Shown here: positions 1 to 64,000 of the stretch, piece after piece
Numbering within the stretch: position 1 is the first letter of the stretch
Layout of the letters: each line of letters opens with the position of its first letter
Source of the DNA: Candidatus Zhuqueibacterota bacterium
Lineage (GTDB): Bacteria > Zhuqueibacterota > Zhuqueibacteria > Residuimicrobiales > Krinioviventaceae
DNA length: 64,000 nucleotides
Assembly (NCBI GenBank): GCA_034521575.1
Contig: JAXHMJ010000002.1
Coordinates: forward strand, 1,001,089-1,065,088
Direction of reading: 5' to 3'
The notes under the pieces: model-generated
Seen by the model: only the letters and a program-made list of their open reading frames with translations
Told to the model about the DNA's origin: nothing
The model's database searches: none
Made by a program: the position numbers and the translations under genes

Positions 1-1
1 C

Positions 2-1141
2 ACCTGGAAAGAATATGATGAAGAACATCCGGGATTCCTAAAGCCGATTAAAAACCATTTCACGGTCAGTCCGCGCATCGGTATTTCCTTCCCGATCACC
101 GTGAATTCAAAATTTTACTTTAACTATGGGCATTTCCGCTCCAATCCGCCCTATTACACCATGTATCTGTACCGCTACCGCTATGACAAGAACGGGCTGT
201 ACGACATGTCAAATCCCAATCTGGCACCGCCTCGCACCATCTCTTACGAACTGGGTACGGCCGTGAACATTTACCAGAATCTGGTGGTGCGGTTGTCCGG
301 GTATTCGAAAGATGTAACCGGCAAGCATGGTGAAATCACATACCAGAATGCGGCCGGAAACCTGGATTACGATGCCTGGGCCAACAATGAATATGAGGAC
401 ATTCAGGGATTCGAGATCAATATCGCCAAAAAGGACAACAGCTGGGTAACGGGCTGGGTCAATTTCAATTATATGCTAAAAAAATCCGGTCTCAGCGGCC
501 GTGAACTGATAACCGACGTGACCATCAACAACGACCAGGAAGGGCTGTACAGAGGTCAGGAATCGCGCGCCCTTCCCGTACCGGAACTGAACGCTAACAT
601 CACATTTCGTTCGCCGCGCGACTGGGGTCCGGAGCTGATGGGGCTGCATGTCCTCGGCAGCTGGAATTTGACCCTGTTCGGAGAATGGGAAGCCGGAGAT
701 TATTTTACCTGGAATCCTCTGAACGAACTGCATGTGAGTGACAATATGCGCTGGCCGAGTTATTATATGCTGGATATGAAAGTGACCAAAACATTCAGCA
801 TCGGCGGACTCAATACCACCTTTTACATTGATGCCAGCAATGTACTGAATTTAAAAATGAACATGATGCATCGCGGGTATGCCTTTGAATACGTATCCGG
901 TACGGATATGGAGGAACGTCCGGACTTTTTCCGGTACATGGCCTCTCTGCAGCTGCCGCGTTACGATTCGCCAAAGTATGATCAGCTGCGGGAACGCTAT
1001 CCGGGATATTTTATACCCGGCGATGACAAGGTCGGTGATCTGCGTTCATCGGATCAATCGTATATCAATGATCCCAAAAATACATACTGGTATTATGGCA
1101 GACCCAGAGATATCTGGTTCGGTTTGCGGTTCAGTTTCTAA
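2..1141 (+). CDS. Outer-membrane beta-barrel, probably the C-terminal part of a TonB-dependent/SusC-like receptor. The 5' end lies outside the window.
   Basis: The reading frame is open from the first base of the window. The protein ends ...RPRDIWFGLRFSF with a terminal aromatic residue, typical of OM beta-barrels. It has alternating amphipathic beta-strand segments rich in Y/G/N. A T9SS cargo gene and a PorV-like gene follow immediately. Confidence 0.5.
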   Translation, partial: TWKEYDEEHPGFLKPIKNHFTVSPRIGISFPITVNSKFYFNYGHFRSNPPYYTMYLYRYRYDKNGLYDMSNPNLAPPRTISYELGTAVNIYQNLVVRLSGYSKDVTGKHGEITYQNAAGNLDYDAWANNEYEDIQGFEINIAKKDNSWVTGWVNFNYMLKKSGLSGRELITDVTINNDQEGLYRGQESRALPVPELNANITFRSPRDWGPELMGLHVLGSWNLTLFGEWEAGDYFTWNPLNELHVSDNMRWPSYYMLDMKVTKTFSIGGLNTTFYIDASNVLNLKMNMMHRGYAFEYVSGTDMEERPDFFRYMASLQLPRYDSPKYDQLRERYPGYFIPGDDKVGDLRSSDQSYINDPKNTYWYYGRPRDIWFGLRFSF

Positions 1142-1144
1142 ACT

Positions 1145-3324
1145 ATGGAGTCTTTAATGAATGTTCTAAATTTTTTCAAAAACAAAATATTGTATATGCC
1201 GCTGCTGACGGTGATGGTTGCAGCCCTGATTGCAGGCTCTTCTGCACTGATCGCCCAAACCCAGCCCGAACTTGAAAAGGCACAAATCCGCATGGGACAT
1301 GTTTGGTGCGGTGTTACGGCGAACGGCGGCAAGGGTAATTTCGATTATCGTGCAGGATTTTTTCCGAATGATTATGACATATTGGGGGTCCGTGGCCAAT
1401 ACCGGGAAGCCTGGGCCGGAGGCGGTTTTCAGTTGACCACCACCAACTGGGTGGATCCGCTGGATTCCCTGCATATTGCCGCTATTTACGGTCCGACAAA
1501 TGAATTCAGGCCGATCGGCAAAGTGGTCGAGCCCATGACCAATTTTATCCGTTACACCTATCCGGAAGAGACGGTAGATTTTCAGACGGTTGATCTGGAA
1601 CCGTTTGGCGCTCATGCGCCGGAACAATTCGGCGAGGAAACCTACGATCAGGTCCTTAAAGTGACGACGGAAAACATTCTCGGTGTTGAGGTCAAGCGCA
1701 AGATCATGGCCTGGACGCAGAATTTTCACAATGATTATATTCTGGTGGATGTCACCCTAACCAGTGTCATCGACTCGACACTCTATGATTTTTATATCAA
1801 TATGAAATTAAACGGAGAAAACACATTTCGTTCAAACGGCAACAATCCCAGTCCGGCGGCCGGGGAGCGTTTTGATCCGGCTGTCACCTGGCAGCATTAT
1901 TACGGCGGACGAGTGGGTGATTCACTGCGTGTGTTTTACGAGTACAGCGCCGATGAGCCGGAAGAAACCGGAGATGATATGGGCGCGCCGGCGCCGTCTC
2001 AGGGCGGACGGCTTTTAAATCCCAACTATATCTGGTATTCTATACTGCATGCATCCGAAACACCGTTTTCCGATCCTTCGGAAGACCAGGATGATTTTCT
2101 ACAGCCGCGCGTTACCTATATCGGCAAAGACAATCTGATTCCCTATAATGAACAGGGGGATGAATTCGGCAGTAAAAATTACTGGGCAATTCGGGGCGGC
2201 TATTCTGAATTCTGGCCTATGACCGGCAATACCTGGCCGAACACATTTCACGGCGGCAACAGTGATGAAATGGGCAGTGCGGATTATGCCAGTCATCCCG
2301 GCGGCAGCCATCAGGCCGGCAACTCTAAAATGTGGTCCAGCTTTGGGCCTTACACTCTTGAACCCGGCAAAAGCATCCGCATTGTTTATGCGAGCGGCTA
2401 TACCGGTCTGAGCCTTGAAATGGCCAAACAGGTGGGTGAACAGTGGTTGGAAGAAACCCTAAAAGATCCGCCGGGCATTCCGAATGAACGCAGCGGATAT
2501 TTTCCAGACAATTTTGTATTTCCTCAAGGCGCCACAGAAATGGACAAGATCAAAGACCGCTGGCTCAGCACCGGTATCGATTCAGTTATGAAAAGCGCCA
2601 GTCGGGCCAAATGGAATTTTAAACAAAAGTACCAGGTGCCGCAGGCTCCGCCTCCCCCTTCCATGGTTGAGATCACCGGACTCGGTACCGGCGTTGAAAT
2701 CCGCTGGTCGAATAGCGGGGCTGAGGAGATGGACAATTTTGCCGGACACCGGATTATGCGCCGAATCTCCAATATGGACACCGTGTTTTATCAGGAAATT
2801 TACAGAACAAGTCCTGATGATAAAGCTGATGAACATCTTTATGTGGACAAGGATGTGCTGATCGGCGCCCAGTACTATTACTATATTCAGGCCATAGCGC
2901 GTATTCCGGAGAATGATTTAAAGGCACATCCCACCAGCCGCGGCAAACTCATTTACAGCAGCCGGGTACTGGAGCCCAATATTTACTGGATCAATCCTCC
3001 GCATTTTTCACAACAGGACCTGAACAAAATCCGAATCGTGCCGAACCCATACAATATCAATGATCCTCTGCTGGTGGAACAGGGATTCACAGATCAGCGT
3101 GCGATTCAGTTTTTCAACCTGCCTCCAGGATCACCATCAAGATCTTTACAGAACACGGTGACCTGGTCCAGACGATTGAACACGACAGTCCGGTGAATTC
3201 CGGACACGTGAACTGGGATATGATCACAAAAAATCAGCAAATCATCAACAGCGGCGTATACATCGCTGTTTTTGAAAAACCCGACGGCTCTGTCTCTTAT
3301 CAAAAATTTGTGGTCGTCCGCTAA
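1145..3324 (+). CDS. Secreted protein with a T9SS C-terminal sorting domain (Por_Secre_tail) and an FN3-like domain. Function is unknown and it may be a polysaccharide-active enzyme. The gene is interrupted by a -1 frameshift near 3128-3131.
   Basis: The 683-aa ORF 1145..3196 has an N-terminal signal-like segment MPLLTVMVAALIAGSSALIAQT, with alternative starts at 1163 and 1196. Its end, ...IVPNPYNINDPLLVEQGFTDQRAIQFFNLP, is the first half of a T9SS C-terminal domain. The rest, ITIKIFTEHGDLVQTIEHDSPVNSGHVNWDMITKNQQIINSGVYIAVFEKPDGSVSYQKFVVVR*, is encoded in the -1 frame at 3130..3324. An FN3-like segment (EITGLGTGVEIRW...YYYYIQAIA) precedes the C-terminal domain. Confidence 0.6.
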
Positions 3325-3344
3325 GAAACAAGGAGAATGTTCTC

Positions 3345-4367
3345 ATGAAATTCTGTAAACACTTATTCATGATATTGATCGTTGCCATGACCGCGGTTCC
3401 GGCCGCGCGGGCGCAGGTCGGTTTGACCAAAGTCGCCCAGAGCACCATGAATTTTCTATTGGTGAATGTTTCCCCGAAAGCGGCCGCCATGGGAGAAACG
3501 TTCACAGCCGTGGGGGAAGGCGCTGAAAGTATATTTTTCAATCCGGCGGGCGCCGCTGAACTGAGTAACAACAGTGCGTTTGATGTGAAAATGTACATGA
3601 CCCAATGGATCGCTGATATCCAGTATATGGCCGGCGCTGTGGTGTGGAACGGCCGACATCTGGGAACCATCGGACTCTCTGCGCTTTGGGTGGATTACGG
3701 CACAATCTACGGCACCAGTTTATTGAGCGGCGGTGAACAGGCCCAGTATCCCCTGGGGTACAAGGATAACGGCACACTGAGCAATGTCGGTTCCTATGCC
3801 CTTGGGCTCACCTACGGCTATGCGGTCAGCGACCGGTTTCTGATCGGCGGTAATTTAAAGTACGTCGGACAAAATCTCGGTGAAAACATGATGGGCGGCA
3901 GCATCGTGCAGAACGATGCCCAAAAACTGGTGGTGGATGCCGGGGTGAAATATTACACCGGTTTCAAGAGCTTTCGGTTCGGAATGGCGATCCGTAATTT
4001 TTCCTCGAATCTGAAACGTGAAGAAATATCTGAACCGCTCCCCCTGCTGTTCACCATGGGGCTGGCCATGGATATTCTCGACTTTTTTCCCATGGACAAT
4101 CCGGACGCCAATTCCCTGACTCTGGCTCTGGACTTTTTACATCCGAACAACTATACCGAACGGATTAACTTTGGTATAGACTATACACTGTGGAATGCCC
4201 TGTCGCTGCGGGCCGGATACCAGACCAATCAGGACGTGGCGAACTGGTCAACCGGGCTGGGTATCCGAACTGCAGTCGGGAAGAATGATATAGACTTTGC
4301 ATATTCGTATTCAAATTTTGATGTCTTTAACAGCGTAAACCGTTTTTCAATGGGTATCAGATTTTAG
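3345..4367 (+). CDS. PorV/PorQ-family (FadL-like) outer-membrane beta-barrel, a T9SS-associated shuttle-type protein.
   Basis: Strong RBS AAGGAGAA upstream. Signal peptide MKFCKHLFMILIVAMTAVPAARA. The N-terminal motif ...VNVSPKAAAMGETFTAVGEGAESIFFNPAGAA matches the PorV/UPF0164 signature (P.AR..aMG..g.A..d...i.wNPAg.a). The C-terminal strand ends in F, as in beta-barrels. The gene sits between two T9SS cargo genes. Confidence 0.55.
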   Translation: MKFCKHLFMILIVAMTAVPAARAQVGLTKVAQSTMNFLLVNVSPKAAAMGETFTAVGEGAESIFFNPAGAAELSNNSAFDVKMYMTQWIADIQYMAGAVVWNGRHLGTIGLSALWVDYGTIYGTSLLSGGEQAQYPLGYKDNGTLSNVGSYALGLTYGYAVSDRFLIGGNLKYVGQNLGENMMGGSIVQNDAQKLVVDAGVKYYTGFKSFRFGMAIRNFSSNLKREEISEPLPLLFTMGLAMDILDFFPMDNPDANSLTLALDFLHPNNYTERINFGIDYTLWNALSLRAGYQTNQDVANWSTGLGIRTAVGKNDIDFAYSYSNFDVFNSVNRFSMGIRF

Positions 4368-4451
4368 GATCGTTCACATAACAAGAGTGAACTGTGGGAA
4401 GGCGAAAAAAACTCTTATAAATGTGAACACTTAACCAAACAAGGAGGAAAC

Positions 4452-7400
4452 ATGAAGAGAGGATGGATAGTAACCCTTGGTGTGATATGCGCGTTGTTTG
4501 CTGTCACACAGCTGAATGCACAGTGGCTGATCTATGATGCCAGTGTGCTTCCGGCTGAAACCGGGACCGGAGAGTACACACTGGATCTCACCAGTGTCAG
4601 TGATAATTCACCGGGCGAAAATTTTGTCGAGGAAATTATTGCTGATCCGGATATTCCCGGTAATCAATTACTCAAGTACCTGCATCCGGACGGCAAAACT
4701 ATGTACCGGTATTACTTTGATGATGCTTACAGCGACTCGGCGTTTACACTTATGGCTCGGGTAAAGGCTGAACGCGATGAAGCCTTTGACCGGGCATTTG
4801 ATCTGCAATGGAGAAACGCCAATGCCGGCAGCCGGGACGAACTGCGCATCTGGCCGGCGGACAGTACTCTCGAACTGGAAAAAGCCGATGTTGAGATCAA
4901 AGTCGATATGGACCTTTACGGATGGCACACCTACCGTATTGCAGTCGATGGCGATAAAGCCACTGTTTACATTGATGAAAATCCGGTTGCTGTGGTCAGC
5001 GGTGTCTCCGGTTCGTCCAGCGGTGATCAGTACATCAAAATCGGCGACGGCTCCGGTGATGCCATAGGCGGATACCTGGACTGGTGCATTCTCGACCCTT
5101 CCGGTGCTTATGCTCCGGGCGAAGGCAATGCCCTGCCTGAAGATCTGTATGTCGAAGGCGCTCAGGAAGAGGTTTCTCCCTGGCTGGTTTATGATGCCAG
5201 TATACTGCCCTCTGAAACACCGACAGCCGAAAATACTCTGGACCTCACCAGCGTCAGTGACAACTCACCAGGAGCAGGATTTGTACAGGAAATCATCGAT
5301 GATCCGGATCTGGCCGGTAACAAACTGCTAAAGTACCTGCATCCGGACGGCAAAACCATGTACCGGTATTACTTTGATGATGCCTATGCAGATAGTGCGT
5401 TCACCCTCATGGCACGCGTCAAAGGCGAACGCGACGCAGCCTATGACCGCGCGTTTGATTTGCAATGGCGCAATGGAAATGCCGGCACGCGCGATGAACT
5501 GCGGATCAGCCCGGAAGACAGCACTCTGGAACTGGAAAAAGCTGATGTTGAGGTCAAGGTCGATATGGACCTGTACGAATGGCATACCTACCGTATCGCG
5601 GTCAACGGTGATGAGGCGACTGTTTACATTGACGAGTACCCGGTCGCCGAGATCAGCGGCGTGTCCGGTTCGTCCAGCGGCGATCAGTACATCAAGATCG
5701 GCGACGGATACCGGCGATGCCATCGGCGGTTATCTGGACTGGTGTATTCTGGATCGTTCCGGCGCTTATGCGCCCGGTGAAGGTTCGGCTCTGCCCGAAC
5801 ATTTAATTGTAGACGGCGGCAACCAGGACGTCCCGCACTGGCTGATCTACGAAGGCAGCGTGTTGCCCGAGAATACCGGCGGTGGCGGTGATACGCTGGA
5901 CATCACCAGTGTCAGCGACAACTCGCCGGGCGCGGATATGGTGCAGGAAATCATTGACGATCCGGACATTGAAGGCAACAAACTGTTAAAGTACCTGCAG
6001 CCCGACGGCAAAACCATGTTCCGGCATTATTTTGATCGAATCTTATGAGGATTCAACATTCACACTGATGATCCGGGTTAAAGGCGAAAACAATCCGGAA
6101 ACCTATGACCGATCCATAGATATTCAATGGCGCAACGGCAATGCCGGTACACGCGATGAACTGCGCATTTTCCCGGCGGACAGTGTACTGGAACTGGAAA
6201 AAGCGGAAACTGAAATCAAACTGCCGGTGGATTTTTACGAATGGCATACATTCAGAATTGTGGTCAACGGTGATGTAGCGACGGTTTATCTGGATGAAGC
6301 TCAGGAACCTGTACTCAGCGGCACTTCCGGGTTCATCGACAGACGCCAAGTACATCAAATTCGGCAACGGCTCCGGCGATGCCATCGGCGGTTATGTCGA
6401 TTGGTGCATTCTGGACACTTACGGGGCCAATGTGCCGGGTGACGGTTTGCCGCTTCCGGGTTATCTTGAGGTTGATCTGGCCGCTCCGCCTGACATTCCC
6501 CACTGGCTGGTTTATGACGCCGGCGTCCTGCCGGGAGAAACCACAGCCGGCGGCGACACACTTGACCTCTCCGATTTCAGTCAGGATTCGCCGGGCGCCA
6601 CATTTGTCGAAGACATTGTGGATGACAATGATATTGAAAACAACAAACTGCTGAAATATCTGCAACCCGACGGTGAACGCATGTACCGCCACTATTTCAA
6701 GGAAGAATTTAAAGATTCCCTGTTCACATTAATGGCGCGCGTGCGCGGTATTGATTCTCCCGCCTATGACCGGGTCTTTGATCTGCAATGGCGCAACGGC
6801 AATGCCAATTCCCGCGATGAACTGCGCATCTGGCCGGAAGACAGCACTCTGGAACTGGAAAAAGCAGGTGTGGAAGTCAAGGTGGACTTGAATCTTTATA
6901 ATTGGCACACCTATCGCATTGTTGTAATTGGTGATTCTGTCGCCGTTTATATCGATGAACGTTCGACTCCATACATCACCGGCGTGTCTACCTCGACCAG
7001 CGACGATAATTACATCAAAATCGGCGACGGGTCCGGTGAAGCCATTGGTGGTTATCTGGATTGGTGCATTCTGAATCTCTATGGAGCAGCAGATCCGGGT
7101 GAAGGTCTGGCTGTTCCCGAAGACCTGTATGTGGATCCCTATATTGCTCCAATTGCTCCCGGCTGGAAAGTGTATGACGCCAATATCCTGCCGCAAATGA
7201 CGGGAAGCGGCGGCGATTCTCTGGATCTCACCAGTATGAGCCAGGATAATCCGGGTCCTGATTTTGTCGAAGAGATCATGGACGATCCGGATGTTCCCGG
7301 CAACAAGATCCTGAAATATCTGCAGCCGAATGGGGAACGTATGTACCGTTATTATTTCCCGGAAGGCTATAGCAAAAAAGCCTATACCATGATGGCGCGG

Positions 7401-8099
7401 ATCAAGGGCGAAAATGATCCGGCTTATGACCGTGTATTCGACCTGCAGTGGCGCAACGCCAACATCGGCAGCCGTGATGAACTGCGTATCTGGGGCGAAA
7501 CCGGTGAATTTGAACTGATAAAATCGGATACCGTTGTAAGCAGCGGTCTGGATATGTATCAATGGCATACTATACGAATTGCCGTTTCCGGAGATACATC
7601 CTGGATCTATGTAGACGAAAATCCAGTGCCGGTTACTATGGGCCTTTCAGGCGAGTCAACCAGTGACAATTACATTAAAATCGGTGACGGCTCAGGTGAA
7701 GCCATCGGCGGTTATCTGGACTGGTGTATCCTTGATCTCTCCGACGCCTATGCGCCGGGTGAAGGTGAACCCTTTCCTGAAGGATTGATCGTGGACGGAT
7801 ATGACACCGGTGTAGCGGAAGAAGCAACGGTACCGGATCAATATGCGCTGGGACAGAATTATCCAAATCCGTTCAATCCCACGACGACGATCGAATTTCA
7901 GCTGCCTCAGGATGATCATGTAACCGTGACCATTTTCAACGCAGTCGGACAGACCGTGACAGTACTGACGGATAAATCCTACAAGAGCGGTGTCCACAAA
8001 TTGACATTTGACGCTGCCCGGTATTCATCCGGACTGTATTTTTACAAAATCAAAACCAACTCGTTCAGCAAAGTCAGAAAAATGATGCTGCTGAAATAA
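4452..8099 (+). CDS. T9SS cargo protein built from five tandem LamG/concanavalin-A-like repeats of about 219 aa each. It is read through three +1 frameshifts at about 5711, 6039 and 6337.
   Basis: RBS AAGGAGGA is followed by ATG 4452 and the signal peptide MKRGWIVTLGVICALFAVTQLNA. Five repeats each contain W(L/K)(I/V)YDA..LP...DLTS.SD.SPG..FV.EI.DD.D..GN.LLKYL.PDG..MYR.YF...DLQWRN.N.G.RDELRI....LELEKA...WHTYRI.V.GD.A.VYIDE...YIKIGDGSGDAIGGYLDWCIL. The WHTYRIAV.GD.ATVYIDE motif matches the LamG jelly-roll fold. The C-terminus NYPNPFNPTTTIEFQLP...GLYFYKIKTNSFSKVRKMMLLK is a T9SS C-terminal domain. The ORF track splits the gene into 4452..5780, 5374..6048, 6032..6442 and 6294..8099. Each junction is a 1-nt insertion that I mapped by aligning the repeats. 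Confidence 0.6.
4525..7800 (+). repeat. Five tandem direct repeats of about 657 bp that encode the LamG-like modules. Repeat units begin near 4525, 5183, 5838, 6500 and 7160.
   Basis: Protein-level periodicity is about 219 aa. Neighbouring DNA units are about 70-80% identical by eye, for example the DLQWRN...YIKIGDGSGDAIGG blocks. Confidence 0.7.
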
Positions 8100-8106
8100 T
8101 TTCACC

Positions 8107-8153
8107 TCCCCGCAATGCCAGGTCGGTTTCATGCCGGCCTGGCATGATCCGGG
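8107..8153 (+). terminator. Imperfect GC-rich hairpin downstream of the LamG cargo gene. It has no clear U-tract.
   Basis: ccccgcaATGCCAGGtcggtttcatgccggCCTGGCATgatccgggg. It has an 8-bp perfect inner stem and lies between the stop at 8099 and the next gene start at 8208. Confidence 0.25.
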
Positions 8154-8207
8154 GAAGGCAAACAATCAGGAGATATTATCCAGATATTTAAAACGGCGGA
8201 ACCAGCG

Positions 8208-9395
8208 ATGAAGACGAGACAAAAATTATATCCGATAATGATACTGCTCTTGGCCTGTATATCTGCAGGCATGTATTGTACACCCGAGAAAAAACAATCC
8301 CCGTCCCGGGGTCTGCAATGGGGGATCCGCATGGCGGAATCCGTGATTGTCAGGCATCCGGACAATTATTACAAGTGGGATTATGTGACAGGCACGGTTT
8401 TGCGCGGCTTTGAAGAACTCTGGCTGTTGACCGGCGAACGAAAATATTACGAGTATATCAAAAAAAGTGTTGATTTTTCGGTTAATGAGGATGGTTCAAT
8501 TAACGACTATGATCTCAATGATTACAATATCGATGAAATCAATGAAGGCCGCATGCTTTTATTTCTGTACAAAGAAACCGGCGATGAAAAATACAAAAAA
8601 GCTGCAGATCTATTATATCAACAACTGATCGAGCAGCCGCGTACATCCGGGGGCGGATTCTGGCATAAACAAAGATATCCGTTCCAGATGTGGCTGGACG
8701 GTTTGTATATGGGCGCGCCGTTCTATGCGGAATACGGAAAACTGTTCAACAACCCTGAAATATACGACGATGTTGTGCTGCAGTTTGAATTATCAGAAAC
8801 CCATACACGCAATGCCTGGTCCGGTCTGTTATACCATGGCTGGGATGAAAAAAAGACCCAGGACTGGGCGGATTCTAAAACCGGCCAATCATCAGAATTC
8901 TGGGCGCGTGGCATGGGCTGGTATGCCATGGCGCTGGTCGATGTCATTGAAATCATGCCCAAAGAATACCAGCAGCGTAAAGAACTGATGGATATTTTGG
9001 CCCGGCTGGCCAAAGCCATAAAAAAAACCCAGGACAAAGACAGTGGTGTCTGGTGGCAGATCATGAACAAACCGGAGCAAGCCGGGAATTATCTTGAAGC
9101 TTCGGCGTCCTGTATGTTCACCTATGCCCTGGCCAAAGGTGTGAGAAAAGGATATCTGGACGAATCGTATCATCGGATAGCGGACCGGGGCTATAAAGGA
9201 ATAATCGATCAGTTTGTCAGTGAAAATTCTGACGGAACCCTAAATTTGAATCAAATCTGCCGTTCAGCCGGATTGGGATACGGCAGGGATGGATCTTATT
9301 CATATTATATCAATGAGGATATAGTCAGCAATGACGGCAAAGGTGTCGGCCCGTTCATTACGGCAAGTGTTGAAATTCACAAGCTGAATAACTGA
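8208..9395 (+). CDS. Glycoside hydrolase of the GH88/GH105 family (unsaturated glucuronyl/rhamnogalacturonyl hydrolase, YteR/UGL-like).
   Basis: The 395-aa protein has a lipoprotein-like signal peptide (LLLACISAG). Conserved blocks include WDYVTGTVLRG, MWLDGLYMGAPF, GLLYHGWDE, WARGMGWYAMALVDV and GYGRDGSYSY, as expected for Glyco_hydro_88. Confidence 0.8.
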   Translation: MKTRQKLYPIMILLLACISAGMYCTPEKKQSPSRGLQWGIRMAESVIVRHPDNYYKWDYVTGTVLRGFEELWLLTGERKYYEYIKKSVDFSVNEDGSINDYDLNDYNIDEINEGRMLLFLYKETGDEKYKKAADLLYQQLIEQPRTSGGGFWHKQRYPFQMWLDGLYMGAPFYAEYGKLFNNPEIYDDVVLQFELSETHTRNAWSGLLYHGWDEKKTQDWADSKTGQSSEFWARGMGWYAMALVDVIEIMPKEYQQRKELMDILARLAKAIKKTQDKDSGVWWQIMNKPEQAGNYLEASASCMFTYALAKGVRKGYLDESYHRIADRGYKGIIDQFVSENSDGTLNLNQICRSAGLGYGRDGSYSYYINEDIVSNDGKGVGPFITASVEIHKLNN

Positions 9396-9678
9396 ACTGG
9401 TTTACCTTGCTAAAAATAAAAACAGATATTCATCCCCCCGACCTTGGTTAGCCGGATGCGTCGTTTTTGTATGATACGGTTCATCAGTGAATCAGCGCAT
9501 CCAGCTTTCCTGATTTTTCATTTATTACCTATTATGTGCTATGATACGACAGCAGTCTGCAAAACATCATGGAATCCGGAATGGGGTTCGGATCAACCAC
9601 AGCCTTTTCAGATTTAAGCTCGGGCGCGCAATATCGGCGGTATCACCCATATCAGCATACCAGTGACCAGCCTGCCGT

Positions 9679-11034
9679 TCAGCTTGCGGTGTTCCGCTTC
9701 AGAAATGCCCTAACCAGAATATAGGCCAGAATACCGGTCAAAATATTTGCCGTGAACGCTGCCCAGAATATCCCTTTGATATCCCAAAACCAGGCAGCGA
9801 GAACAGACGTAGGCACATAAAGTCCGACCATGCGCAATGCGGTCAGGCCTGTGGCCGGAAGTGGTTTGTTGACGCCGTTAAAGACAGAAATTCCGAGAAC
9901 CAGAAAGCCGATAAACATATAGCTGAAGGAGACAATCCCCAGGTATTGGGCGGTAATATCAACAACCTGCATATCGTCGCTGAACACACCGGCGATTTCG
10001 TGCGAGAATACCTGAGCAACTATAAACAGGATCAATCCCCACCCCACGGAAAACAGGGCGCCGATCCGGTACCCCTGCAGAATGCGTTCTTTTTGTCCCG
10101 CCCCCCAATTTTGTCCGACAAAAATGATCATCACCGAGCCCAGCGCATGGATAAACAGCATGGCAAACATTTCGAGGCGAGTAACCACACCGAATGCAGC
10201 AACGGCGGGTTCGCCGTAACGGGAAATAATGCGCGTAATAATGCCGATGGACAGCGGTGTAATCAAGATGCTGATCGCGGCAGGGCCGGCTATGTACAGA
10301 ACCTTTCCCCAAATTCGAAAGATATCGCGTCGGGTTGGAAGATTTTTAGTGAGTAATTGATCACGTTTTATCAGAATGTACAATGTCAACACCATACCCA
10401 TTGCGCGTCCGAATACCGTTGCCAATGCCGCACCTTTCAGCGACAGTACCGGAAACGGTCCCAGGCCGAAAATCAAAAACGGATCAAGCACAATATTCAC
10501 ACTCGCTGATAGAAGCATGATCATACCCGGCGTAAATGTATCTCCGGTGGCCCTGATGATATTGTTGCCCATCATGGGAATAATGACAAATATCATTCCC
10601 CAGTACCAGATACTCATATAATCATGGATTAATTCGAGCATCTCACCTTCTGCCCCGAGAACTGAGAACAGCGGACGGATGGTTAATTGTCCGGCTGCAA
10701 TGAATACCAAAATGATCATAATTCCGAGGAACAGCGCTGAGGTGGCATAACGTCGGACAGTGAGATGATCAGCCCCGCCGATACTGCGCGAAATCAGGGA
10801 TGCCGTGCCAATACCCATTCCCAGTGAAATACTGGTGACCAGCATAACCACCGGAAAAGAAAATCCCAGCGCAGCGAGTTCATTCACACCCACTTGCCCG
10901 ATGAAATAAGTATCCGCCAGATTAAACACCACCATGCCCAGCATACCGAAAAGCATGGGCCAGACCATGTGCACCAGACTGGATGCAATATTGCCCTCGG
11001 TTAATGTTATGTTTCTGCGTCTCATTGGTGTCAT
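9679..11034 (-). CDS. MATE family multidrug efflux transporter.
   Basis: The 451-aa protein has 12 predicted TM helices. The MATE N-terminal signature is ...SSLVHMVWPMLFGMLGMVVFNLADTYFIGQVG. There is an internal repeat with GPAAISILITPLS. Confidence 0.85.
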   Translation of the reverse strand: MTPMRRRNITLTEGNIASSLVHMVWPMLFGMLGMVVFNLADTYFIGQVGVNELAALGFSFPVVMLVTSISLGMGIGTASLISRSIGGADHLTVRRYATSALFLGIMIILVFIAAGQLTIRPLFSVLGAEGEMLELIHDYMSIWYWGMIFVIIPMMGNNIIRATGDTFTPGMIMLLSASVNIVLDPFLIFGLGPFPVLSLKGAALATVFGRAMGMVLTLYILIKRDQLLTKNLPTRRDIFRIWGKVLYIAGPAAISILITPLSIGIITRIISRYGEPAVAAFGVVTRLEMFAMLFIHALGSVMIIFVGQNWGAGQKERILQGYRIGALFSVGWGLILFIVAQVFSHEIAGVFSDDMQVVDITAQYLGIVSFSYMFIGFLVLGISVFNGVNKPLPATGLTALRMVGLYVPTSVLAAWFWDIKGIFWAAFTANILTGILAYILVRAFLKRNTAS

Positions 11035-11206
11035 TTTTGATTCAAATTTCGAGTTGATTCAGATTCAAACAATATAACAGATCGAACGAAGAAAAACAAA
11101 AAGTATCCTTTGCAAATGAAAATGATGACAATATGCTACTTGACTTGTTCACCTTTAACATTTAAATTATAAAAAAATTGATAATGCGCTTTATAAAGGA
11201 TATATC

Positions 11207-12274
11207 ATGAATCCGCAAACACCTCCCTTTCGCCTGAAACTCGCCATCACATTGTTAAATATTGCTATAGGCTGGCATTTCCTCTACGAAGGTTTGGTCA
11301 AACTCATTGATCCGGCCTGGTCTGCAGCCGGATATTTAATGAATTCAAACGGTTTTTTATCGGGCTTTTTTCAATGGATGGCAGGTTCAGATCTGCTGCT
11401 GACAGCGGTTGATTTTATCAATATTGCCGGACTCGTCATCATCGGTTTGTTTATTATGCTCGGTTTGTTTACCCGATATGCGGCGATAGCCGGAGCATTG
11501 CTGATCGGTTTTTACTATCTGGCGCAACCGCCCTGGACCGCAACCAAAGTAAGTTATGCCAGTGAGGGGCATTATCTGCTGGTGGATAAAAATCTGGTGG
11601 AAATCATCGCTCTCATCGTTATTGCCAATTTACCGCAATCGTGGTATTACGGACTGCAAAGGCTGATTAAGATCAGACTGCCGAAAAAAAACCGGATCAA
11701 AGCGCCGGACGACATCAATCACAACCTGGACGGTCATGCACTAAACCGCCGCAGACTGGTCAAGAATCTGGTTTCCTTGCCGTTTGTCGGCGCCCTGGCA
11801 TTTGCATTCATCAAGAATCACGGCTGGGAAAGCTTTGAAGAGACACAACTCAACAACAAACTGAACCTGAGCGATGCCAGAACCGGAGCTACGGTTCAAG
11901 TCAATGATCCGGTCGATCTGTCCAAACTGAAAAAACCGGTTTCCAAAGGTAATATCGGTGATCTGCAAATCAGCCGTCTGATCTGCGGCGGCAACCTGAT
12001 CAGCGGGTTTGCCCACAGCCGTGATCTGATTTATGTATCCTCCCTGCTGAAAACCTATTTCACAGAGAAAAAGGTACTGGATACCTGGTGGATTTGTGAG
12101 CAATGCGGCATCAACTCGATTGATATGCGTACGGCGCCGCCTGAAATCAATTTGATTCATACTTTTGGAAACAGGGCGGCAACATGCAGTGGATCGCGCG
12201 CGTTTATCCCCAGGAAAAACATTTCAAGGAAAATATCGATATGGCGTTGGACAACGGCGCTTCTGCAGCATTGA
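11207..12274 (+). CDS. DoxX-family membrane protein, N-terminal about 150 aa. A downstream region is fused in frame to it and carries a Tat-like RRRLVK signal, so there is a possible mis-join.
   Basis: The DoxX signature is LLNIAIGWHFLYEGLVKLIDPAWSAAGY, followed by 4 TM helices. At about residue 170 the sequence HALNRRRLVKNLVSLPFVGALAFAFIKN looks like a twin-arginine signal. The 3' tail (ATCSGSRAFIPRKNISRK...) overlaps the next ORF and looks non-coding, which suggests a frameshift near 12145-12185. Confidence 0.5.
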   Translation: MNPQTPPFRLKLAITLLNIAIGWHFLYEGLVKLIDPAWSAAGYLMNSNGFLSGFFQWMAGSDLLLTAVDFINIAGLVIIGLFIMLGLFTRYAAIAGALLIGFYYLAQPPWTATKVSYASEGHYLLVDKNLVEIIALIVIANLPQSWYYGLQRLIKIRLPKKNRIKAPDDINHNLDGHALNRRRLVKNLVSLPFVGALAFAFIKNHGWESFEETQLNNKLNLSDARTGATVQVNDPVDLSKLKKPVSKGNIGDLQISRLICGGNLISGFAHSRDLIYVSSLLKTYFTEKKVLDTWWICEQCGINSIDMRTAPPEINLIHTFGNRAATCSGSRAFIPRKNISRKISIWRWTTALLQH

Positions 12275-12774
12275 TTATGGGCAACATGGGTGATCAATGG
12301 ATCCGGGACGGTAAATTCGATCTGGTCGGTGAGGTGCTTGAATACATCAAAAGCAAAAAGGTGCCGGCCGGACTGGCAGGACATGAACTGGTTACAATCA
12401 AAGATGCGGAAGAGCATCATCTGGGCGCAGATTTTTACATGAAAACCCTGCACAGCAACCGCTACTGGTCCTGGCAGCCGGATGAATCCAAACAGGATTG
12501 GGTGATCGACAATTATGACACGGACAATTACTGGGCGCGCACGCCGGAGGCAACGATTCAGTATATGGAAAGCCTGGACAAACCCTGGATCGCCTTCAAG
12601 GTCCTGGCCGCCGGCGCCCTTTCCCCGGAACAAGGGTTCAAATATGTATTTGAAAACGGCGCCGATTTTGCCTGTGTGGGCATGTTTGATTTCCAGATCG
12701 TGGAAAACGCCAATAGTTTTACGTCTGTTGTGAACGATCCGGGATTTACACGGAAACGCGAATGGATGGCGTGA
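12184..12774 (+). CDS. Hypothetical protein. It is probably the C-terminal part of the Tat-exported protein whose signal lies inside the preceding ORF.
   Basis: The 196-aa ORF has protein-like composition (…DGKFDLVGEVLEYIKSKKVPAGLAGHELVTIKDAEEHHLGADFYMKTL…). Its frame opens at 12145 just as the upstream ORF degenerates. I recognise no domain. Confidence 0.45.
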   Translation: MQWIARVYPQEKHFKENIDMALDNGASAALIMGNMGDQWIRDGKFDLVGEVLEYIKSKKVPAGLAGHELVTIKDAEEHHLGADFYMKTLHSNRYWSWQPDESKQDWVIDNYDTDNYWARTPEATIQYMESLDKPWIAFKVLAAGALSPEQGFKYVFENGADFACVGMFDFQIVENANSFTSVVNDPGFTRKREWMA

Positions 12775-13055
12775 CAAGGCGTTAATGGGTGAAAAGATAC
12801 GGGCAGCGGCGGATCACCCCGGCGTTCATTGGTCATATCTTTGCTGCAGGAAATACCATCAACCGTGTCGAATCCATGCTTGTTGAGTAGATAATCCGGC
12901 AGGTATCCCCGATGCCACTTGCTCACACAGGCGGCGCAGCCTTTTACGCTTGAGCCGTCAGGCAATAGTCGATTTCGATTGCGAAATACCGGTTTCATGG
13001 AACGGAAACAGCGCTGTATGAACTCCGGTGCAAAATTCCGCGCTGGATCGTACCA

Positions 13056-13907
13056 TTAATCCTCAGGATCTAATTCGCCGTACAATTTTGCTTCACAGTC
13101 AGGACAGATGCCGTGGCTAAAGCGAGTATTTGATCGATTATGAAAATAATGTTCGACCTGTTCCCAGTATCCCGAGTCGTTGCGTATTTTTTTACAATTG
13201 GCGCAGATCGGAATAATGTCCTGCAGCATTTCAATTTCCTGGATCGATCGCTGCAGCCGATCAATCAGTTCCTCTTTTTCGATATTTGCTGATTTGAGTG
13301 CGGTGACAGTAGCGGTGAGAGCCTGGTTCGAGCTATTTAACCTTTTCTGTACAACCTCACGCAAAATTTCCATGACCAGCGCAAACGCATAGATTACAAT
13401 ATAAGCGGGAATGAACCGAATCATCAAATCCGGGGGATAGACGGCAAGTCCCGGAATTAGAGGCGCAACCACAAAGCTCAGGCTGGTCATAAACAACAGC
13501 AGCAGCGCCAGGAAAGAGCCCCGCTTTGATCCAAGCATAAACAAAGAAATCAACGGATAAGAAAACAGCCAGACAAATCCTGTAGCGTTGACACCGCCGG
13601 AGGTGATGAGATAAAAGTAAAATAACCCAATAACGGCAGAACCCAAAAATGCGGCGATATTATAGCGTTTTTTGCGGCGGAGAAAAACAAACAACCCAAT
13701 CAAAAACAACCACACGGCAAAGTCAATCACAGCAACGATGATATAGTCCTGAATCAGAGCCAGTATCCCCAATATGGACAGGAAAATACTTCCGAAAAAG
13801 ATGATGAGATTTGACAAAAAAACCTTGCGCAAAATTTCAAGATCATGATCCCGGGGCAAGCCGCTGGAGAATAAAGACCAGAACCATTGTTTCAATTTTT
13901 CAACCAT
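13056..13907 (-). CDS. Integral membrane protein with about 6 TM helices, a coiled-coil linker, and a C-terminal Cys/His-rich domain (CANCKKIRNDSGYWEQVEHYFHNRSNTRFSHGICPDCEAKLYGE) that looks Zn-binding.
   Basis: The ORF is 283 aa. The N-terminal two-thirds is hydrophobic. The segment LTATVTALKSANIEKEELIDRLQRSIQEIEMLQD is coiled-coil-like. The terminal C..C...HGICP.C motif recurs at the C-termini of sensor-type membrane proteins in several phyla. Confidence 0.6.
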   Translation of the reverse strand: MVEKLKQWFWSLFSSGLPRDHDLEILRKVFLSNLIIFFGSIFLSILGILALIQDYIIVAVIDFAVWLFLIGLFVFLRRKKRYNIAAFLGSAVIGLFYFYLITSGGVNATGFVWLFSYPLISLFMLGSKRGSFLALLLLFMTSLSFVVAPLIPGLAVYPPDLMIRFIPAYIVIYAFALVMEILREVVQKRLNSSNQALTATVTALKSANIEKEELIDRLQRSIQEIEMLQDIIPICANCKKIRNDSGYWEQVEHYFHNRSNTRFSHGICPDCEAKLYGELDPED

Positions 13908-14050
13908 AATATAATTCCTCTTTAGATAGAAGAGAAACGCTTATAAATAACAGGTTGTTCCCGTACAACAGAGAAAAGAGATATGAATAAAAAGTACAAA
14001 ACAGACCATACCATAGTATGTACTGTTATACCCTAGCATATTTCATTAAT

Positions 14051-14752
14051 TAATAGTGCTTTATATAGACTGGTGAGCGATTGGGCAATGAATCCACCAT
14101 AACCAGGGTGCCGCCTGTTTGCACAAATTGTATAATATTTTGAGCGGTCTGCGGATGCATAGATTCAACCCCGGTCAACATCAGGGCTTCATATTGCATG
14201 GGCCCGTATATCAACGTTCCTGCTAGGTTTTCCTGAAGCGACTCGCAAATCCATCCGTTCAGTTGGCGCCGGCAAGTTCGATGCTGTCACAAAACAGGGC
14301 CCGCAGAATATCCTCGAACGGTACTCCTGTATCCGCTGATATTTTCAAAAGCCTCTGCAGATAGGCGCGTGTCACTTTGCGGTTATAGTGTTCCATGACA
14401 TTCCCGGCAGCCCCGGGCGCCCCGTACATCACTTTTCGGCGACCCCGCTGCCGGATACCGTAAACCAGCTCGAACGTTCACCCGGTACGGTATAGTTTAT
14501 AGTTTTGTTTTGATACAGATTCATCAAATCAATGGATTGCGAAACATCGTGGGTACTCTCAGGAATCATATTGTTAAAAAAAAGATCATTCTGCTCTCCT
14601 TTTCCGGCATGCGCCCAGGGGCTTTGCTGCTGAAAACTTTTACGCAGCTGTTCGTGCAATTTTTGAAAACAGGTCATTGGGTTCGGTTTATTCCGATATT
14701 TGCCTGTATCTCTGAAAATTTTCGGCGGCCGAATTTCAACCGCCGAAGGCAA
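14051..14752 (-). pseudogene. Degraded gene remnant of about 230 codons in three frames with no credible start. It may be the C-terminal part of a glycoside-hydrolase-associated, GATase-like domain protein.
   Basis: Three contiguous minus-strand fragments read, N to C, as ...DLFFNNMIPESTHDVSQSIDLMNLYQNKTINYTVPGERSSWFTVSGSGVAEK / YGAPGAAGNVMEHYNRKVTRAYLQRLLKISADTGVPFEDILRALFCDSIELAGAN / LNGWICESLQENLAGTLIYGPMQYEALMLTGVESMHPQTAQNIIQFVQTGGTLVMVDSLPNRSPVYIKHY*. The fragment begins directly after the stop of the upstream gene and has no N-terminal region. Confidence 0.35.
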
Positions 14753-14755
14753 GGA

Positions 14756-15859
14756 TCAGCGAGTCAGCATCATTTTGCGCTGATGACATTGTGAGTTGTT
14801 CTGTAGACGATAGAGATAACCCCCTGAAGGCGCTTGAACGCCAGAATCCATCAGGCCATTCCATGTGGCGCTATAATGACCGGCCGGCAGAGTCTGATCA
14901 ACCAAGGTACGGATTTTCTGTCCCTGCATATTATACACCACAAGGCTTACATATCCTGTAGAGGCAAGAGAATAAGTAATTCGCGTGATCGGATTGAATG
15001 GATTGGGAACATTGGGATTCAGAGTAAAATCATCCGGCGTCATTGATTCCTGGCGGACAATGGAAACAAAATCCGTCTCTACAAATTTTACTGTACCAAA
15101 ATCCGAGGCATTCTGCCAGTGGTCGTTATATTTGTGCTGCGGTACATAGACTGATCCGATGAAATTATCGCGTGATTTCGGCTCCTCATTTATTCCGTCA
15201 TTATCGCAGTAAGCCAATGACAGGCCGCTGACTTTGCCGATAAAGAGTTCTTCCGTCGGATTGCTTGCATTGTTCACATCATAGGATTCGTTGAACACAG
15301 CCATGGCAATTTCCCAGGTGTAAAGTGTGTCCTGCTCTTTGATGACACAGCGCAGATGGTGAGTAAAGTCCACGGGGTCCCATCCCTGCTGCAGGTCAAT
15401 GACCTCATAAGCAACCGAATTATTGCCAGCTGTAATATGATAGGCGAATGCATTATTATCATGTGTATGATCCCCATCCGAATTATCTTCATCGCAGAAA
15501 ATCTCGACCACATCCCAGTCCGGCCAGCCGCCATCCGGGTAACTGTAGCCTTTGACCAATGCATCGTCAACGATCTCGACCAGAAAATAAACCGAATCAG
15601 TGTCTGATGACCAGCTCACTTTATACCGCCCTGTAAAATCTTCAGCAGGCAGACTGCCGCCCCAGGGAATCCAGACCTGATCGATGGTCTGCCACGCGGC
15701 ATGATCCCAGCAGGCATCCGATCCGAATCCATCCATTACCGGCGGTGTTTCGGCTTCACGCGCATAAACAGTATCGTCCTGTACCAGCGTCTGCAGCGGA
15801 TTTGCGGACGCAGCACTGAACAGCACAGCAAAACATAAAATAAAATAGTAGAATTTCAT
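14756..15859 (-). CDS. T9SS cargo protein with a CBM9/DOMON-like carbohydrate-binding domain.
   Basis: RBS GAGAGGAG is followed by ATG 15859. Signal peptide MKFYYFILCFAVLFSAASA. The motif ETPPVMDGFGSDACWDHAAW...WSSDTDSVYFLVEIVDD resembles CBM9. The C-terminus NPNVPNPFNPITRITYSL...GGYLYRLQNNSQCHQRKMMLTR is a T9SS C-terminal domain. Confidence 0.65.
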   Translation of the reverse strand: MKFYYFILCFAVLFSAASANPLQTLVQDDTVYAREAETPPVMDGFGSDACWDHAAWQTIDQVWIPWGGSLPAEDFTGRYKVSWSSDTDSVYFLVEIVDDALVKGYSYPDGGWPDWDVVEIFCDEDNSDGDHTHDNNAFAYHITAGNNSVAYEVIDLQQGWDPVDFTHHLRCVIKEQDTLYTWEIAMAVFNESYDVNNASNPTEELFIGKVSGLSLAYCDNDGINEEPKSRDNFIGSVYVPQHKYNDHWQNASDFGTVKFVETDFVSIVRQESMTPDDFTLNPNVPNPFNPITRITYSLASTGYVSLVVYNMQGQKIRTLVDQTLPAGHYSATWNGLMDSGVQAPSGGYLYRLQNNSQCHQRKMMLTR

Positions 15860-16139
15860 TACACTCCTCTCAAAGGTTGGACATGAATGGTTTGTATAGA
15901 TCATCTTTTTGATGCATCTGCAAAAAGTATGCTGTTGTAGAATTTTTCAAAATGCTGCATCGAGCGGCGCCCCATGCTGTCAAAATAAACCGCCACGCTG
16001 AGCCAGTCAGAGTAAGGCGCTTTTGTATCATAATCATCAAACGTCCGCATACAGGTATTCCGGGAGTACCGGGGCGCCAATGAACCTATACTCCATTTTA
16101 CTTTTATGTTGCGCCTTGCTCATATAAGGTGTAAAGTCT

Positions 16140-19100
16140 TCAGGCTGTTTTTGTGAACAAACTGTAAAGCACCGGCACAATCAGCAGAGTCAGCAGGGTT
16201 GACACCAGCAGACCCCCGATGATGGTCCACCCCATCTGCGCCCACATGGTACCGCCGGTCAGCGTCAGCGGCAGCAGTCCGCCAATGGTGGTCAATGCAG
16301 TCAAAACAATAGGAACAAACCGGGTTTCCGCTGAAATTTGTACAGCCTCAATCAGAGACTTGCCGGAACGCAGCAGCTGATTGGAATAATCAACAAGAAT
16401 GATGGAATTGTTCACCACAATTCCCACCAGACTCGTGAGTCCAATGAACGCTGAAAATGAAAAGCTGTTTCCCGTAATCAGCAGCGCCAATATGGAACCT
16501 ATAATCGCCAACGGAATGGCGGAGAAAACAATCAAGGGCTGGGACCAGGAGCGGAACTGCAGCACCAGTACAGCGAAAATACCAACCAGTGCCGCCAGTA
16601 TGGCCTGCATCATGCCGCCGAACGATTCCTGACGGCTCTCCTGCTCACCGGCAATACTGTAACGGTAGCCTGTCGGCCATTGATAGTTGTCGAGTTTTTG
16701 CAGAATACCGGAGACGAGATCATCTACTGTGTATCCCGGACGGACATCCGAGGTCAGCAAAACAGAGCGCTCCATATTGTGATGAGAGATATACAGCGGG
16801 CTGGGTGTCAATTCCACTGCAGTTAGTTGATAAAGCGGGATCATGGTTCCGGACATTGACGCTATATAAATATCGTTCAGGTCTGACATACGCGGTGTTT
16901 GATCAACAGGCAGTCGCAGGACCATATCATAGGCTTTCCCATTGACATCACGGTACTCTCCAAGCGTCAGTCCGTTCAGAGCGGCACGAACCGTAAAATC
17001 AATATCAGAAAGCCGGACTCCCAGCATGGCGGCTTTGTCCCGATTCATTTTTATTTTCAGATTACTTTTGCCGGTGCGCAGCGGATTGTCAATATTCACC
17101 GTGCCCGGATGTTGTTTTAGCATACTTTCCACATCCCCGGCAATGCGTTCCAGCATTGCCATATTGTCTCCCAGAACTCGAATGGCTACCGGCGCTTCAA
17201 CCGGTGGACCCTGTTCGAGTTCCTTGATCTGAATTTTAGCTCCGGGATAACGGTCAAAGCGCTTTCGAAGTTCAGCAATAAGCTGCTCTTGTTTTTCACT
17301 GTTGTAAGACTCGAGCTCAACAAACAATTGAGCGTGATTGCTTTTTGTACGTTCGGCAATAATATTATAATACAAACGAGGATTGCCGTGTCCGATATTC
17401 GAAGCAACGGTTTTTATTTCAGGACAGGCCTGCAGAACTGATTCCACATCCTTGCTTATTCTGTCTGTTTCATTGAGATTCATGCCCTGGGGCAGATTGA
17501 TATTGACAAAAAACTGCGGTTTTTCCGCTTTTGGGAAAAAACTGACACCGATAAAACGGAATAATCCCAGTGATAGAATCAGGGCAAGCGTGGACACTAT
17601 TAAAACTTTGAGCGGATGTTCGAGCGCCCGGAATAGTGTGCGTCTGTACACCGTTTCGATAAATCGGTTTAGCCGCTGACGCACCCGGCTCTGTCTCTGA
17701 TTGTCTGATGTGCACAATAATTTTGAAGCAAAGTAAGGAGTCACAGTCAGGGAAACCAGCAGTGACGCGGACAACGTGTACACCACCGTCACCGGCATAC
17801 TGCGGATAAAATCTCCGGTTACATCCTGAATGAGGATAATCGGAATGAACGCCAACACCGTAGTGGTTGTCGCGCTGACCACCGCCCACCCGATTTGAGT
17901 GGTGCCCTGCACAGCAGCCTGAGTGCGATCCAGTCCCTGATGAATAAACCGGCTGGTATTTTCAGTCACCACAATGGCATTATCCACCAGCAGGCCGAGA
18001 GCAATCACCAGTCCGGCAATGGACATTTGCTGCAGGCCATAACCGCTCATATCCACCAGTCCGATAGCCGTCATAATGGAAATAGGAATGGCCAGCATAA
18101 CGATCAACGCCGGACGTGCTCCCACACCAAGCAGAATAATGGTACCAACCAGCACGATACCCTGCAGCAGATTCATAAAAAACCCGCGAATGCGTTTGGA
18201 TACGCTGGTCGACTGGTCGAAAACCGTCTCCATCCGAACATTGCCCGGCAAGCTTTTTTTATGATCGTCAAGAACCGGATGCAGATTGTCAAATATTTTT
18301 AAGATATTGGTGCCGGGTTTTTGACTGACAGACAGGTAGATACATCGTTCGCCATTGAATCTGGCTTTGTATGTGACGTCATTCGGCCTCATGTCCACCT
18401 CAGCCACATCTTTCAGATAAACCACTTGGCCGGGTGCCGCATTGATTACCGTGTTTTCAATTTCCCGCACAGATTCATAGCTGCCGCTGGTTTTAATGCT
18501 CAACCGGCGTGACCCTACATCAATGGCTCCGCCCGGTATGTTCACATTGGCATCCTGGATAGCGCCGATGACACGGTCGATGGAAAGCTGCCATTGCGCC
18601 ATCTTTGTCATATTGATGGAAATACGCACCTGTTGATCCGGCAAAGCCCACAGCTTTACATTTTTCACTCCGGGAATCCGTTGCATGTCATCCTGAAGAC
18701 GTTCGGCCCGTTCTTCAAGATCGCGATAAGAGGCGTCATCGGATACCAGGGCCAAGTGTAATATCTGAACGTCGCTGATGCTCCATTTCATCAACGTTAG
18801 GTCATGAATTCCGTCCGGAAGCTGAGAGCGCATGCTGTTGACCTTTTGTACAACCAGATCATATTTTTCATCCGCATCGCTCCCGGGTTCAAATTCAACA
18901 GCCACCACACCCAGCCCATCCGATGCTTCAGCAGACAAATGTTTAATATCTTCCAATTCATTGACAATCGTCTCAATAGGATCGACAACCAGCTCCTCAA
19001 CATCAGAAGGACCGGCTCCGGGATAAATAACAATGATACTGGTTCCCGGCGGTGTCACAAGCGGATCTTCGGTTTTGGGCATATCCAGAAAAGAAATAAC

Positions 19101-19175
19101 GCCCATCAATATCAATAAAACAACAATAATCAGGGTAAACTGATGATGTTCAATGGAACTTTTGGGTAATTTCAT
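16140..19175 (-). CDS. RND efflux transporter permease (AcrB/HAE1 family).
   Basis: The protein is 1011 aa with 12 TM helices and two large periplasmic loops. Conserved blocks include DIHDLTLMKWSISDVQILHL, IDNAIVVTENTSRF and NSIILVDYSNQL. Confidence 0.9.
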   Translation of the reverse strand: MKLPKSSIEHHQFTLIIVVLLILMGVISFLDMPKTEDPLVTPPGTSIIVIYPGAGPSDVEELVVDPIETIVNELEDIKHLSAEASDGLGVVAVEFEPGSDADEKYDLVVQKVNSMRSQLPDGIHDLTLMKWSISDVQILHLALVSDDASYRDLEERAERLQDDMQRIPGVKNVKLWALPDQQVRISINMTKMAQWQLSIDRVIGAIQDANVNIPGGAIDVGSRRLSIKTSGSYESVREIENTVINAAPGQVVYLKDVAEVDMRPNDVTYKARFNGERCIYLSVSQKPGTNILKIFDNLHPVLDDHKKSLPGNVRMETVFDQSTSVSKRIRGFFMNLLQGIVLVGTIILLGVGARPALIVMLAIPISIMTAIGLVDMSGYGLQQMSIAGLVIALGLLVDNAIVVTENTSRFIHQGLDRTQAAVQGTTQIGWAVVSATTTTVLAFIPIILIQDVTGDFIRSMPVTVVYTLSASLLVSLTVTPYFASKLLCTSDNQRQSRVRQRLNRFIETVYRRTLFRALEHPLKVLIVSTLALILSLGLFRFIGVSFFPKAEKPQFFVNINLPQGMNLNETDRISKDVESVLQACPEIKTVASNIGHGNPRLYYNIIAERTKSNHAQLFVELESYNSEKQEQLIAELRKRFDRYPGAKIQIKELEQGPPVEAPVAIRVLGDNMAMLERIAGDVESMLKQHPGTVNIDNPLRTGKSNLKIKMNRDKAAMLGVRLSDIDFTVRAALNGLTLGEYRDVNGKAYDMVLRLPVDQTPRMSDLNDIYIASMSGTMIPLYQLTAVELTPSPLYISHHNMERSVLLTSDVRPGYTVDDLVSGILQKLDNYQWPTGYRYSIAGEQESRQESFGGMMQAILAALVGIFAVLVLQFRSWSQPLIVFSAIPLAIIGSILALLITGNSFSFSAFIGLTSLVGIVVNNSIILVDYSNQLLRSGKSLIEAVQISAETRFVPIVLTALTTIGGLLPLTLTGGTMWAQMGWTIIGGLLVSTLLTLLIVPVLYSLFTKTA

Positions 19176-20206
19176 AATTCCGGCCTCGCATTTTGTTCAA
19201 CGATTACCGGCATTCCCGGGCTCAGATAGGCTGCTCCATCGGTGATAATCTCTGTAACGGACAAATCGGGTTCCACCAGCACGGAATCATCAGTCATGAA
19301 CGCTATTTTGACAGCATGTTTGCTGGCTCGTCCATTTTCAACTGAATAAACAGAGGCCTGTGATCCATCGGCCTCCACCAGCGCTTTGACCGGCAGAATG
19401 TTAAATATCTGTGTATCACCGGGTATCAGTTTAACACGCGCGACAAATCCACTTTTCAGCTTGAGGTCGACAGACTGGAGGATAATCTCCAGCGGGTAAG
19501 TGCCGGTTTTGGGTGACAGGGTTCCGGAAAGCTGCTTGATGTATCCGGATACGGGACGATCCGGAAAGGCATCAAATACAACAATCGCCCGGTCGCCGCG
19601 ATTGAGTCTGATAACATCTGATTCAGTTACAGAGGTCCTCAGCGCCCAGTGATCATCCAGTTGCCCAAAGAAAAAAACGGGATGTCCGGCAGCTACCATT
19701 TCGTGCTCATCCATCAATTGAGAAAGAATATATCCATCTGAAGGAGCGGTTATACGGGCATGACGCAGGTTAAAGTCTGCGATTTTCAGGTCAGAGTGAG
19801 CCATTTCAAGCGCTGTTTCAGCATTCTGCAGCTGTTCCAGTGTGGTTACGCTGTCGGTATATAGTTTTTTCACTCGATTATAGTCACGCCGGGCTTTATC
19901 CAGACCGCTACGGGCCTGCTGGACACGCGCTTTAATTTCATCCAATTTGAGCACAGCCAGACATTGTCCCTGAACAACCTGTTCGCCTTCAAGCACACAA
20001 ACACTGTCAATAAAACCGCCGATTTTAAAGGATAACCTCAATTCTTTCTCTGCTTTCAAAAGTCCGCTGGTGACAACGGGACGTGATGTTCTATGCTGTT
20101 TTATTTTATCGACCCGAACCGGTACGGCATGAGTTTGCGGCTGTTCCGGTTCATGACAGGCCAGCAACAGTAAAGCAGATGTCAAAATCATATATCTATA
20201 TTTCAT
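19172..20206 (-). CDS. RND efflux periplasmic adaptor subunit (HlyD/MFP family) lipoprotein.
   Basis: RBS GAGGAG is followed by ATG 20206. The lipoprotein signal is MKYRYMILTSALLLLAC. The protein has biotinyl-lipoyl and beta-barrel regions. Its stop overlaps the permease start (ATGA at 19172). Confidence 0.85.
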   Translation of the reverse strand: MKYRYMILTSALLLLACHEPEQPQTHAVPVRVDKIKQHRTSRPVVTSGLLKAEKELRLSFKIGGFIDSVCVLEGEQVVQGQCLAVLKLDEIKARVQQARSGLDKARRDYNRVKKLYTDSVTTLEQLQNAETALEMAHSDLKIADFNLRHARITAPSDGYILSQLMDEHEMVAAGHPVFFFGQLDDHWALRTSVTESDVIRLNRGDRAIVVFDAFPDRPVSGYIKQLSGTLSPKTGTYPLEIILQSVDLKLKSGFVARVKLIPGDTQIFNILPVKALVEADGSQASVYSVENGRASKHAVKIAFMTDDSVLVEPDLSVTEIITDGAAYLSPGMPVIVEQNARPEL

Positions 20207-20216
20207 GTTGATCTCC

Positions 20217-20876
20217 TCATTCACTGTTGTCAATTGCAATATTGCGTAAACTGCTTCGAACCAGCTGGAAATATATTTCTATCATTCTATCCGTATCTAC
20301 ATGGAAAACATTTTGCAGTTCATCTTTGTTCTGTTGTACAATTTGAATGACGCCTGTGGTCTGTCCCCACATCAACACAGCCAGCTCCATGGGATCATAT
20401 AACGTGTGGATAGTTTTATCCTGTATACCGTTTTTTATGGCTTTTGCTGTAATTTTATGAATAGACATACCGGTCTGGTGACAGGCATCAGCCTGGGGGT
20501 CTAATTCAGCAGCGGAATTGTGTTTATCAGCCATACAGTACAACATGAGTTCATAATAATCGCGTTCCTGTTCGGCAAATCGAAGGTATTCTTTGCCGAT
20601 CGCCTCCAGCTGTTCCGCTCCGGTCTTTTTTTCCTGCATAACCGCCTCAAACATGGATTTTAATTGATTTAATCCCCGGTTACAAAGGCCGGCCAAGAGA
20701 TCGCTTTTATTTTGAAAATATAAATACAGGGTTCCCTTGCTCAATTCAGCTTTATCGGCGATTTGATCCATACTGGTTTCATGGACACCTGTTGTAAAAA
20801 CCAGCTCAGCCGCAGCGGACAAAATTTCATCCATGCGCTTCAGGCGCTCACGCTCTCTTCTTTCAGCAGTTCCCAT
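20217..20876 (-). CDS. TetR/AcrR-family transcriptional regulator.
   Basis: N-terminal HTH: ILSAAAELVFTTGVHETSMDQIADKAELSKGTLYLYFQNKSDLL. It is the first gene of the RND operon. Confidence 0.85.
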   Translation of the reverse strand: MGTAERRERERLKRMDEILSAAAELVFTTGVHETSMDQIADKAELSKGTLYLYFQNKSDLLAGLCNRGLNQLKSMFEAVMQEKKTGAEQLEAIGKEYLRFAEQERDYYELMLYCMADKHNSAAELDPQADACHQTGMSIHKITAKAIKNGIQDKTIHTLYDPMELAVLMWGQTTGVIQIVQQNKDELQNVFHVDTDRMIEIYFQLVRSSLRNIAIDNSE

Positions 20877-21140
20877 AGCTCCTCACCAACTAAAAGTTGT
20901 TTTATGACTGACCGTCAGTCATTTTATATCTAAAAGGTACCGATATATTTTTTTTTCTGCAAGCTTTATTTTGCATTTTTCATATTTTTTTATTTTATTT
21001 TATCTGTGTTTAAAAATCCTTTAATGTTCCACAATGTGCCGGACCTGACAGGCTCAACGCAAAATCAAAAGTACAATTAAATGTCCGCCACTTTAATGCT
21101 TTGTCAGTAGATTACTATCGTAGATTATCAAGGAAATCAT

Positions 21141-21968
21141 ATGAACAAAACGCTTCACTCTTTACTTTTGTGGATATTGGCCCTGGTTGTTACTCTGGGT
21201 TCTGCTGTTTTCCAGAGGATGACCGGTCCCTCCTATCCCATCTCGGGCAAAACCGAACTTGCCGGTTCGCCGGTTGTCTATGAGCTTCCCCGTACACATG
21301 GCGGTGTGGGAGGAGAATTTATCCAGATTATTGTCCCGGATACCAACATCATCGGAAAGCTCGTCTACCGACGCTATCCCACAAACGATGAATGGACTGC
21401 AGTGCGTCTAACCCGTTACGGAGACACCCTGCAGGGCATTATTCCACATCAGCCGCCGGCAGGCAAAGTTGAATACCATATTGAATTGAAAAAAGCAGAT
21501 GCCGAGATCACGCTGCCTTTTTCCGAAAATGCCGTCATCCGATTCCGCGGCCGGGTTCCAGCCTGGGCGTTGCTTCCCCATATCCTGGCCATGTTTGTGT
21601 TTATGCTGCTTTCAACACGCACCGGTTTACAGGCTCTGCGCAAGCAGGCTCCGCTGAAAGGCTATTTATGGACAACATTCAGTCTGTTGATCGTGGGTGG
21701 TTTTATATTTGGTCCCATTGTACAGCACTTTGCATTCGGCGATTGGTGGGCTGGTTTTCCCCTGGGTTATGATCTCACAGATAACAAAACCTTGATCGCA
21801 CTTTTGGGATGGATTGCCGCAATTTTTGCGTTTCAGCGTTCAAAACATTACAAGGTTTATATCTGGATTGCAGCGCTGATCACCCTGGTCATTTTTTTAA
21901 TACCGCACAGCATGCAGGGTTCAGAACTGAATTATTCCGCACAAGAGCAGATAGAAGATATGCAATAA
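21141..21968 (+). CDS. Hypothetical membrane protein with a signal peptide, a soluble N-terminal domain and four C-terminal TM helices.
   Basis: The 275-aa ORF has coding-like composition and is followed by a strong intrinsic terminator. Confidence 0.55.
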   Translation: MNKTLHSLLLWILALVVTLGSAVFQRMTGPSYPISGKTELAGSPVVYELPRTHGGVGGEFIQIIVPDTNIIGKLVYRRYPTNDEWTAVRLTRYGDTLQGIIPHQPPAGKVEYHIELKKADAEITLPFSENAVIRFRGRVPAWALLPHILAMFVFMLLSTRTGLQALRKQAPLKGYLWTTFSLLIVGGFIFGPIVQHFAFGDWWAGFPLGYDLTDNKTLIALLGWIAAIFAFQRSKHYKVYIWIAALITLVIFLIPHSMQGSELNYSAQEQIEDMQ

Positions 21969-21971
21969 ATA

Positions 21972-22003
21972 AACCCCGTTTATCGGGGTTTATTTCTTTT
22001 TCT
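21972..22003. terminator. Bidirectional rho-independent terminator.
   Basis: The stem AACCCCG tTTAt CGGGGTT is flanked by a T-run (TATTTCTTTTT) on the plus strand and an A-run (AATAAA) on the other side. It sits between two convergent genes. Confidence 0.7.
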
Positions 22004-22085
22004 TTGTATCTTTCTTCAGCCTGTTCTTTCCATACGTTCCTCGCCAAATCTTGCCGCGGCGTGAACGTTGATCACCTTTACCCAT
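21990..22085 (-). CDS. 30S ribosomal protein THX (31 aa).
   Basis: RBS GGAGGT lies 5 nt upstream of ATG 22085. The protein [31 protein letters not shown] matches the Thx consensus GKGD.R.RRGKI..G.YGK.R. The ORF track shows it only as the tail of an 81-aa ORF. Confidence 0.7.
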
Positions 22086-22146
22086 AGATACCTCCATTTT
22101 GTTCTGTTTAAATATAAGGGTTTTCAATGGAATTTCAAATATTTTT

Positions 22147-23406
22147 TCAATTTTGCCAGAGCGAGCGGTCTCGAATCGCGTAAAGTTTGTCATTTCTGCG
22201 AAGCTTTTCAGAAAACGGTATGGTGACCCTATCACCTTTTACAGCCTTTTCCGCAGGTTCCCCGTCCACATACAGTGTTTCCGCCACAGTTTCCGCATAC
22301 CCTGTCGTGGGTCCGATGACCCCCACTTTTTCTCCTGAGAACAATTCATTATTCTCTATACAAAACTCACCAATATCGGATTTTTGATAGTAATTGCTCA
22401 CATAGCCGAGATACACTTTTTCACGGGTGGCTTTTGAGCCATAGGCTGCACTCCACTCTCCTAATGGGTGTCCCAAATAATAACCGCCATGCCAGAAGCC
22501 TCGATTAAAGACGCTTTCGAGTGACTGTATCCATTGCTCAACCCGTCTCGGGTTAAATTCGTCTTGTAAAACCGCATCAATAGCCTGACGATAGGCTTGC
22601 GTCACGGTGAAAACATAATCAGCAGCGCGCGCCCGTCCCTCTATTTTGAACACCGTTGCCCCGGATTCCATCAAACGATCCATATAGCCGATTGTACACA
22701 GATCTTTGGGAGACATGACAAATTTGTTCTCGATGTCCAGTTCTTCTCCGGTAGACTCGTCGATTACCCGATACCGCCGTCTGCAAGTCTGCAGACATAA
22801 CCCGCGATTGGCCGATTGATTGGTGGCGGCCAGGCTCATATAGCACTTTCCGGCAATGGACACGCACAAGGCGCCATGAACAAACAACTCTATACTGACA
22901 AGATTACCGTCCGGTCCGGTGATTTGTTCTTTTTCAATGCGCCAGCATATGTGATTAATTTGCTGCAATGTCAGCTCTCTGGCCAACACCATAACCGTGG
23001 CAAACTGAGCATAGTGCTTTACAGCTTCGATGTTGCTGATATTGGCCTGAGTTGACAGATGTACCTGCAGGCCGATTTGAGAGGCATACCGGACAACTGA
23101 CAGATCAGTCGCGATGACCGCTGTAATCCCGGCCTCCAAAGCAGCATCACATATCTCTCGCACCTGCTTTAATTCATCGTCATAAATAATGGTGTTCAAT
23201 GCAAGATAACTGCGTACATTAGCATGACGGCACATTTCTGCGACGTTATGCATGTCTGCCCGTTTGAATGTGCGGGATGCTCTGGCCCGCATGTTCAAAT
23301 TATCCACCCCGAAATAAACAGCATCCGCACCCGCCTGGATGGCTGCTTTCAGACTCGCTTCATTCCCGGCGGGCGCCATCAGTTCAAACTCTTTTGTGCT
23401 CTTCAT
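22147..23406 (-). CDS. Peptidase U32 family protein (collagenase-like, RlhA/YegQ-type).
   Basis: The protein is 419 aa. Conserved blocks include [25 protein letters not shown]...GKCYMS and VFKIEGR, plus the C-terminal U32 extension. Confidence 0.85.
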
Positions 23407-23445
23407 TGTTTTGTATCCGACAGACTCGGGTTGTACGCTAATGTC

Positions 23446-24177
23446 TTATTCAAGATTTCGTATTCTGATTTCCGTGTCACTGTTTTCCAGCATCTTTACA
23501 AGACTATCCGTGTCCGTATTTCCAAAATGATAAGGATAAAGAATACCGGGATTAATCACCTGTACAGTCTGGAAAACCATTTCCGGATCCATTGTATAGG
23601 GCAAGTTCATCGGTAGAAATGCAATATCGATTTTTTCCAGTTGCTGCATCTCGGGTATATTCTCTGTATCTCCGGCGATATAGATTATTTTATCAGCAAA
23701 GGTCAGCACATAACCGTTTCCATCTCCTTTGGGATGAAAAGGCTCACCGTTATCGCGTACATGCTTGATATTATAGGCCGGCAGCGCTTTAACGGGAATC
23801 CCCTGGACAGTCATTGTCTCACCGTTGTTCATAACCACCCCGATTTCCAGGTGTTCCCTGGCTTTCTCCGTCAGAATAATCCTGGTATTTTTTTTACTTA
23901 CCCGCTTGATTGCATCGGCATCCAAATGATCAAAATGATGGTGGGTAATCAAAACGAGATCAGCTTTGGGCAGTTTCCCATAGTCCGCATAGCGGCCTAC
24001 CGGATCTATATGAATAACCGTATCCCCGTATTCAAACATAAGCGTGCCATGTCCGATAAAGGTCATCACCAAATCCCGATCAGCCGTTCTTACTGTATCT
24101 TTCTCAAACGGTTCACCAGCCTGTGATGTGATAAAAGTTAAACAGACAATAGCCCAAAAACAAAGTAATCTGTTCAT
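23446..24177 (-). CDS. MBL-fold metallo-hydrolase, secreted.
   Basis: Signal peptide MNRLLCFWAIVCLTFITSQA. The HxHxDH motif is ITHHHFDHLD. The fold resembles the metal-dependent hydrolases of the beta-lactamase superfamily. Confidence 0.8.
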   Translation of the reverse strand: MNRLLCFWAIVCLTFITSQAGEPFEKDTVRTADRDLVMTFIGHGTLMFEYGDTVIHIDPVGRYADYGKLPKADLVLITHHHFDHLDADAIKRVSKKNTRIILTEKAREHLEIGVVMNNGETMTVQGIPVKALPAYNIKHVRDNGEPFHPKGDGNGYVLTFADKIIYIAGDTENIPEMQQLEKIDIAFLPMNLPYTMDPEMVFQTVQVINPGILYPYHFGNTDTDSLVKMLENSDTEIRIRNLE

Positions 24178-24320
24178 TTCTGATCCTTTCTGCCATTAGG
24201 CTGTTAATATACAAAATCATTTGTAGAAAATCACTTTATAAATACCGGCTATAGATGCACAAACAACCGTCACCAACAACTCCTGCCAACGTTTGTCTAT
24301 ACACGTAATCATTAACAATA

Positions 24321-24596
24321 TTATTCAAAAACCTGAAGCGCACGAGTGATTTTCATATCAAGATCCTGCATTGAATTTTCGAGATCCACCAATTCATATC
24401 TTTCCCATGTTAGACGATTATGCAAATCTTCAAGCTGGTTTTCAATGGTTTCTCGCTGCTGTTCAAGACGTTTTAGCTCCTGCTTTTGAAAGACGTTCTC
24501 CGACCTGTCTTGTTCAACCAATTCACGTAATGTGTTCAAACGTGCGTTTATATCTTCCATACGCTGGTACAAGCGTTGATAGGTTTGTTTGTTCAT
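24321..24596 (-). CDS. Small coiled-coil protein, hypothetical.
   Basis: RBS GGGAGA is followed by ATG 24596. The 91-aa protein is rich in heptad-like E/Q/L/R sequence (…LKRLEQQRETIENQLEDLHNRL…). Confidence 0.45.
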   Translation of the reverse strand: MNKQTYQRLYQRMEDINARLNTLRELVEQDRSENVFQKQELKRLEQQRETIENQLEDLHNRLTWERYELVDLENSMQDLDMKITRALQVFE

Positions 24597-24740
24597 AGGG
24601 TTTTCTCCCGTTTCATTTGCAAGTCTATATCTTTTCACACAGCAATACAGTTGACTCTGTTTGTGCATTTATTTGAAAGGGCAGTAAAAGACCCCGTATT
24701 ACGATAGTTGTCAAGCAACGAATCATAAATAGAACCTCCT

Positions 24741-26429
24741 TTAAAATTGTTCGGATCTCCAAATCCGCAAGAGCAATAACAGGCCCATCATACCAGCCAG
24801 AATATAACCGACGAGTCCGACAATAGAAACCCCCCAAACCACGGGGCCCATCCCGGTCCGAATAATCAAAGAAGAGCCGATAATTAGAGACGCAATAATA
24901 AGACTGAATGACAACCGGTTGCTTGATCTGCCGATCTCATTCATCAAATCAGTGAGTCCCTGGTGCTGCAACGTAACAGAAATGTTACCGCTGCTGGACT
25001 TGCGCATAATCTTTTTAAGAGTTCTCGGCACATCCAGCAGCACACCGGCATAATCCTGCGCGCTTTGCTTGGTTTGCTCAGCCCAGAACGACGGCCCCAT
25101 CTTTTTCCGAATAACAGAGTCGACGTAGGGTTCCGCGACTGTAAACAGATTAAAATTTTCATCCAGTTTGCGAGCCAGATATTCCATAAGAAGCAGGGCT
25201 TTCCCCACCAGATAAAGATTACGGGGTAACTGTATATTGTGTGTTTTAATCAGGTTGACCAGATCATAAAATAAATGTTCAAATAAAAGCTGATTTGCCG
25301 GGACACCGTAATAACGATCCAGAAAATTATAGACATCAATCCGCATCGCATTTTCATTCACATCTGTGTCCAGACGATTCAGTCGGATCAACACCTGACT
25401 GACGGTATCACTGTCCCTGTTGACAATTCCCATCAGCAGCTCTCCCCCCAGCATAACCATGGACTGATCCAATCGCCCGACGAGGCCAAAATCAATGGGC
25501 ACAATTTTCCCATCAAACGTTACAAAGATATTGCCGGGATGCGGGTCACCATGAAAAAAGCGGTGTTCAAATATTTGCCTGAGAGCTGCGATGGTTCCAT
25601 TGTTGGCAATGATACCCGGGTCCAGTCCCGCTTTTTTCAATGACTCGACATGATCAATGCGAATGCCCTCCACAAACGTCATTGTAATCACTTTACCGCT
25701 TGTATACTGCCAGAACACCTCCGGAACATATAGAGTATTATCATTTTTAAAGTTTTCCCCAAAGCGGTACATATTCCGGGCTTCCTGCTTGAAATCCAGC
25801 TCATCCTGAATCCAGCTTTCAAATTCACTGACAAGCTCTGACGGGTGAATGAACATCCGGTTTGGAACGTGTTTGACCGTCCAGTCTGCCAGATCTTTCA
25901 GGATTTCAATATCCTGTTTTATTTGTTTTTGTATATCCGGCCGCTGCACTTTGATGACAACAACCTGTCCGTCATGCGTACGCGCCTTGTGCACCTGGGC
26001 CAAAGAAGCGGCCGCTCGCGGATCATTTTCAAACTCTGCAAAAATATCATTTAAAGATAATCCCAGTTCCTTTTCAATGATTTGCACACATTGTACACCT
26101 GAAAAGGGCTCTACCTCATCCTGCAGTTTCTGCAATTCTTCAATGACATGTACCGGTAACAGATCAAAGCGGGTACTGAGCATCTGCCCGAATTTAATAA
26201 AAGTCGGACCCATTTCCTGCAAAGCCAGCCGGATTCGCTGCGCTGAAGACCGGTGCATTTGTTTTTTCGATTCTTTGCGCAACAGAACCCGGCTCTTTTT
26301 ATACAAAAGCCGGGATATCTTGTAGCGATTCAGCGCATCTTCAAATCCATATTTGACAAGAATAGTGACAAGCTGCTGGTAACGACTAAAATGTCTGATC
26401 TTTTTTAATTTTGACAGCAATCGTTTCAT
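24741..26429 (-). CDS. ubiB: ABC1/UbiB-family atypical kinase.
   Basis: The protein is 562 aa. ABC1 signature blocks include FIKFGQMLSTRFDLLP, AAASLAQVHKA, IHPSELVSEFE and FFHGDPHPGNIFV, and there are two C-terminal TM helices. Confidence 0.8.
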   Translation of the reverse strand: MKRLLSKLKKIRHFSRYQQLVTILVKYGFEDALNRYKISRLLYKKSRVLLRKESKKQMHRSSAQRIRLALQEMGPTFIKFGQMLSTRFDLLPVHVIEELQKLQDEVEPFSGVQCVQIIEKELGLSLNDIFAEFENDPRAAASLAQVHKARTHDGQVVVIKVQRPDIQKQIKQDIEILKDLADWTVKHVPNRMFIHPSELVSEFESWIQDELDFKQEARNMYRFGENFKNDNTLYVPEVFWQYTSGKVITMTFVEGIRIDHVESLKKAGLDPGIIANNGTIAALRQIFEHRFFHGDPHPGNIFVTFDGKIVPIDFGLVGRLDQSMVMLGGELLMGIVNRDSDTVSQVLIRLNRLDTDVNENAMRIDVYNFLDRYYGVPANQLLFEHLFYDLVNLIKTHNIQLPRNLYLVGKALLLMEYLARKLDENFNLFTVAEPYVDSVIRKKMGPSFWAEQTKQSAQDYAGVLLDVPRTLKKIMRKSSSGNISVTLQHQGLTDLMNEIGRSSNRLSFSLIIASLIIGSSLIIRTGMGPVVWGVSIVGLVGYILAGMMGLLLLLRIWRSEQF

Positions 26430-26443
26430 ATATCCAACAGCCG

Positions 26444-26734
26444 TTATTTGTTTTCAAGAATTTGATCGAGCTTTTTATGAATTTCCTTGATATCGTCTTT
26501 TGTAGCAAGATCAAGTTTTTGCATGACCTCTTTCATATTGTCTTCTAGTTTCTGATTGAATTCCTGACATTCTTTTTGCGCTCTTTCCATGAGATCATCA
26601 ACCGCTTTTGAACGCTCTTCCTTGGAAATCTGGCCTTTTTCGATCATTTCATCAATCAGAGACTGTGCACGTTCTTTGGTGACAGCATAAGCGCCAAACC
26701 CAAAATCGACAACCTTGTTCATCCAATCTGACAT
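26444..26734 (-). CDS. Phasin-family (PHA-granule-associated-like) protein.
   Basis: RBS AAAGGAGGA is followed by ATG 26734. The protein MSDWMNKVVDFGFGAYAVTKERAQSLIDEMIEKGQISKEERSK... has the typical phasin N-terminus and helical repeat. It lies just upstream of ubiB. Confidence 0.6.
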   Translation of the reverse strand: MSDWMNKVVDFGFGAYAVTKERAQSLIDEMIEKGQISKEERSKAVDDLMERAQKECQEFNQKLEDNMKEVMQKLDLATKDDIKEIHKKLDQILENK

Positions 26735-26927
26735 AATTCCTCCTTTAATTGTTTTCATTCAAATCCATTCTCAACGACAATAATTTCATCATATCCTTCA
26801 ACGCAATAATTCCCTGTAATTTGCCTTCACGGATTACCATAATGAATACGTTTACCAAACATCAGGCCCTCAATATCTGTTAAGCATTTGAATTATAGAG
26901 TACAAGGGTCTATAGCAGCACACCGTT

Positions 26928-27389
26928 TTATTCCTGTTCAGCGCGTGTAACCAGCACAGGGCAGGATGAATGACGAATAATACCTTCAGCGACTGATCCC
27001 ATCACCAACCGCTTTAATCCGGTTCTTCCGTGCGTCGGTACAATGATAAGATCAATGTTCTGATCCTCTGCAAACCGCGAAATTTCATCCACAGGTGAAC
27101 CTGTGAGAACAGTTTTTTTAACCGTTATATTTTCAGAAAAATGTTCTTCCGCCATTTTCTGCAGAGATTCCCTGGCATTGTTATGAATTTCCATATCCAG
27201 CTGCTCGGTATTCATTGAAGACGTATCGATCATACCGGGATACCCCTCATTCACAGGGACAGGCACCACTACATTAACCAGATAAACAGTAGATCCAAAT
27301 AATTCCGCAAGTTTATTAACGGTCTCGGTTGATTTGATAGAAGATTTGCTAAAATCTGTAGGGCATAAAATATTTTTAACAGGTAACAT
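26928..27389 (-). CDS. Universal stress protein (UspA family).
   Basis: The 153-aa protein has the blocks ILCPTDFS... and PTHGRTGLKRLVMGSVAEGIIRHSSCPVLV. Confidence 0.85.
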   Translation of the reverse strand: MLPVKNILCPTDFSKSSIKSTETVNKLAELFGSTVYLVNVVVPVPVNEGYPGMIDTSSMNTEQLDMEIHNNARESLQKMAEEHFSENITVKKTVLTGSPVDEISRFAEDQNIDLIIVPTHGRTGLKRLVMGSVAEGIIRHSSCPVLVTRAEQE

Positions 27390-27553
27390 GATAAACCTCC
27401 GCTTTTATAAACCGCTCTTTACTTATATAAACAATAAATCAGCCTGTCAAATTCGATAAAAATATATAACAAACCGAATCCAATTTCAATCGGGGATTTC
27501 CTGAGTTTCAAATCAATTTTTCCTGGTTTTTTATCAATGACCGAGCGTTTTTG

Positions 27554-28201
27554 TCATAAACTGACCAGCCCCTCCCGGATGGCATATTTCACCAGATCCG
27601 GTATATTGTATATTTTTAATTTATTCATCAAATTTTGACGATGTGTCTCTATGGTTTTAACAGAAACGTATAATTTTGCGGCAATTTCTTTTGTATTGCC
27701 GCCCTCAGCGATTAACTGCAGGACTTCTCTTTCCCGTTCCGTGAGCACATCAAATGCGCTTGTATGCTGACTGTTCAGAATATCACGAAAGTGCTGGACC
27801 ACTGTTCCTGTAATACGGGAACTCAGGTAGGTATCCCCATGGATTACAGTTGTGATGGCCTCTTCCAACTCGTCTACAGCACAATCTTTCAGCAAATAAC
27901 CGCTTGCTCCTGCTTGTAACATCCCTGCAATAAACTGTTTGTCCGAATGTACAGACAAAGCAATAATTTTTATTTCCCCTTCTTTTTCCAGAATTTGGCG
28001 TGTAGCCTCCATCCCGTTCATGCCCGGCATACTGATATCCATAACAATGACATCCGGTTTCAATTCTTCTGCCTTTGTCAAGGCTTCTCTGCCGTCAGAT
28101 GCTTCAGCAATGATGTCAAACTGTTTATTTTCGCTTAAAAGAGACCGTAATCCACTTCTCAGGATCTCGTGATCATCAGCGATCAGTATTGATATCGGCA
28201 T
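27554..28201 (-). CDS. Two-component response regulator of the NarL/LuxR family (REC plus HTH_LuxR).
   Basis: The N-terminus ILIADDHEILRSGLRSLL...DVIVMDISMPGMNG has a conserved Asp. The C-terminus LTEREREVLQLIAEGGNTKEIAAKLYVSVKTIETHRQNLMNKL is a LuxR-type HTH. Confidence 0.9.
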   Translation of the reverse strand: MPISILIADDHEILRSGLRSLLSENKQFDIIAEASDGREALTKAEELKPDVIVMDISMPGMNGMEATRQILEKEGEIKIIALSVHSDKQFIAGMLQAGASGYLLKDCAVDELEEAITTVIHGDTYLSSRITGTVVQHFRDILNSQHTSAFDVLTEREREVLQLIAEGGNTKEIAAKLYVSVKTIETHRQNLMNKLKIYNIPDLVKYAIREGLVSL

Positions 28202-28231
28202 TTTTCCCTCACATGATAGTGCTAACTCTTT

Positions 28232-30079
28232 TTATTGTACACTCGTGGGAACTGATAATGTGACAACTGTGCCTTTGTCAGGTTCAGAGTTTATATCCAC
28301 AGAGCCATCCAGATATGCCATTCGATCTTTGATATTAAACAAGCCGAAACCTCCGGATTCATGCTGTTCCAATTGATCCGGGTTAAAACCCACCCCGTTA
28401 TCACGGATGATTATAATGATTTTACCCTTTTTTTGTTCCAATGAGATTTTTACGTTTTCAGCCTGAGCATGTTTGACAATATTATTGCACAACTCGCGTA
28501 CAGACTGAAACAATACATTTCGAACATCTTCGTGCAGGGATGGAATTTCATTTCGGGCATCGACAATGATGTCCAAATCATATCGATCCGAAAACTCTCC
28601 GGCAAGCCATTCAATGGCGGCTGCAAGTCCCATTTCATACAACACCGGAGGGCTGAGTTCAAAGGTAAGTGTACGTGTTTGATCAATGCTTTCATCGAGG
28701 ATTTCATATATTTGATCAATGTCGGCGTAGGATTCATCATTTGCAAATTTTTTACGCAAAATGCCGGTTTTAATTTTGGCAAGAGCCAAAATTTGTACAA
28801 TTCGATCATGCAGACCGGTCGCGATACGACGTCGTTCCTTTTCTTCAACATGCATCAAATGCATTCCCAGTTTGCGCAGCTGCTGCTGATAGCGCTTGCG
28901 CCGGAACACTTCTTTTTGTAAATCCAGATTGCGTTCCTGGATTTCCATGGTCCTTTCCATCACGCGTTGTTCCAGAGTTTCTTTGGCTTGTACGAGTTCC
29001 TGTTCTTTTTCAATCCAGCCTGTAATATCCCGGGCAATGGATGTTATAACCGATATACGTCCGCGATCATCAAAGATAGGCGAAAAAGTGATGGAAACAT
29101 AAATGTGCGTGCCGTCTTTGCGACACCGAATGGTCTCGTATCCGTCTATTTTCTTGCCACCACAAATAGATAAATAAAGTTCATCGATTGATTGATGCTG
29201 TGATTCAGGTATAATCTTTTTGATGGACTCTCCCAGCATTTCAGGTTCGGAATAACCGTAAATCTGCTGGGCACCGTCATTCCAGCTTTTGATGATCCCG
29301 TCCGGACTCTGGATAATAACCGCATCCCCCGACCGATTGACCAATTCCACCAGTAGCTGCTGTGCGTCCCGATAATTTTTCGGTTCAGTGATATCATATA
29401 CAATTCCGTACATCTTTTTTACATTATGATGCTCATCCCTGACCCAGTCACCGGCTTCATGCATCCATCGAACAGCTCCGTCAGGTTTGACTATTCGATG
29501 TTCCACCTGATAGCGCGTTTTATTTTTTACACTGGATTTCAGTGCATCCAAAAGAACAAATCGATCTTTTTCATGCACGTTTTTAAGAAAGGTTCGGAAA
29601 TTAACATCCGACTGGCGTTCCTGAAATCCAAACATCTCACTCACGGTCTCTGACCAAGTAATATGTCCGGTTTCGATATCCCAGGTCCATGTGCCGATTT
29701 TGCCGGCTTTGAGCGCTTTTGCAAACGGTTCTTCAAACCGGGGTCTTTCGAGCATGACCAAACCAATAGACCCCGGGGAGGGTGAATAAATATTGCAATG
29801 ATATTCCTTCTGGGTTTCTTTATTCAAGTAAATAAAATTATCCTGTTCTCCTTCCCCCAAACGCTCAATAAAAGCATATATATTTTCCGCAATATCCGGC
29901 AACAATTTGGAAAGCGGCTTGCCGGCACAGTCTTTCTGATCAACCGTCTTTTCAAATGCCGGGTTGCAGATATCCACGATGCATTCATTCTTTGTTTCCG
30001 TGTCAGGATCAATATACAGCCACACAACTGCACACGGAAAGGTATCTAAAAAGTTTTTATATTCAATATAATTGGACAT
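28232..30079 (-). CDS. PAS-domain sensor histidine kinase of the HisKA_3/NarX-LiaS type.
   Basis: The protein is 615 aa. It has two PAS-like segments, a coiled coil, an H-box (RRRIATGLHDRIVQILA) and an HATPase_c region (IIIIRDNGVGF...GGFGLFNIKDR). Confidence 0.9.
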   Translation of the reverse strand: MSNYIEYKNFLDTFPCAVVWLYIDPDTETKNECIVDICNPAFEKTVDQKDCAGKPLSKLLPDIAENIYAFIERLGEGEQDNFIYLNKETQKEYHCNIYSPSPGSIGLVMLERPRFEEPFAKALKAGKIGTWTWDIETGHITWSETVSEMFGFQERQSDVNFRTFLKNVHEKDRFVLLDALKSSVKNKTRYQVEHRIVKPDGAVRWMHEAGDWVRDEHHNVKKMYGIVYDITEPKNYRDAQQLLVELVNRSGDAVIIQSPDGIIKSWNDGAQQIYGYSEPEMLGESIKKIIPESQHQSIDELYLSICGGKKIDGYETIRCRKDGTHIYVSITFSPIFDDRGRISVITSIARDITGWIEKEQELVQAKETLEQRVMERTMEIQERNLDLQKEVFRRKRYQQQLRKLGMHLMHVEEKERRRIATGLHDRIVQILALAKIKTGILRKKFANDESYADIDQIYEILDESIDQTRTLTFELSPPVLYEMGLAAAIEWLAGEFSDRYDLDIIVDARNEIPSLHEDVRNVLFQSVRELCNNIVKHAQAENVKISLEQKKGKIIIIIRDNGVGFNPDQLEQHESGGFGLFNIKDRMAYLDGSVDINSEPDKGTVVTLSVPTSVQ

Positions 30080-30134
30080 TGAGTAGTCTTTAGGTATGAA
30101 TCATTACCTTTTAGTATAAACCAGTAACGTCCGG

Positions 30135-30920
30135 TTAGGTTTTTGCACGTAAGTAATTTCGTCGATTTTTTCTATGAGATTTTCTACGATTTTTCTTGTC
30201 GGAATCTCGCACTTCATTTTGAATTTGAATACGGAGTTCTCGCACTCTTTCGATGTTAACTTTTTCGTTATAATTTTCATGACAATAGATTGCCAGCAGC
30301 AAATATGTAATGAGGCCGCCGAGAATTTGAACCATAAGTCCGTACTGACTTCGAGCTATGAGATGATAGACTTTGAGATGGCGTTTCCACCAAGCGAAGA
30401 AATTTTCAATTTCCCAACGAAGTTTGTATGCCTGAGCAACATCTTCTGCAGAGAGGTCATAACGATTTGTCGCGATCCAGTATTTTACATTGCCGATTTT
30501 ATAACCGACAAGTCGTATCGACTTTTTTGTTTGATTGGTGCCCGGCGTCCCCAATAAAACTATAGCATCATAAAAAACAATGCTTTCTGGTTTTATGTCA
30601 TGTGCATAAAGACATATTTTTTTCGTCGATGCTTTGATGCGGCAGAAAAATTGACGACCGTCCTCCTGCCATTGGTCAAAGCGTTTATGGCATTGATAGC
30701 CCCGATCAAGAACGCCGGACTGGTCAGAAGAGAGTATTTGATCGACAAATGGTCGTTCACCGGCTAAACCGCCTGTGAGATATAGTTTTTTTGGAATGGA
30801 CCGATTAATATCAAAACCGAGATGAACTTTTGCCTTTTTAGAGCCGTTTCTATAATCAGCCCAAGTCATTGAAAGAACAGCATCAATCAAAGAACCGTCG
30901 ATGGCAACAAGCTCCCCCAA
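30135..30920 (-). CDS. IS4-family DDE transposase, C-terminal catalytic part (orfB). Its frame is open upstream to the A7 run at about 31034.
   Basis: The DDE_Tnp_1 region includes LVAIDGS, DRGY and WEIENFFAWWKRHLK. The stop lies inside the left inverted repeat. Confidence 0.8.
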   Translation of the reverse strand: MGELVAIDGSLIDAVLSMTWADYRNGSKKAKVHLGFDINRSIPKKLYLTGGLAGERPFVDQILSSDQSGVLDRGYQCHKRFDQWQEDGRQFFCRIKASTKKICLYAHDIKPESIVFYDAIVLLGTPGTNQTKKSIRLVGYKIGNVKYWIATNRYDLSAEDVAQAYKLRWEIENFFAWWKRHLKVYHLIARSQYGLMVQILGGLITYLLLAIYCHENYNEKVNIERVRELRIQIQNEVRDSDKKNRRKSHRKNRRNYLRAKT

Positions 30921-30982
30921 ATGTTCAAATTGCTTTGGGATAGTGGTCGCAGCTTTGGCTTGAAGTTCATTAAAAACAACAG

Positions 30983-31300
30983 CTAGTTGTTCGAGGCCGC
31001 GATTGTTGATAGCCTCAAAAAAGCTACTTTTTTTGATTCCATCTTTCGGGCAATATGCTCCCGAGCAAATGTATCTTCTTGAAGAACCTGGACAAGATGA
31101 GTCCCTGATTCATGCTCTTCAAGATGATAAAACACGAGGGCATTAAGTTGATCTTCAAATGTCATTTGCAGAGGTCGATCTCCTCGTGAAACTAATGGTG
31201 GTACCTTGGACAAGATAGCCTTGATCGGTTCCATTAGTCTTTTGAATGTTTTAGATTTTTGTCGAGGCTTAAACTTTTTGAATTTACGTCGCATTTCCAT
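30983..31300 (-). CDS. IS4-family transposase, N-terminal part (orfA, DUF4372-like).
   Basis: The 105-aa ORF ends 15 codons after an A7 run (plus-strand T7 at 31028-31034) that forms an A_AAA_AAA heptamer in frame 0. The -1 frame then continues without a stop into orfB. Confidence 0.75.
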   Translation of the reverse strand: MEMRRKFKKFKPRQKSKTFKRLMEPIKAILSKVPPLVSRGDRPLQMTFEDQLNALVFYHLEEHESGTHLVQVLQEDTFAREHIARKMESKKVAFLRLSTIAASNN

Positions 31301-31528
31301 AACACCTTATATTTATTAATGTTATGAAAGTCGACTTCAAAATTTTTGACGTAATGTCAAGTGTTTTTCTGTGTTATGTCATATTTTTTTGTATAATCTG
31401 AGCGTTGCAATTACCTAACCGGACGTTACTGAGTATAAACAATTAATCATATAAAATCAAGCAGATTCAATTCATTGCACAGCTATCATACAAAGAGAAA
31501 ATAACAAAAAAGATTTCAAGAGTCCCCT

Positions 31529-31564
31529 AAAAAGACGGGTCCTGTTGCTGTGAACAGGACCCGT
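31529..31564 (-). terminator. Rho-independent terminator of the encapsulin operon.
   Basis: On the minus strand the sequence is ACGGGTCCTGTT cacagc AACAGGACCCGT CTTTTT. It has a 12-bp perfect stem followed by a U-tract. Confidence 0.75.
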
Positions 31565-31575
31565 ACGGCTAAAAT

Positions 31576-32372
31576 TTATTCAAACACAACCACAGCTCTT
31601 GGGTTCAAATACCTGAAATGTAAAAGATTCAGTGTAAAACAACTCGACTTCTTTGCTGTCGTGTGAATGATATCCAAATTGACAAATCAGCGCCCAGCGT
31701 CAACTGAAAATCTTCGCCCCGCTGGGATACCAGAAATACATCGTCGACCTGTGGACTGAGTACAATCTGTCCTCCCAATATCTCTTCAAGCTGACGACGT
31801 ACCGGATAACCACCGGTATAGCTTGAGATTTGCTGCCATTTCTTCGGGTTGACAACCAATGTATAAGGGCCGCCGATTGAGGCATCTTCCAATACCCGAA
31901 TACCCCGAGTCACAACCGCCAGGGCTTCTTTTGCATCTTTGGGGAGTGAAAGCGGCTCGTTTTCCGAAGCTTCTTTCAACCCCTGAATCCGACCTTGTTT
32001 GAAACCGTAATAAATAGCTTGTTCTTCAAATTTTGCGGTGTTTTCAGCAGCTTTTTCCAGAGAATCAAGATCGACATCCCGGGCGCCGCGGATCAGATTA
32101 TCTATTTCCCAAATATTCAGTTTGAACGGCACACGAACTTCAGTCAAAGGAAGCATGCTGAACGTACCAAACTGGACTTGTTTATTGGATTGACCTTTCG
32201 GAATATCAAGACGTCCCAGCGGAATGGCGCCGAAATCCCATCCTTTGGGTCCATCCACATCTACAACTTTACGGGCAGACAGGTTATTTACCAGAACCGC
32301 GCGTGCGGTTTCATCTATTTCTTGCCATGCCTCATCCGTGAGAGGGGCTAATGACCGTTTTAGAATATCCAT
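31576..32372 (-). CDS. Family-1 encapsulin nanocompartment shell protein (Linocin_M18 fold). The 3' end carries two +1 frameshifts (about 31676 and 31595). The uncorrected ORF is 31629..32372.
   Basis: The sequence MDILKRSLAPLTDEAWQEIDETARAVLVNNLSARKVVDVDGPKGWDFGAIPLGRLD... matches the encapsulin N-terminus. After ...GADLSI the annotated frame reads WISFTRQQRSRVVLH*. Skipping one nucleotide at each of two sites instead gives GYHSHDSKEVELFYTESFTFQVFEPKAVVVFE*, which matches the conserved encapsulin C-terminus. Confidence 0.8.
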
Positions 32373-32392
32373 ATAAAAATCTCCTCGAATTT

Positions 32393-32749
32393 TTATGATA
32401 ATTTTCCAATACCCAAATCACTGCCTCCGGATGCTTTAGAGGCATCGTTACCGTTTTCTTCTTCCTCTTCAACTTTTGTAACATCCCGTCCTGTAAACAG
32501 GTATGTACGCAAATGTTCATCCCAGGCCGGGACATTCTGGCGCAGCCATTCCAGGGTCATACAGGCATGTTCGATTTCTTCATCGCGATTGTGTTCAACT
32601 ATATTTTTCAAATGATCATCATTGGTGGTTACAGCGCGTTGATTATACCAATCAACTGCTTCCACTTCTTCTTTAAGGCTATTAAGAGCACGGGTAATAT
32701 TTCGTGCTTGTTCTCCAAGTTCTTCAGGGGGTTCATGATAGTATGACAT
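32393..32749 (-). CDS. Encapsulated ferritin-like protein (EncFtn/Flp), the cargo, carrying a C-terminal encapsulin-targeting peptide.
   Basis: The protein is 118 aa. The ferritin-like helical core (E..H motifs: EEVEAVDWYNQRA...EEIEHACMTLEWL) is followed by an acidic linker and the terminal ...GGSDLGIGKLS*, which matches the GSLxIGxLK cargo-loading consensus. The gene lies 20 bp upstream of the shell gene. Confidence 0.8.
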   Translation of the reverse strand: MSYYHEPPEELGEQARNITRALNSLKEEVEAVDWYNQRAVTTNDDHLKNIVEHNRDEEIEHACMTLEWLRQNVPAWDEHLRTYLFTGRDVTKVEEEEENGNDASKASGGSDLGIGKLS

Positions 32750-32821
32750 AGTTTCTCCTTTTAATTGAATGAATATTTTGTCTTTATAACAAACCAGACC
32801 GCTGTTTTCATCCGCATTGAA

Positions 32822-33151
32822 TCAATTTTGATACAATAGAATAGAAACATTCTCAACGGTGACGAGTCCACCTTTCAGAGCATCCTGAATAATGGGCAAA
32901 AATGCATCAATTTTATCCGGCACATCAATCATTTCAATAACCAGGGGCAAATCTTCGGACAATCTCAAGATTTTTGCATTGTGAACTACGCTTGTGCGCC
33001 CATATCCCAACTGTCCCCGAAGTACAGTGGCTCCTGCAATATGCATTTCTCTGGCTTTATTTACAATCCATTCAAACAAGGGTTTTCCCTCATAGTGATC
33101 AGATTCCGCAATATAGATGCGCAGCAGTTGGCCTTTTTCAGGCAGCGGCAT
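32822..33151 (-). CDS. DUF190 (PII-like) protein of the kind commonly paired with CrcB.
   Basis: The protein is 109 aa. LLRIYIAESDHYEGKPLFEWIV...GATVLRGQLGYG matches the DUF190/PII-like fold. It lies 10 bp downstream of crcB. Confidence 0.7.
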   Translation of the reverse strand: MPLPEKGQLLRIYIAESDHYEGKPLFEWIVNKAREMHIAGATVLRGQLGYGRTSVVHNAKILRLSEDLPLVIEMIDVPDKIDAFLPIIQDALKGGLVTVENVSILLYQN

Positions 33152-33160
33152 ATGTTCTCC

Positions 33161-33553
33161 TTATATCAATCTAGACAAATACAGTCCTGTGTAAACCGCA
33201 AACAGCCCCAGTCCTGCCTGCACTCCGATGTTCAACGCCATCATCAACAATTGTCCATCCCGAAGCAACATTAAAGATTCGTAGGCAAACGTCGAAAACG
33301 TGGTAAAGCTTCCCAATCCACCGACCAATATCAACAACCGGATTTCCGGAGAAAACATTTGTTTCGAGTTGACCAAACCCATGAAAAATCCAATCAGCAG
33401 GCAACCGAGAATATTGACAAACAATGTGCCCCATGGGAAAAAAGACTGGGGAAAGCATTTCTGAATCCATCCACTGGAGAAATAGCGCAAGGCAGCGCCT
33501 AAAAATCCACCGGCTCCGATATATAATAATTTAATCCACACTATAAACTCCAC
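33161..33553 (-). CDS. crcB: Fluoride ion channel CrcB/FluC.
   Basis: The protein is 130 aa with 4 TM helices. Conserved blocks are GGFLGAALRY, GTLFVNILGCLLIGF and GGLGSFTTFSTF. Confidence 0.85.
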   Translation of the reverse strand: MEFIVWIKLLYIGAGGFLGAALRYFSSGWIQKCFPQSFFPWGTLFVNILGCLLIGFFMGLVNSKQMFSPEIRLLILVGGLGSFTTFSTFAYESLMLLRDGQLLMMALNIGVQAGLGLFAVYTGLYLSRLI

Positions 33554-33564
33554 AGCGCTGCAGC

Positions 33565-34459
33565 TTACAATTCCCAGTATTGGGTTTTTCCAAGAAACTC
33601 TTTTTCGAAATGGTTTTTCAAAATTTCAAACGCCTCATCCACATGATCCACGACATCAAACAAGTTTAAATCATCGCGTGATACGACCCCCCAATCGACG
33701 AGTCCCTGAAAATTAATAATTTTCTCCCAAAACTCTTTGCCGTAGATAATTACTTTGATCGACTTTTTCACCTTTTTGGTTTGCAGCAGGGTCAACAGTT
33801 CAAACAGTTCATCCATCGTACCGAATCCACCCGGAAACACAATCAGGGCTTTGGCAAGATAAACAAACCAGAATTTACGCATGAAGAAATAGTGATACTC
33901 AAAGGATAAATTTTCTGAAATATAGGCATTGGGAAACTGTTCAAACGGCAGACTGATATTCATACCAATGGTTGGGCCGCCTGCATCGGCAGCGCCGCGG
34001 TTCGCAGCTTCCATGATTCCCGGACCGCCCCCGGAACAGACAATAAACCTTTTTTTCTCAGCCAGTTGCATAGACCACTCGGTTAAACGCTTTGCCAGCG
34101 CTCTGGCTTCATCATAGTATCGGGATATTTTCAACTCCCTCTCGGCTCTTTGAAGTCTCCTCCGGTTCAGCGCCTTTTTCACGCAGAGTTTTCAGGTTAT
34201 CTGCAGCTTCTTGAGAAGAAACAAGCCGGGCTGACCCATAAAAAACCACCGTGTCTTTGATATCAAAATGACTGAGCCTGCTTTCTGTCTCAAGGTATTC
34301 CGCAAGCATCCGAATCACCCGGGCGTCATTGCTGTTCAGAAATTCACTGTTATGATAAGCACGTGTTAAATGCGGTTTTTTAAAGGAACGGCTTCTTCCG
34401 ATGCGTTTAAACGGACTCTCTTTTTTATGTGGTGAATAAACATCCCGTTCATTGTACAT
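33565..34459 (-). CDS. LOG-family (type II, TIGR00730 Rossmann-fold) nucleotide 5'-monophosphate nucleosidase. The gene is split by a -1 frameshift near 34150-34185.
   Basis: The N-terminal ORF 34112..34459 contains ...DTVVFYGSARL... The C-terminal ORF 33565..34182 contains ...RFIVCSGGGPGIMEAANRGA...GGFGTMDELFE. Together they form one LOG-type protein. The junction lies in an A5 run. Confidence 0.7.
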
Positions 34460-34466
34460 AATGATT

Positions 34467-35225
34467 TTATCCTTTTGTTAATTGTCGGTCAAGCCAGATC
34501 AGAGACTGTCGGATAACCTGATGTCGGTGACGCGGTATAGAAAATGTATGTATCGCCTGGGGCAGTTCCATAAAATCGCATGGAGGTTTGGCGATCTGAC
34601 GCAGTGCATGAAACCCCTGCACAAACATTGGTGCATCCTGCATACCCTGAGCTACAAATGTGGAAAGGTTCAGTTCAGAGAACGCCGATTTAATATCATA
34701 TTTCAGAACATCCGGGACAAAATCAGCTTCCAGCTCCCAGTGATCAAAGCTTATGATTCTGTTTTCAATCGTTGTTTCAGGATCAACATGCATTCGCTCT
34801 GTCAGCAATTTCCGCGTATCTGTTACAGGAGACCACAGTATAAGCGCATCTATCGGCAATTCATTTGCGCATAGTATGGCGGCGGCGGCGCCCAAACTCA
34901 TCCCTAAAACAGCAATCTGTTTGTACTTTATATTTCGAAGAAAAGAAACAGCATCACGAATGTTATCGATGTTGTGTGACAATCGGGTTTGTCGAAAATC
35001 TCCCTCGCTGTCACCGGAACCGTAAAAATCATAACGAAGCACATCATAGTTTTCTTCGGAAAACGCCCGTGCAGTATGAACAAACAAACGATGGTCTTCG
35101 ACTTTGTCACCGGTAAGCCCGTGACACAAAAGCAAAGACCGCTGCTGTCCTGATGTATGATGCACGCCCATGATCTGATGGCCTTGACTTTTAAAAATCA
35201 CAGGCAGTTCCTGAACCGGTGTCAT
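34467..35225 (-). CDS. Alpha/beta-fold hydrolase.
   Basis: The protein is 252 aa. Blocks are HGLTGDK, the nucleophile elbow GMSLGA, and a C-terminal His. Confidence 0.7.
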   Translation of the reverse strand: MTPVQELPVIFKSQGHQIMGVHHTSGQQRSLLLCHGLTGDKVEDHRLFVHTARAFSEENYDVLRYDFYGSGDSEGDFRQTRLSHNIDNIRDAVSFLRNIKYKQIAVLGMSLGAAAAILCANELPIDALILWSPVTDTRKLLTERMHVDPETTIENRIISFDHWELEADFVPDVLKYDIKSAFSELNLSTFVAQGMQDAPMFVQGFHALRQIAKPPCDFMELPQAIHTFSIPRHRHQVIRQSLIWLDRQLTKG

Positions 35226-35233
35226 AAAATCCT

Positions 35234-35962
35234 CTAAATTTTACCGAACAGGCTCATAAATTTCAGCTTCCATACCATCCAAACCGCTTCCCAGACGATT
35301 TTTCGCGACATTTTAGAAGTCCCGGCCCGGCGGTCTATAAAAATAATAGGAACTTCACCCAGAGTAAATCCTTTTTTCCAGGCTTTGAAATTGAGCTCGA
35401 TCTGAAAAGAATATCCGTCAGACTGTACCTGATCCAGATTTAGATTCTGCAATACTTCCCGTCTGAAGCATTTGAATCCGCTTGTGCAATCCTTGACAGG
35501 TAATCCTGTAACCAGTTTTGTATACAGACTGGCTCCCATACTGAGTATCAATCGCGAAAGCGGCCAGTTGACAACATTCACACCGTGGATATAGCGGGAT
35601 CCCAACACAATATCATAGGTCTGACTGGCCTTGAGCAGATTGGAGAGTTCGGCTGGATCGTGCGAAAAATCCGCGTCCATCTCAATAACGCGATCATAGC
35701 CGTGTTCCAACGCATATTTAAAACCGCGGACATAGGCAGTCCCCAGGCCGGATTTTGTCGGACGTTTGATGAGTTTAACCCGGGATTGTGGACCCGCTAT
35801 TTCCTCTACAATCCCTCCGGTTCCGTCCGGGGAATTGTCGTCAATGACCAAAACATCCAGTCCGTCTATTTTCTGTCTGAGAATCGCTTCAATAATCTTT
35901 AAAATATTCTCAGACTCGTTATATGTGGGAATAATTACCAGGGATTTCACCGATTTCTCCAT
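35234..35962 (-). CDS. GT2 polyprenol-phosphate glycosyltransferase (Dpm1/GtrB-like polyprenol monophosphomannose/glucose synthase).
   Basis: The protein is 242 aa. Blocks IIPTYNESENI, VIDDNSPDGT, DADFSHDP and GFKCFRREVL match Dpm1-type GT2 enzymes. Confidence 0.8.
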   Translation of the reverse strand: MEKSVKSLVIIPTYNESENILKIIEAILRQKIDGLDVLVIDDNSPDGTGGIVEEIAGPQSRVKLIKRPTKSGLGTAYVRGFKYALEHGYDRVIEMDADFSHDPAELSNLLKASQTYDIVLGSRYIHGVNVVNWPLSRLILSMGASLYTKLVTGLPVKDCTSGFKCFRREVLQNLNLDQVQSDGYSFQIELNFKAWKKGFTLGEVPIIFIDRRAGTSKMSRKIVWEAVWMVWKLKFMSLFGKI

Positions 35963-36859
35963 TTAAAGATTTAAATGATCCTTGAGTATTCTCAGGCTCT
36001 CACGGTTATCCAAAAGTAAAAGTCCGAGTTCAGTTATTGCCTTGTCCACAACAAGACCGGAGTTTAGCGGCCGCGGTGCTTTTTGTCCGAGTTCCGGGGT
36101 TGATATCGCAGTCATAAGCCGTAAATCCAGATCAAATACCTCGCAAATCTGCCGGGCAAATTCAAGGCGGCTGTTGATTTCTTTCCCGGCTATATTCAGA
36201 ATACCTGTATATCGTTGTTCAATAACACGCCAAATATTTTCGGCGAGATTGTCGTTCAGTGTGGCATTCCCAATCTGATCATTTACAATCTTTACCCTGC
36301 GGCCGGCTTTGAGTTCACCGATCAACCATTGAACAAAATCGGGTCGCTGGTTTTTAGACGTACCATACAGCACCATCGTTCGAATTATGGTCGACTCTAC
36401 AGGCGCACCGCGAAGAACATTCTCAGCTGCCAGCTTGGATTTGCCGTAATAACCAAGAGGATTCGGCGTCGCATCCTCTGTATAGGGTCCGTTTTTCCCG
36501 TCAAAAATATAATCGCTCGAAATTTGCAGGATACGGCTGCGGGTTTTTCTGGCAGCATAAGCCAGATTTTCTGCCGCCTCAACATTGACAGTCCAACAGA
36601 GTTCACGCTCTACCTCTGCCCTGTCCACATGTGTATAAGCAGCGCAGTTTATAATCCAGTCCGGAGAAAAAGCATCAAGAACATCAAAGGTTTTTCCACG
36701 GTCTGTAAGATCACAGGACACATAGTTGGGCTGTGTCAGAGGCTGTGGAGATTCCGGAAGATCGATACAAAGCAGCTCTTTGTTATCAGGTGTGGAATGT
36801 AAGAGCCGTTGTCCCAATAGTCCCAGGCTTCCGGCTATTGCAATTTTTTCCATAATCAT
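35963..36859 (-). CDS. rfbD: dTDP-4-dehydrorhamnose reductase (RmlD/RfbD family NAD(P)-dependent reductase).
   Basis: The 298-aa protein has the RmlD substrate-binding-domain blocks GSLGLLG, INCAAYTHVDRAE and YGKSKLAAE. Confidence 0.7.
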   Translation of the reverse strand: MIMEKIAIAGSLGLLGQRLLHSTPDNKELLCIDLPESPQPLTQPNYVSCDLTDRGKTFDVLDAFSPDWIINCAAYTHVDRAEVERELCWTVNVEAAENLAYAARKTRSRILQISSDYIFDGKNGPYTEDATPNPLGYYGKSKLAAENVLRGAPVESTIIRTMVLYGTSKNQRPDFVQWLIGELKAGRRVKIVNDQIGNATLNDNLAENIWRVIEQRYTGILNIAGKEINSRLEFARQICEVFDLDLRLMTAISTPELGQKAPRPLNSGLVVDKAITELGLLLLDNRESLRILKDHLNL

Positions 36860-36862
36860 TGT

Positions 36863-37321
36863 CTATAGTTTACACTGGTTAGCGCGGAACTGATCAAGCT
36901 TTTCCTGAATTGACGGATTTGCAGCGGCGAATATCTGAGCAGCATAAATGGCTGCATTCACAGCTCCTGATTTTCCAATAGCCATGGTCGCAACCGGAAT
37001 ACCGCGGGGCATCTGTACAATGCTGTAAAGCGCATCCAGTCCATTCAGGGCGGATCCACCGAGCGGAACGCCTATAACCGGCACAGTGGTATGACTTGCA
37101 ATGACCCCCGGCAAATGTGCAGCCATTCCGGCGCCGGCAATAATCAGAGCGTAACCGTTTTTCGCGGCGTTTTTTGCAAATTCCGCCGTATCATCCGGCG
37201 TTCTATGAGCGGACATCACAAAGGTATCAAACTCGATATCAAAATAGGCAAGATATTCGTGAGCATGCTGCATAATTTTTTCATCCGAAGTACTACCCAT
37301 AATAATGGCAACTTTTGGCAT
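36863..37321 (-). CDS. purE: 5-(carboxyamino)imidazole ribonucleotide mutase PurE.
   Basis: RBS GGAGG is followed by ATG 37321. The sequence MPKVAIIMGSTSD...IIAGAGMAAHLPGVIASHTTVPVIGVP is the PurE signature. Confidence 0.85.
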   Translation of the reverse strand: MPKVAIIMGSTSDEKIMQHAHEYLAYFDIEFDTFVMSAHRTPDDTAEFAKNAAKNGYALIIAGAGMAAHLPGVIASHTTVPVIGVPLGGSALNGLDALYSIVQMPRGIPVATMAIGKSGAVNAAIYAAQIFAAANPSIQEKLDQFRANQCKL

Positions 37322-37386
37322 CCACGCCTCCATTGTATTTAAACGTTCACAAAGCAGTATCCGGTCTTCCGGACACCCTTTACTGT

Positions 37387-38418
37387 TTATTTAGTTTGCG
37401 TTTTGAATGTCCTGGCCATCACATCCAACTGGCGCAGGTAGGGCAATTTTTTGTCGCCCGGCGCAAAGACCGCCATATCCACAAGATAAAGGCGCTGAGC
37501 ATCAGGATCATAAAACCCATAACTTTTAAAAGGGCCGCCTGCCGGTCTCGTTTTTTTGTCATTTTGCCAAACACCGGTCAATTGAATAGCCGGAAAACCA
37601 CAAAAATCGACTTCGCGCACCGTGAGGTCTATTTTATCCGTCACATAATCACCATCGTAATAGGGATCAGAAATATCAGCCCGGCGCTGCAACATCCAGG
37701 ATTTGCTCAATTCATAGGGATCTTCACTGGGTTCGTAGTAAACAGAAATCCAGCGCTGCGGGTCCAGTCGTTCAAGCAGGGTCAGCCGTTCTTTGAGAGA
37801 ATCCACGACTATAAAAAAGTCCGGCTGAACCCGTAGACTCCAGCCATGTTCTTTCATAAAGCGTTCTGAAAGTTCTTTTTTCTCCATGTGACGGAACAAG
37901 TTGGTTTTAACCCGTTCATTGACAAAATCATTGAATATATCAAATAATTGATCACTGTTGGCCTGTAAATCCTGTTGCAAATCCTCAACATTATTGGAAA
38001 CAGCCACAACAAGCATTTGATTGGTGGACCAGGCATCCCGTTTGTTAAATAAAAAGGCGTTATTCTGAATTACCTGCTCGCGCGAACTTTCTGACAGCAG
38101 ATTATCAACATATTCTTTCACCTCTCCTTCTGCGTCAAGAGTGCCAAGCAGTAAGATGTTCGGAACCCGGGAGAGGCGTCCCAGTTGATCAGGATTTCTC
38201 TGCAAAAAGGAAAAAACAGCTTCAGGTTGCGGAGTAAATATTTTACGCGCCAGAACATCACGAACCTCATCCTGCACCTTTAGCCACAGAGTGGAATCCG
38301 CCACCACAATAACCTTGTTTATATTGCCGAGCGATGGGCGTTTTTCTCCGCACGAAGAATACAAGCCGATAATCATCAACACGGTGAGCAGCAAAACAGC
38401 TGTTCGTTTTAGCCTCAT
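37387..38418 (-). CDS. DUF4837-family lipoprotein.
   Basis: The lipoprotein signal is MRLKRTAVLLLTVLMIIGLYSSC. The roughly 340-aa soluble domain is of a kind common in Bacteroidota-like genomes. Confidence 0.55.
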   Translation of the reverse strand: MRLKRTAVLLLTVLMIIGLYSSCGEKRPSLGNINKVIVVADSTLWLKVQDEVRDVLARKIFTPQPEAVFSFLQRNPDQLGRLSRVPNILLLGTLDAEGEVKEYVDNLLSESSREQVIQNNAFLFNKRDAWSTNQMLVVAVSNNVEDLQQDLQANSDQLFDIFNDFVNERVKTNLFRHMEKKELSERFMKEHGWSLRVQPDFFIVVDSLKERLTLLERLDPQRWISVYYEPSEDPYELSKSWMLQRRADISDPYYDGDYVTDKIDLTVREVDFCGFPAIQLTGVWQNDKKTRPAGGPFKSYGFYDPDAQRLYLVDMAVFAPGDKKLPYLRQLDVMARTFKTQTK

Positions 38419-38479
38419 ATTTACCTCCATTGTCATTTAATGTTCTATCCTATAAAACGGATAAAACCCTGCATTTCTT

Positions 38480-39487
38480 TCAGGATTTTGCGGAAAACCC
38501 TTTGCACGTTTCCTTTCGAAATGCAAACAGGATGCCGCCGGGTACTGTGGCAATAATTGCAACAAGATAAGCAAGAAATTCGAATGATACCACCTGTGAA
38601 GCGGCGACACCAATACTGGCAAACATAGATACACCGCTCTGTTCCCGAACCCCGATCCCCCCCATAGAAATGGGGAGACTGGCAGCCATCGCGATAATGG
38701 GAACAAACATAAAAAAGAACATAACATTGGTTTCTACCCCCACAGCGCGGGCAGCCCAAAAATGGACAATTACACGCAGCGCCTGCACACAGAGGGAAAC
38801 CACCAAAACCTTGGTCATCAGACCTTTTTTATGACGAAAATAATTAATCGCTTTGTAAACATCGCGTGTTTTATTAAACACGACAGACGGTATAAAGTGT
38901 TTCACATGTTTTATTAAAAAACGGGCAGCCTTTTCATTGAATAAAAGATACAGGCCTAACAGCCAGGCTGCCATAATAATGGCAATAAAATAAACAGTAT
39001 TCACAACCGTTAAAAGCTGAATACCGATGAGCGCAACAATCAAAGCCATCGAAGTAAGAGACAAAAAGCCGATAAATCTGTCAAATATTACAGTAGAAAG
39101 AGCGGCTGTTGAATTGCCGGATGTTTTTGTAATATCATAGATGCGAAAGGCATCACCGCCGACATAACCGAGTAAAAAATTATTAAAAAAAAGGCCGACA
39201 TGATAGTATGACAGGACCTGTCTAAACCGAACCGCAATATCCTGTGAACGCAGCAGGAGAAACCACTGAAATGAACCCATTATATTGCTCACTGCAAAAC
39301 ACACAATACCAATCAGGACATACCACCAATTTGCATGTCTTAACCTGAACAAGATTGAATCCAGGCCAATGCGGTTAAGGATAATAGCAACAAGTGCGGC
39401 ACTGATCGTAAACTTTAGAATGGTTATGAGCAAATTTCGTTTCGGTCGTGCTTTGGATTCCAAGATATTCCAATTCCTTTCAGACAT
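38480..39487 (-). CDS. Flippase-like membrane protein (lysylphosphatidylglycerol-synthase TM-domain / UPF0104 family).
   Basis: The protein is 335 aa with about 8 TM helices. The start KRNLLITILKFTISAALVAIILNRIGLD is typical of UPF0104 proteins. The gene lies between the GT-C and GT2 genes. Confidence 0.6.
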   Translation of the reverse strand: MSERNWNILESKARPKRNLLITILKFTISAALVAIILNRIGLDSILFRLRHANWWYVLIGIVCFAVSNIMGSFQWFLLLRSQDIAVRFRQVLSYYHVGLFFNNFLLGYVGGDAFRIYDITKTSGNSTAALSTVIFDRFIGFLSLTSMALIVALIGIQLLTVVNTVYFIAIIMAAWLLGLYLLFNEKAARFLIKHVKHFIPSVVFNKTRDVYKAINYFRHKKGLMTKVLVVSLCVQALRVIVHFWAARAVGVETNVMFFFMFVPIIAMAASLPISMGGIGVREQSGVSMFASIGVAASQVVSFEFLAYLVAIIATVPGGILFAFRKETCKGFSAKS

Positions 39488-39522
39488 GCCCTCCCCTCTG
39501 AATCAGAGGGGAGGATTTTCTG

Positions 39523-42168
39523 TTATTCCAGAGAGTCAATCAAACTGGTATCATTTTTAATTTTTTCTTCAAGCTGCTGCATCTTGCGCTGTGCATTCTG
39601 ATCATCCGGATTTGTTCCCTGCCACTTGTTCATAGCCTCAAGAGCTTGTTCATACTTGCCCTGCTGTTCAAGCATGTTTATGTAGGTTCCGGCGATATAG
39701 CTATCCGAAGGATTCATTTCGTAAGCATATTCAACAAGGTCCAGGCTTTTTTCATTTGCATCAGCATACTGATACATATTGGCGACCTGTACCATCAATC
39801 TGGGATCCGGCGGCGGGATCACTTTAAAGGGAATACGTTCCTGCATTTTATCAAGTGCCCGGACCACAGCTTTATCATCTCCCTGGCGCCTGTATTCCCA
39901 CACCAGACGCAGATAGGCGGCACGATAATTCTGCAGCAAGCCGATGATACTCTTGTTAAAATATACATCCGGATTATCAAGATTACGATATTTGAATTTA
40001 TCCAGGTTCTTTTCCAGCTTTTCACCATACACATGTTCAACCTGGTAGGGTACCAGTTTAAAACAAAGTCCGTCCATTCGCAGATAGTTATCAAGATTGA
40101 TTTTGTTCTGATCCGACACGGTTACCGCGAAATAGATCGGTTTCTCCCACCTGTTGGCCAGAATAATGTTCAGAATCATATAATCCTGCACTCGCAGCGC
40201 CTGGCCCATGATTGTGGGTTCGACTGTAACACGCATTTTTGAATCCTGATACTCGGAACTTTGCAGAAAAAGAGTTGAATCCTGCATATCATTTAGAGCA
40301 TCCTCTTTGCCCTGTTCCGTGACCGGGATGGCGATGGTGCTTTTTTCCCATCTCTGGATATTGATATCATCAATGCGATGGTCTGGAATCGAAATGGGAA
40401 CTTTGGGCTCCTCATGTTTAAGTTGTTTGATATACCAGTCTGTGTTCAACAGACTCAGATTAACCACCCGCACATCCGGTCGAATATTCTCTACATATTG
40501 CAAATACCAAAGTGGAAAGGTATCATTATCGCCATTTGTGAACACAATACCATCTTTTTCACAGGTTTCAAGGATATTATAAGAATAATCATAAGCGACA
40601 AAATTACCGCTACGGTCATGGTCCTGAAAATTGTGCGCAAACAGTATACCTGGCGCCATAACCAAGGCGAGCAAAATAGCCACACCTGCATAAACCATTC
40701 TCAGTTTTATTTTTTCAACCCGTTCCTGTAACCATTCAAGAACCGCTGTCACCCCCATTCCGATCCATATACTGAATGCAAAGAATGACCCGACATAGAC
40801 ATAATCCCGTTCTCTGGGCTGTGGATCAGGCTGGTTCAGATAAATAATAATCGCGAGACCGGTCAGGAAAAACAACGCCAGAATAAACAGCGCGTGTCTC
40901 CAATGCCTGGAGAAATGGTGAACCATTCCGAGAACGCCCAGGAGAAACGGAAGGGCAAACAAACCATTGAACGATAAATTTTCGGCAATAAACCCATCCT
41001 GGCCGATCGTTGTTCCTTTTCCGATAAACTGCCAGCCAAAATAACGGAAATACATTTTTTTAATCTGATAATTCCAAAAGAAATCCATCTGTTCGTCCCA
41101 GCGAAACGTTTTATAATCCTGGTTCGGATATTGCCGTTCGAACTGCCATTCAGGCGGCAGGTCCGGAAAACGTCTCGGGAATGTGCCCCAACTGCCGTAC
41201 TGCTCTCGATTCAGATATTTGACCATTTTTTCCATCGTCTCCGGATTATTCTCATCCACGGCCGGATCTGCATTGGAACGGATGTAAATCATAGTATATG
41301 TTGAATAACCGGTTAAGACGAGCAACAAAGCCATAAACGCCAATGTAAAAATGCGTTTTTTCTGTGAAATACCATACAAGACCCCTCCCAACACGGCAAG
41401 AATTACAATCAGGAGAAACCACATGCCGACAGATCCAGCGATTCTCGGAACAAACTGAACGACACCCGGGTAAATCACAGCAAAGACCCCGCCGGTGATC
41501 AAAACAAAGTACAATAGATTTTTCCAGGTAATGATCTCGCCGCGTTGGTCCAGAATTTTGAAATAAATAATCATAAAAATAGCCGGCAGTGCCAGAATCA
41601 TCAGCAAGTGAACACCGATAGCCAGTCCGACAAAATAGGCGATCAGCAGCAGATAACGTTCATTTCCGGGCTCATCGGCTTTTTCCAGCCACACCAAAAT
41701 GCACCAGACAATCATAGCCGTAAACATCATCGAAATGGCATATACCTCTGCTTCCACGGCACTGAACCAGAATGTATCGCTAAAGGCAAAGGCGAGTGAT
41801 CCAACCAGACCGCTGGCGAGCAGAATCAGGGTATCGTAAAAAGATTTTGATGCACCGCGCCATTGTTTGATCAGTCGCACAATAATCAGGAATGCAAGCA
41901 TAACCGTCAAAGCTGAAGACAGTGCTGAAACAATATTGACGCGTAATGCAATATTGCCGGCGATAGGTAAAAGAGTAAAAATCCGTCCGATCAACAGGTA
42001 AAACGGCGCACCCGGGGGATGCGGAACTCCAAGAATATAGGAGCATGTGATAAACTCACCGCAATCCCAGAATGAAGTTGTCGGGGCGATTGTGATCAGG
42101 TAAACAATCAACGAGCTGACAAAGGTCAAGCCGCCAAAAAGCCTGATAATGTTTTTTTCATTCTGCAT
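39523..42168 (-). CDS. DUF2723-family GT-C-type glycosyltransferase (PMT/ArnT-like, GT39/GT83-like) with a C-terminal TPR region.
   Basis: The protein is 881 aa. The N-terminal motif ...TSFWDCGEFITCSYILGVPHPPGAPFYLL is the DUF2723/PMT_2 motif with its DxE-type loop. More than 11 TM helices are predicted. The C-terminus has TPR-like repeats (...YEQALEAMNKWQGTNPDDQNAQRKMQQLEEKI). Confidence 0.7.
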   Translation of the reverse strand: MQNEKNIIRLFGGLTFVSSLIVYLITIAPTTSFWDCGEFITCSYILGVPHPPGAPFYLLIGRIFTLLPIAGNIALRVNIVSALSSALTVMLAFLIIVRLIKQWRGASKSFYDTLILLASGLVGSLAFAFSDTFWFSAVEAEVYAISMMFTAMIVWCILVWLEKADEPGNERYLLLIAYFVGLAIGVHLLMILALPAIFMIIYFKILDQRGEIITWKNLLYFVLITGGVFAVIYPGVVQFVPRIAGSVGMWFLLIVILAVLGGVLYGISQKKRIFTLAFMALLLVLTGYSTYTMIYIRSNADPAVDENNPETMEKMVKYLNREQYGSWGTFPRRFPDLPPEWQFERQYPNQDYKTFRWDEQMDFFWNYQIKKMYFRYFGWQFIGKGTTIGQDGFIAENLSFNGLFALPFLLGVLGMVHHFSRHWRHALFILALFFLTGLAIIIYLNQPDPQPRERDYVYVGSFFAFSIWIGMGVTAVLEWLQERVEKIKLRMVYAGVAILLALVMAPGILFAHNFQDHDRSGNFVAYDYSYNILETCEKDGIVFTNGDNDTFPLWYLQYVENIRPDVRVVNLSLLNTDWYIKQLKHEEPKVPISIPDHRIDDINIQRWEKSTIAIPVTEQGKEDALNDMQDSTLFLQSSEYQDSKMRVTVEPTIMGQALRVQDYMILNIILANRWEKPIYFAVTVSDQNKINLDNYLRMDGLCFKLVPYQVEHVYGEKLEKNLDKFKYRNLDNPDVYFNKSIIGLLQNYRAAYLRLVWEYRRQGDDKAVVRALDKMQERIPFKVIPPPDPRLMVQVANMYQYADANEKSLDLVEYAYEMNPSDSYIAGTYINMLEQQGKYEQALEAMNKWQGTNPDDQNAQRKMQQLEEKIKNDTSLIDSLE

Positions 42169-42177
42169 TTTTTCTCC

Positions 42178-43299
42178 TCAGTGCTGTTTTTTTGTAATTT
42201 TCTCAATAATGTCGAGTGCATGATCTGCCGAGGCATCCCATTGAAAAGATTCCGCCCAGCGTCTCGACTGCACCGCTAATTTATTTCTCAATTCTGCATC
42301 ATCCAATAGCATATTTAGATAATCCTTCATTTTGCTCAAATCGCCGTACGGATAAAGATAGCCGGTTTTTTCATGCACCACCGAATCCCGCAATCCCGGT
42401 GAATCAGATGCAATAACCGGGACGCCGCAGGCGTTGGCCTCGATGACCGTGAGTCCCCATCCTTCTTTGGGAGAAGGATTTACCGCCACCCATAGTCGGT
42501 TAAGCCACTGCACTTTTTCTTTATGTGTGACATGACCGGTAAAATGTACACGATCCCGAAGTTCAAGCCTGTCCACTAACTTTATCAGCGACGCCTTGTA
42601 ATCTCCGTCTCCGATGATCACACACCAGGCATCCGGTCTATGTGAAAATATTTCCGGCAAAGCCTTTATCAAATGATCGATTTTTTTATACTTTTTCAAC
42701 CGCCCCAGATACCCGATCAGAGGTTTGTCCTCTTTTTGGTGCAGCCAGGAATATTTTTGTACATCCACGGCATTCGGCAGAGCATAGATATCAGTCGAAA
42801 TACCCTTGTCCCGCAGTTCTTTGCGTGTACTGTCTGACACCACTGCAAACGGCGTGTTTCGATAAAAAAACGGGACCAGGCGTTCACTCTGACAAACATA
42901 TTGCGCCTGCAGATAAGACGCCTGCATGAAAATGCTTTTTCCGAAAAAATGATGCACAATAGCAATCAGCGGTTTTTTGACAAAGAGCGGTGTAAAAAAC
43001 GGTATCTTGTTGATATCATCAAAGACAATATCAAAATTATACGTGCGGTTCAGTTTTTGATAAACAAACGGCACCAAAAAATTAAACGTATTGCGGGAAC
43101 CGCAGCGAATCACGCGCATGCCGTCAATCCATTCCGATGTGGCAGCGCCTCCATATCGACAACACAGAAAAGTGACATGGTGTCCTTTGGCCGCTACACG
43201 CCGAAAAATTTCGTGAGCATGAACTTCGGCGCCTCCACCCAGCGGATGTGTGATATCCTGCCAATTGATGATCAATATGTTATACTGCTTTGTATTCAC
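42178..43299 (-). CDS. Glycosyltransferase family 4 (GT4, Glycos_transf_1).
   Basis: The protein is 373 aa. The N-terminal blocks are HPLGGGAEVHAHE. The C-terminus EGWGLTVIEANACGVPVIASDSPGLRDSV carries the E-x7-E motif. Confidence 0.8.
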   Translation of the reverse strand: MNTKQYNILIINWQDITHPLGGGAEVHAHEIFRRVAAKGHHVTFLCCRYGGAATSEWIDGMRVIRCGSRNTFNFLVPFVYQKLNRTYNFDIVFDDINKIPFFTPLFVKKPLIAIVHHFFGKSIFMQASYLQAQYVCQSERLVPFFYRNTPFAVVSDSTRKELRDKGISTDIYALPNAVDVQKYSWLHQKEDKPLIGYLGRLKKYKKIDHLIKALPEIFSHRPDAWCVIIGDGDYKASLIKLVDRLELRDRVHFTGHVTHKEKVQWLNRLWVAVNPSPKEGWGLTVIEANACGVPVIASDSPGLRDSVVHEKTGYLYPYGDLSKMKDYLNMLLDDAELRNKLAVQSRRWAESFQWDASADHALDIIEKITKKQH

Positions 43300-44078
43300 T
43301 GTTCCCTTTCATCTTTTATACCGATCACACCGATATCCATGAACGTATAAAAGGACAGTGAAAAGGTCTTGAACCATTTGGCAAATGCTTCAGCGGCGGC
43401 CGAGATCAACGGGATTTTCGGATAAGGGGCTATATTGATTCTTAGCTTTAACAATGCTTTGCGGAGAGCGCGATAAAACAGCCCCGGACGCATCCAGCTG
43501 CCGTAACGGTGATAAATATGAAAACCCTGTTGACGGAACATAGCTGCGAGTTGACCAATCGTAAACTCGGTTTCCCATCCGGCGAACCATTTATTCATCC
43601 ATATTAAAAGATGCTTGATCAGTGTATACAAATGAAATGTTTGTGGTACGTCCGCGAGCGTATAGCCGCCACGGGCGGTAATTCTGTAATTTTCCTTTAT
43701 AATCTCTTCCGGATTGCTAAAATGTTCCAGCAAGCCCTGATGATAGACCACATCCATACAGTCATCTTTAAACGGAAGATGAAACGCATCTCCTTTTACC
43801 AGAAAGACCGGCTTTTCCATTTTGTGCGCCAAATGTTTCATCACCTTGAGGGAGTTGTCCGCATAGTCGAGCAGAATAACGGTTGCACCCAGATCAACGA
43901 GCTTGAACCCGTCTCGACCGGAGCCGGCGCCGATTTCAATAACCCGTTTTCCGTCAAGTTCTGTAAGAGACTGAACCTGTCCAATGATTCGTGCAGAATT
44001 GGAATAAACCTCATCAATCGTCTCCGGATCCCAAAAGTCCTCCCACACTTTTTGATTATGCTGTTCCTGTTTCGGCAT
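43296..44078 (-). CDS. Class I SAM-dependent methyltransferase.
   Basis: Motif I is VIEIGAGSGRDGFKL. Its stop overlaps the GT4 start (ATGA). Confidence 0.75.
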   Translation of the reverse strand: MPKQEQHNQKVWEDFWDPETIDEVYSNSARIIGQVQSLTELDGKRVIEIGAGSGRDGFKLVDLGATVILLDYADNSLKVMKHLAHKMEKPVFLVKGDAFHLPFKDDCMDVVYHQGLLEHFSNPEEIIKENYRITARGGYTLADVPQTFHLYTLIKHLLIWMNKWFAGWETEFTIGQLAAMFRQQGFHIYHRYGSWMRPGLFYRALRKALLKLRINIAPYPKIPLISAAAEAFAKWFKTFSLSFYTFMDIGVIGIKDEREQ

Positions 44079-44228
44079 TCAAGTTCCTGTTTGAGTTTTC
44101 CATCGCCTCGACTTTTAAATAACCGCAAATATTAAAATAAAAGAGTCTGGCAAGAAAAACAAGTTAAATGTCATAAATGTCTATCAAATAATGGTAGTAT
44201 TCATTTCATCATAAAACTCTGACAGATT

Positions 44229-46325
44229 TCAGCTGACCAAAGCAAAGTCAGAGCGTTCCTTAAACCGACGCATCAGGTAATCGCCGCCGGGATTCTCAAT
44301 CCACTCATCTGCTTTTGGTTCGTTTTGCATAAATTCAAACGCCTCTTTTCTGGCACGAACCAGAATATCCTGATCGTTCAGTATATCGGCGATCAACAAA
44401 TTCGGCAATCCATGCTGGCGCACACCAAAATAATCGCCCGGTCCGCGCAGTTTCAGATCGCGTTCGGCAATCACAAAACCATCCGTTGTTTCGGCCATTG
44501 CATTTAACCGTGTCAGCGCCTCATCGCTCAGAGGATCATAAGCGATCAGAATACAAAACGACTGCTTTACCCCGCGTCCAACGCGTCCCCGCAGCTGGTG
44601 CAACTGGGTCAAGCCAAAGCGTTCCGCATGTTCAATCACCATAATGGTCGCATTCGGCACATCAACACCAACCTCAATGACCGTAGTACTGACCAATAGG
44701 TCTATATCTTCGGCTTTGAAACGATTCATGGTATGCTCTTTTTCATCACTGCTCATGCGACCATGCAAAAGTCCGATTCTAAAATTCTGAAAAAACCTGG
44801 TTTTCATGATTTCATAACTATCAACCGCCGCTTTGAGATCCAGTTTTTCTGATTCTTCGACCAAAGGAAAAACAACATAGACCTGAGCGCCGGCTGCGAG
44901 CTGATCGCGCACAAACCTGTATATTTGCGGACGCTTGTTTTCCAGCCGCCAGGTGGTACGAACGGGTTTTCTGCCGCCGGGCAGCTTGTCGAGGACAGAA
45001 ACATCGAGGTCGCCGTAAACCGTCATGGACAGGGTGCGAGGAATGGGCGTTGCGGTCATAACCAGAACATCAGGCGAAAAGCCTTTTTGCCGCAGCCGGG
45101 CCCGCTGCATAACACCGAATCTGTGCTGTTCATCGATTACGACGAATCCCAGATTGCGAAATTCAACCTGATCCTGAATCACAGCATGCGTACCGACCAC
45201 AATTTGTGCAAAACCGCTTTCTATATTTTCCAAAATCTGTCTTCGCGTTGCTGCAGGCTGCCCGCCGACAATAAGCACCACATGGACATCGATACGTTCC
45301 AGCAGCGAATGTATCGTTAAAAAGTGTTGTTCGGCCAGTATTTCCGTGGGCGCCATCAGCGCGGCCTGATAGCCGTTTTCTACTGCAATTAGCATGGATA
45401 GCAGGGCGACAATGGTTTTTCCGGAACCCACATCACCCTGCAAAAGGCGGTTCATGGAATACTCATTTTCCATATCTGCCGTAATTTCCGCGACAACGCG
45501 TTCCTGAGCATCTGTGAGTTTAAACGGCAGCATATCGAGCAGTTCACGGGTTTTATCCTGTTTCGCTTTAAACGCGATTCCAATTTCACTGCGCGTCATG
45601 CTTTTTTTACGGGCGGCCAGCATGAGTTCAAGATAAAAAAGTTCACTAAAAACAAGACGGTCTCGGGAACGGGATAAAGTATCGAAATTATCGGGAAAAT
45701 GAATCTGCCCCAGGGCAGCAGCGAGCGGCATCAGATCCTGACGTTCGATCATGGCGGCGGGCAGAGGATCCTTTATATTTTCAAGAAAGGAGCCCGTGAT
45801 CACAGCATTGATCAGCCGGCGCAGCCCCCGGCTGTCCAGATTGACCTTGGTAAGAGATTCCGTTGATGGGTATACCGGAATGATTTTACCGGTATTGATA
45901 TTGCCCTCACGATCACCCCCCAGCCGGTCAAAATCGGGATGGGTCATCTGATAGCCGTTAAAGCGTTTGACTTTGCCGCTCACGGCAAGCCATTCACCAA
46001 TCGTAAATATTTTTTGCCAGTAGGATAAACGTGAAAACCACACACAGGTTAACAGCGACGTATCATCTTTGAGCACAAGGACGAACCGGTTTTTACGGCC
46101 TTTGACAAAATCCTTTTGGATGATACGGCCGGCAACAGTCACTTCCTCTCCCTCACGCAATCTGGCAATCGGTGTTACCGTAGACCGGTCCAGATAGCGT
46201 CTTGGGAAATAATACAGCAAATCCTCGATCGTCCGTATTCCATTTTCCTGCAGAACAACAGCCCGTTTGGGACCAATGCTGCGCAATGATTCAATGGGCT
46301 GATGTAAGCTGTAGGGAAATGCCAT
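44229..46325 (-). CDS. recG: ATP-dependent DNA helicase RecG.
   Basis: The protein is 698 aa with an N-terminal wedge/OB domain. The Walker A motif is GDVGSGKT. The DEQH box and helicase C motifs QLHQLRGRVGRG are present. Confidence 0.9.
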   Translation of the reverse strand: MAFPYSLHQPIESLRSIGPKRAVVLQENGIRTIEDLLYYFPRRYLDRSTVTPIARLREGEEVTVAGRIIQKDFVKGRKNRFVLVLKDDTSLLTCVWFSRLSYWQKIFTIGEWLAVSGKVKRFNGYQMTHPDFDRLGGDREGNINTGKIIPVYPSTESLTKVNLDSRGLRRLINAVITGSFLENIKDPLPAAMIERQDLMPLAAALGQIHFPDNFDTLSRSRDRLVFSELFYLELMLAARKKSMTRSEIGIAFKAKQDKTRELLDMLPFKLTDAQERVVAEITADMENEYSMNRLLQGDVGSGKTIVALLSMLIAVENGYQAALMAPTEILAEQHFLTIHSLLERIDVHVVLIVGGQPAATRRQILENIESGFAQIVVGTHAVIQDQVEFRNLGFVVIDEQHRFGVMQRARLRQKGFSPDVLVMTATPIPRTLSMTVYGDLDVSVLDKLPGGRKPVRTTWRLENKRPQIYRFVRDQLAAGAQVYVVFPLVEESEKLDLKAAVDSYEIMKTRFFQNFRIGLLHGRMSSDEKEHTMNRFKAEDIDLLVSTTVIEVGVDVPNATIMVIEHAERFGLTQLHQLRGRVGRGVKQSFCILIAYDPLSDEALTRLNAMAETTDGFVIAERDLKLRGPGDYFGVRQHGLPNLLIADILNDQDILVRARKEAFEFMQNEPKADEWIENPGGDYLMRRFKERSDFALVS

Positions 46326-46337
46326 AAAATATCCGTA

Positions 46338-47678
46338 TTATTGCCGATATAGAACCGTGTACGTAAATGTTTTTTCTTGATCTGCCGCTACATCGACAGC
46401 AAACTCACAGAGAGTGGCGGTCCTGCGTGATATTTTGGGTGTGCTGCCAACAAACTCCCAATCACCCCAAAAATGCTCGACAACCGTAACGGTTATATCG
46501 TTTTGTTTGTGGTTGCGTAAAGATATTTCAACAGTCTCCTGACGAGTGTTACTGGTTACCCGCTCCCGTGATTTTACTGTGCGTTCGCCAACCACATCAA
46601 AGGCATTTCCCAGGGTCAGACGCACCCGCTCATCCTTGGGGGTATGATCGATTCGATCTTCTCCGATAAACTCCTGTGCTCCGTCTTTTGATTCTTTGTA
46701 AACCCGCACCTTGCCTTTGGGCAGCGGCATGCCGAGCCCGTTTTCTTCGCTGTTCATAAACTCAAGATCAACTCTGACTTTTTGTTTTTGGCCGTCATAG
46801 ATAAAGCGTTTTTCCGCCGGTGCGGTTTGGGGAGAAAAAAGAGAAATTTGTTTGACTTGTCGGTCTTTGAGCGTAGCCGGACGCTGCAGACGGTAGAGAT
46901 GATATTCAAACAATTCTTCCTGCTGAAACTGCTGCGGGGCTTCTGCGGCAACCATAGCTCTGTCCAGCCGCTGTACTCTTTTCTCTTCAGATGCTTTATT
47001 CAGATCTCCTGCAACCAGCTTTATTACAGCATCTTTATAGGTGGCGCCGCTGGTATTATGTATAGAAACCCAGGCGGAAAGCTCGAGCCGATCATCATCC
47101 TCATTAACCACTCCCACATACTGCGCATCCCAGCTCATATCCCCGGTAAGGTAACTGATCTCGGTTTTATGAGTTCCCGCTTTGTCGGCATCCAGCAGCC
47201 AAACCAGCGTCGGACGGGTTTTCAGACCAGCGGGCAGTTCGGGAAATTCAACATGCTCAATGACGTCTTTGGCAATTGCTCTGACTTTGCCGTTTTGAGT
47301 CATGAGAACAATATAACCATTATTGGAACTTGCAAGCTTGCCCTGAAGAAAATTTTCCTGACGCGTTACCAATTGCACCGTCTGGTCCAGATAGGTTTCC
47401 AACAACCGGTCCATACCCACGAGATCATATTCAAAATTTTGTTCCAAAATATGCACCTGACCGGGGGCGGTCAGAGACTTGAAATGCACTGATGTGGGAT
47501 CAATAGAGGCTGCCACATCAGTGAACTCGAACACTTGTCGTCCCATTTCAAATTTGTTTTCCCGAACATCACGTACCAACGACATGTTTCCGTTATAGAT
47601 TGTTACGGCGATATCCGAAGCCGATAACGAAACAACGCAAACCATCAGGCTGATCAAAATAATCTGAAAGAATCTCAT
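46338..47678 (-). CDS. DUF4139/DUF4140-domain protein (TIGR02231 mucoidy-inhibitor-A-like), secreted.
   Basis: The protein is 446 aa with a signal peptide. The N-terminus DIAVTIYNGNMSLVRDVR... and the C-terminal DUF4139 blocks are recognisable. Confidence 0.6.
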   Translation of the reverse strand: MRFFQIILISLMVCVVSLSASDIAVTIYNGNMSLVRDVRENKFEMGRQVFEFTDVAASIDPTSVHFKSLTAPGQVHILEQNFEYDLVGMDRLLETYLDQTVQLVTRQENFLQGKLASSNNGYIVLMTQNGKVRAIAKDVIEHVEFPELPAGLKTRPTLVWLLDADKAGTHKTEISYLTGDMSWDAQYVGVVNEDDDRLELSAWVSIHNTSGATYKDAVIKLVAGDLNKASEEKRVQRLDRAMVAAEAPQQFQQEELFEYHLYRLQRPATLKDRQVKQISLFSPQTAPAEKRFIYDGQKQKVRVDLEFMNSEENGLGMPLPKGKVRVYKESKDGAQEFIGEDRIDHTPKDERVRLTLGNAFDVVGERTVKSRERVTSNTRQETVEISLRNHKQNDITVTVVEHFWGDWEFVGSTPKISRRTATLCEFAVDVAADQEKTFTYTVLYRQ

Positions 47679-47771
47679 AGCACACCACCCGTTTATTAAA
47701 GTTTACTCAAATCAATAAAACGCGAATTTGCAATTCAAGTTCCTGGTTTTATTTGATAAACCCGTCTTTTA

Positions 47772-50487
47772 TCAGGACAGCATCTGCAGATTCTTTTCCA
47801 GTTTATCAAGATTCATTTCCCAATCGGCTTTTTTCTGGCGTTCTTTTTCAACCACATCTTTGGGAGCCCGGGAAATAAATTTTTCATTATTCAATTTTTT
47901 ATTCAAACCTTCCAGCTGTTTTTCAAGACGTGTCATTTCTTTTCCAAGGCGTTCTTTTTCCATCTTGACATCAATCAAATCAGTTAGGGGCATATACATT
48001 TCCATACCCTGCACCACTGCAGTTGCCGAGAGCTCGGGCCGCTCTGATCCAAAGGATAGGCTCTCCAGACGTGAAAGACGTTTGACAGCAATTTCATTAT
48101 CCTCAATAATCCGCTGTTTTGCAGGATCAGTGATATTCATGACAAGTTCAGCCTGTTTGCCCGGTGGTATATTCATTTCTCCGCGAATATTGCGGACCGC
48201 ACCGATTGTCTGCTGCAGCAATGAAAAGGTTTCTTCAGCAGACGGGTTGATCCAATCATTATCGACTACCGGGTAGCTCTCGTGCATAATGGAGCGTTTC
48301 TCATCGACTGCATGTTCATTGCCGGGAAATGCCTGCCAGATTTCTTCTGTGATAAACGGCATCATGGGATGCAATAGCTTAATACTGCTCTCCATGACAA
48401 AAAACGCAACAGACCGGCCGATTTGCTGTTTGCGCACATCCGAATCATCATAAAAGCGCAATTTTACCCATTCCACATACCAGTCACAAAACTCGCTCCA
48501 GACAAAGCTGTACAAGTCATGTGCGGCATCGTTCAGCCTGAACTCTTTCATAGACCGATCCACATCTTTGATGGTCTTGTTCAGCCGGCTCAGAATCCAG
48601 CGATCCGATAAATCAAATTCATCCTGAGAGATAGATTCCAGAGTTAGCAATTCCTGCGACGCATCCAGATTCATCAACACAAAACGGACGGCGTTCCAAA
48701 GTTTGTTGCAGAACCGCTGACCCAGTTCCACTAAAGTATGATCAAAGTGCACATCTCCACCCAGAGGCGTTGAATACAGCATGGTCATACGCACTGCATC
48801 AGCGCCATAGGCCGGGACTCCGTCTTTAAAAGTCGGATTTTCCGGAATAAAATGCTGCATCTGTTCCGGTTCCGCACCGTCGATCAGCCACAGGGGATCC
48901 GGAGAGTTTCCGAGTGACTTTGACATTTTTTTGCCCTGCAAATCGCGTATCATTCCGTTGAAATAAACATCAGTGAACGGAATATCATCCATAAATTCCA
49001 GAGAAGCCATGATCATACGGGCAACCCAGAAAAAAATAATATCCGGACCGGTAGCCAGTGTATCTGTTGGGAAAAAAGTGTATAGATCCCGAGTATCTTC
49101 CGGCCAGCCCAGGGTGCTGAACGGCCACAGCCAAGATGAAAACCAGGTATCGAGAACATCTTCATCCTGACGCAGTTCTGTACTGCCGCATTCAGCGCAT
49201 TTGTCCGGGGTTTCCCTGGAAACCGTATGATGGCCTTTTTCGCAGTACCAGACCGGAATGCGGTGTCCCCACCATATCTGACGGCTGATACACCAGTCGC
49301 GGATATTTTCCATCCAGTGAAAATAGGTTTCTTCCCAGTGTTTAGGATAAAAACGAATGTTACCCTCGCGCACAACCTTGATAGCCGGTTCAGCCAGAGG
49401 TTTCATTTTTACAAACCACTGGTCGGACAGATAGGGTTCGACAATATCATTAGATCGATAACAGCGCGGTACGGAAATCACTTTTTTCTGTTCACTTTTC
49501 ACCAATCCCAGTTCTGCAAGATCTTTTAATATTTGTTTTCGGGCTTTGAACCGGTCCATTCCTTCATACGCTCCGGCATTCTCGTTCATGCTGCCGTCCG
49601 GTGCAATTACCGATACTTGTTTGAGGTTGTGCCGCTGGCCCACCTGAAAATCATTAAAATCATGTGCCGGAGTGATCTTAACCGCGCCGCTGCCCAGTTC
49701 AGGATCGGCGTGTTCATCGGCAATGATGGGGATATCTCTATTTATCAATGGCAGCTTGACGGTTTTCCCGATAAAGTCAGTATAACGTTCATCTTCCGGA
49801 TGTACGGCAACCGCAGTATCACCCAGCATGGTTTCCGGCCGGGTGGTTGCCACGACAATCTCACCGGAACCATCGGATAATGGATAAGTGAGTTCCCAGA
49901 ATCCCCCGGTTTCCTCCTTGTTATCCACCTCTTCATCAGCCAATGCAGTATGGCAATAAGGGCACCAGTTGATGAGTCGGCGTCCCCGGTATATCAATCC
50001 CTTTTCGTACAAACTGACAAAGACTTCACGTACAGCATTGGAAAGATCTTCATCCACTGGTAAAACATTCGCGATCCCAGTCACAGGAAGCGCCGAGTTT
50101 TCGAAGCTGCTGCAAAATGATGCCGCCATATTTTTCTTTCCATTCCCACACCCGCTCGAGGAATTTTTCACGGCCCAGATCATATCGGGTTTTGTCTTGC
50201 TGCTGTAAGGCAGCTTCCACTTTGTTTTGCGTGGCAATACCGGCATGGTCCGTACCGGGCATCCACAAGGTCTCATACCCCTGCATCTTTTTCCAGCGAA
50301 TCAACAGGTCCTGGACGGTATTGTTCAAAACGTGTCCCATGGTCAGCATACCTGTCACATTCGGAGGCGGTATGACGATGGTAAATGTTGGTTTTTCCGT
50401 ATCCGAATCAGCGTGAAAAAACTTGTTTTTTTCCCAGTATTGATACCACTTGTTTTCAACGTTCTTCGGTTCGTAAACTTTATCCAT
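47772..50487 (-). CDS. valS: Valine--tRNA ligase, split by a +1 frameshift near 50050-50060.
   Basis: The N-terminal ORF 50050..50487 (MDKVYEPKNVENKWYQYWEK...PPPNVTGMLTMGHVLN, the HIGH region) ends ...CDWDRECFTSG*. The 834-aa ORF continues ...DEDLSNAVREVFVSLYEKGLIYRG and includes KMSKS and the C-terminal coiled coil. Skipping one A restores ...CFTVDEDLSNAVREVF. Confidence 0.85.
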
Positions 50488-50718
50488 ACATTCCCTCTTT
50501 CCACTAGTTGGTTTTTAACTGGTAATTTACTAAAAAAGCGGTGAAGAATCAATAGATTCCATCAAGAAATAAAGAAAGCTCAAGCTGAAAAATTTGCAAT
50601 TATTTTTAATTTTTTGAAATTTTTAGCAAGGTGTCTTTGTTACATTTCTATCATACCGAAGACCAGATCCAGATCCGATACATCCCCCATATTCCATTCA
50701 ACTGAAACAGGAGGTATT

Positions 50719-50759
50719 ATCTTGTATTTACATGAAACCAATGTAAATCTTGTATTTAC
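50719..50759 (+). promoter_or_regulatory. Candidate operator: two direct repeats ATCTTGTATTTAC, 28 bp apart, bracketing the palindrome TTACAT-N7-ATGTAA, 23-60 bp upstream of the GEVED cargo gene.
   Basis: Seen directly in the sequence at 50719-50731, 50747-50759 and 50728-50748. The motifs lie in a 290-bp AT-rich intergenic region. Confidence 0.3.
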
Positions 50760-50781
50760 GTAACATTTTTGCATCCATCCA

Positions 50782-53287
50782 ATGAAAGGGGTTAACATCA
50801 TGAGGTGTAGAGCGTATTCAGGGTTATGGGTAGTATTCTATGTTCTAACTGCTTTTTTTCTGTTCAGCACCACACTTTCGGCCGCTCCGACGGTAAACGG
50901 TTTGTTTTACGGAGATAACGATCAAAGTCAATACCAATTTTTGGCTGAAAATGGCACAGGCCGCGGTACAATGTATTACTACCTTGAGCAGGATGTTTTG
51001 TATATTGCTGTAATTGTAAGTCCCTCCGTAAATGACAATGTGATAGACGATGGGCAAACCGCATATGCAAACAGCGTGGGCTGGACTCCTCCCCACCAGG
51101 CTGAAAAGCTGATTCAATCCGATCATTTGAACTTTACGTTCACAGCAGACGGCGTTTCCTACACCTGGAAACAGGGCTATCTTTATGATGCAGATGGTGA
51201 TAAAAGCCCCTCTGAAGCGGACTGGCTGTCTGACTATCATGACGGCAGTCTGGGAGGCGGAACCCTACCACCCGGACTCGTATCTGCCAGCTCGATGCAG
51301 TGGAATATGAATAACAGTCCATGGGTGAGCACATTCACCGGGACCAGCAATGATTGGAAATCCCCCTATGATCCGGCGAGTCCGAACAGCTTGACGGCTC
51401 CATATGAACTGGGTTATCCGCACTGGGACAGTGTGAACGAGTGGGAATGGGCGATGGTGTATGAAATGAGCATTCCCATAAGCAATTATTCCGGCGCCAT
51501 AACACTGCAGGTAAACAGCGCGCACAATTCTCCTTCCAAAGACGATGAGGAAGACATTCCCATTCCTCCGGTGACACTCACAGATTATGGTGATCTGCCC
51601 AGCCCTTTTCATACGCTGAGCACTGATAATGGAGCCAGTCACTTGATTTTAACAGAAAACAATCCCACTCTGGGCAGTAGTGTGGACGCTGAAAATGACG
51701 GTCAACCTGACGGCAAAGCCAGGGGTGATGACAATAATTACCATGATGATGAAGACGGCATTCAATTCAAATCAGCTGTTTCACCCGATTATGAGGCAAT
51801 ACTTTACGTTACTGTGAAGAATACAGGATACCTGAGCGCCTGGATGGATTTTAACGGCAATGGAAATTTTGATACAGGTGAGCAATTTCTCTCGGATGTA
51901 ACCCTGTCAACCGGCACACACAGTTTAACCTTTACCCCACCGGCGGATGCAGTGACTGGAGTCACGTATGCCCGCTTTCGATACAGCACAGAAACCGGAT
52001 TAACGGCAAATGGTTCAGCTGCAGACGGCGAAGTAGAAGATTACCGGATTGAAATCCTGTCATTGCAATATGTGGATTACGGCGATGCTTTTAGTGATAA
52101 CATTATGAATGTATGGTGGCCGGAAGCCGGGAGAGGCGGTTGACGCAACCCGAGCCTATTTGGGAGACATGGTAGACACAGAGGGCGTATACACCGGTAG
52201 TTTGGCTGCCGATGCAGACGACAATAATGATGATACGAATGATGAAGACGGCATCACCTTTTACCATGATTATAACAATGACGGAATCTGGGTGGAAAAA
52301 ACAGATAATATTTTTGTCAGTAATTATACCTATCAGATCAAAGTCACGGTCAATCTGGGCAGCGGCTATTCAGCTTTATTAGCCGGATGGTTTGATTTCT
52401 CCGCAGACGGTATTTTTGGAAACTTTGACAATGAGATTATTATCAATAACGATCTGTTCCAGAATGGTCTGGGCAAAACGCAACCCGGCGACTTGAGTTT
52501 GGCAAAAACTGCCGCCACATTGACCCGCTACTATACATTTACCGTTCCCGATATTGTTGGCGGAGATTACACCTTTATCCGATTCAGGCTGGACACCTAT
52601 ACTGAAGGTGGTGGACTTTTATCTTCCGGATTTGGCGCGGGATACGGCGAGGTCGAAGATTATTACGCCACTCTGGATGATACACCGCCGGTCTCTAGCC
52701 AATTAACCTCATTCGAGGCGGAACAATCGGAAAAAGGCATCCGCTTATTCTGGAACTATGAAAACCTGCAGAACCTTGTAGGGTTCAATGTGCTGCGAAG
52801 CGTTGAAGAAGCAGGTCAATATAACCAAATCAACAAGTCGCTCTTGTTGTGCCTGGAGCCAAACCCGCAGTCTTTTACTTTTACGGATTATGATATCCTG
52901 AAAAATAAAAACTATTTTTACAAACTTGAGGCGCTCGATCTGAACGGTAAAAGCACCCTCTACGGTCCGGTTTGCGCTGCATGGAACACGGGAATTGAAG
53001 AGATACCGGAAAATTATAAATTCGTGGATAATTATCCGAATCCCTTTAATTCAAATACCTGGTTTGAATATGTACTGGCCTCTGCAGGGCATGTCAAATT
53101 ACGTATCTATAATATAAAAGGCGAACTCGTCAGGACTCTGGTTGACTCGCATCAATCAAAAGGATCGTACAAGCTGAAATGGAATGCAGAAAATGATAGA
53201 GGCCGATTCGTACCGACAGGCATTTACATCTATCAATTCCAATGCGGCGACTATGATAAAACAGGCCGTATGTTGTATATGAAATAA
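50782..53287 (+). CDS. T9SS cargo protein containing GEVED domains. The gene is split by a +1 frameshift near 52125-52140.
   Basis: The N-terminus is a signal peptide (alternative start ATG 50800). The motifs GEVEDYRIEIL (ORF1) and GYGEVEDYYATLDD (ORF2) are GEVED-type. The C-terminus DNYPNPFNSNTWFEYVL...GIYIYQFQCGDYDKTGRMLYMK is a T9SS C-terminal domain. ORF1 50782..52143 and ORF2 52109..53287 overlap in adjacent frames. Confidence 0.65.
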
Positions 53288-53566
53288 TATTATTCAACAA
53301 GCCTCCCGGCTGGCGCCTTGAATTTGCGTACCGGGGATGAAATCCATAGGGGAAAACGATGCCGCACCGGGTGTGTGAAACCGGAGGAATAGTTCGTTAT
53401 AGCCTGTTCCTCCGGTTTTCACGGACAAACAAAAGATAATGGGTAAAAAATCGCTCTGACTGTTTATCAAAAGTATATAATCAGTTTTCATTTTGAAATG
53501 GGGATATGATTTTGTACATTTATCGCTTAATGTTCTGAACCCATAACCCTTGAATAAAAGAGTGCC

Positions 53567-54457
53567 ATGCCTTTTATTGGAGAAATATCAGCTCTTACAG
53601 CTGCCTTTTTCTGGGGAAGTACTGCCTATCTGTTTGATTTTGCAGGTAAAAAAATAGGTGCCTTTCCCATTAATGTTCTTCGGGTCTTTTTCGCCTGTCT
53701 GTTGCTGGGTTTGCTTTTGTATATTCAGCGGGGATACTTTTATCCCGTGCATGTCACTCGGCACGCTTCCTTTTGGCTGGGCATCAGTGGGATCATTGGG
53801 TTGGCAATCGGTGACGGGGCCTTGTTTTTCGCCATCCTGAGCATTGGGCCCAGACTCGCAACGCTGGTTCTCGCTCTCGCGCCGCCATTGACAACAATCA
53901 TCGCGTGGGTGTTTCTTGGAGAAAAACTGGGGATCTATGCATTGCTTGGAATCACATTAACCATCACATCCATTGTTTGGGTTGTATCCGAACGCGGACC
54001 GGAGCTGCAATTTCCCAAACACAAGACGGCCGGAATTATTTATGGGATCATCGCCGCCATAGGCCAGGGATTGGGTGTTATTTTTGCCAAGATCGGACTG
54101 GAAAACAATATTGATACGATCTCGGCCACGTTGCTCAGAATGGCGCCTGCCAGTATAGCATTATGGATTATGGCTTTGTTCACGAGGCAGGCAAAACCGG
54201 CTTTTCTGGCATTTAATAACAGTCGGGTTATGGGCGCCATTATCATTGGGACCGTTTTCGGGCCGTTTCTTGGGGTATGGCTGTCTATTGTTGCAGTAAA
54301 GTTTACCGCGGCAGGTATTGCCTCCACCCTGCTGAGCACAGTTCCGGTCCTTGTGATACCCGTGGAGATCATCTTGTTTCGGAGAATTCCGTCGACGCGC
54401 GCGATAATCGGCACGGTGCTGGCCATAGCGGGTATCGCATTGATCTTTATGCGCTGA
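53567..54457 (+). CDS. DMT-superfamily (EamA-like) transporter.
   Basis: The protein is 296 aa with 10 TM helices and a duplicated EamA half-domain. Confidence 0.75.
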   Translation: MPFIGEISALTAAFFWGSTAYLFDFAGKKIGAFPINVLRVFFACLLLGLLLYIQRGYFYPVHVTRHASFWLGISGIIGLAIGDGALFFAILSIGPRLATLVLALAPPLTTIIAWVFLGEKLGIYALLGITLTITSIVWVVSERGPELQFPKHKTAGIIYGIIAAIGQGLGVIFAKIGLENNIDTISATLLRMAPASIALWIMALFTRQAKPAFLAFNNSRVMGAIIIGTVFGPFLGVWLSIVAVKFTAAGIASTLLSTVPVLVIPVEIILFRRIPSTRAIIGTVLAIAGIALIFMR

Positions 54458-54557
54458 AGATCATGCATTTAAACACTTTACGTTTTTCGTAATATTTTTA
54501 TTGTAGTTTCAATTATATATTTTTATACTATGGATTCAAATCAACAGGAGGTTCAGC

Positions 54558-54884
54558 ATGGATCAAAATCAAAAGAAACAAATTGATATACAGTTGGGTG
54601 AAAAAGAAGCAGAAGGAATTTACTCGAATTTGGCCTTAATTACCCATTCTCCGGCTGAATTTATTATTGACTTTACCCGAATTCTTCCGGGTTCTCCCAA
54701 GACTAAAGTTTTTGCGCGAGTGATCATGACACCACAACATGCAAAATCGTTTCTGGAAGCAATGAAAAACAATATCGAAAAATATGAAAACCAGTTCGGC
54801 GAAATATCCAACATACCTGACTCGGCCAGGAATCATCCAATAGGATTTCAGCCTCCGGAAAATCACAAAGAATCGAAAGAATAA
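54558..54884 (+). CDS. DUF3467-domain protein.
   Basis: RBS AGGAGG is followed by ATG. The sequence IDIQLGEKEAEGIYSNLALITHSPAEFIIDFTRILPG matches DUF3467. Confidence 0.65.
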   Translation: MDQNQKKQIDIQLGEKEAEGIYSNLALITHSPAEFIIDFTRILPGSPKTKVFARVIMTPQHAKSFLEAMKNNIEKYENQFGEISNIPDSARNHPIGFQPPENHKESKE

Positions 54885-54895
54885 TATCCGTTAAC

Positions 54896-55459
54896 ATGAG
54901 AAAACTCACATTAGTATTCATGGTACTCATGGCCAGCCAGCTGATACAGGCCAAAGAGCATTTCTATTCCCATATTGGTGTTGGCTATGTTGTCTGGAAA
55001 CCCATGAGTCTTGATGATTATCAATCGGAGCCATTACGCAATATTGAAAATGCATCGACTTTGCCGCTTTTATCAGCAACTCTAAAGATATTGAACAATC
55101 ATGCATTGCGTGTGGGTTACTTTAACTGGAATCAGGCCGGAACAGACAAGCATCCATCCTCAAAGGTCAATTTGCATTATCTGGCATTGGATGCTATGAG
55201 TCTGGTGATTGCGGAAAGTCCGGCAAGCCCGTATGTAAGCTATGGTCTTTCGACTGTTTTACACAGAAAAGACTCTGGAAATTTAATAGCGGCCGGCCCC
55301 GGTTACCAAATGGGAGCGGGTTTATATCTAAACCTGCATCGCCGCATCGCTTTTACAGCTGAATATCGTTTTCTCTATCTGATGCTGCACGATCAGATCG
55401 GACAAACCAATAATTACAGCGGGCCTATATTGTCAACATCCCTACATGTTTGTTTCTAG
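54896..55459 (+). CDS. Small outer-membrane beta-barrel protein (OmpW/porin-like).
   Basis: Signal peptide MRKLTLVFMVLMASQLIQA. The protein has alternating beta-strand patterns and a C-terminal aromatic. Confidence 0.5.
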   Translation: MRKLTLVFMVLMASQLIQAKEHFYSHIGVGYVVWKPMSLDDYQSEPLRNIENASTLPLLSATLKILNNHALRVGYFNWNQAGTDKHPSSKVNLHYLALDAMSLVIAESPASPYVSYGLSTVLHRKDSGNLIAAGPGYQMGAGLYLNLHRRIAFTAEYRFLYLMLHDQIGQTNNYSGPILSTSLHVCF

Positions 55460-55692
55460 AATCTGTTTATGTTGAATCAGATGTATTCAATTGGAACACT
55501 TTGCCAGACTTTATAAACAGCCTGTGCTTTAAAAAACCTTCGGAATTCATTGCGATATTTTTTATATTATTGATATTACTTGATTTATAATTTTTTGACA
55601 ATCTAAGTTTTGTACCATCTTTTAATCACATTCGGTATAATTGTTGCATTTTCAATCCCGAATAAAAAGGTTTACAAAACTTTTTTCAGTTA

Positions 55693-58600
55693 TTGGAGGA
55701 TTCTTTGCAGAGTTATAAAAGAATATTCATTCTGGTCATTATCCTGATTTTACCTGCTTTTGCATATTCCAAGACGTGGAAAATAATGCCGGTGGGTAAT
55801 TCGATCACTGCCGGTGAAGGCAGCAGCTCGGGCAACGGATATCGAGACATATTATACAACAACCTGAGTAATTCCGGATACGATATCGAGTTTGTCGGCC
55901 CCAACGGTGCGCCCTATAACGGTTTTTATCAGAGTGGCGCCAAAATCGATCAATTCTTGCCCGGAGGTTCGCTCAATATTACCGGACAGCTCAACACCTA
56001 TTTCCCGGACATTGTCCTGGTTATGCTGGGAACCAATAACACGGGAAAATGATGCTCCGGGGCCCTATACCAATCCAGCTACAATGGCCGGGAAAATGCA
56101 GACTTTGCTGCAGAACATAGCTCAGCATCAGAGTGTCCGTTATATTCTTGTATGTAAAATCATCCCCAAAATTGTTGAAGGGGAAGCGGAACCCAAGATT
56201 CGTGAGTACAATGCTGAACTTGAAAAAATGTTTTTTGACAATCCGCCCAGTGACAATATTACAGTTGTTGACATGTACTCTGCAGTTACTCTCAGTCAAT
56301 TAACTGACGGTGTGCACCCAAACAATACCGGATATCAAAACATGGCCCTGCGTTATGAACAGGCCATTTCGGATTTAATTGACGAAACGAATCCTGACGA
56401 TAATCCGCCGTCCCGGATCGCATGGAAGCAAGGCTATTCGATTAATTCACAAAGCATTCGACTGGAATGGTTTGCACCCAGCGATGACGGCGCCGCCCGC
56501 TCTGCGAACATTTACGAATTGCGTTATGCAACATTCAATCTGAATGCTTCCAATTTCAAGCAGGGAAAACTGGTCTCTGTCGGGAAACCCGGGGCGCCGG
56601 GTTCTGTTCAAAAAACAGATGTTACAAATCTGCTGCCGGATCAGTCTTATTTCTTTGCAATTCGCGCATGGGATGCGTCAGGCAATGTCGGGCCGTTATC
56701 CGAGAGCATATTTGTAGAGACCAGTGTTGCAGGAATTGAGTATTGTACCGATTTTGGAGACCCTGATTTACCGGACTGGTCCGCCTCGCCTCAGTATGAG
56801 GTTGTGGATTCCAATCTGGTGAACTCTCAATCCGGCGCCCGGCTGGACAGACCTGGCGGTTTACACCTCCACTGCCTACAGTCCGAATGCCTCATCGGTT
56901 GATGCCTCTTTCACCTGGTCAAATTTAGTGGACAATGACGGTATCAACTCAAGCGGTATTGCAATGCTCCTGAACAATCCCGTTTACAGCGAAGCGGACG
57001 GATATCTGGTCCGGGTTCGAAACCGCAGAATTTATCTTGAGATCATTCAGAACGGACAGGCGCAAGCCGGGGTATTAGACTCTGACGATTTTTATAAAGA
57101 CGCTCCTTCTCCCACTCAGGGGGATGAACTAAAGGTTCAATTTTCTTATGATATTTCGTTGGGCAATGTGTTCAATGTGTATCTGGAAAACACCTGGATT
57201 GGTCAGGTCAATGATGTGAACAATTTGCAGGGAAATGCACAGCGTCTTTTCTCCGGCGTTATGCTTTACGGTGGTCAAAACAATGACATTTCCAGCTTTT
57301 GTGTGGCTGTGCCACCTCTCAACGCTTATACTATGAATATTCATACGGGAAACAATGAAACCGGCCAGGTCGATGAAAAGCTTGCCATTCCCCTGGCTGT
57401 TCAGATCACTGATGTCAACGGACAAGGAATTGCCAATGTACCTGTCCAGTTTAATGTAATTTCAGGCAGTGCATTTTTAAGCACAGACTCGATTGGTGAT
57501 ATTTTTGACGGCAACATTTGGTATGAGGCGGAATCCGGCATTCTCGAACAGCCGATGAGTAGTTCCAGTTCATCAACGGCTTCCAATGGAAAGTATATTC
57601 TCGTGCCCAATATCAGCAATGCCAATAACCGGGGTAAAGCGTATTATCGCATTTTCATCCCCAAAACCGATGCCTATGCGCTTTGGCTGCGCGTTGCTGC
57701 TCAAAGCCCCATTGCAAACTCGGGATATATCGCCGTCGGAGACACGTCGGAAGCCGCAAGATGGAATTTCAAAGTAACAGAGGACTGGAAATGGTACCGT
57801 TGGGATCAAAGCTGGGTTCTTGAAAACGGCTTTCTTGATTTCGCCATTAAAAACCGTGAAGCCAACACCTGGTACGACAAAGTACTCTTTACATCCAATT
57901 CCGGCTATACCCCGACCGGCGCCGGCGGCAGCAATCAGGAATTTTCCAATATCACCAATATATCCGGTTTTGCATCGACTCAGGTCACTTTTGGCAACCA
58001 GGCAGAGACTGTAGAAATTGAAGCTTATGCACCGCTTGTCCGAATAACAACCGACAGGTGTTTACATTGACGGTAAATGCAGGCGATCCCAACCAGATGG
58101 CCCGGACCTCAGCATCGACCATAACCGGAAAAGCAGGTGAACTGCTTTCCGAGCCGTTTTCAGTGTCATTAGAGGATAAATACGGCAATCAATGTTCAGG
58201 TGTTAAAGTAAGATTTACGGTCCAGGAAGGGGACGGGACATTTAATAACCGTCAGCAGATTGATGTTTATTCTGATCAGGACGGCAATGCCGAAGTGCTG
58301 TTTAAACTCGGATATCGGGAAGAAAGTATTGTACAGGCCTTTCTTCCGGACTTTCCGAATATACCATCTCTTGAATTCCGCGCTGTTGCGGGTGAAGGAA
58401 TTCCTGTGGCCATAGAGGAACTTGGCGGGAACAATCAAACCGCGCGGGTAACCGAGGCGCTGCCTGAATCCTTGTCCATCAAGATCACTGATGAGAATGG
58501 CAATCCGGTTGAGAATTTTCCGGTGCCGTTTGAACTCATTTCCGGCAACGGCACCATTGACGGCGAATACCCTGTGCGCGTAGATACAACCAACGCAAAT

Positions 58601-61600
58601 GGTATCGCCACGGTCAGAACAACACTTGGCGATACAGCAGGCACCAACATTCATAAAGTACAGGTTGCCCCAAGCGTACCGCTGGATAACGCCCCCATCA
58701 TTTTTAACGCGACAGCGCTGCCGGATGCCCCTTATCAGATTGTCAAAGAATCCGGTGAAGCGCAGACAATTGGCGCCGGGCACACCTTTCACGAACCTCT
58801 AATTGCCCGAATTGTCGATCAATACAACAATGGCATTCCGGAGCACAACCTTGAATTTTATGTGGTCAACGGAGACGGTAACTTTGAACAAAAAGTAGGC
58901 ACTTCAACGGTCGATGCAGACACTGTTTTGACCACGGATGAAACCGGTCGTGTGGAATTGCTGTACACAGCCGGGACCATTGTCGGCAATCACCAGATCC
59001 GGGTTGACGGTGATCCGAAGATTGAGCAGGGATATCGAATTTTTAATCTCAACGTCACTCAGCCGATCCCGCATCGAATCGTAAAAATGTCCGGCGACGC
59101 CCCGCTACAGGCGGAAACTGTCGGATCATTGCTGGCCAAACCCTTTAATGTAAAAATATTAAATGCTTTTGGCAATCCGATTGGAGCCGGCACAGACGTG
59201 GTATTCAAATCCGATCGGGGTAACGGAAAGTTTTACGGTTCAGATTCTGTGATACGGCAAACGGATGCAAATGGCATTGCTTCCGCCCAGTTTACACTGG
59301 GCACAGAGTCAGGCATTCAGACTGCGATTATTTATGTTAAAGGATACAGCAATGTACAAGCCGTGGAATTTAGAGCACAGGCGAATCCTGCCGCTCCATA
59401 CAGAATAATAGCAGACAGTCCCACCGGCTTTGAGGCCAGGGCCGGACAGGGTCCCATTCAATTGCGGGTTTCAAATTTTGGATCAATTTGAAAATCCAAG
59501 ACCGGGACAAAAGGTGACCTTTAGTGTGGGTACAGGGCAACGGACATTTTTCCAACAATTCAACCGTTCGCACCATCGTATCTGACAGCGTTTCAGGCAG
59601 CGCGGTTGTGGACTATTATATGGGTGAAAGCACGGAAACACGCAATATCATTCATGCCGCAGGTCGTTAAGGAAAACAACCAACCGTTGAACGGCAGCCC
59701 TGTCGAATTCCGCGGTACAGTAAAACCGGAAGCACCGGCATCCCTGATCAAACTGCACGGAGATGATCCGATTCAGTCAGCGCCTGTGATGACCATCGCG
59801 CCGGATTCATTTGCAGTGGCTATATTGGATAAATATAATAATCCTGTGCCCAATACAGAAGTGTTGTTCACAGTCACCGGTTCCAATGGTTCTCTGGAAG
59901 GAATGCCTCAAATCACCAAAGTCACCAATTCAGCAGGAGCCGCATGGACCTGGTTAAATCTCGGAACCCATGCTGCTTTATATTCGGATAGCGTACAGGT
60001 GAGTGTCCCCAATATTCCCGATATATCACCCGTGGAATTTGTGGCCACAGCAGAATCCGGCCAGCCGAATCGCATTTACGCGGTTGGGGACAGCAGTTGG
60101 CAGCAGCCCATAGGCCAAACTCAGAAGATATTCCAGCCCGAGGTCAAAATCGTTGACACCTACAACAATCCTGTCATCAACTATGATGTAAACTTTGCAA
60201 TTCTTCAGGGCAGCAGCAGTGTGGACAACAAACAGTCTATTGTCAAGCAAACCAATGATGATGGTATAGCGCAAGTGACATGGCGACTGGGTAACACGCC
60301 TTCGGAACATATTCTGGAAGCGAGCGCTGCGCTCAATTCTGTACCCCTCAACAATTCTCCCGTACGCTTTAATGCTGTTACGGTCACCGGCGCTCCCAAA
60401 TATATTTCGCTTATCAATACGCCGGGAGATACATTGACAGCCGGTCAGAGTATTCCAATTACGCTACGCGTGACGGATACTGCACAAAACCCCATTGCCA
60501 ATCATCCGGTACACCTCAGTGTAACCCATTACAACAGTGACGATGAACACGCGGTATTTGTGGTTGACGGCAAGCTGTATCACCGAAATCACGATCCGTA
60601 CCGATGCCAACGGTTATGCAAACGCCGGATTTATGCCGATTCTTGAAGACAACCAAATTAAAATCCGCTCTTATGATGCAAACAACGCGCCGTTAGACCC
60701 CTCGCCCATCAATCTGTTTGTCTGGGGTATTCCAACACAGGCAAAGCGAATGGAATTGGTATCGGACAGGCAGCATACTGTGGTGGCGGGTCAGCCGCTT
60801 ACGGTGCGGGCCGCGGCTTATGATGCGTTGACAGGCGGAAACCGTATTGACGGACATCGTATCCAGTTTTCAATTCTGGAAGGCGACGGATATCTGCAAT
60901 CTTCAAATTACAGTTTCAGTACAAAAAAAACGACGCAGGGTGAAGCGAGAGAAACCTGGTTTGTCGGTCACAAAACGGATGAACTGAATATCCTCGAATT
61001 AAACGGAGGATCAATACCCGGGTCACCCGATTCAGTTTTCGTTAATGTGCTACCCACCTCACCGTCAGCAGATTCCTGTTCGATCACTTTTTCCGGACAG
61101 TTAAAATCTGATGAGAGTACCTCCGCACAGATCCATGTGACTCTGGTAGATTCATTCGGCAACCCCATTCCGGGTAAAGACATCGAACTGATTGCTGTTA
61201 GCGAGGGCGCAAGTTTTAATCAACCCGAAGAATCTACGAATGATAAGGGAAAAACAATGGGCAAAGTGAAAGCCTCGATTGTTGGCTCCTTAAAAATCAC
61301 TGCATTTGTTCCGGATTATCCATCGCTGAAACTGGACACCATTGCCATTCCGGTCAAACCCGGTCAAGCGTCTCAATTGGCTCTGGTTAATGAAAGCAAT
61401 CAGTTTGTCGGCAACAAGGGCGCCGTTCTGAAAGACTCTCTTGCCGTGATGGCTAAAGACAAAAATGATAATCCCGTGCCGCATACCAACATCAAGTTTG
61501 AACTCAAAACCGGCAACGGGTACTTTGTCGAAAACCGGCAAAAACTTTATTATGAAATGGCCGATTCCAGCGGTATTGCAGCGGTGCATCTTGTCATGGG

Positions 61601-63753
61601 ACCGGAAGAGGATGAAAACTATTTGATCTATGCCACTATTGATCATCCTGATTACGCTGATATCCAGGTTCCGTTTTTGGGGAAATCCAGATCAGCGATC
61701 CCCCCTATTCACTGCGTAAAATTTCCGGTGACAGCTTGACCGGTGCGGTCGGACAAAACTTGTCCTCGCAGCTCGTGGTCCAGGTTATTGACAGCGACAG
61801 CATTCCGGTACGAAACACACCGGTATCATTTACACCCCTGGGAGACAGCGATGTGCGTCTGCTTGATGATACTCCCATTTTAACCGACTATAACGGCTAT
61901 GCCGGCATCCAAATCGGATTTGACAAGCTCAGCGGTTCGCATCAAATTGAAGCCAGATTGTCAGGAAATTCCGACACGATTATTTTTATCGCATTTGCGC
62001 GCGCCGGCGCTGCTTCGCAGCTGCTGGCCGCCAGTCATGCCAAACAAACGGCAACGGTCGGTAAAACTTTTAATGATGTGGTGATCGTTCAGTCACAGGA
62101 CCCGAACGGCAACCCTGTCGGCGGAGTGAAAGTTGAATTCAGTCTAATTGAAGAACCCGGCCCGGAAAATCTCGCCGCGGTGCTGCAACCCAGCACTTTG
62201 ACTACCAATGAGCAGGGTTTAGCCGCTGCGACGATACTAATGGGGCATAAAACAGGTGAGTATATTTTCGAAGCGACATCACCTGATCTACCTGATGAGA
62301 ATGTTCAGTTTAATGTCACCGGAAAAAGTGATCAAGCCTTTTATCTAAGAAAATATGCCGGTGATGAACAGAGTATGACTCGCGGCAGAGAGCTGGTCTA
62401 TCCGTTGGTCGTACAAATCACCGATCAATATGGCAATCCGGTTCACGGAGAAACCGTATATTTTGCCCCGGAAACGGAATCCGGCTATACAGAAAATCAA
62501 ACAACAACAAGCGACAGCAGCGGCCTGGCATCCACACGCTGGACAATCGGTTATCTTGATGTAAATTCATTATTGGCGACCAAAGTCGGCCTAGAGCCCA
62601 ATTTTGTACGTTATTATGCCACCGGTGTTGACAATGCCTTTCCCGAGTTTACTGATATGCCCTCGCAAGTGACGGTTAATTATGGTGAACCCGTAATCAT
62701 TCCACTACATGCAGAGGACGGCGATCAGGACCCGCTCACATTTTCCGTTCTCAATCAACCCTCTAATTCCGAATTTGATGCAGATTCCAATACATTCAGT
62801 CGGACACCCGGGTAGATCAGAAAGGAACCTGGACCGTCAAATTCCAGGTAGAAGACAACAAGTCCGGTTATTTAAAGGGATTTGATATCGATTCGGTCAC
62901 GATTAACGTGATATCCCAAATAAAGATTTATTCGTTTTATCCGACTGATTTGGCGGAAATCCGAAAGCCGGAAATCATTGAATTCTCGATTCGTGTTACA
63001 GATCAGGGCGCATCGCAATTGAACTATCAGTGGTCGGTCGATGGCGTTCCTGAGCCGGTCAATACGAACAGATTTTCGTTTTATAGTACAAAATATGCAC
63101 GCGGCGACCATATCATCAAAGTCATCGTTACGGATGGAATATCATCAGACAGTCTGACATGGAACACGGTAGTGACCAAAGTGGAATTATCAGCATTTGA
63201 AGCTCAGAGTCTGCCGTTTGAAGGTATTCAGTTGGTCTGGGAAACCGCAAATGAGGTGAATAACGCCGGATTTAATGTGCTGAGGAGCAACAGTGAGGCA
63301 GGCCCGTTTGAAAAAGTGAATCCGCGGTTGATTCCCGCATCGCCCAAAGGGCACTATACTTTTACAGACTCGACCGCAGCCGGCGGACATACATTCTATT
63401 ATAAACTCGAGGATCAGAGCATCAGCGGCTATAGCAATCAAAGTGAAGCCATTAGGGTTAAAGCCGAATTCCCGGAAGAATATAAACTGCTGCAAAACTT
63501 TCCCAACCCCTTTAATCCGGAGACGAATATCAGATTCCAGCTTCCGGAGAAATCCGACACTCGTATTTCTATTTACAACATCCGGGGTCAATTGGTCAGA
63601 ACTCTGGTCAACAGCAAGTTGGCGCCCGGATATTATGAACTTTCATGGAATGGTAAAAACAACCAGAATATGCAGGTTGCTTCAGGCGTTTATTACTATC
63701 GCTTTCAGTCCAATGATTATCAAGCAATCAAGAAAATGGTTTTACTCAAGTAA
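55693..63753 (+). CDS. Giant T9SS-secreted multidomain adhesin or enzyme of about 2,700 aa. The domain order is signal peptide, SGNH/GDSL hydrolase, FN3, LamG-like, CBM-like (YEAESG...) domain, about 10 Big_1-type Ig-like repeats, He_PIG-like domain, T9SS C-terminal domain. The gene is fragmented by at least 9 frameshifts.
   Basis: Start is TTG 55693 or 55705, the latter after GGAGGA. The signal peptide is KRIFILVIILILPAFAYS. SGNH blocks are GNSITAG, LGTNN and DGVHPN. The FN3 domain reads SIRLEWFAPSDDG...YFFAIRAWD. Repeated ...ITD.NGNPV.N.PV.F....G.G......T.DANGIA... units are Big_1-like. The end NFPNPFNPETNIRFQLP...KKMVLLK* is a T9SS C-terminal domain. The ORF pieces are 55693..56052, 55892..56902, 56928..58070, 58058..59491, 59606..60646, 60537..61739, 61736..62815 and 62908..63753. 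Protein-like sequence continues across every junction in a neighbouring frame. Confidence 0.6.
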
Positions 63754-63765
63754 AGGCAAATAAAA

Positions 63766-63791
63766 AGGCCATCTACCTGGATGGCCTTTTT
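63766..63791 (+). terminator. Rho-independent terminator after the adhesin gene.
   Basis: AGGCCATC tacctg GATGGCCT TTTTT. Confidence 0.7.
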
Positions 63792-64000
63792 GAGTCATAA
63801 AAATGAATATTCAATTTTTGATATGAACCACCAGGCAAACCCCCAATCGGGTCAATAATTTGACCGATATTTGAATAAATTCATTACTCAGGCTCAAACT
63901 CTGTCCCATTCTGATCGTTTCTTCCTTTAACTCCCATTTTGTACCATTCAGATAATCTATATTCACCTCATCTGCTAACGGCACAATCGAGAAACCGTCT

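Follow-up and report, generated by a model that had tools for sequence, protein, structure and literature searches.

The window analysed in this study, the whole 64,000-nucleotide stretch of contig JAXHMJ010000002.1, belongs to ASO49, a metagenome-assembled genome (MAG) of candidate division KSB1 from soil of the Salar de Ascotan. Exact look-ups revealed that its open reading frames (ORFs) correspond to the public proteins MDZ7722646-694, with locus tags of the form U5R06_*. A preliminary description of this DNA had claimed that proteins in a list of genes switch seamlessly into a neighbouring frame at 20 or more places. All 20 of the listed frame breaks were present, and each amounts to a net change of one base, 14 being insertions and 6 deletions. 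They are carried by nine genes, among them valS, which is essential, and in all nine (9/9) a single base edit per site restored one continuous ORF without internal stops. Thirteen sites were mapped on intact orthologues (one in valS, two in an encapsulin gene, one in a LOG-family gene and nine in a giant adhesin gene), and three, in a LamG-like gene, on that gene's own intact repeat. The remaining sites were placed through homologues (DoxX fusion), a family model (IS transposase), weak models of the C-terminal domain (CTD) (T9SS CTD protein) and frame logic (GEVED protein).

Several of the affected genes on the forward strand encode T9SS cargo. The gene of a T9SS CTD protein (1145-3325) has lost one base at 3126..3128 (about 3127), between FFNLPP and RITIKIF, where CC(C/A)AGG is one base short; adding a base gave a 726-aa ORF, and weak CTD models (CHU_C, Por_Secre_tail and the PorZ C-terminus) bridge the junction. 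The LamG-like cargo gene (4452-8099) carries three insertions, which were located by frameshift-aware alignment against its intact repeat 1. The first, at 5708..5710 (5709; GGA[T]ACC), and the second, at 6036..6038 (6037; GAT[C]GAA), do not lie in homopolymers, and the third, at 6329..6334 (about 6329), expands G2 to G3 or T1 to T2. In the gene of the GEVED-domain cargo (50782-53287), one base has been gained within a 32-nt overlap of the two frames (52109..52140), probably by expansion of G2 to G3 at about 52129. Its removal gave an ORF of 834 aa that includes a signal peptide as well as a CTD, and a DYGD...DDEDGI repeat unit bridges the junction. No GEVED orthologue spanning the break was found; one candidate contig (L084) begins only at 52191.

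Nine breaks fall in the gene of the giant GDSL/Ig-like T9SS adhesin (55693-63753, forward strand), and local alignment around each site was used to place the junctions. Six of them are insertions: at 56046..56048 (56047; A3 to A4), 56827..56829 (56828; TCT[C]AAT), 59469..59471 (59471; T2 to T3), 59527..59529 (59529; G2 to G3), 59661..59662 (59662; G1 to G2) and 60583..60585 (60584; CAC[C]GAA), the third, fourth and fifth of these falling within a span of only 192 nt. The other three are deletions, located at 58038..58040 (58039; GT?CCG, likely C3 to C2), at 61699..61705 (61699; a C6 run in which C7 restores the frame) and at 62808..62813 (62811; CCCGGG, either C4 to C3 or G4 to G3). The reconstructed adhesin has 2684 aa and shows 77% identity to an intact orthologue of 2681 aa (P0267), and the pieces between the breaks are individually 72-82% identical to it. 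Approximately 25 homologues are full length, and the family is maintained at about 2,700 aa in approximately 25 KSB1 genomes. The idea that internal repeats had blocked short-read polishing in these cargo genes was rejected because DNA identity among the LamG repeats is only 67-70% and repeats are lacking from the adhesin DNA.

The other affected genes encode diverse proteins. In the DoxX-fusion gene (11207-12774, forward strand), a base is missing from a T4 run at 12163..12166 (about 12166), and T5 restores the frame. The 522-aa reconstruction aligned across the junction, as one uninterrupted stretch from end to end, both to a homologue of 524 aa (P0315) and to more than 15 other full-length homologues of 505-545 aa. 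The encapsulin shell gene (31576-32372, reverse strand) carries two insertions, one at 31675..31677 (31676; DLSI|GYHS, T2 to T3) and the other at 31597..31603, where undoing the expansion of C2 to C3 yields the C terminus FEPRAVVVFE*. Its 264-aa reconstruction is equal in length to intact 264-aa orthologues on two contigs (L082 and L083) and matched the Pfam model over 1-253 of 253 positions and encap_f1 over 1-261 of 261. The LOG/TIGR00730-family gene (33565-34459, reverse strand) has a non-homopolymer insertion at 34155..34157 (34156; GAG[A]CTT), and its reconstruction has 297 aa, as does the intact orthologue on L083. Also on the reverse strand, an IS4-family transposase gene has lost one base in an A7 run at 31028..31034, and A8 gives a single 388-aa ORF. 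Such a contraction of A8 to A7 is a textbook case of Nanopore error. The IS element itself extends over 30122-31431, with inverted repeats of 26 bp and a target duplication of 9 bp (AGTATAAAC).

The frameshift that the preliminary description had reported in valS (47772-50487, reverse strand) was confirmed as an insertion at 50057..50059 (50058), where ACC[A/G]TGGAT stands in place of the expected ACC ATG GAT (or GTG), a context that is not a homopolymer. The junction was located at 50057-50059 by tblastn with an orthologue (P0001) and other ValRS proteins, and the Pfam tRNA-synt_1 model is divided over the two frames (1-134 and 135-413). The reconstructed ValRS has 904 aa, compared with 909 aa in a relative, and identity to the orthologue is unchanged around the break (75% and 81% on the two sides). 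The protein is full length in the approximately 120 best-matching ValRS homologues. We also looked for a second intact valS, and none was found among the 120 best ValRS matches in a search that did not extend to the remaining four MAG contigs. A candidate encoded on a contig of 2.45 Mb (P0016) proved to come from another assembly (ERZ21869602) and to be the syntenic orthologue of this very locus, and an 881-aa ORF at 39523-42168 in the window matched DUF2723/TMEM260-like proteins in Pfam and is itself intact.

Comparison with orthologues by tblastn and frameshift-aware alignment, which had been proposed as a check, revealed that relatives are intact at each site open to comparison and that the reconstructed ORFs are collinear with the intact orthologues and match them in length, as a long-read artefact would predict. 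For example, valS, the adhesin gene and the encapsulin gene are whole in a congener represented in Logan run SRR7614767, and the LOG and encapsulin genes are whole in ENA assembly ERZ10759799. Independent sequence of the same organism was found only in one Logan contig (L081, from SRR26473340), which is 100% identical to the window over 42100-44336. This region overlaps no break, so that the contig carries no information for or against the 20 sites. The best match in a scan of genome contigs for the same organism reached at most 70% amino-acid identity, two metagenome scans did not find the organism, a 214-aa query over the valS junction gave no same-species match, and an exact look-up of the N-terminal valS fragment gave no match.

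We further examined how the breaks are distributed and in which sequence contexts they occur. Their overall density is 0.34 per kb of coding sequence, which is within the range for R9.4.1 consensus sequences. The T9SS cargo genes comprise 30% of the coding bases yet contain 14 of the 20 breaks (P = 2.5e-4, for a category picked post hoc), a 5.5-fold enrichment, and the longest break-free stretch covers 16.4 kb of coding sequence (P = 0.03). Approximately 20 other genes of the window were compared with relatives and showed no additional frame breaks, and an Rfam scan of the window gave no matches. Among the genic homopolymers of at least 6 nt, 109 of 110 are in frame. All six deletions are compatible with contraction of a run (A8 to A7, C7 to C6, T5 to T4 and others), whereas most of the 14 insertions lie in runs of one to three bases or between unlike bases, the latter accounting for five. 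The lesion spectrum is unlike natural slippage, with 14 insertions against 6 deletions, five insertions between unlike bases and three within 192 nt. Not a single nonsense codon was found in about 7,800 corrected codons, so that the mixture of lesions expected of decaying genes is missing.

The window originated in an error-prone long-read assembly. The reads of ASO49 were obtained on a Nanopore R9.4.1 MinION (FLO-MIN106D), assembled with metaFlye and polished with Medaka, after which Illumina polishing was performed with Polypolish and POLCA (PMC10673233). The resulting genome, classified as KSB1, UBA2214, consists of 5 contigs with an N50 of 1,173,084 and a GC content of 46.8%, and CheckM gave a completeness of 92.14% and a contamination of 4.4% (PMC10673233 Table S3).

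Taken together, these observations indicate that the 20 breaks are most probably errors of single bases that remained in the consensus of a hybrid Nanopore/Illumina metagenome assembly and not mutations of the organism; we put the probability of this explanation at roughly 0.88. It agrees with the preliminary description, which had favoured artefact over pseudogenisation, and it is well supported because the source assembly is of the R9.4.1 type, one edit per site rescues ORFs of orthologue length, nonsense codons are absent, no second valS was found, relatives are intact and a genuine gene relic in the window looks unlike the break sites. The more specific claim that the errors are of the homopolymer and long-read type held only in part: the long-read source and the six deletions fit it, but most of the insertions and the nearly complete set of in-frame homopolymers do not, and the idea that homopolymer errors caused all the breaks was rejected. 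The six deletions may be classic Nanopore homopolymer contractions that slipped past polishing. At the fourteen insertions, the consensus and short-read polishers may have had conflicting or too few reads, for which a collapse of strain variants and shallow Illumina coverage are likely causes. Two observations run counter to an artefact. First, the dominant R9.4.1 error class, in long homopolymers, is nearly absent; polishing therefore worked at such runs, and the survival of the non-homopolymer insertions needs explaining. Second, the breaks are unevenly spread, clustering in T9SS cargo and leaving the 16.4-kb clean stretch.

Gene-fragmenting indel errors are reportedly a known problem of long-read assemblies, as described by Watson and Warr in Nat Biotechnol in 2019. 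The likeness of the present breaks to known Nanopore and PacBio errors lies in single-base indels that split otherwise intact genes and in the R9.4.1 source; they differ in that typical long-read errors are homopolymer deletions, whereas here we mostly observed insertions outside long homopolymers that survived three rounds of polishing. According to PMC12007338, indels in long-read assemblies break up otherwise intact genes, which gives rise to apparent pseudogenes and reduces the completeness measured with marker genes.

A variant of the artefact explanation, which we regard as possible and put forward only tentatively, is that most insertions arose when co-existing strains were collapsed into one consensus and not from raw Nanopore errors. 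Where the strains differ, the consensus would have taken up both alleles or a mis-aligned neighbour, and the Illumina polishers, meeting two conflicting and seemingly valid corrections, would have left the site unchanged. Consistent with this, at all five non-homopolymer insertions the removal of either of two adjacent bases yields a sensible codon, for example ATG/GTG in valS, TCC/ACC in LamG and CTT/ATT in LOG. It would also fit the clustering of the breaks in surface and secreted genes, which are prone to strain variation, and the correct polishing of the homopolymers. INDEL errors from collapsed allelic variants have been described in long-read consensus sequences, where nearby allelic variants led to wrong read alignments, INDEL errors and truncated ORFs in a collapsed assembly (PMC8445201). 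A comparable process would explain both the non-homopolymer insertions and their clustering here, although that case concerns a diploid eukaryote and ours would involve putative strain heterogeneity in a soil metagenome. Against the collapse of strains, the adhesin belongs to a conserved family that is not obviously hypervariable, and the CheckM contamination is modest.

If the breaks were instead true and very recent decay, real frameshifts would have been fixed in the KSB1 population and would have inactivated the T9SS cargo, encapsulin, LOG and DoxX genes; for valS, either another copy would compensate or the lineage behind this genome would be dying out. Secreted cargo, enriched as it is for breaks, is a plausible target of relaxed selection. 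In addition, the long homopolymers elsewhere are correct, and the assembly is therefore not uniformly poor. A recent IS insertion is also present in the genome, as is at least one gene relic that is real. The relic, a GH106-like gene at 14050-14752, has a TGG to TGA change and further stops, more than 80% of the gene has been lost, and it looks quite different from the 20 break sites. True bacterial pseudogenes resemble the present situation in that several genes are frameshifted with an IS insertion nearby; they differ from it in that nonsense codons, truncation and extra divergence are absent here, insertions are in excess and an essential gene is affected. Under decay, the nine indels of the adhesin would be accompanied by about 3-4 stops if each indel came with roughly 10 substitutions, and neither nonsense codons nor truncations were found in the corrected codons. 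The usual bacterial spectrum consists of deletion and slippage, the opposite of the insertion excess in non-repetitive contexts seen here. The break in valS, for which the 120 best ValRS matches yielded no second copy, the conserved length of the adhesin family and the R9.4.1 basis of the assembly also argue against decay, which we consider improbable.

We give very little credence to the view that the breaks are real and that a natural KSB1 population has very recently passed through a burst of frameshifts biased towards insertions. Such a burst would have disabled mainly T9SS-secreted cargo, namely the conserved 2,700-aa adhesin, the LamG and GEVED proteins and a CTD protein, and also valS; if true, the break in valS would point to a mutator, to a lineage in terminal decay or to a novel tolerance of +1 frameshifts.

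Programmed recoding, in which ribosomal frameshifting or transcriptional slippage would bypass the breaks and leave the genes functional, can practically be dismissed: a classic slippery run (A AAA AAA G) with -1 geometry is present at the IS site alone, whereas the other 19 junctions lack a slippery heptamer (the longest runs there being C6 at 61700 and T4 at 12163) and the orthologues of the affected genes are all single ORFs without a two-frame organisation. Even at the IS site, where the A7-G run lies exactly at the frame change and recalls the programmed -1 frameshifting of IS1 and IS3 types, this was judged unlikely. Transposases of the IS4 family differ from those types in being encoded by a single ORF, and the single-ORF family model NF033592 runs straight over the junction, aligning over 24-330 of its 332 positions and scoring 194 bits with the fused protein against 174 bits with the fragment.

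The single-base breaks, which we interpret as consensus errors, have consequences for public records, since they cause gene callers to split or truncate the affected genes. The deposited encapsulin shell protein (MDZ7722674) has 247 aa with a garbled C terminus, the LOG protein is represented by a 115-aa fragment labelled 'hypothetical protein' (MDZ7722679), and a 355-aa fragment stands for the DoxX fusion (MDZ7722653). The LamG cargo was deposited in separate pieces, the first being MDZ7722647 (442 aa), and the accession numbers would accommodate four such pieces, 647-650. Gaps in these numbers suggest that neither valS nor the IS transposase has a protein record. The 92% CheckM completeness of this 5-contig genome is probably depressed by the same indels. 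Most of these insertions, which hybrid polishing had left in place, would escape a frameshift screen confined to homopolymers. Anyone counting pseudogenes, analysing pangenomes, reconstructing metabolism or looking for 'novel small proteins' would also be misled by the breaks. The significance of the finding therefore lies in data quality, with no new biology for the organism itself, in a MAG that stands for a poorly sampled candidate phylum and whose public annotation is already affected.

Judged by its sequence, the organism is a member of candidate division KSB1. Its window is densely coding (approximately 58.8 kb in 44 genes), and the ORFs match exactly the NCBI records MDZ7722646-694 (locus tags U5R06_*), labelled "MAG: candidate division KSB1 bacterium". 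The block at approximately 37.7-50.5 kb, with the gene order DUF4837, LPG synthase, DUF2723, GT4, methyltransferase, RecG, DUF4139 and valS, is syntenic with KSB1 MAGs, and the repaired ValRS showed 83% identity to its best match and approximately 70% to proteins named KSB1. The Salar de Ascotan paper describes one KSB1 MAG, ASO49, from soil and classified as UBA2214, with 5 contigs, 5.26 Mb, a GC content of 46.8%, an N50 of 1,173,084, and CheckM completeness and contamination of 92.14% and 4.4% (PMC10673233). Its MinION FLO-MIN106D (R9.4.1) reads were assembled with metaFlye 2.9 and polished with Medaka, then with Polypolish and POLCA using NovaSeq reads (PMC10673233). Given this provenance and these methods, the window is a polished Nanopore consensus from a complex soil metagenome. 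Leftover frameshifts are a known problem in such consensus sequences (PMC12007338).

The preliminary description had reported at least 20 single-nucleotide frameshifts. Stop-to-stop maps revealed that at every place it named, same-strand ORFs overlap or abut in different frames, and all 20 breaks, in nine genes and each a net gain or loss of one base, were borne out by these maps, by alignments with homologs, repeats and family models, and by frame logic. Comparison with orthologs (tblastn and frameshift-aware alignment) located those in valS, encapsulin, LOG and the giant adhesin. In valS (47772-50487, minus strand), one extra base was found at the junction 50057-50059: Pfam tRNA-synt_1 splits exactly, with positions 1-134 and 135-413 in successive frames, and alignments of ValRS homologs follow one frame up to 50059 and another from 50057. 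The junction reads ACC-AGTG-GAT where ACC-ATG-GAT (CFT-M-DED) is expected, and the extra base is outside a homopolymer. The 881-aa ORF at 39523-42168 was rejected as valS, being an intact DUF2723 protein.

Encapsulin is broken at 31676 and 31597-31603, and LOG at 34156. Two related metagenome contigs have approximately 73% DNA identity and the same gene order: L082, from Logan run SRR7614767, and L083, from ENA assembly ERZ10759799. Encapsulin is whole in both (264 aa), as is LOG in L083 (297 aa). The two contigs share the order hydrolase, LOG, CrcB, DUF190, EncFtn, family-1 encapsulin, PAS histidine kinase and LuxR-type response regulator; this conservation places a fluoride-channel gene pair directly upstream of the encapsulated-ferritin system (31576-33553). 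Mapping of the full-length ortholog P0267 (2681 aa, 77% identity) onto the giant adhesin located nine breaks, at 56047, 56828, 58039, 59471, 59529, 59662, 60584, 61699 and 62811. The trio at 59471-59662 restores the starting frame and, on an ORF map, has the appearance of in-frame stops. Approximately 25 KSB1 genomes encode a homolog of this adhesin at a near-constant length of 2,666-2,724 aa (window 55693-63753; 602-8647 on metagenome contig L087), with an N-terminal GDSL/SGNH hydrolase, fn3, many Big_1/Invasin_D3 Ig-like domains and a T9SS C-terminal sorting domain. Together these proteins form an uncharacterised T9SS cargo family, conserved in the phylum and of very large size.

The LamG cargo (4452-8099) consists of five tandem repeats of approximately 225 aa, LamG/3-keto-disaccharide-hydrolase-like and 67-70% identical as DNA, followed by a Por_Secre_tail domain; alignment of the intact repeat 1 to the broken repeats revealed insertions at 5709, 6037 and approximately 6329. 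The DoxX protein (11207-12774) is broken at approximately 12166, and adding one T yields 522 aa that align end to end, in a single stretch, with the homolog P0315 (524 aa) and with over 15 others of 505-545 aa. It joins a DoxX membrane domain to a C-terminal region without a Pfam family, which has many stand-alone versions of approximately 330 aa. The T9SS-CTD protein lacks one base at approximately 3127, inside its C-terminal sorting domain (between FFNLPP and RITIKIF). Directly downstream of the gene for this 726-aa protein is a PorV/PorQ-family gene (1145-4367), and the C terminus of the protein weakly resembles that of PorZ (NF052228, E = 2e-7, far below cut-off); going by sequence, the protein could be a T9SS component and not cargo. 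The GEVED cargo break was confined to 32 nt (52109-52140), for which no ortholog covering the break was found; once one base is removed, the gene encodes 834 aa, including a signal peptide and a CTD, and a repeat unit crosses the junction. The transposase changes frame at an A7 run (31028-31034). It belongs to a complete IS4-family element (30122-31431; 1310 bp, 26-bp inverted repeats, 9-bp target duplication; AGTATAAAC) between the encapsulin operon and the PAS histidine kinase, absent at the same intergenic spot in L082 and L083. Approximately 20 other window genes compared with relatives revealed no further breaks.

We consider the frame breaks an assembly artefact and not mutations of the organism, with a probability of roughly 0.88. 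This reading, already proposed from the sequence alone, is favoured by several independent lines of evidence: the lesions, the relatives, valS and the contrast with a true relic. Each lesion is one base, and a single edit per site gives an ORF of ortholog length. Identity to orthologs after the breaks is not below that before them, and wherever orthologs from close relatives could be mapped (13 sites, in valS, encapsulin, LOG and adhesin), the relatives are unbroken. Natural slippage mutations look different from this set, in which insertions are in excess, contexts are non-repetitive and 192 nt contain three insertions. An artefact is also favoured because valS is essential and no second copy was found among the 120 best ValRS matches: a single candidate came up, on a 2.45-Mb contig, but it was rejected because that contig is part of another assembly (ERZ21869602) and shares synteny with the window locus.

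Real gene decay is improbable. Nine true indels in one gene would be expected together with many substitutions, some of them stops, but approximately 7,800 corrected codons contained no nonsense codon, truncation or larger indel. What looks like a genuine old pseudogene does exist in the window, a GH106-like hydrolase relic (14050-14752, minus strand; Pfam Glyco_hydro_106 263-326/743 and GLMA_2nd 46-86/138, both below cut-offs). It carries a TGG to TGA change in ELAGAN-stop-TDGF, along with a frame change and two additional stops, lacks more than 80% of the gene, and bears no resemblance to the nine genes with clean breaks. Within it, certain short ORFs of the public annotation (between MDZ7722655 and 661) may have been called spuriously. 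For the IS element, and at this one site only, a real mutation or slippage is possible. Its frame change at A7-G resembles programmed -1 sites, but the single-ORF IS4 family model crosses the junction after one A is added (194 vs 174 bits), and a Nanopore contraction from A8 to A7 is the simpler reading; recoding as an explanation of the breaks is scarcely credible.

The 20 breaks comprise 14 net insertions and six net deletions. All of the deletions are readable as base-run contractions: A8 to A7 (IS), C7 to C6 (61700), T5 to T4 (12163), C4/G4 to 3 (62811) and C3 to C2 (58039 and 3127). Five insertions sit between unlike bases (GGA[T]ACC, GAT[C]GAA, GAG[A]CTT, CC[A/G]TG and TCT[C]AAT), and the remaining nine lengthen runs of 1-3 bases; because a randomly inserted base matches a neighbor by chance about half the time, the insertions look context-independent. 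Among the 110 genic homopolymers of at least 6 nt (33 of at least 7 nt), only one, the IS run, is the site of a break. Thus, the label "homopolymer type" of the preliminary description holds for only a minority of sites. The window exemplifies the gene-fragmenting indel errors familiar from long-read assemblies; its departure from the usual pattern is that the errors left are mostly non-homopolymer insertions, concentrated in a few genes.

The T9SS cargo genes hold 14 of the 20 breaks in 30% of the coding bases (binomial P = 2.5e-4, for a category chosen post hoc), at 0.80 per kb vs 0.15 per kb elsewhere, a 5.5-fold enrichment; the longest run of coding sequence free of breaks measures 16.4 kb (P = 0.03). 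Internal DNA repeats were rejected as the cause and do not explain this clustering. Because long homopolymers are almost all correct, polishing evidently worked for the commonest Nanopore error, and the survival of non-homopolymer insertions calls for an explanation. Our best guess is that co-existing strains may have been merged into one consensus at the insertion sites, and that polishers, faced with two competing corrections, would have left the draft as it was. Collapsing of allelic variants is a described source of INDEL errors (PMC8445201). At all five non-homopolymer insertions, removal of either of two adjacent bases leaves a sensible codon. Low Illumina depth may also have contributed. 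Approximately 30 window ORFs looked up in the Logan assembly of SRR26473340 returned one contig of the organism, L081, the only independent sequence of it found, whose 2,237-bp match to 42100-44336 is 100% identical and takes in four 7-nt homopolymers. This contig suggests that SRR26473340 holds accurate short reads with the genome at low depth.

In the public annotation, encapsulin is already garbled, LOG is a fragment named "hypothetical", DoxX is likewise a fragment, and the pieces of the LamG cargo are called as separate proteins; judging by missing accession numbers, valS and the transposase seem to have no protein record. The frame breaks matter in practice through the annotation that they affect, and they are no new biological feature of the organism.

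Follow-up and report, generated by a model that had tools for sequence, protein, structure and literature searches.

The IS element at 30122-31431 of the window, the 64-kb stretch of DNA analyzed here, is best read as an ordinary copy of an approximately 1311-bp IS4Sa-like insertion sequence, which would encode a single DDE transposase of 386–388 aa between 19-bp inverted repeats. The split of its transposase gene into orfA and orfB is no designed feature. It comes from a run of four C residues on the coding strand that reads as three C residues at 31048-31050, and the heptanucleotide A run further downstream is in frame in the intact copies. We slightly prefer the explanation that this is an ordinary IS4-family copy whose missing C is an indel error in the consensus sequence, a reading we would give an even chance.

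Overall structure of the element

The element is 1310 bp long, and with the target duplications it spans 30113-31440. The features discussed in the text are listed in Table 1. A repeat search located the 19-bp inverted repeats (CAGTAACGTCCGGTTAGGT) that had been claimed, with no mismatch between them, and the repeats stretch to 26 nt at 92% identity. When up to three mismatches are allowed, the 19-mer is found at just these two sites in the 64-kb window, while 0.01 sites are expected in shuffled sequences; the match is therefore not random and the window holds one copy of the IS. The perfect 9-bp target-site duplication is present as well, and all nine positions are identical in the two copies. 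The kinase-proximal copy of the duplication includes a -10-like TATACT. The TAA stop codon of the transposase (30135-30137) falls within the right inverted repeat. In the proposed course of events, the IS would have entered an AT-rich site between the encapsulin and kinase genes by cut-and-paste, duplicating 9 bp.

Table 1. Positions of the element, its flanks and the neighboring genes in the window
Feature	Position	Strand	Basis or remark
Response regulator, receiver domain and GerE/LuxR helix-turn-helix	27554..28201	-	domain search
PAS/PAS-HisKA_3-HATPase sensor kinase	28232..30079	-	100% identical to MDZ7722673.1 (KSB1 MAG, 1.17-Mb contig)
Target-site duplication, kinase-proximal copy	30113..30121	.	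AGTATAAAC on the plus strand, GTTTATACT on the minus strand
Right inverted repeat (transposase 3' end)	30122..30147	-	core 19 bp at 30122-30140 perfect
IS4-family DDE transposase gene, split into 105 aa and 261 aa	30135..31300	-	ORF and profile searches
A7 run (T7 on the plus strand)	31028..31034	-	in intact copies native in-frame ATC AAA AAA AGT (I K K S)
Actual frameshift site	31048..31050	-	coding-strand C3, C4 in intact copies (GCC CCG, Ala84-Pro85)
Left inverted repeat (transposase 5' end)	31406..31431	-	core 19 bp at 31413-31431 perfect
Target-site duplication, distal copy	31432..31440	.	9/9 identical to 30113-30121
Sigma-70-like site TTGATT-17-TATACT	31432..31460	-	sigma-70 scan; -10 is the distal duplication copy
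Intrinsic-terminator-like hairpin after the encapsulin gene	31535..31564	-	12 pairs, then CTTTTT

The insertion had been called recent from its perfect repeats and its perfect duplication together. Only the second of these arguments stands. Another element, in contig L021, has 75% protein identity to the window copy and exactly the same 19-bp ends. Because ends are identical in elements that are 25% apart in protein, perfect inverted repeats are uninformative about age; these repeats appear to be conserved by function. What does argue for a young insertion from an active lineage is that all nine duplicated positions agree and that an intact copy from a different assembly is 99.3% identical.

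In the 5' leader of the IS, a palindrome TTGAC-N5-GTCAA at 31346-31360 overlaps the hexamer TTGACA. The hexamer is conserved in L021, the palindrome is not. The hexamer or the palindrome could be the -35 element of a putative transposase promoter, or a putative binding site.

The transposase belongs to the IS4 family

The joined protein matches Pfam DDE_Tnp_1 (PF01609) with 65 bits (8.5e-18) and NCBIfam NF033592 (transpos_IS4_1, IS4 family transposase) with 194 bits against a cut-off of 115. With one C restored, the gene becomes a 388-aa ORF, and the Y-(2)-R-(3)-E-(6)-K signature YKLRWEIENFFAWWK is found in it at residue 292 (Y292). In an alignment of 14 sequences Glu299 and Lys306 are invariant and Arg295 is near-invariant. 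These matches bear out the IS4-like assignment of the original prediction. The second ATG (31294) is the start in most homologues. A search of about 5.8 billion proteins returned 5117 matches, and the 120 listed are all unsplit, with lengths of 333–404 aa (mostly 385–388) and identities down to 63%. Among the matches listed, several are named IS4 family transposase, one of them from candidate division KSB1. No solved structure matches the transposase at E<=1 in a PDB sequence search.

A transposase gene that has no frameshift is among the features by which the IS4 family is defined (De Palmenaer et al. 2008, PMC2266710). No frameshift is found in any of the 120 listed homologues or in the 11 DNA copies, and the window copy departs from them by a one-base loss only, compared with a 99.3%-identical intact copy. 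The family is also marked by terminal inverted repeats and a target duplication of about 10 bp (7–13); both are found here, the duplication being 9 bp. Members of the IS4Sa subgroup are 1150–1750 bp long, end in CA------T and make direct repeats of 8–10 bp (PMC2266710, Table 1). The present elements have 1310–1313 bp, ends CAGTAACGT with T at position 9, and a 9-bp duplication. Judged on sequence, the element is a member of the IS4 family and passes every family test run. Its size, ends and duplication length fit the IS4Sa subgroup, a placement that is based on these DNA features rather than on clustering of the transposase with reference elements.

The resemblance to IS4Sa elements thus covers the single DDE transposase, the Y-(2)-R-(3)-E-(6)-K signature, the size, the ends and the duplication, and the intact relatives of the window element are likewise without frameshift (PMC2266710). 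In protein sequence the named elements are distant. The nearest named relative is a plasmid-borne IS4Bsu1-family transposase with 31% identity, and annotated plasmid-borne IS4 transposases share only about 30% identity with the window element, which, unlike the named IS4 relatives, has an uncultured host of candidate division KSB1. IS10 and IS50 (of Tn10 and Tn5) have in common with the window element the hallmarks of the family, a 9-bp target duplication, a single transposase ORF and, presumably, cut-and-paste transposition. The ends are CT/CW in their subgroups (PMC2266710, Table 1) and CA in the window element, in which a sigma-70 scan found no pOUT-like outward promoter.

The reading frame breaks at a C run

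Elements of the IS1/IS3 type use programmed -1 frameshifting at runs of six or seven A residues. The window copy shares with them, superficially and in this one copy alone, an orfA/orfB layout with an A7 run in the overlap. The T7 on the plus strand and the split into two ORFs in -1 offset are both present as first described: a 105-aa ORF is found at 30983-31300 and a 261-aa ORF at 30135-30920, the latter remaining open further upstream. The break itself is not at A_AAA_AAA. The lesion is a missing C, seen as G3 on the plus strand, and it sits 13 nt upstream of A7 on the coding strand. Thirteen aligned homologues read ...REHIAP-x-x-GI-x-KSS... across the site, and the closest of them read ...REHIAPKDGIKKSS...; PKDGIKK, just upstream of A7, is encoded in the 'orfB' frame.

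The DNA of the closest relative (protein P0001, locus L001, GCA_964493745.1) defines the lesion exactly. Over 1311 bp it differs from the window copy by eight substitutions and a single gap (99.3% identity). The gap lies at ATTG-CCCGAAAG in the window and ATTGCCCCGAAAG in L001, that is, one C of a C4 run is missing, and the window copy is one base short (1310 versus 1311 bp). The ORF of L001 is intact and has the same A7 and an identical GGAATCAAAAAAAGTAGC. An undercalled A8 had been proposed as the fallback explanation; the intact L001 also has A7, and there is no gap at that position. Of this fallback, the general notion of a sequence error fits with the indel-rich window, but the error, if it is one, is not at the A run.

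Ten further DNA copies (L012-L021) all have continuous ORFs in elements of 1311–1313 bp. A7 is kept in frame in L001 and L013-L018, while it is replaced by AAGAAAAG in L019 and L020, by CAGAAAAG in L012 and by AATAAAAG in L021. Contrary to a slippery-site reading, the comparison at the A run thus gives single intact ORFs with either A7 or a substituted run. Because distant copies replace it with other sequence, A7 is not a conserved slippery site. From these alignments we take A7 to be ordinary Lys-Lys coding sequence that is unconserved, and we reject programmed slippage as a design feature. An orfA/orfB split with an A run in the overlap is no evidence of programmed frameshifting unless relatives share the layout. 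Here the relatives have neither a conserved slippery run nor two ORFs as their normal layout; they differ from the IS1/IS3 type in having a single ORF, with A7 in frame and unconserved, and the break in the window copy lies elsewhere.

Programmed -1 ribosomal frameshifting or transcriptional slippage at A_AAA_AAA, joining orfA and orfB as in IS1/IS3-like elements, is hardly credible. It is true that the orfA frame of the damaged copy happens to read A7 as A_AAA_AAA, within a stretch of about 40 codons that is open in both frames, and that an occasional slip at this run would recover the frame after the lost C at the price of five altered residues, RKMES for PKDGI. These altered residues would include Pro85, Gly88 and Ile89, which are near-invariant among the aligned homologues. 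The same A7 is in frame within a single ORF in intact relatives, other members have AAGAAAAG, CAGAAAAG or AATAAAAG in its place, the 120 listed homologues are all unsplit, and the IS4 family is defined by the lack of a frameshift (PMC2266710). Fusion of the two ORFs at A7 was also tried in the 13-homologue alignment, and it gave five mismatches (RKMES versus PKDGI) just before the run.

Other copies of the element

One further copy may be in the host itself. MDZ7723791.1, which clusters with P0001, is an IS4 family transposase from a KSB1 MAG (2.62-Mb contig) and reads an unbroken ...REHIAPKDGIKKSSFFEAINN. From accession proximity and organism name only, we infer that it belongs to the same genome as MDZ7722673.1, the kinase of the window; if it does, the host has at least one further copy, in frame at the site.

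The copy in L021, on a 52.9-kb contig, is flanked by a perfect 9-bp duplication (ATTTAAAAT). No target duplication was found at the IS in six short metagenome contigs that run through both flanks (L001, L012, L013, L015, L019 and L020). These short contigs are probably collapsed or chimeric joins across the repeat, and they were left out of the estimate of duplication length.

Assembly error or mutation

Loss of one C from a C4 run is a classic artefact of unpolished long-read assembly. True frameshifts in IS copies are common as well, and homopolymer runs are natural hot spots of mutation. Other genes in the window bear on the choice. The essential valyl-tRNA synthetase gene (47772-50487, minus strand) is split into two ORFs with the break near 50080-50100; positions 1-134 of the Pfam tRNA-synt_1 profile are in 50050-50487 and positions 135-413 are in 47772-50276. 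Comparison with the usual ...FTMDE... motif suggests that a G was inserted, at ACCA[G]TGGATGAA. The 3' end of the encapsulin gene (Linocin_M18; 31588-31700, minus strand) has two single-base insertions near 31590-31690 compared with its 264-aa orthologue in contig L011; as called, the encapsulin ORF has 247 aa and its C-terminus is garbled. A GDSL-like lipase (55693-56902, plus strand) is found as two overlapping ORFs that match profile positions 2-76 and 73-177. Together with the megabase size of the MAG contigs, such errors point to a long-read assembly that was left unpolished. The frameshift in valyl-tRNA synthetase in particular is strong evidence of assembly indel errors, and frameshifts in this assembly, that one included, should be treated as probable indel errors.

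Several more same-strand overlapping ORF pairs are candidates for breakage by indels. They are located at 33565-34459 (minus strand, LOG/SLOG-family protein) and at 50782-53287, 59606-62815 and 5374-8099 (all plus strand, GEVED/T9SS-tail and Big_1 repeat proteins).

We put assembly error as the cause of the missing C at an even chance or marginally above, and in that case the element would be intact and active. Two observations speak against it. About five verified frameshifts in 64 kb correspond to about 0.1 expected in a 1.2-kb ORF, and every other indel verified in the window adds a base instead of removing one. Alternatively, the deletion of this one base is real; the element and its insertion would be the same, and this copy would be a transposase pseudogene. 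We consider this a serious possibility, somewhat short of an even chance. The eight substitutions compared with L001 give divergence time for an indel, the homopolymer is a hot spot for mutation, the chance of an assembly error in the 1.2-kb ORF is just about 0.1, and the MAG to which the window seems to belong contains an apparently intact copy. On the other hand, frameshifts in the window also hit genes that must be functional, valyl-tRNA synthetase among them, the inverted repeats and the duplication are perfect, and the ORF has no second lesion. Even with a real deletion, the perfect ends could still let an intact copy elsewhere in the genome move the element in trans. Our slight preference is for the assembly error.

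The kinase operon and the encapsulin neighborhood

The IS is inserted upstream of a sensor kinase gene that is followed by a gene for a LuxR-type response regulator. The transposase, the kinase and the regulator are all on the minus strand, which agrees with the common orientation claimed for the IS and the operon. The claimed distance of 43 bp needs a small adjustment: there are 43 positions from the IS end at 30122 to the kinase ATG at 30079, and 42 nt lie between them. An orthologue with 67% identity, starting MSNFIQYK, confirms the start codon of the kinase. On the other side of the IS, the hairpin after the encapsulin gene bounds the intergenic region that holds the insertion.

The Logan contig L011, which has the 67%-identical kinase, carries in order CrcB, DUF190, EncFtn, encapsulin, a 379-bp spacer, the kinase and the LuxR-type regulator, and continues with a second regulator and Usp. 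Gene order is the same in 27554-33553 of the window and 1-7694 of L011, except that Usp in the window has no second regulator before it. The 379-bp spacer between encapsulin and kinase in L011 has no IS, so that the IS of the window must have entered a conserved encapsulin-kinase intergenic region. The intergenic DNA of L011 does not align with the reconstructed empty site, and a search for kinase orthologues in genome and metagenome contigs gave nothing above 41% identity and no empty site from a close strain. Conservation of this order is a hint of a functional link between the two-component system and the encapsulin-ferritin cargo system.

Possible effect on expression of the kinase

A sigma-70 scan found two sites, fewer than the 5.0 expected in shuffled sequences, and the consensus may not apply to KSB1 promoters. 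The TTGATT-17-TATACT site at the distal duplication is weakly predicted to be the native kinase promoter, and no forward-strand promoter-like counterpart was found in the spacer of L011. If it is the native promoter, the IS would have landed between the -35 and -10 elements of a promoter located 33 nt ahead of the kinase start codon. In its complete form this promoter would now fire into the IS, and the -10 element alone would be left beside the kinase. The same scan found no sigma-70-like site on the minus strand of 30080-30480, where KSB1 rules may also differ.

The insertion would cut the kinase off from anything more than 42 nt upstream of its ATG. The coding strand of the IS shows no terminator-like site, so that transcripts starting either upstream or at the transposase promoter could still read through into the operon. 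We accordingly regard transcription across the IS only as the probable route if the operon is still expressed.

Activation or rewiring of the kinase and LuxR regulator operon by the IS, through an outward promoter, a hybrid promoter at the right end or strong read-through, is unlikely. In its favor, the IS and the operon point the same way with only 42 nt from the IS end to the ATG, the stop codon of the transposase falls within the inverted repeat with no minus-strand terminator-like site between transposase and kinase, and the -10-like TATACT is kept in the proximal duplication copy. However, the scan gives no -35/-10 pair at the outward end, and the terminal repeat has no properly spaced -35 for an IS-borne outward or hybrid promoter. 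By eye, the hexamers 16–18 nt upstream of the proximal TATACT (ACCTAA, AACCTA and AAACCT) match TTGACA in at most one of six positions. The sole promoter-like site with both elements lies before the IS and is aimed into it, and transposase promoters are generally weak. A combined scheme is less probable still: the kinase/LuxR pair, syntenic with the encapsulin-ferritin operon, would be rewired to read-through from the displaced and transposase promoters, and low-level slippage at A7 would rescue the transposase.

Implications for the IS4 family

With the frameshift reading explained away and the regulatory part being speculation, the insertion matters little beyond annotation. The element appears to be a further IS4-family member in a poorly sampled phylum. 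It is abundant, with more than 5000 related metagenome proteins and the same 19-bp ends across about 25% protein divergence, and it is a candidate for registration as an IS4-family element of KSB1-like bacteria.

Follow-up and report, generated by a model that had tools for sequence, protein, structure and literature searches.

The locus lies on a 1.17-Mb contig of a MAG from candidate division KSB1, and was analysed within a 64-kb window, the whole stretch of DNA considered here. Read along the minus strand, it comprises crcB (33161-33541), a DUF190 gene (32822-33151), a gene for an encapsulated ferritin, EncFtn (32393-32749), and the gene for an encapsulin shell (31576-32372), followed by an intrinsic terminator (31535-31564). 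The intergenic gaps are 9 nt between crcB and DUF190, 72 nt between DUF190 and EncFtn, and 20 nt between EncFtn and the shell gene. A first-pass annotation of this DNA had given upstream gaps of 10-72 bp; the co-directional run and the 72 nt hold, but the shortest gap is 9 nt. Its figure of 20 bp between cargo and shell agrees with the measured distance. The terminator consists of a 12-bp stem (7 GC pairs), a 6-nt loop and a T-run, with a predicted fold of -21.9 kcal/mol (z = -3.43) that is equalled by none of 200 shuffled sequences. It is situated 11 nt past the stop codon of the shell gene in its repaired frame (see below), and is the strong terminator that had been proposed to end the operon. 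Names for the locus proteins are already on record at NCBI (MDZ7722674.1 to MDZ7722676.1).

The EncFtn cargo gene encodes 118 aa on the minus strand, with matches to PF22277 (3.2e-40, 136 bits) and to the NCBIfam model TIGR04535, 'encapsulin-associated ferritin-like' (154 bits, above the curated cut-off). The core aligns with the EncFtn proteins of Rhodospirillum rubrum and Haliangium ochraceum (5DA5, 7OE2 and 7ODW) at E values of 2.4e-31 to 2.5e-27, and the alignment to R. rubrum 5DA5 is free of gaps over 90 residues, at an offset of +4. The protein has the EncFtn-like two-helix domain, with the di-iron residues of R. rubrum (E32, E62, H65 and Y39). R. rubrum residues E31, E32, E34, W38, Y39, E62 and H65 correspond to E27, E28, E30, W34, Y35, E58 and H61 of the KSB1 protein, and all are conserved. 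They include the residues of the ferroxidase centre (E28, E58, H61 and Y35 in KSB1) and of the entry site (E27, E30 and W34), the roles of which were described for R. rubrum (He et al., 2016; PMC5012862). In a comparison of sequence alone, the KSB1 EncFtn differs from the R. rubrum and H. ochraceum proteins only in the linker from core to peptide, which is glutamate-rich (EEEEENGNDASKAS).

Translation confirms that the cargo ends in GGSDLGIGKLS (minus-strand codons 32396-32428, stop codon 32393-32395), identified in the first-pass annotation as the canonical C-terminal targeting peptide. A localization sequence is likewise found in the EncFtn-encapsulin systems of R. rubrum and H. ochraceum, and the motif (D/S)LGIGK(L/I) is common to the tails of shell-adjacent cargo proteins at other loci. 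The pairing of targeting peptide and shell was also to be expected in homologues, and it is present there: EncFtn is directly upstream of the shell gene in 79 of 80 GTDB loci, and LGI[GR] occurs in 67 of the 82 distinct cargo tails from homologous loci. The KSB1 shell gene is accompanied by an adjacent cargo gene carrying the C-terminal targeting peptide of a Family 1 system.

The shell gene itself (31576-32372, minus strand) matches PF04454 (Linocin_M18) at 3e-76, the deposited ORF scoring 256 bits against a cut-off of 24.3. After repair, the ORF scores 280 bits with NF041155, 'family 1 encapsulin shell' (cut-off 100); the protein is therefore recognized by both the Linocin_M18 and encap_f1 models of the HK97-fold encapsulins. 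As deposited, the ORF stops at 31629 and encodes 247 aa, of which residues 1-232 are in frame and the last 15 out of frame. Removal of one base at each of two insertion sites gives a 795-nt ORF of 264 aa (31576-32372) ending in TESFTFQVFEPRAVVVFE, and it is only after these two deletions that an uninterrupted ORF of full length (about 260-270 aa) is obtained. The repaired protein aligns without gaps to orthologues P0002 and P0003, both of 264 aa, and matches the Thermotoga maritima encapsulin 3DKT over residues 1-262 (E 8.8e-68). The structure modelled was that of P0002, which is 76% identical and gap-free to the repaired shell; the model superimposes on T=1 encapsulin structures at TM 0.85-0.88. 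Among solved structures the nearest relatives, whether judged by sequence or by fold, are T=1 shells such as those of T. maritima, H. ochraceum and mycobacteria.

The most direct parallel is the T. maritima encapsulin (maritimacin, 3DKT/7KQ5) with its ferritin-like (Flp/EncFtn) cargo, in which cargo and shell genes are found in the same order and the cargo ends in a peptide of the same type (LGIxKL). The P0002 model matches 7KQ5 with a TM of 0.85 at 44% identity. The two systems differ in phylum, and in that the KSB1 shell ORF, as deposited, is broken by two 1-nt insertions. For the T. maritima shell, binding of flavin has been described. In agreement with the first-pass annotation, to which the Pfam and NCBIfam matches conform, EncFtn cargo and shell make up a canonical two-gene iron-storage system of the Family 1 encapsulin type. 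It is already annotated in GenBank, and its biological weight is small, EncFtn-loaded Family 1 encapsulins being a textbook class of compartment.

By analogy with characterized homologues, EncFtn would assemble into a decameric ring whose dimer interfaces contain di-iron ferroxidase centres, and the LGIGKL peptide at its C terminus would dock it to the inner face of the shell. The shell would be a particle of HK97 fold, roughly 24 nm across and made of 60 subunits (T=1). Fe(II) would pass through pores in the shell and be oxidized, the resulting ferric mineral being stored in the interior. It is on the strength of these homologues that we infer T=1 geometry and iron storage for the KSB1 locus.

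Two 1-nt insertions near the 3' end of the shell gene had been suspected, and alignment to two orthologous loci, L001 and L002, locates both. The first is a surplus T within the run TTT (AAA on the plus strand) at 31676-31678, after codon 232 (DLSI|GY), as seen in the DNA alignment, in the three-frame translations and on repair. The second, 77 nt away at 31599-31600, is an extra A in the AA of CCCAAGAG, where the orthologues read CCC-AGAG; it is likewise supported by the DNA alignment and the repair check. The first-pass annotation held that the insertions, if real, would truncate the C-terminal strand that closes the fold. In the P0002 model residues 233-264 correspond to three beta-strands (231-237, 241-254 and 260-263; pLDDT about 90-95), and the truncation would remove all three rather than one. 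With three confidently modelled strands missing, the truncated shell would probably be unable to fold or assemble.

The insertions are probably assembly errors, a judgement based on the presence of other split genes nearby and on the state of the out-of-frame tail. After the first frameshift, 29 of 32 residues are identical to P0002 (91%), against 76% over the full length of the protein; purifying selection has therefore acted on the segment for virtually the entire time of divergence. The repaired ORF is of exactly the orthologue length, 264 aa. Single-base frameshifts also split no fewer than three further genes of the 64-kb window, identified from homology and Pfam evidence: a LOG gene, a GDSL lipase gene and an IS4 transposase gene. 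That unrelated genes are split alike, a freshly transposed insertion sequence included, points to assembly and not biology. The changes are most likely indel errors left in a long-read metagenome assembly, in which case the real gene would encode an intact 264-aa shell.

Three observations count against error: with a spacing of only 77 nt the two insertions are closer together than would be expected of random errors, none of the sites has a long homopolymer, and the active insertion sequence nearby is compatible with some real gene decay. If both insertions were real, the shell gene would be a very recent pseudogene lacking residues 233-264, and an orphan EncFtn would oxidize iron without a storage compartment. 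Both extra bases are present in the deposited sequence, the lost segment holds the three modelled strands, and there is a recent IS4 insertion about 100 nt downstream. Even so, a pseudogene is unlikely. Other signs of decay are absent: the tail retains its 91% identity to the orthologue although out of frame, the shell stop codon (in the repaired frame) and the terminator are intact, as is EncFtn with its targeting peptide, and unrelated genes elsewhere in the window are broken in a like manner. A scan of JGI metagenomes with the repaired shell recovered relatives at 46-51% identity only, and no copy from the same population; in L089, the closest relative (84% nt identity), the sequence stops at shell residue 183, short of both frameshifts.

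Programmed ribosomal frameshifting could in principle produce the full protein, since both shifts are +1 and the skipping of one base at each site recovers it. The ORFs of L001 and L002, the closest orthologues covering the region, are nevertheless unbroken at the same positions, and neither a slippery nor a stimulatory element is apparent. On these grounds programmed frameshifting is rejected; two independent sites 77 nt apart in one member of a clade would be implausible, and similar frame breaks in unrelated genes also speak against it. As a practical caution, MDZ7722674.1, the 247-aa 'shell protein' on deposit, is a product of frameshifting and is not to be taken for a truncated variant that occurs in nature.

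The split genes elsewhere in the window include the gene of the LOG/TIGR00730 family directly upstream of crcB (33565-34459, minus strand), assigned by Pfam and NCBIfam matches, for which the two tblastn HSPs lie in different frames. Comparison of frame translations places a +1 frameshift at about 34145-34165, and the L002 orthologue is intact at 297 aa. The GDSL lipase is split at profile positions 76/73, and several T9SS surface proteins in the window are probably fragmented too. The IS4-family insertion sequence occupies 30113-31440 including its duplications (element 30122-31431, 1310 bp), between the shell terminator and a PAS histidine kinase gene. Its terminal inverted repeats are 26 bp long, and the 9-bp target duplication, AGTATAAAC, is perfect. 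The element is absent from the orthologous position in L001 and L002, and no match to it was found in the plasmid collection. Its transposase is split into two ORFs, the NF033592 match covering only profile positions 108-330.

Upstream of the encapsulin genes, crcB encodes a Fluc-type fluoride channel of 126 aa (33161-33541, minus strand), matching PF02537 at 1.6e-28 over profile positions 1-103 of 103 and scoring 96.2 bits with TIGR00494, above the equivalog cut-off of 80.45. A single small crcB gene of this kind is typical of homodimeric Fluc channels. The first-pass annotation identified the gene correctly but extended it to 33553, the GTG reached by the longest ORF; the start is most likely the GTG at 33541, to judge from a GGAG 6 nt upstream (33551-33548) and from orthologues that start at the same position. 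The next gene (32822-33151, minus strand) has its own GGAG and encodes a PII-like DUF190 protein (COG1993) of 109 aa, with a PF02641 match of 2.1e-37 (127.7 bits). With this domain, and positioned directly after crcB, it is the usual crcB partner. The DUF190 gene also directly follows crcB on plasmids of Methylocystis, Hymenobacter and Streptomyces, which represent three other phyla; in the fluoride-response operons of Methylocystis sp. MJC1 and Hymenobacter sp. GOD-10R it begins 0-27 nt after crcB, as in KSB1.

A fluoride riboswitch is frequent, though not obligatory, upstream of crcB. Two of the three plasmid operons, those of Methylocystis and Hymenobacter, are situated behind one (RF01734, 41-57 bits), in contrast to the KSB1 loci. 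No RF01734 match was obtained in the 64-kb window at the gathering score, nor in 31300-36200 at E <= 10, and the KSB1 loci L001, L002 and L089 also gave none. The riboswitch that the first-pass annotation proposed to look for upstream of crcB was thus not found by a search that detects riboswitches in the control loci L095 and L096 (41-57 bits). There is no room for one immediately upstream, since crcB begins only 17-25 nt after the LOG gene in the KSB1 loci (23 nt in the window).

The four genes had been suggested to form a unit linking halide export to iron mineralization. As an operon coupling fluoride export to an iron-mineralizing compartment, for example where fluoride stress perturbs iron or oxidative homeostasis, the arrangement has three points in its favour: all four genes point the same way and are separated by 9-72 nt, there is no terminator ahead of 31564, and L001, L002 and L089 show the same order of genes. 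The juxtaposition of crcB-DUF190 and EncFtn-shell is, however, confined to the close relatives L001, L002 and L089/L090 (73-84% nt identity), in which collinearity extends to the neighbouring LOG, hydrolase, PAS-kinase, response-regulator and Usp genes. Retention of order throughout the neighbourhood indicates collinearity by descent. Neither crcB nor DUF190 was detected at any of 80 GTDB, 4 JGI and 3 other KSB1 EncFtn-encapsulin loci (about 0.8 Mb searched), with HMMs that detect the CrcB and DUF190 proteins of four other phyla at E <= 1e-12; the linkage is thus not conserved beyond collinear close relatives. The EncFtn-shell pair moves as a two-gene unit into many contexts, and crcB-DUF190 is self-contained in the three other phyla. 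The lack of a fluoride riboswitch also argues against a functional four-gene operon, as does the continuation of the tight co-directional run past crcB, with gaps of about 7-23 nt. The literature searched yielded no case of encapsulin and CrcB together, nothing on encapsulins in KSB1, and nothing of use on the DUF190 family. A functional operon of this kind is accordingly very improbable.

Instead, crcB-DUF190 looks unrelated to the encapsulin genes, as a separate and widely distributed fluoride-export module with no indication of functional coupling, and its upstream position reflects local gene order inherited within the clade. The combined reading of a canonical encapsulin locus, shell insertions due to assembly error and a separate crcB-DUF190 module is considered likely as a whole. 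The apparent fluoride-iron operon is an example of how a gene order inherited by a few close relatives can be mistaken for a functional link. That the two gene pairs are both co-transcribed and functionally coupled in the KSB1 clade is highly doubtful; if they were, the iron nanocompartment would belong to a response to halide or ion stress, and no such link was encountered in the literature searched.

Co-transcription is a separate matter. There is no terminator between DUF190 and EncFtn, the first in the run from crcB to the shell gene being that at 31564, and read-through from crcB-DUF190 into EncFtn-shell may therefore occur. Together with this, the retention of the juxtaposition across four lineages (73-84% nt identity) makes co-transcription possible. 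The intervening 72-nt spacer (32750-32821, minus strand) was considered as a site of structured RNA or of an internal terminator, and this was discarded, its fold being no better than that of shuffled sequences (z = +0.47). The spacer is AT-rich, and alignment with L001 and L002 reveals two conserved blocks, GGATGAAA and TTGTTATAAA, in addition to an AAGGAG ribosome-binding site; an internal promoter may be present within it.

The minus strand carries four closely spaced genes according to the ORF list and Pfam: crcB (33161–33553 as the longest ORF; CrcB, E 1.6e-28), a DUF190 gene (32822–33151; DUF190, E 2.1e-37), an EncFtn-like cargo gene (32393–32749; EncFtn-like, E 3.2e-40) and an encapsulin shell ORF, as deposited (31629–32372; Linocin_M18, E 3e-76). 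The successive gaps are 9, 72 and 20 nt. Judging from the sequence, the crcB start is most likely the GTG at 33541, because orthologues begin there and GGAG lies 6 nt upstream. Curated NCBIfam cut-offs are passed by crcB (TIGR00494, fluoride efflux transporter CrcB), by the cargo (TIGR04535, encapsulin-associated ferritin-like protein) and, after repair of two frameshifts, by the shell (NF041155, family 1 encapsulin shell). The cargo C-terminus is GGSDLGIGKLS, and the shell is followed by a GC-rich hairpin (12-bp stem plus T-run; 31564–31535, minus strand; −21.9 kcal/mol), which beats 200 of 200 shuffles. Pfam, NCBIfam, translation and folding thus bear out the EncFtn and shell operon, with targeting peptide and terminator, proposed in the first-pass annotation. 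It is a standard Family 1 EncFtn encapsulin operon, already annotated; the GenBank entries (MDZ7722674.1 to MDZ7722676.1) belong to a candidate division KSB1 MAG.

Alignment of the EncFtn core with Rhodospirillum rubrum EncFtn (5DA5) is gap-free. Both the ferroxidase-centre residues (R. rubrum E32, E62, H65 and Y39; here E28, E58, H61 and Y35) and the entry-site residues (R. rubrum E31, E34 and W38; here E27, E30 and W34) are kept, with roles as assigned by He et al. 2016 (PMC5012862). The R. rubrum protein is a metal-dependent decamer that oxidizes Fe(II), stores iron only inside the shell and binds the shell through a C-terminal localization sequence (PMC5012862). By analogy, the cargo described here would oxidize Fe(II), and iron would be stored once the shell encloses the cargo, docked via its C-terminal peptide. 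The tail motif (D/S)LGIGK(L/I) is kept across 82 distinct cargo proteins beside related shells (LGI[GR] in 67), and of 80 GTDB loci, 79 have EncFtn immediately upstream of the shell, while the other is cut off at a contig end. The pairing of targeting peptide and shell, whose absence from homologues was to count against the operon, is therefore present. In locus L044, from an uncultured Bacteroidales MAG, an in-frame TAG (4770–4772) separates TQD from DLKNIMAHN within the conserved EncFtn core; a nonsense mutation, a sequencing error and recoding are all conceivable explanations.

When the 3' end of the shell gene is translated in three frames, pieces of the conserved encapsulin C-terminus turn up in each of them. 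Aligning the DNA to two orthologous loci confirms the two 1-nt insertions suspected earlier, an extra T within a TTT run (31676–31678) and an extra A within CCCAAGAG (31599–31600), both on the minus strand. Deletion of one base per site yields a 795-nt ORF (31576–32372; 264 aa), with a stop codon 11 nt ahead of the terminator. The repaired shell is equal in length to, and aligns gap-free with, the two orthologous shells most similar to it, P0002 (76% identity) and P0003 (73%), and its residues 1–262 align with Thermotoga maritima encapsulin 3DKT (E 8.8e-68). The AlphaFold model of P0002 (pLDDT 85.5), which matches T=1 Family 1 shells at TM 0.85–0.88, contains confident beta-strands at residues 231–237, 241–254 and 260–263. 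By this model the deposited 247-aa product would lack all three, and for this reason would probably be non-functional. If the insertions are real, the suggested loss of C-terminal structure would thus involve three strands rather than one.

The two insertions are quite probably residual assembly indel errors. The length of the contig (1.17 Mb) suggests a long-read assembly. Past the first frameshift, 29 of 32 residues are identical to P0002, compared with 76% over the whole protein; this segment shows no neutral decay, which supports indel error. Similar breaks in further genes of the window support the same reading. The LOG/TIGR00730-family gene directly upstream of crcB (33565–34459, minus strand) is split in two frames by a +1 shift near 34145–34165, while its orthologue in the related locus L002 is intact (297 aa). 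A GDSL-like lipase (55666–56899, plus strand) forms two overlapping ORFs in different frames, with Lipase_GDSL_2 profile positions 2–76 in one and 73–177 in the next, and the transposase of a recent IS4 copy is broken into ORFs 30983–31300 and 30135–30920. Against an artefact, the insertions lie just 77 nt apart and neither is in a long homopolymer, but the conserved tail and the similarly split genes make a real, recent pseudogene unlikely. Programmed frameshifting of the shell was rejected, as there is no slippery motif and orthologues are uninterrupted. Overlapping same-strand ORF chains in differing frames also occur at 56823–63750, 50764–53284 and 5332–8096 (all plus strand); they contain Big_1/Invasin_D3 or GEVED domains, and the last domain is a T9SS C-terminal sorting domain. 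These resemble large secreted proteins that more frameshifts may have broken up.

The order crcB-DUF190-EncFtn-shell recurs in the orthologous loci of the closest available relatives (L001, L002 and L089/L090; 73–84% nucleotide identity). The flanks on both sides are also collinear there (glycosyltransferase, alpha/beta hydrolase, LOG, PAS histidine kinase, response regulator and Usp), so the four-gene order reflects common descent, not specific linkage. In KSB1 encapsulin loci at 55–59% protein identity, the upstream position is taken by a P-type ATPase gene, by a GST/thioredoxin pair or by an AOX-like gene. HMMs from three CrcB and three DUF190 sequences, run on all 98 loci (~0.8 Mb), gave no further match even at E <= 10; the same HMMs detect alphaproteobacterial, Bacteroidota, actinobacterial and cyanobacterial plasmid CrcB and DUF190 at E <= 1e-12. 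In Methylocystis, Hymenobacter and Streptomyces, crcB-DUF190 is a self-contained pair. Within the literature collection searched, no paper names both encapsulin and CrcB. The proposed functional link between fluoride export and the iron compartment is thus not supported, the gene order being confined to a collinear close clade and absent from the other loci searched; crcB-DUF190 is an independent module adjoining the encapsulin operon, and genuine co-regulation of the two modules in this clade is highly improbable.

The Methylocystis and Hymenobacter pairs lie in operons headed by fluoride riboswitches. These riboswitches are at 187–248 and 3192–3253 in plasmid locus L095 and at 271–344 in L096. 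DUF190 is duplicated in tandem in Hymenobacter, and on Streptomyces pFRL5 it is flanked by two crcB genes (crcB-DUF190-crcB). Together these arrangements support a role for DUF190 in the fluoride response. The fluoride riboswitch sought upstream of crcB was found neither in the window nor in the loci of KSB1 relatives, and Rfam gave no family at gathering score over the full 64 kb. The LOG-to-crcB gap is 17–25 nt across loci (23 nt here), leaving no room for such a riboswitch.

A tight co-directional gene run continues upstream of crcB to ~50.3 kb, so nothing marks out a four-gene unit. This ~19 kb of minus-strand genes (31576–50300), ending at the encapsulin terminator, includes glycosyltransferases, a methyltransferase, an LPG-synthase-like gene, an epimerase/reductase, a hydrolase, LOG and crcB, among others. 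A minus-strand scan of 31000–36000 found no terminator-like site except that at 31564 and a weak one within the shell gene; with none between DUF190 and EncFtn, read-through is possible. The 72-nt spacer between them (32750–32821, minus strand; counterparts L001 1125–1198 and L002 2956–3025) contains conserved AT-rich blocks, GGATGAAA and TTGTTATAAA, kept in three lineages ~74% identical overall, and may serve the encapsulin pair as an internal promoter or operator.

The IS4-family insertion sequence (1310 bp; 30122–31431, or 30113–31440 with duplications) sits between the encapsulin terminator, which it follows by ~100 nt, and the start of the PAS histidine kinase (30079), which it precedes by 42 nt. 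It is not present in the orthologous loci L001 and L002. The copy is recent and presumably active, because it has 26-bp terminal inverted repeats and is flanked by a perfect 9-bp target-site duplication, AGTATAAAC.

Follow-up and report, generated by a model that had tools for sequence, protein, structure and literature searches.

The 64,000-nucleotide window (the whole stretch of DNA analyzed here) encodes an 881-residue DUF2723 protein that, judged from its sequence, resides in the inner membrane and represents the TMEM260/GT117 branch of the GT-C glycosyltransferases in bacteria (positions 39523..42168, minus strand; PF11028, 228.8 bits, plus TPR repeats). We consider it somewhat probable that this TMEM260-like enzyme operates in a polyprenol-phosphate-sugar glycosylation system, in which a GT2 enzyme provides the donor and a UPF0104 protein serves as the flippase. 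The arrangement, a TMEM260 relative beside genes with the potential to produce and flip its lipid-linked donor, is real but has precedent, and the cluster is a lineage-specific juxtaposition of the KSB1/Calditrichota type within a longer housekeeping syntenic run, not a self-contained operon-module. An earlier note had read the interval as a glycosylation module; the family and fold of the GT-C protein and the DPMS-like character of the GT2 bear this out in part, but the linkage of the three genes is limited to one lineage and a GtrA-type flippase is absent from the cluster.

Family, fold and predicted active site of the DUF2723 protein

A phmmer search matched the 881-residue protein to human TMEM260 (9rql) with E=3.9e-22, and a 20-sequence profile matched the same structure with E=1.7e-24; the human enzyme is represented by structures 9RQL, 9RQM and 9RQN (bioRxiv 10.64898/2026.03.17.711096). 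The AF2 model and hydropathy place ~13 transmembrane helices in residues 1-517, which are followed by a Rossmann-like periplasmic domain (residues ~524-735) and TPR helices (residues 739-880). The odd number of helices and the basic N-terminus, as judged from AF2 and hydropathy, indicate that the first loop and the C-terminal domains face the periplasm. The first periplasmic loop contains the donor-site motif W-D35-C-G-E38 as well as H50, and a candidate catalytic base, D547, is located in the FTNGDND motif of the Rossmann-like domain. In the alignment to TMEM260, D35, H50 and D547 correspond to D52, H67 and D441, respectively, and mutants of these human residues are devoid of activity (bioRxiv 10.64898/2026.03.17.711096). 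All three residues are invariant among the 20 aligned homologues, and the motifs D.GE, HPPG and GD[NS]D are present in 83/83 FCB homologues; residues 45-71 of the active-site loop have pLDDT values <50 in the AF2 model. The analysis establishes family membership, the fold and the presence of the three mutationally essential TMEM260 residues, and it is in keeping with the GT-C fold and catalytic acidic loop proposed for DUF2723, with the invariant D35-x-G-E38 and H50 in the loop and D547 as a candidate second catalytic Asp. The sequence R321-E-Q-Y324-G is a candidate donor-loading-loop motif, and the mapping of TMEM260 R264/Y267 onto R321/Y324 derives from this short motif; the local alignment is not significant relative to shuffled sequences and the hhalign alignment ends at column 224. 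No equivalent of TMEM260 R355 was assigned in the 881-residue protein. The description of DUF2723 as a family without an experimentally defined acceptor is outdated, as human TMEM260 O-mannosylates IPT domains (PMC10214176); a TMEM260-type IPT sequon was found in none of the window's ORFs.

Genes that may supply a lipid-linked donor

The Dpm1/Ppm1-type GT2 (242 residues; 35234..35962, minus strand; PF00535) is most similar among solved proteins to the DPMS of P. furiosus (5mlz, E=8.4e-33 over residues 4-233). It contains a DxD motif (D96-A-D98), and hydropathy analysis revealed no hydrophobic segment, in keeping with a TM-less protein. From these sequence features it is predicted to be a polyprenol-phosphate hexose synthase, perhaps specific for mannose, and an identical protein carries the NCBI name 'polyprenol monophosphomannose synthase'. 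The donor sugar is not fixed by the sequence, because the protein falls below the cutoffs of all NCBIfam equivalogs. The UPF0104 protein (335 residues; 38480..39487, minus strand) scores above the cutoffs of both PF03706 (120.6 bits) and TIGR00374 (83.8 bits), contains at least 7 hydrophobic segments, and belongs to the family of the MprF flippase domain and the AglD C-terminal domain; a sequence search returned no solved relative. It is a candidate flippase for a lipid-linked sugar or for a glycolipid. Directly upstream of the GT2 gene lies that of an RmlD-like NAD(P)-dependent reductase (298 residues; 35963..36859, minus strand; PF04321, 204.5 bits), a member of the dTDP-4-dehydrorhamnose reductase family that matches solved RmlD proteins with E-values down to 1e-31 and scores 222.5 bits against TIGR01214 (cutoff 224.05).

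Organization of the gene cluster

Two further genes precede that of the GT-C enzyme on the minus strand. The first encodes a class I SAM methyltransferase (260 residues; 43296..44078; Methyltransf_11/25/31), possibly a sugar O-methyltransferase, whose best NCBIfam match, MftM, is far under its cutoff. The second encodes a cytoplasmic, retaining GT4 glycosyltransferase (373 residues; 42178..43299; PF00534 and PF13439), which among solved structures is closest to 2jjm, a group-1 glycosyltransferase, and to PimB' (3okc), followed by BshA (5d00) and PimA. ORF coordinates and family matches confirm the six genes named in the earlier note, all on the minus strand where it placed them, but its inventory had passed over two genes between UPF0104 and RmlD: a lipoprotein-like DUF4837 protein (349 residues; 37387..38436, minus strand; PF16125, 129 bits) that begins with a signal/lipobox-like sequence (…LYSSC) and has no solved relative that we could find, and the N5-CAIR mutase PurE (36863..37333, minus strand; PF00731, 204.9 bits; TIGR01162, 194.3 bits, cutoff 149.6), a housekeeping gene of purine biosynthesis. 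The GT2 gene is consequently five genes, or ~3.5 kb, away from the GT-C gene. From the methyltransferase to the GT2, the intergenic distances calculated from the ORF coordinates are -4, 9, 35, 43, 53, 3 and 0 bp, in agreement with the proposed limit of 60 bp; the maximum would become 61 bp only if DUF4837 started at its second ATG, which is preceded by GGAGG. The methyltransferase stop overlaps the GT4 start by 4 nt, and the GT2 start abuts the RmlD-like stop codon. All genes of the interval are indeed co-directional, but this is not special to it, as the minus-strand run overshoots both ends, extending upstream through RecG and DUF4139 to ValRS (50276) and, beyond the GT2, through an alpha/beta hydrolase, LOG, CrcB, DUF190, EncFtn and encapsulin to position 31629. 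The sole sizeable gap in this run, 150 bp, separates RecG from the methyltransferase.

Conservation of the gene linkage

Linkage was assessed in 80 species-level DUF2723 loci with a neighbourhood limit of 10 kb, and close and distant loci were split at 38% DUF2723 identity to the window protein. The GT2, UPF0104 and DUF2723 genes occur together in 11/80 loci, all of the KSB1/Calditrichota type and all with >38% identity, and in 0/32 FCB loci with ≤38% identity (Ignavibacteria, Chlorobi and Bacteroidota); a Bacteroidia MAG, in which DUF2723 stands alone, also lacks the trio. The proposed conservation of this linkage is thus upheld in the KSB1/Calditrichota-type loci and fails in the distant FCB loci. 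Of the 11 loci closest to the window, 8 have the GT2 and 8 have UPF0104, and the closest loci without them are mostly on short contigs. Across phyla the neighbours of DUF2723 are GT4 and the methyltransferase, not the Dpm1-like GT2. High-scoring orthologues of GT4, the neighbour kept most broadly across phyla, adjoin it either upstream or downstream in 18/80 loci, and methyltransferase orthologues do so in 12/80. Elsewhere in the FCB group DUF2723 adjoins GT4 and the methyltransferase, another GT2, or GT9. DUF4837 follows UPF0104 or DUF2723 in 16/80 loci.

Conserved gene order alone is not evidence of a common function here, because PurE is embedded in the block, in the identical position in 13/80 loci, and RecG and ValRS lie at its edge. 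It is therefore conceivable, if on balance unlikely, that no dedicated module exists, such that the adjacency is simply inherited, the GT2, RmlD and UPF0104 proteins serve general envelope pathways, and the GT-C enzyme draws on the cellular polyprenol-phosphate-sugar pool or on another donor. The restriction of the trio to close relatives and the solitary DUF2723 gene just described are consistent with this explanation, as are the ValRS-DUF4139-RecG-DUF1844 order found ahead of DUF2723 in 15-22 loci, some of them in Marinimicrobia with neither GT2 nor UPF0104 nearby, the RmlD-GT2 pair retained in one locus (L081) with DUF2723 absent within 10 kb, and the location of DUF2723 beside LepA-LepB-HemW or GlgA in other clades. 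However, four loci of KSB1-type genomes (L082, L083, L085 and L086) keep the stretch from the methyltransferase to the GT2 despite an altered upstream flank and inserted genes, with L085 showing both flank replacement and internal insertions; the methyltransferase/GT4 and RmlD/GT2 pairs have the overlapping or abutting start and stop codons noted above; and archaea link the same three families independently, in part as a fusion.

Proposed mechanism and its acceptor

In the glycosylation system that we favor, the GT2 would most likely form the donor on the cytoplasmic face of the membrane, and UPF0104, encoded beside the GT-C enzyme, would be the best candidate in the cluster to carry it across, perhaps also anchoring the soluble GT2. 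By analogy with human TMEM260, the GT-C enzyme would bind the polyprenol-monophosphate hexose at the membrane-periplasm interface via D35, H50 and probably R321/Y324, while part of an exported polypeptide would be held in extended form along a groove formed by the TPR and Rossmann-like domains. D547 would then act as the general base, and an inverting transfer would place the sugar on the hydroxyl of a Ser or Thr, again by analogy with the human enzyme. In this scheme the identity of the donated sugar, a protein as acceptor, UPF0104 as flippase and the parts played by GT4, the methyltransferase and RmlD are inferred only.

A different acceptor, which we regard as improbable, is a lipid or glycan (lipid A, the LPS core or a GT4-made glycolipid), modified in the manner of ArnT, Emb/Aft or YfhO, with the TPR domain mediating partner or envelope contacts. 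The DUF2723 neighbours found across phyla point in this direction, as they are sugar transferases of the cytoplasm, of the kind that typically assembles glycolipids or the LPS core: in addition to GT4, whose nearest solved relatives include the lipid-acceptor enzymes PimA and PimB', they comprise a second GT2 of ~350 residues (14-20/80 loci) and a GT9 heptosyltransferase-like protein (17/80), and in several loci a GT2-Bac_transf fusion follows the Dpm1-like GT2. Against it, the kinship is specifically with TMEM260, the Rossmann-like domain included, in which D441, the base that corresponds to the invariant D547, activates a Thr of the peptide, and the TPR domains of OGT, TMTC and TMEM260 bind extended peptides.

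Similarly improbable is a partnership of UPF0104 with GT4, and perhaps the methyltransferase, instead of the GT2, in which a GT4-made lipid would be formed on the inner leaflet and flipped by UPF0104, leaving the GT-C enzyme to use or decorate this lipid or to be unrelated to it; PplT/UPF0104 is tied to phospholipid metabolism and in several phyla forms fusions with GT-B domains (bioRxiv 10.1101/2022.03.11.483950), and both genes flank that of the GT-C enzyme in one tightly packed run, but GT4 and DUF2723 occur without UPF0104 in Ignavibacteria and Bacteroidota, and UPF0104 occurs without a GT4 orthologue in five loci (L008, L009, L013, L015 and L020).

Comparison with known glycosylation systems

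UPF0104 proteins are just as well known from pairings with GT4 enzymes in glycolipid synthesis, and the closest parallel to such a pair is provided by gpgSDF of P. aeruginosa and hexSDF of C. difficile, in which a GT4 and a UPF0104 flippase candidate form one tight cluster, joined in gpgSDF by a deacetylase, and for which similar roles have been proposed (GpgS/GpgF and HexS/HexF; PMC12713373), the flippase activity of GpgF itself being only proposed. The window shares the GT4 and the UPF0104 candidate, but its cluster has no deacetylase, the GT-C gene intervenes between the two, and their linkage is inconsistent across relatives.

The favored system shares with GtrA/GtrB/GtrX, CsbB or GtcA with YfhO, and ArnC/ArnEF/ArnT a common logic, in which a cytoplasmic GT2 charges polyprenol-P with a monosaccharide, a small membrane protein acts as flippase and a periplasmic GT-C enzyme completes the transfer. 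It differs in that UPF0104 takes the place of a GtrA- or ArnEF-type flippase, the GT2 has none of the C-terminal TM helices seen in GtrB and ArnC, the genes do not lie side by side, and the predicted acceptor is a protein, as opposed to O-antigen, teichoic acid or lipid A. Relative to O-mannosylation by actinobacterial Ppm1/Pmt and eukaryotic DPM1/PMT, the GT-C enzyme belongs to GT117 instead of GT39, has TPR and Rossmann-like acceptor domains in place of MIR domains, and has its predicted catalytic base in a soluble domain; nor was an anchor resembling Ppm2 or DPM3 seen.

In archaea, UPF0104 (arCOG00899) is fused to the Dpm1-like AglD and adjoins a PMT/STT3-like GT-C protein (arCOG00563) (Makarova et al. 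2015, PMC5898192). This arrangement links the same three protein families, with UPF0104 predicted to flip the Dol-P-hexose made by the Dpm1-like domain, although there a single polypeptide often comprises both GT2 and UPF0104, the GT-C protein is of another family, and the assignment is likewise a comparative-genomic prediction. Human TMEM260, assigned to GT117 in CAZy, O-mannosylates the IPT domains of proteins in the ER. It differs from the window protein in length (707 versus 881 residues), in its number of TM helices (11 versus ~13, with an insert of ~100 residues at 298-405 in the window protein) and in its location, which is ER-luminal instead of periplasmic, and in the window's system a bacterial polyprenol would replace dolichol as the donor lipid; sequence similarity is confined to two matched stretches that cover the N-terminal core and the beginning of the Rossmann-like domain. 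The two proteins nevertheless have in common PF11028 and TMEM260_2, a domain order that runs from the GT-C membrane core through the Rossmann-like domain to the TPR, the conserved residues that match D52, H67 and D441, and probably the R-E-x-Y-G donor-loading motif.

The DUF2723 protein is a bacterial member of the TMEM260 family

The 881-aa DUF2723 protein (39523-42168, minus strand) belongs to glycosyltransferase family GT117 by all of the sequence and fold features that were tested. Its Pfam family, PF11028, is currently named "Protein O-mannosyl-transferase TMEM260-like" and matches the protein at 228.8 bits against a cutoff of 24.2, and PF28495 (TMEM260_2) is precomputed for it and for its homologues. 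A sequence identical to the window protein has been deposited from a 1.17-Mb contig of a candidate division KSB1 bacterium. HMMER matched the protein to the structures of human TMEM260 (9RQL, 9RQM and 9RQN; E=3.9e-22 for 9rql) in two stretches, residues 12-214 and 512-590, the second of which aligns to TMEM260 residues 406-484 with an i-E of 3e-6. A profile built from 20 sequences matched TMEM260 at E=1.7e-24, and hhalign comparison with vertebrate TMEM260 fragments (up to 330 aa) returned 98.6% probability, covering columns 19-224 only. The GT-C fold and acidic loop on which the earlier note had staked its reading are thus clearly present, whereas its remark that the DUF2723 family has no defined acceptor is outdated, as the acceptor of TMEM260 has been defined (PMC10214176, CAZy GT117).

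According to a cryo-EM study of TMEM260 (bioRxiv 10.64898/2026.03.17.711096), donor binding requires D52 and H67 of the TM1-TM2 loop, a donor-loading loop contains R264 and Y267, and TMH10 contains R355; the catalytic base is D441, which belongs to the luminal Rossmann-like domain, and the acceptor peptide is gripped in extended form by the TPR domain. In the HMMER alignment D35, H50 and D547 of the window protein correspond to D52, H67 and D441, respectively, with TMEM260 R439-G-D441 placed on N545-G546-D547. None of the three residues varies among 20 homologues (49-67% identity), and the motifs around them occur in 83 of 83 FCB homologues. The window segment N-R321-E-Q-Y324-G-S-W resembles L-R-E-E-Y-G-T-F of TMEM260 (R264-E-E-Y267-G), with a score that is not above that of shuffled sequences (186 of 500 reach it); R321, Y324 and G325 are invariant in the 20 homologues, and RE.YG is found in 69 of the 83 FCB homologues. 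The counterpart of R355 may be R452 or R454, which stand unaligned in an invariant QPRERDY motif.

An AlphaFold2 model of the protein (pLDDT 75.9, pTM 0.69) contains about 13 transmembrane helices, an alpha/beta domain at roughly residues 524-735 with beta-alpha elements at 541-705, and seven TPR-like helices at 739-880 with a pLDDT of about 90. The C-terminus is also matched by TPR_19 and TPR_14 in Pfam, and residues 746-866 are matched by TPR structures, both designed and natural; among the asparagine positions of these repeats only N747 is invariant in the 20 homologues. A basic N-terminus together with an odd number of helices puts the loop bearing D35 and H50, and likewise the C-terminal domains, on the periplasmic side. 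The window ORFs, a very small sample, contain no acceptor sequon of the TMEM260 type, GP..[GA]GG..[ST].

Residues without which the human enzyme is inactive are retained in the bacterial branch, and this branch is large: at 50% identity it comprises 3,026 representatives with E of 1e-30 or below, and relaxing the limit to 1e-10 raises the number to 13,691. TMEM260 has been known as a protein O-mannosyltransferase only since 2023 (PMC10214176), and its structure dates from 2026 (bioRxiv 10.64898/2026.03.17.711096). A literature search for a characterized bacterial member of DUF2723, PF11028 or TMEM260, or for a Bacteroidota O-mannosyltransferase, found none, and bacterial relatives of TMEM260 were mentioned only as "distant homologs". 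Prokaryotic homologues could be used to study the mechanism of the human enzyme, which is affected in disease (SHDRA syndrome).

Organization of the gene cluster

The earlier note had named six genes between 35234 and 44078. All six are present on the minus strand, but the interval holds eight, DUF4837 and PurE having gone unlisted. In transcription order they encode a SAM methyltransferase (44078-43296), a GT4 glycosyltransferase (43299-42178), the DUF2723 protein with its TPR domain (42168-39523), a UPF0104 protein (39487-38480), a DUF4837 lipoprotein-like protein (38436-37387), PurE (37333-36863), an RmlD-like reductase (36859-35963) and a 242-aa GT2 (35962-35234). The ORF coordinates bear out the spacing of 60 bp or less that had been claimed, with gaps of -4, 9, 35, 43, 53, 3 and 0 bp from the methyltransferase to the GT2. 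By Pfam, PurE and DUF4837 are interposed among the genes for DUF2723, UPF0104 and the GT2, and scans of the window ORFs tested showed no GtrA-family protein. The same-strand run reaches beyond the interval, upstream to RecG, DUF4139 and ValRS and downstream of the GT2 to an alpha/beta hydrolase, LOG, CrcB, DUF190, EncFtn and encapsulin, so co-directionality by itself sets no limits to a module.

The sole sizeable gap in the run is the 150-bp spacer between RecG and the methyltransferase (44079-44228). A scan of the window gave 28 sigma-70 promoter-like sites against 24.5, which is background, and 24 terminator-like sites against 14.9, modestly above it; it yielded no convincing operon boundaries and nothing notable in this spacer. 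Bacteroidota-type promoters follow the consensus TTG-N19-TAnnTTTG. The spacer contains TTG-N17-AATATTTG, which by eye is close to this consensus, and a transcription unit could possibly start there. Between the DUF2723 stop codon and the ATG of UPF0104 lies a perfect 12-bp GC-rich hairpin (39490-39514, minus strand; CCUCCCCUCUGA-UUC-AGAGGGGAGG), whose 66-nt region has a folding energy of -29 kcal/mol (z=-3.9). The UPF0104 Shine-Dalgarno sequence, GGAGG, falls within its 3' arm, 4 nt ahead of the ATG, and no U-tract follows on the coding strand; the hairpin could occlude the ribosome-binding site or stabilize the upstream mRNA. The corresponding intergenic region of eight relatives lacks it, and the idea of a conserved regulatory element was rejected.

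At the tail of the run, an encapsulin shell protein (Linocin_M18, 256 bits) and an adjacent EncFtn-like ferritin cargo (31629-32749, minus strand) make up a predicted family-1 encapsulin iron-storage pair. The CrcB fluoride channel gene adjoins the DUF190 gene (32822-33553, minus strand). The likely end of the conserved syntenic block is marked by a DDE_Tnp_1 transposase that starts with TTG (30135-30920, minus strand) and is flanked by the encapsulin pair on one side and by a PAS histidine kinase on the other.

Companion proteins encoded in the cluster

Residues 4-233 of the GT2 align to the catalytic domain of Pyrococcus DPMS (5mlz) at E=8.4e-33, its D96-A-D98 is aligned with the DAD motif of DPMS, and it matches PF00535. 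No transmembrane segment was found in the protein; human DPM1 and mycobacterial Ppm1 likewise have none. On these features we assign it to the Dpm1/Ppm1 type. Its top NCBIfam matches (AglJ, PpgS, PgfS, a Dol-P-hexose transferase and ArnC) all fall far under their equivalog cutoffs, and the name 'polyprenol monophosphomannose synthase' is a database annotation only. The UPF0104 protein exceeds the cutoffs of both PF03706 (120.6 against 33.4 bits) and TIGR00374 (83.8 against 43.2) and has at least seven hydrophobic segments; its single-sequence model (pLDDT 53.6, pTM 0.24) was left out of the fold search. The RmlD-like protein scores 222.5 bits with TIGR01214, 1.5 bits short of the cutoff of 224.05, and solved RmlD proteins match it at E=1e-31 to 1e-17, as does MAT2B at 4e-22. 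The scanned window ORFs included no rmlA, rmlB or rmlC. The sequences of the GT4 and the methyltransferase are generic. No solved relative of the DUF4837 protein was found; it was considered as a possible glycosylation substrate, and has only two D-S/T-x motifs, about the chance level.

Gene neighbourhoods in relatives

Scanning one genome per species identified at least 599 relatives, from which 80 loci, each with flanks of up to 10 kb, were kept and annotated by tblastn, jackhmmer, clustering and Pfam; gene calls were our own crude ORF calls, cross-checked against six Pfam-annotated contigs. Five arrangements recur: RecG-(DUF1844)-methyltransferase-GT4-DUF2723 (one or two copies)-UPF0104-DUF4837-PurE-RmlD-GT2 in KSB1 and Calditrichota (type A); ValRS-DUF4139-RecG-DUF1844-DUF2723-a different 350-aa GT2-DUF4835 in Marinimicrobia and others (type B); LepA-LepB-LepB-HemW-DUF2723-(methyltransferase)-GT4 in Ignavibacteria and Bacteroidota (type C); GlgA-x-HemW-DUF2723 in Chlorobi (type D); and small ORF-DUF2723-GT9-like in Ignavibacteriales (type E). 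Across the 80 loci, the GT4 orthologue and RecG are each found in 18, the Dpm1-like GT2 and DUF4837 in 16, UPF0104 and RmlD in 14, PurE in 13 and the methyltransferase in 12.

The linkage of the Dpm1-like GT2 and UPF0104 to DUF2723, which the earlier note had expected to be conserved in related genomes, holds in part: all three lie within 10 kb in 11 of 80 loci, each with more than 38% identity to the window GT-C, and in none of 32 more distant loci. Type A was confirmed in four further genomes through Pfam-annotated contigs; in one of these the upstream flank differs and two genes are inserted. The DUF2723 gene of a Bacteroidia MAG has no adjoining glycosylation genes. From the counts by identity and these contigs, the linkage is real yet lineage-restricted and is entangled with housekeeping synteny. 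That there is no dedicated module, and that the genes are adjacent through synteny only, is an alternative that we consider rather doubtful. The DUF2723 neighbour that crosses phyla, switching side, is the GT4, often with the methyltransferase.

In one relative with a 5.2-Mb genome (locus L081, 8997-10717) the RmlD-like reductase adjoins the Dpm1-like GT2 with no DUF2723 within 10 kb, and the RmlD-GT2 pair therefore looks like a tighter functional unit; an RmlD-like reductase beside a polyprenol-phosphate glycosyltransferase could supply a 6-deoxyhexose donor. Directly after the Dpm1-like GT2, several relatives carry a GT2-CoA_binding_3-Bac_transf fusion of about 550-700 aa, of the phosphoglycosyl-transferase type (L013, 13677-15782; L085, 19705-21777; also L020, L021, L026, L028 and L034), a position that the alpha/beta hydrolase occupies in the window. 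Four loci of the KSB1 type (L004, L005, L007 and L015, about 10001-15500 in each) hold two tandem full-length DUF2723 paralogues against one in the window, which suggests sub-functionalization, for example for differing acceptors or donors. The distinct GT2 of about 350 aa, with the motifs DNASTDGS, GFAGGCN and LNNDT and a hydrophobic C-terminus, adjoins DUF2723 in about 20 loci, mostly without GT4, lying directly downstream in L012-L017, L020-L031 and L056 and upstream in L008, L009 and L034; it may be an alternative partner enzyme. In loci of the Ignavibacteria and Bacteroidota type (L018, L032, L035, L037, L042, L046, L051, L061 and L064), LepA, two signal peptidase I genes and a HemW-like radical-SAM gene precede DUF2723. 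Since the enzyme would be expected to work on proteins undergoing translocation, having signal peptidase nearby is intriguing, yet LepA-LepB is a common housekeeping synteny.

A proposed model for periplasmic protein O-glycosylation

Starting from the family, fold and conserved residues of the DUF2723 protein, we infer its donor and acceptor, a flipping step and roles for the GT4, methyltransferase and RmlD-like proteins. The GT2 would transfer a hexose, probably mannose, to polyprenol phosphate on the cytoplasmic face, and the lipid-linked sugar would be flipped across the membrane, with UPF0104 as the candidate flippase. The GT-C enzyme would take up this donor through D35, H50 and probably R321 and Y324, while an unfolded exported polypeptide would be held in the groove formed by the TPR and Rossmann-like domains; D547 would then deprotonate a serine or threonine for inverting transfer. 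In one lineage a bacterial GT-C of this family sits with a plausible donor synthase and flippase, offering a concrete model of periplasmic protein O-glycosylation in the FCB group, including the Bacteroidota, whose general O-glycosylation has no known transferase.

That the acceptor is instead a lipid, LPS or glycan would be in keeping with the GT4, GT2 and GT9 neighbours of DUF2723, but we regard this as rather unlikely, as the soluble-domain base and the TPR domain of TMEM260 are specifically conserved. The flipping step is supported by archaea, since there UPF0104 forms the C-terminal domain of the Dpm1-like AglD, which adjoins a PMT/STT3-like GT-C (PMC5898192). Against it counts that UPF0104 is also a partner of GT4 glycolipid synthases (gpgSDF, PMC12713373; PplT, bioRxiv 10.1101/2022.03.11.483950); GT4 and UPF0104 do not co-vary across the 80 loci, and we think it fairly improbable that UPF0104 works for the GT4 here. 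A glycolipid operon of the gpgSDF/hexSDF type was rejected because no deacetylase lies between 34467 and 44078.

Elsewhere in the window, C-terminal sorting domains of the Por_Secre_tail or FlgD_ig type occur at 6294-8099, 14756-15904, 52109-53287 and 62908-63753, and on account of these domains the KSB1 organism is predicted to use type IX secretion, a hallmark of the FCB group. Proteins carried by this route could plausibly be clients of periplasmic O-glycosylation. A run of seven ORFs (55892-63753, plus strand) looks like a surface-adhesin cluster: it includes four paralogues with Big_1/Invasin_D3 Ig-like domains (58058-62815), preceded by two ORFs without a Pfam match, and it ends with an ORF that has a T9SS sorting domain. 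Upstream of the run, at 50782-53287, are two proteins with GEVED domains.

Relation to known glycosylation systems

A broader reading would make DUF2723/GT117, across the FCB group, the missing initiating transferase of Bacteroidota-type general protein O-glycosylation, placing the reducing-end hexose from polyprenol-phosphate-mannose onto D-S/T-[AILVMT] in the periplasm. The Bacteroidota O-glycan core consists of hexose (Man), deoxyhexose (Rha) and GlcA and is often methylated, the reducing-end hexose being mannose in Elizabethkingia; reviews in 2022 and 2025 call the OTase, the core-glycan enzymes and the core flippase undiscovered (PMC8729774; PMC12871550), and the latter advises a search for homologues of eukaryotic O-mannosylation enzymes (PMC12871550). 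If the reading is true, the KSB1 cluster keeps together genes that fit the chemistry of the conserved core, with suggestive matches in the Man-P-polyprenol synthase, in RmlD for the deoxyhexose branch, in the methyltransferase for O-methyl groups, and in the GT4. Against it, extension of a periplasmic O-mannose by a cytoplasmic GT4-type enzyme is topologically awkward, and the current model for the Bacteroidota system is en-bloc transfer from Und-PP. We consider this broader reading distinctly unlikely.

As compared to TMEM260, the window GT-C contains extra transmembrane helices and an insert of about 100 residues, and it has another cellular location. The system of periplasmic protein O-glycosylation proposed here would work like Ppm1/Pmt, DPM1/PMT and the three-part Gtr/Arn systems.
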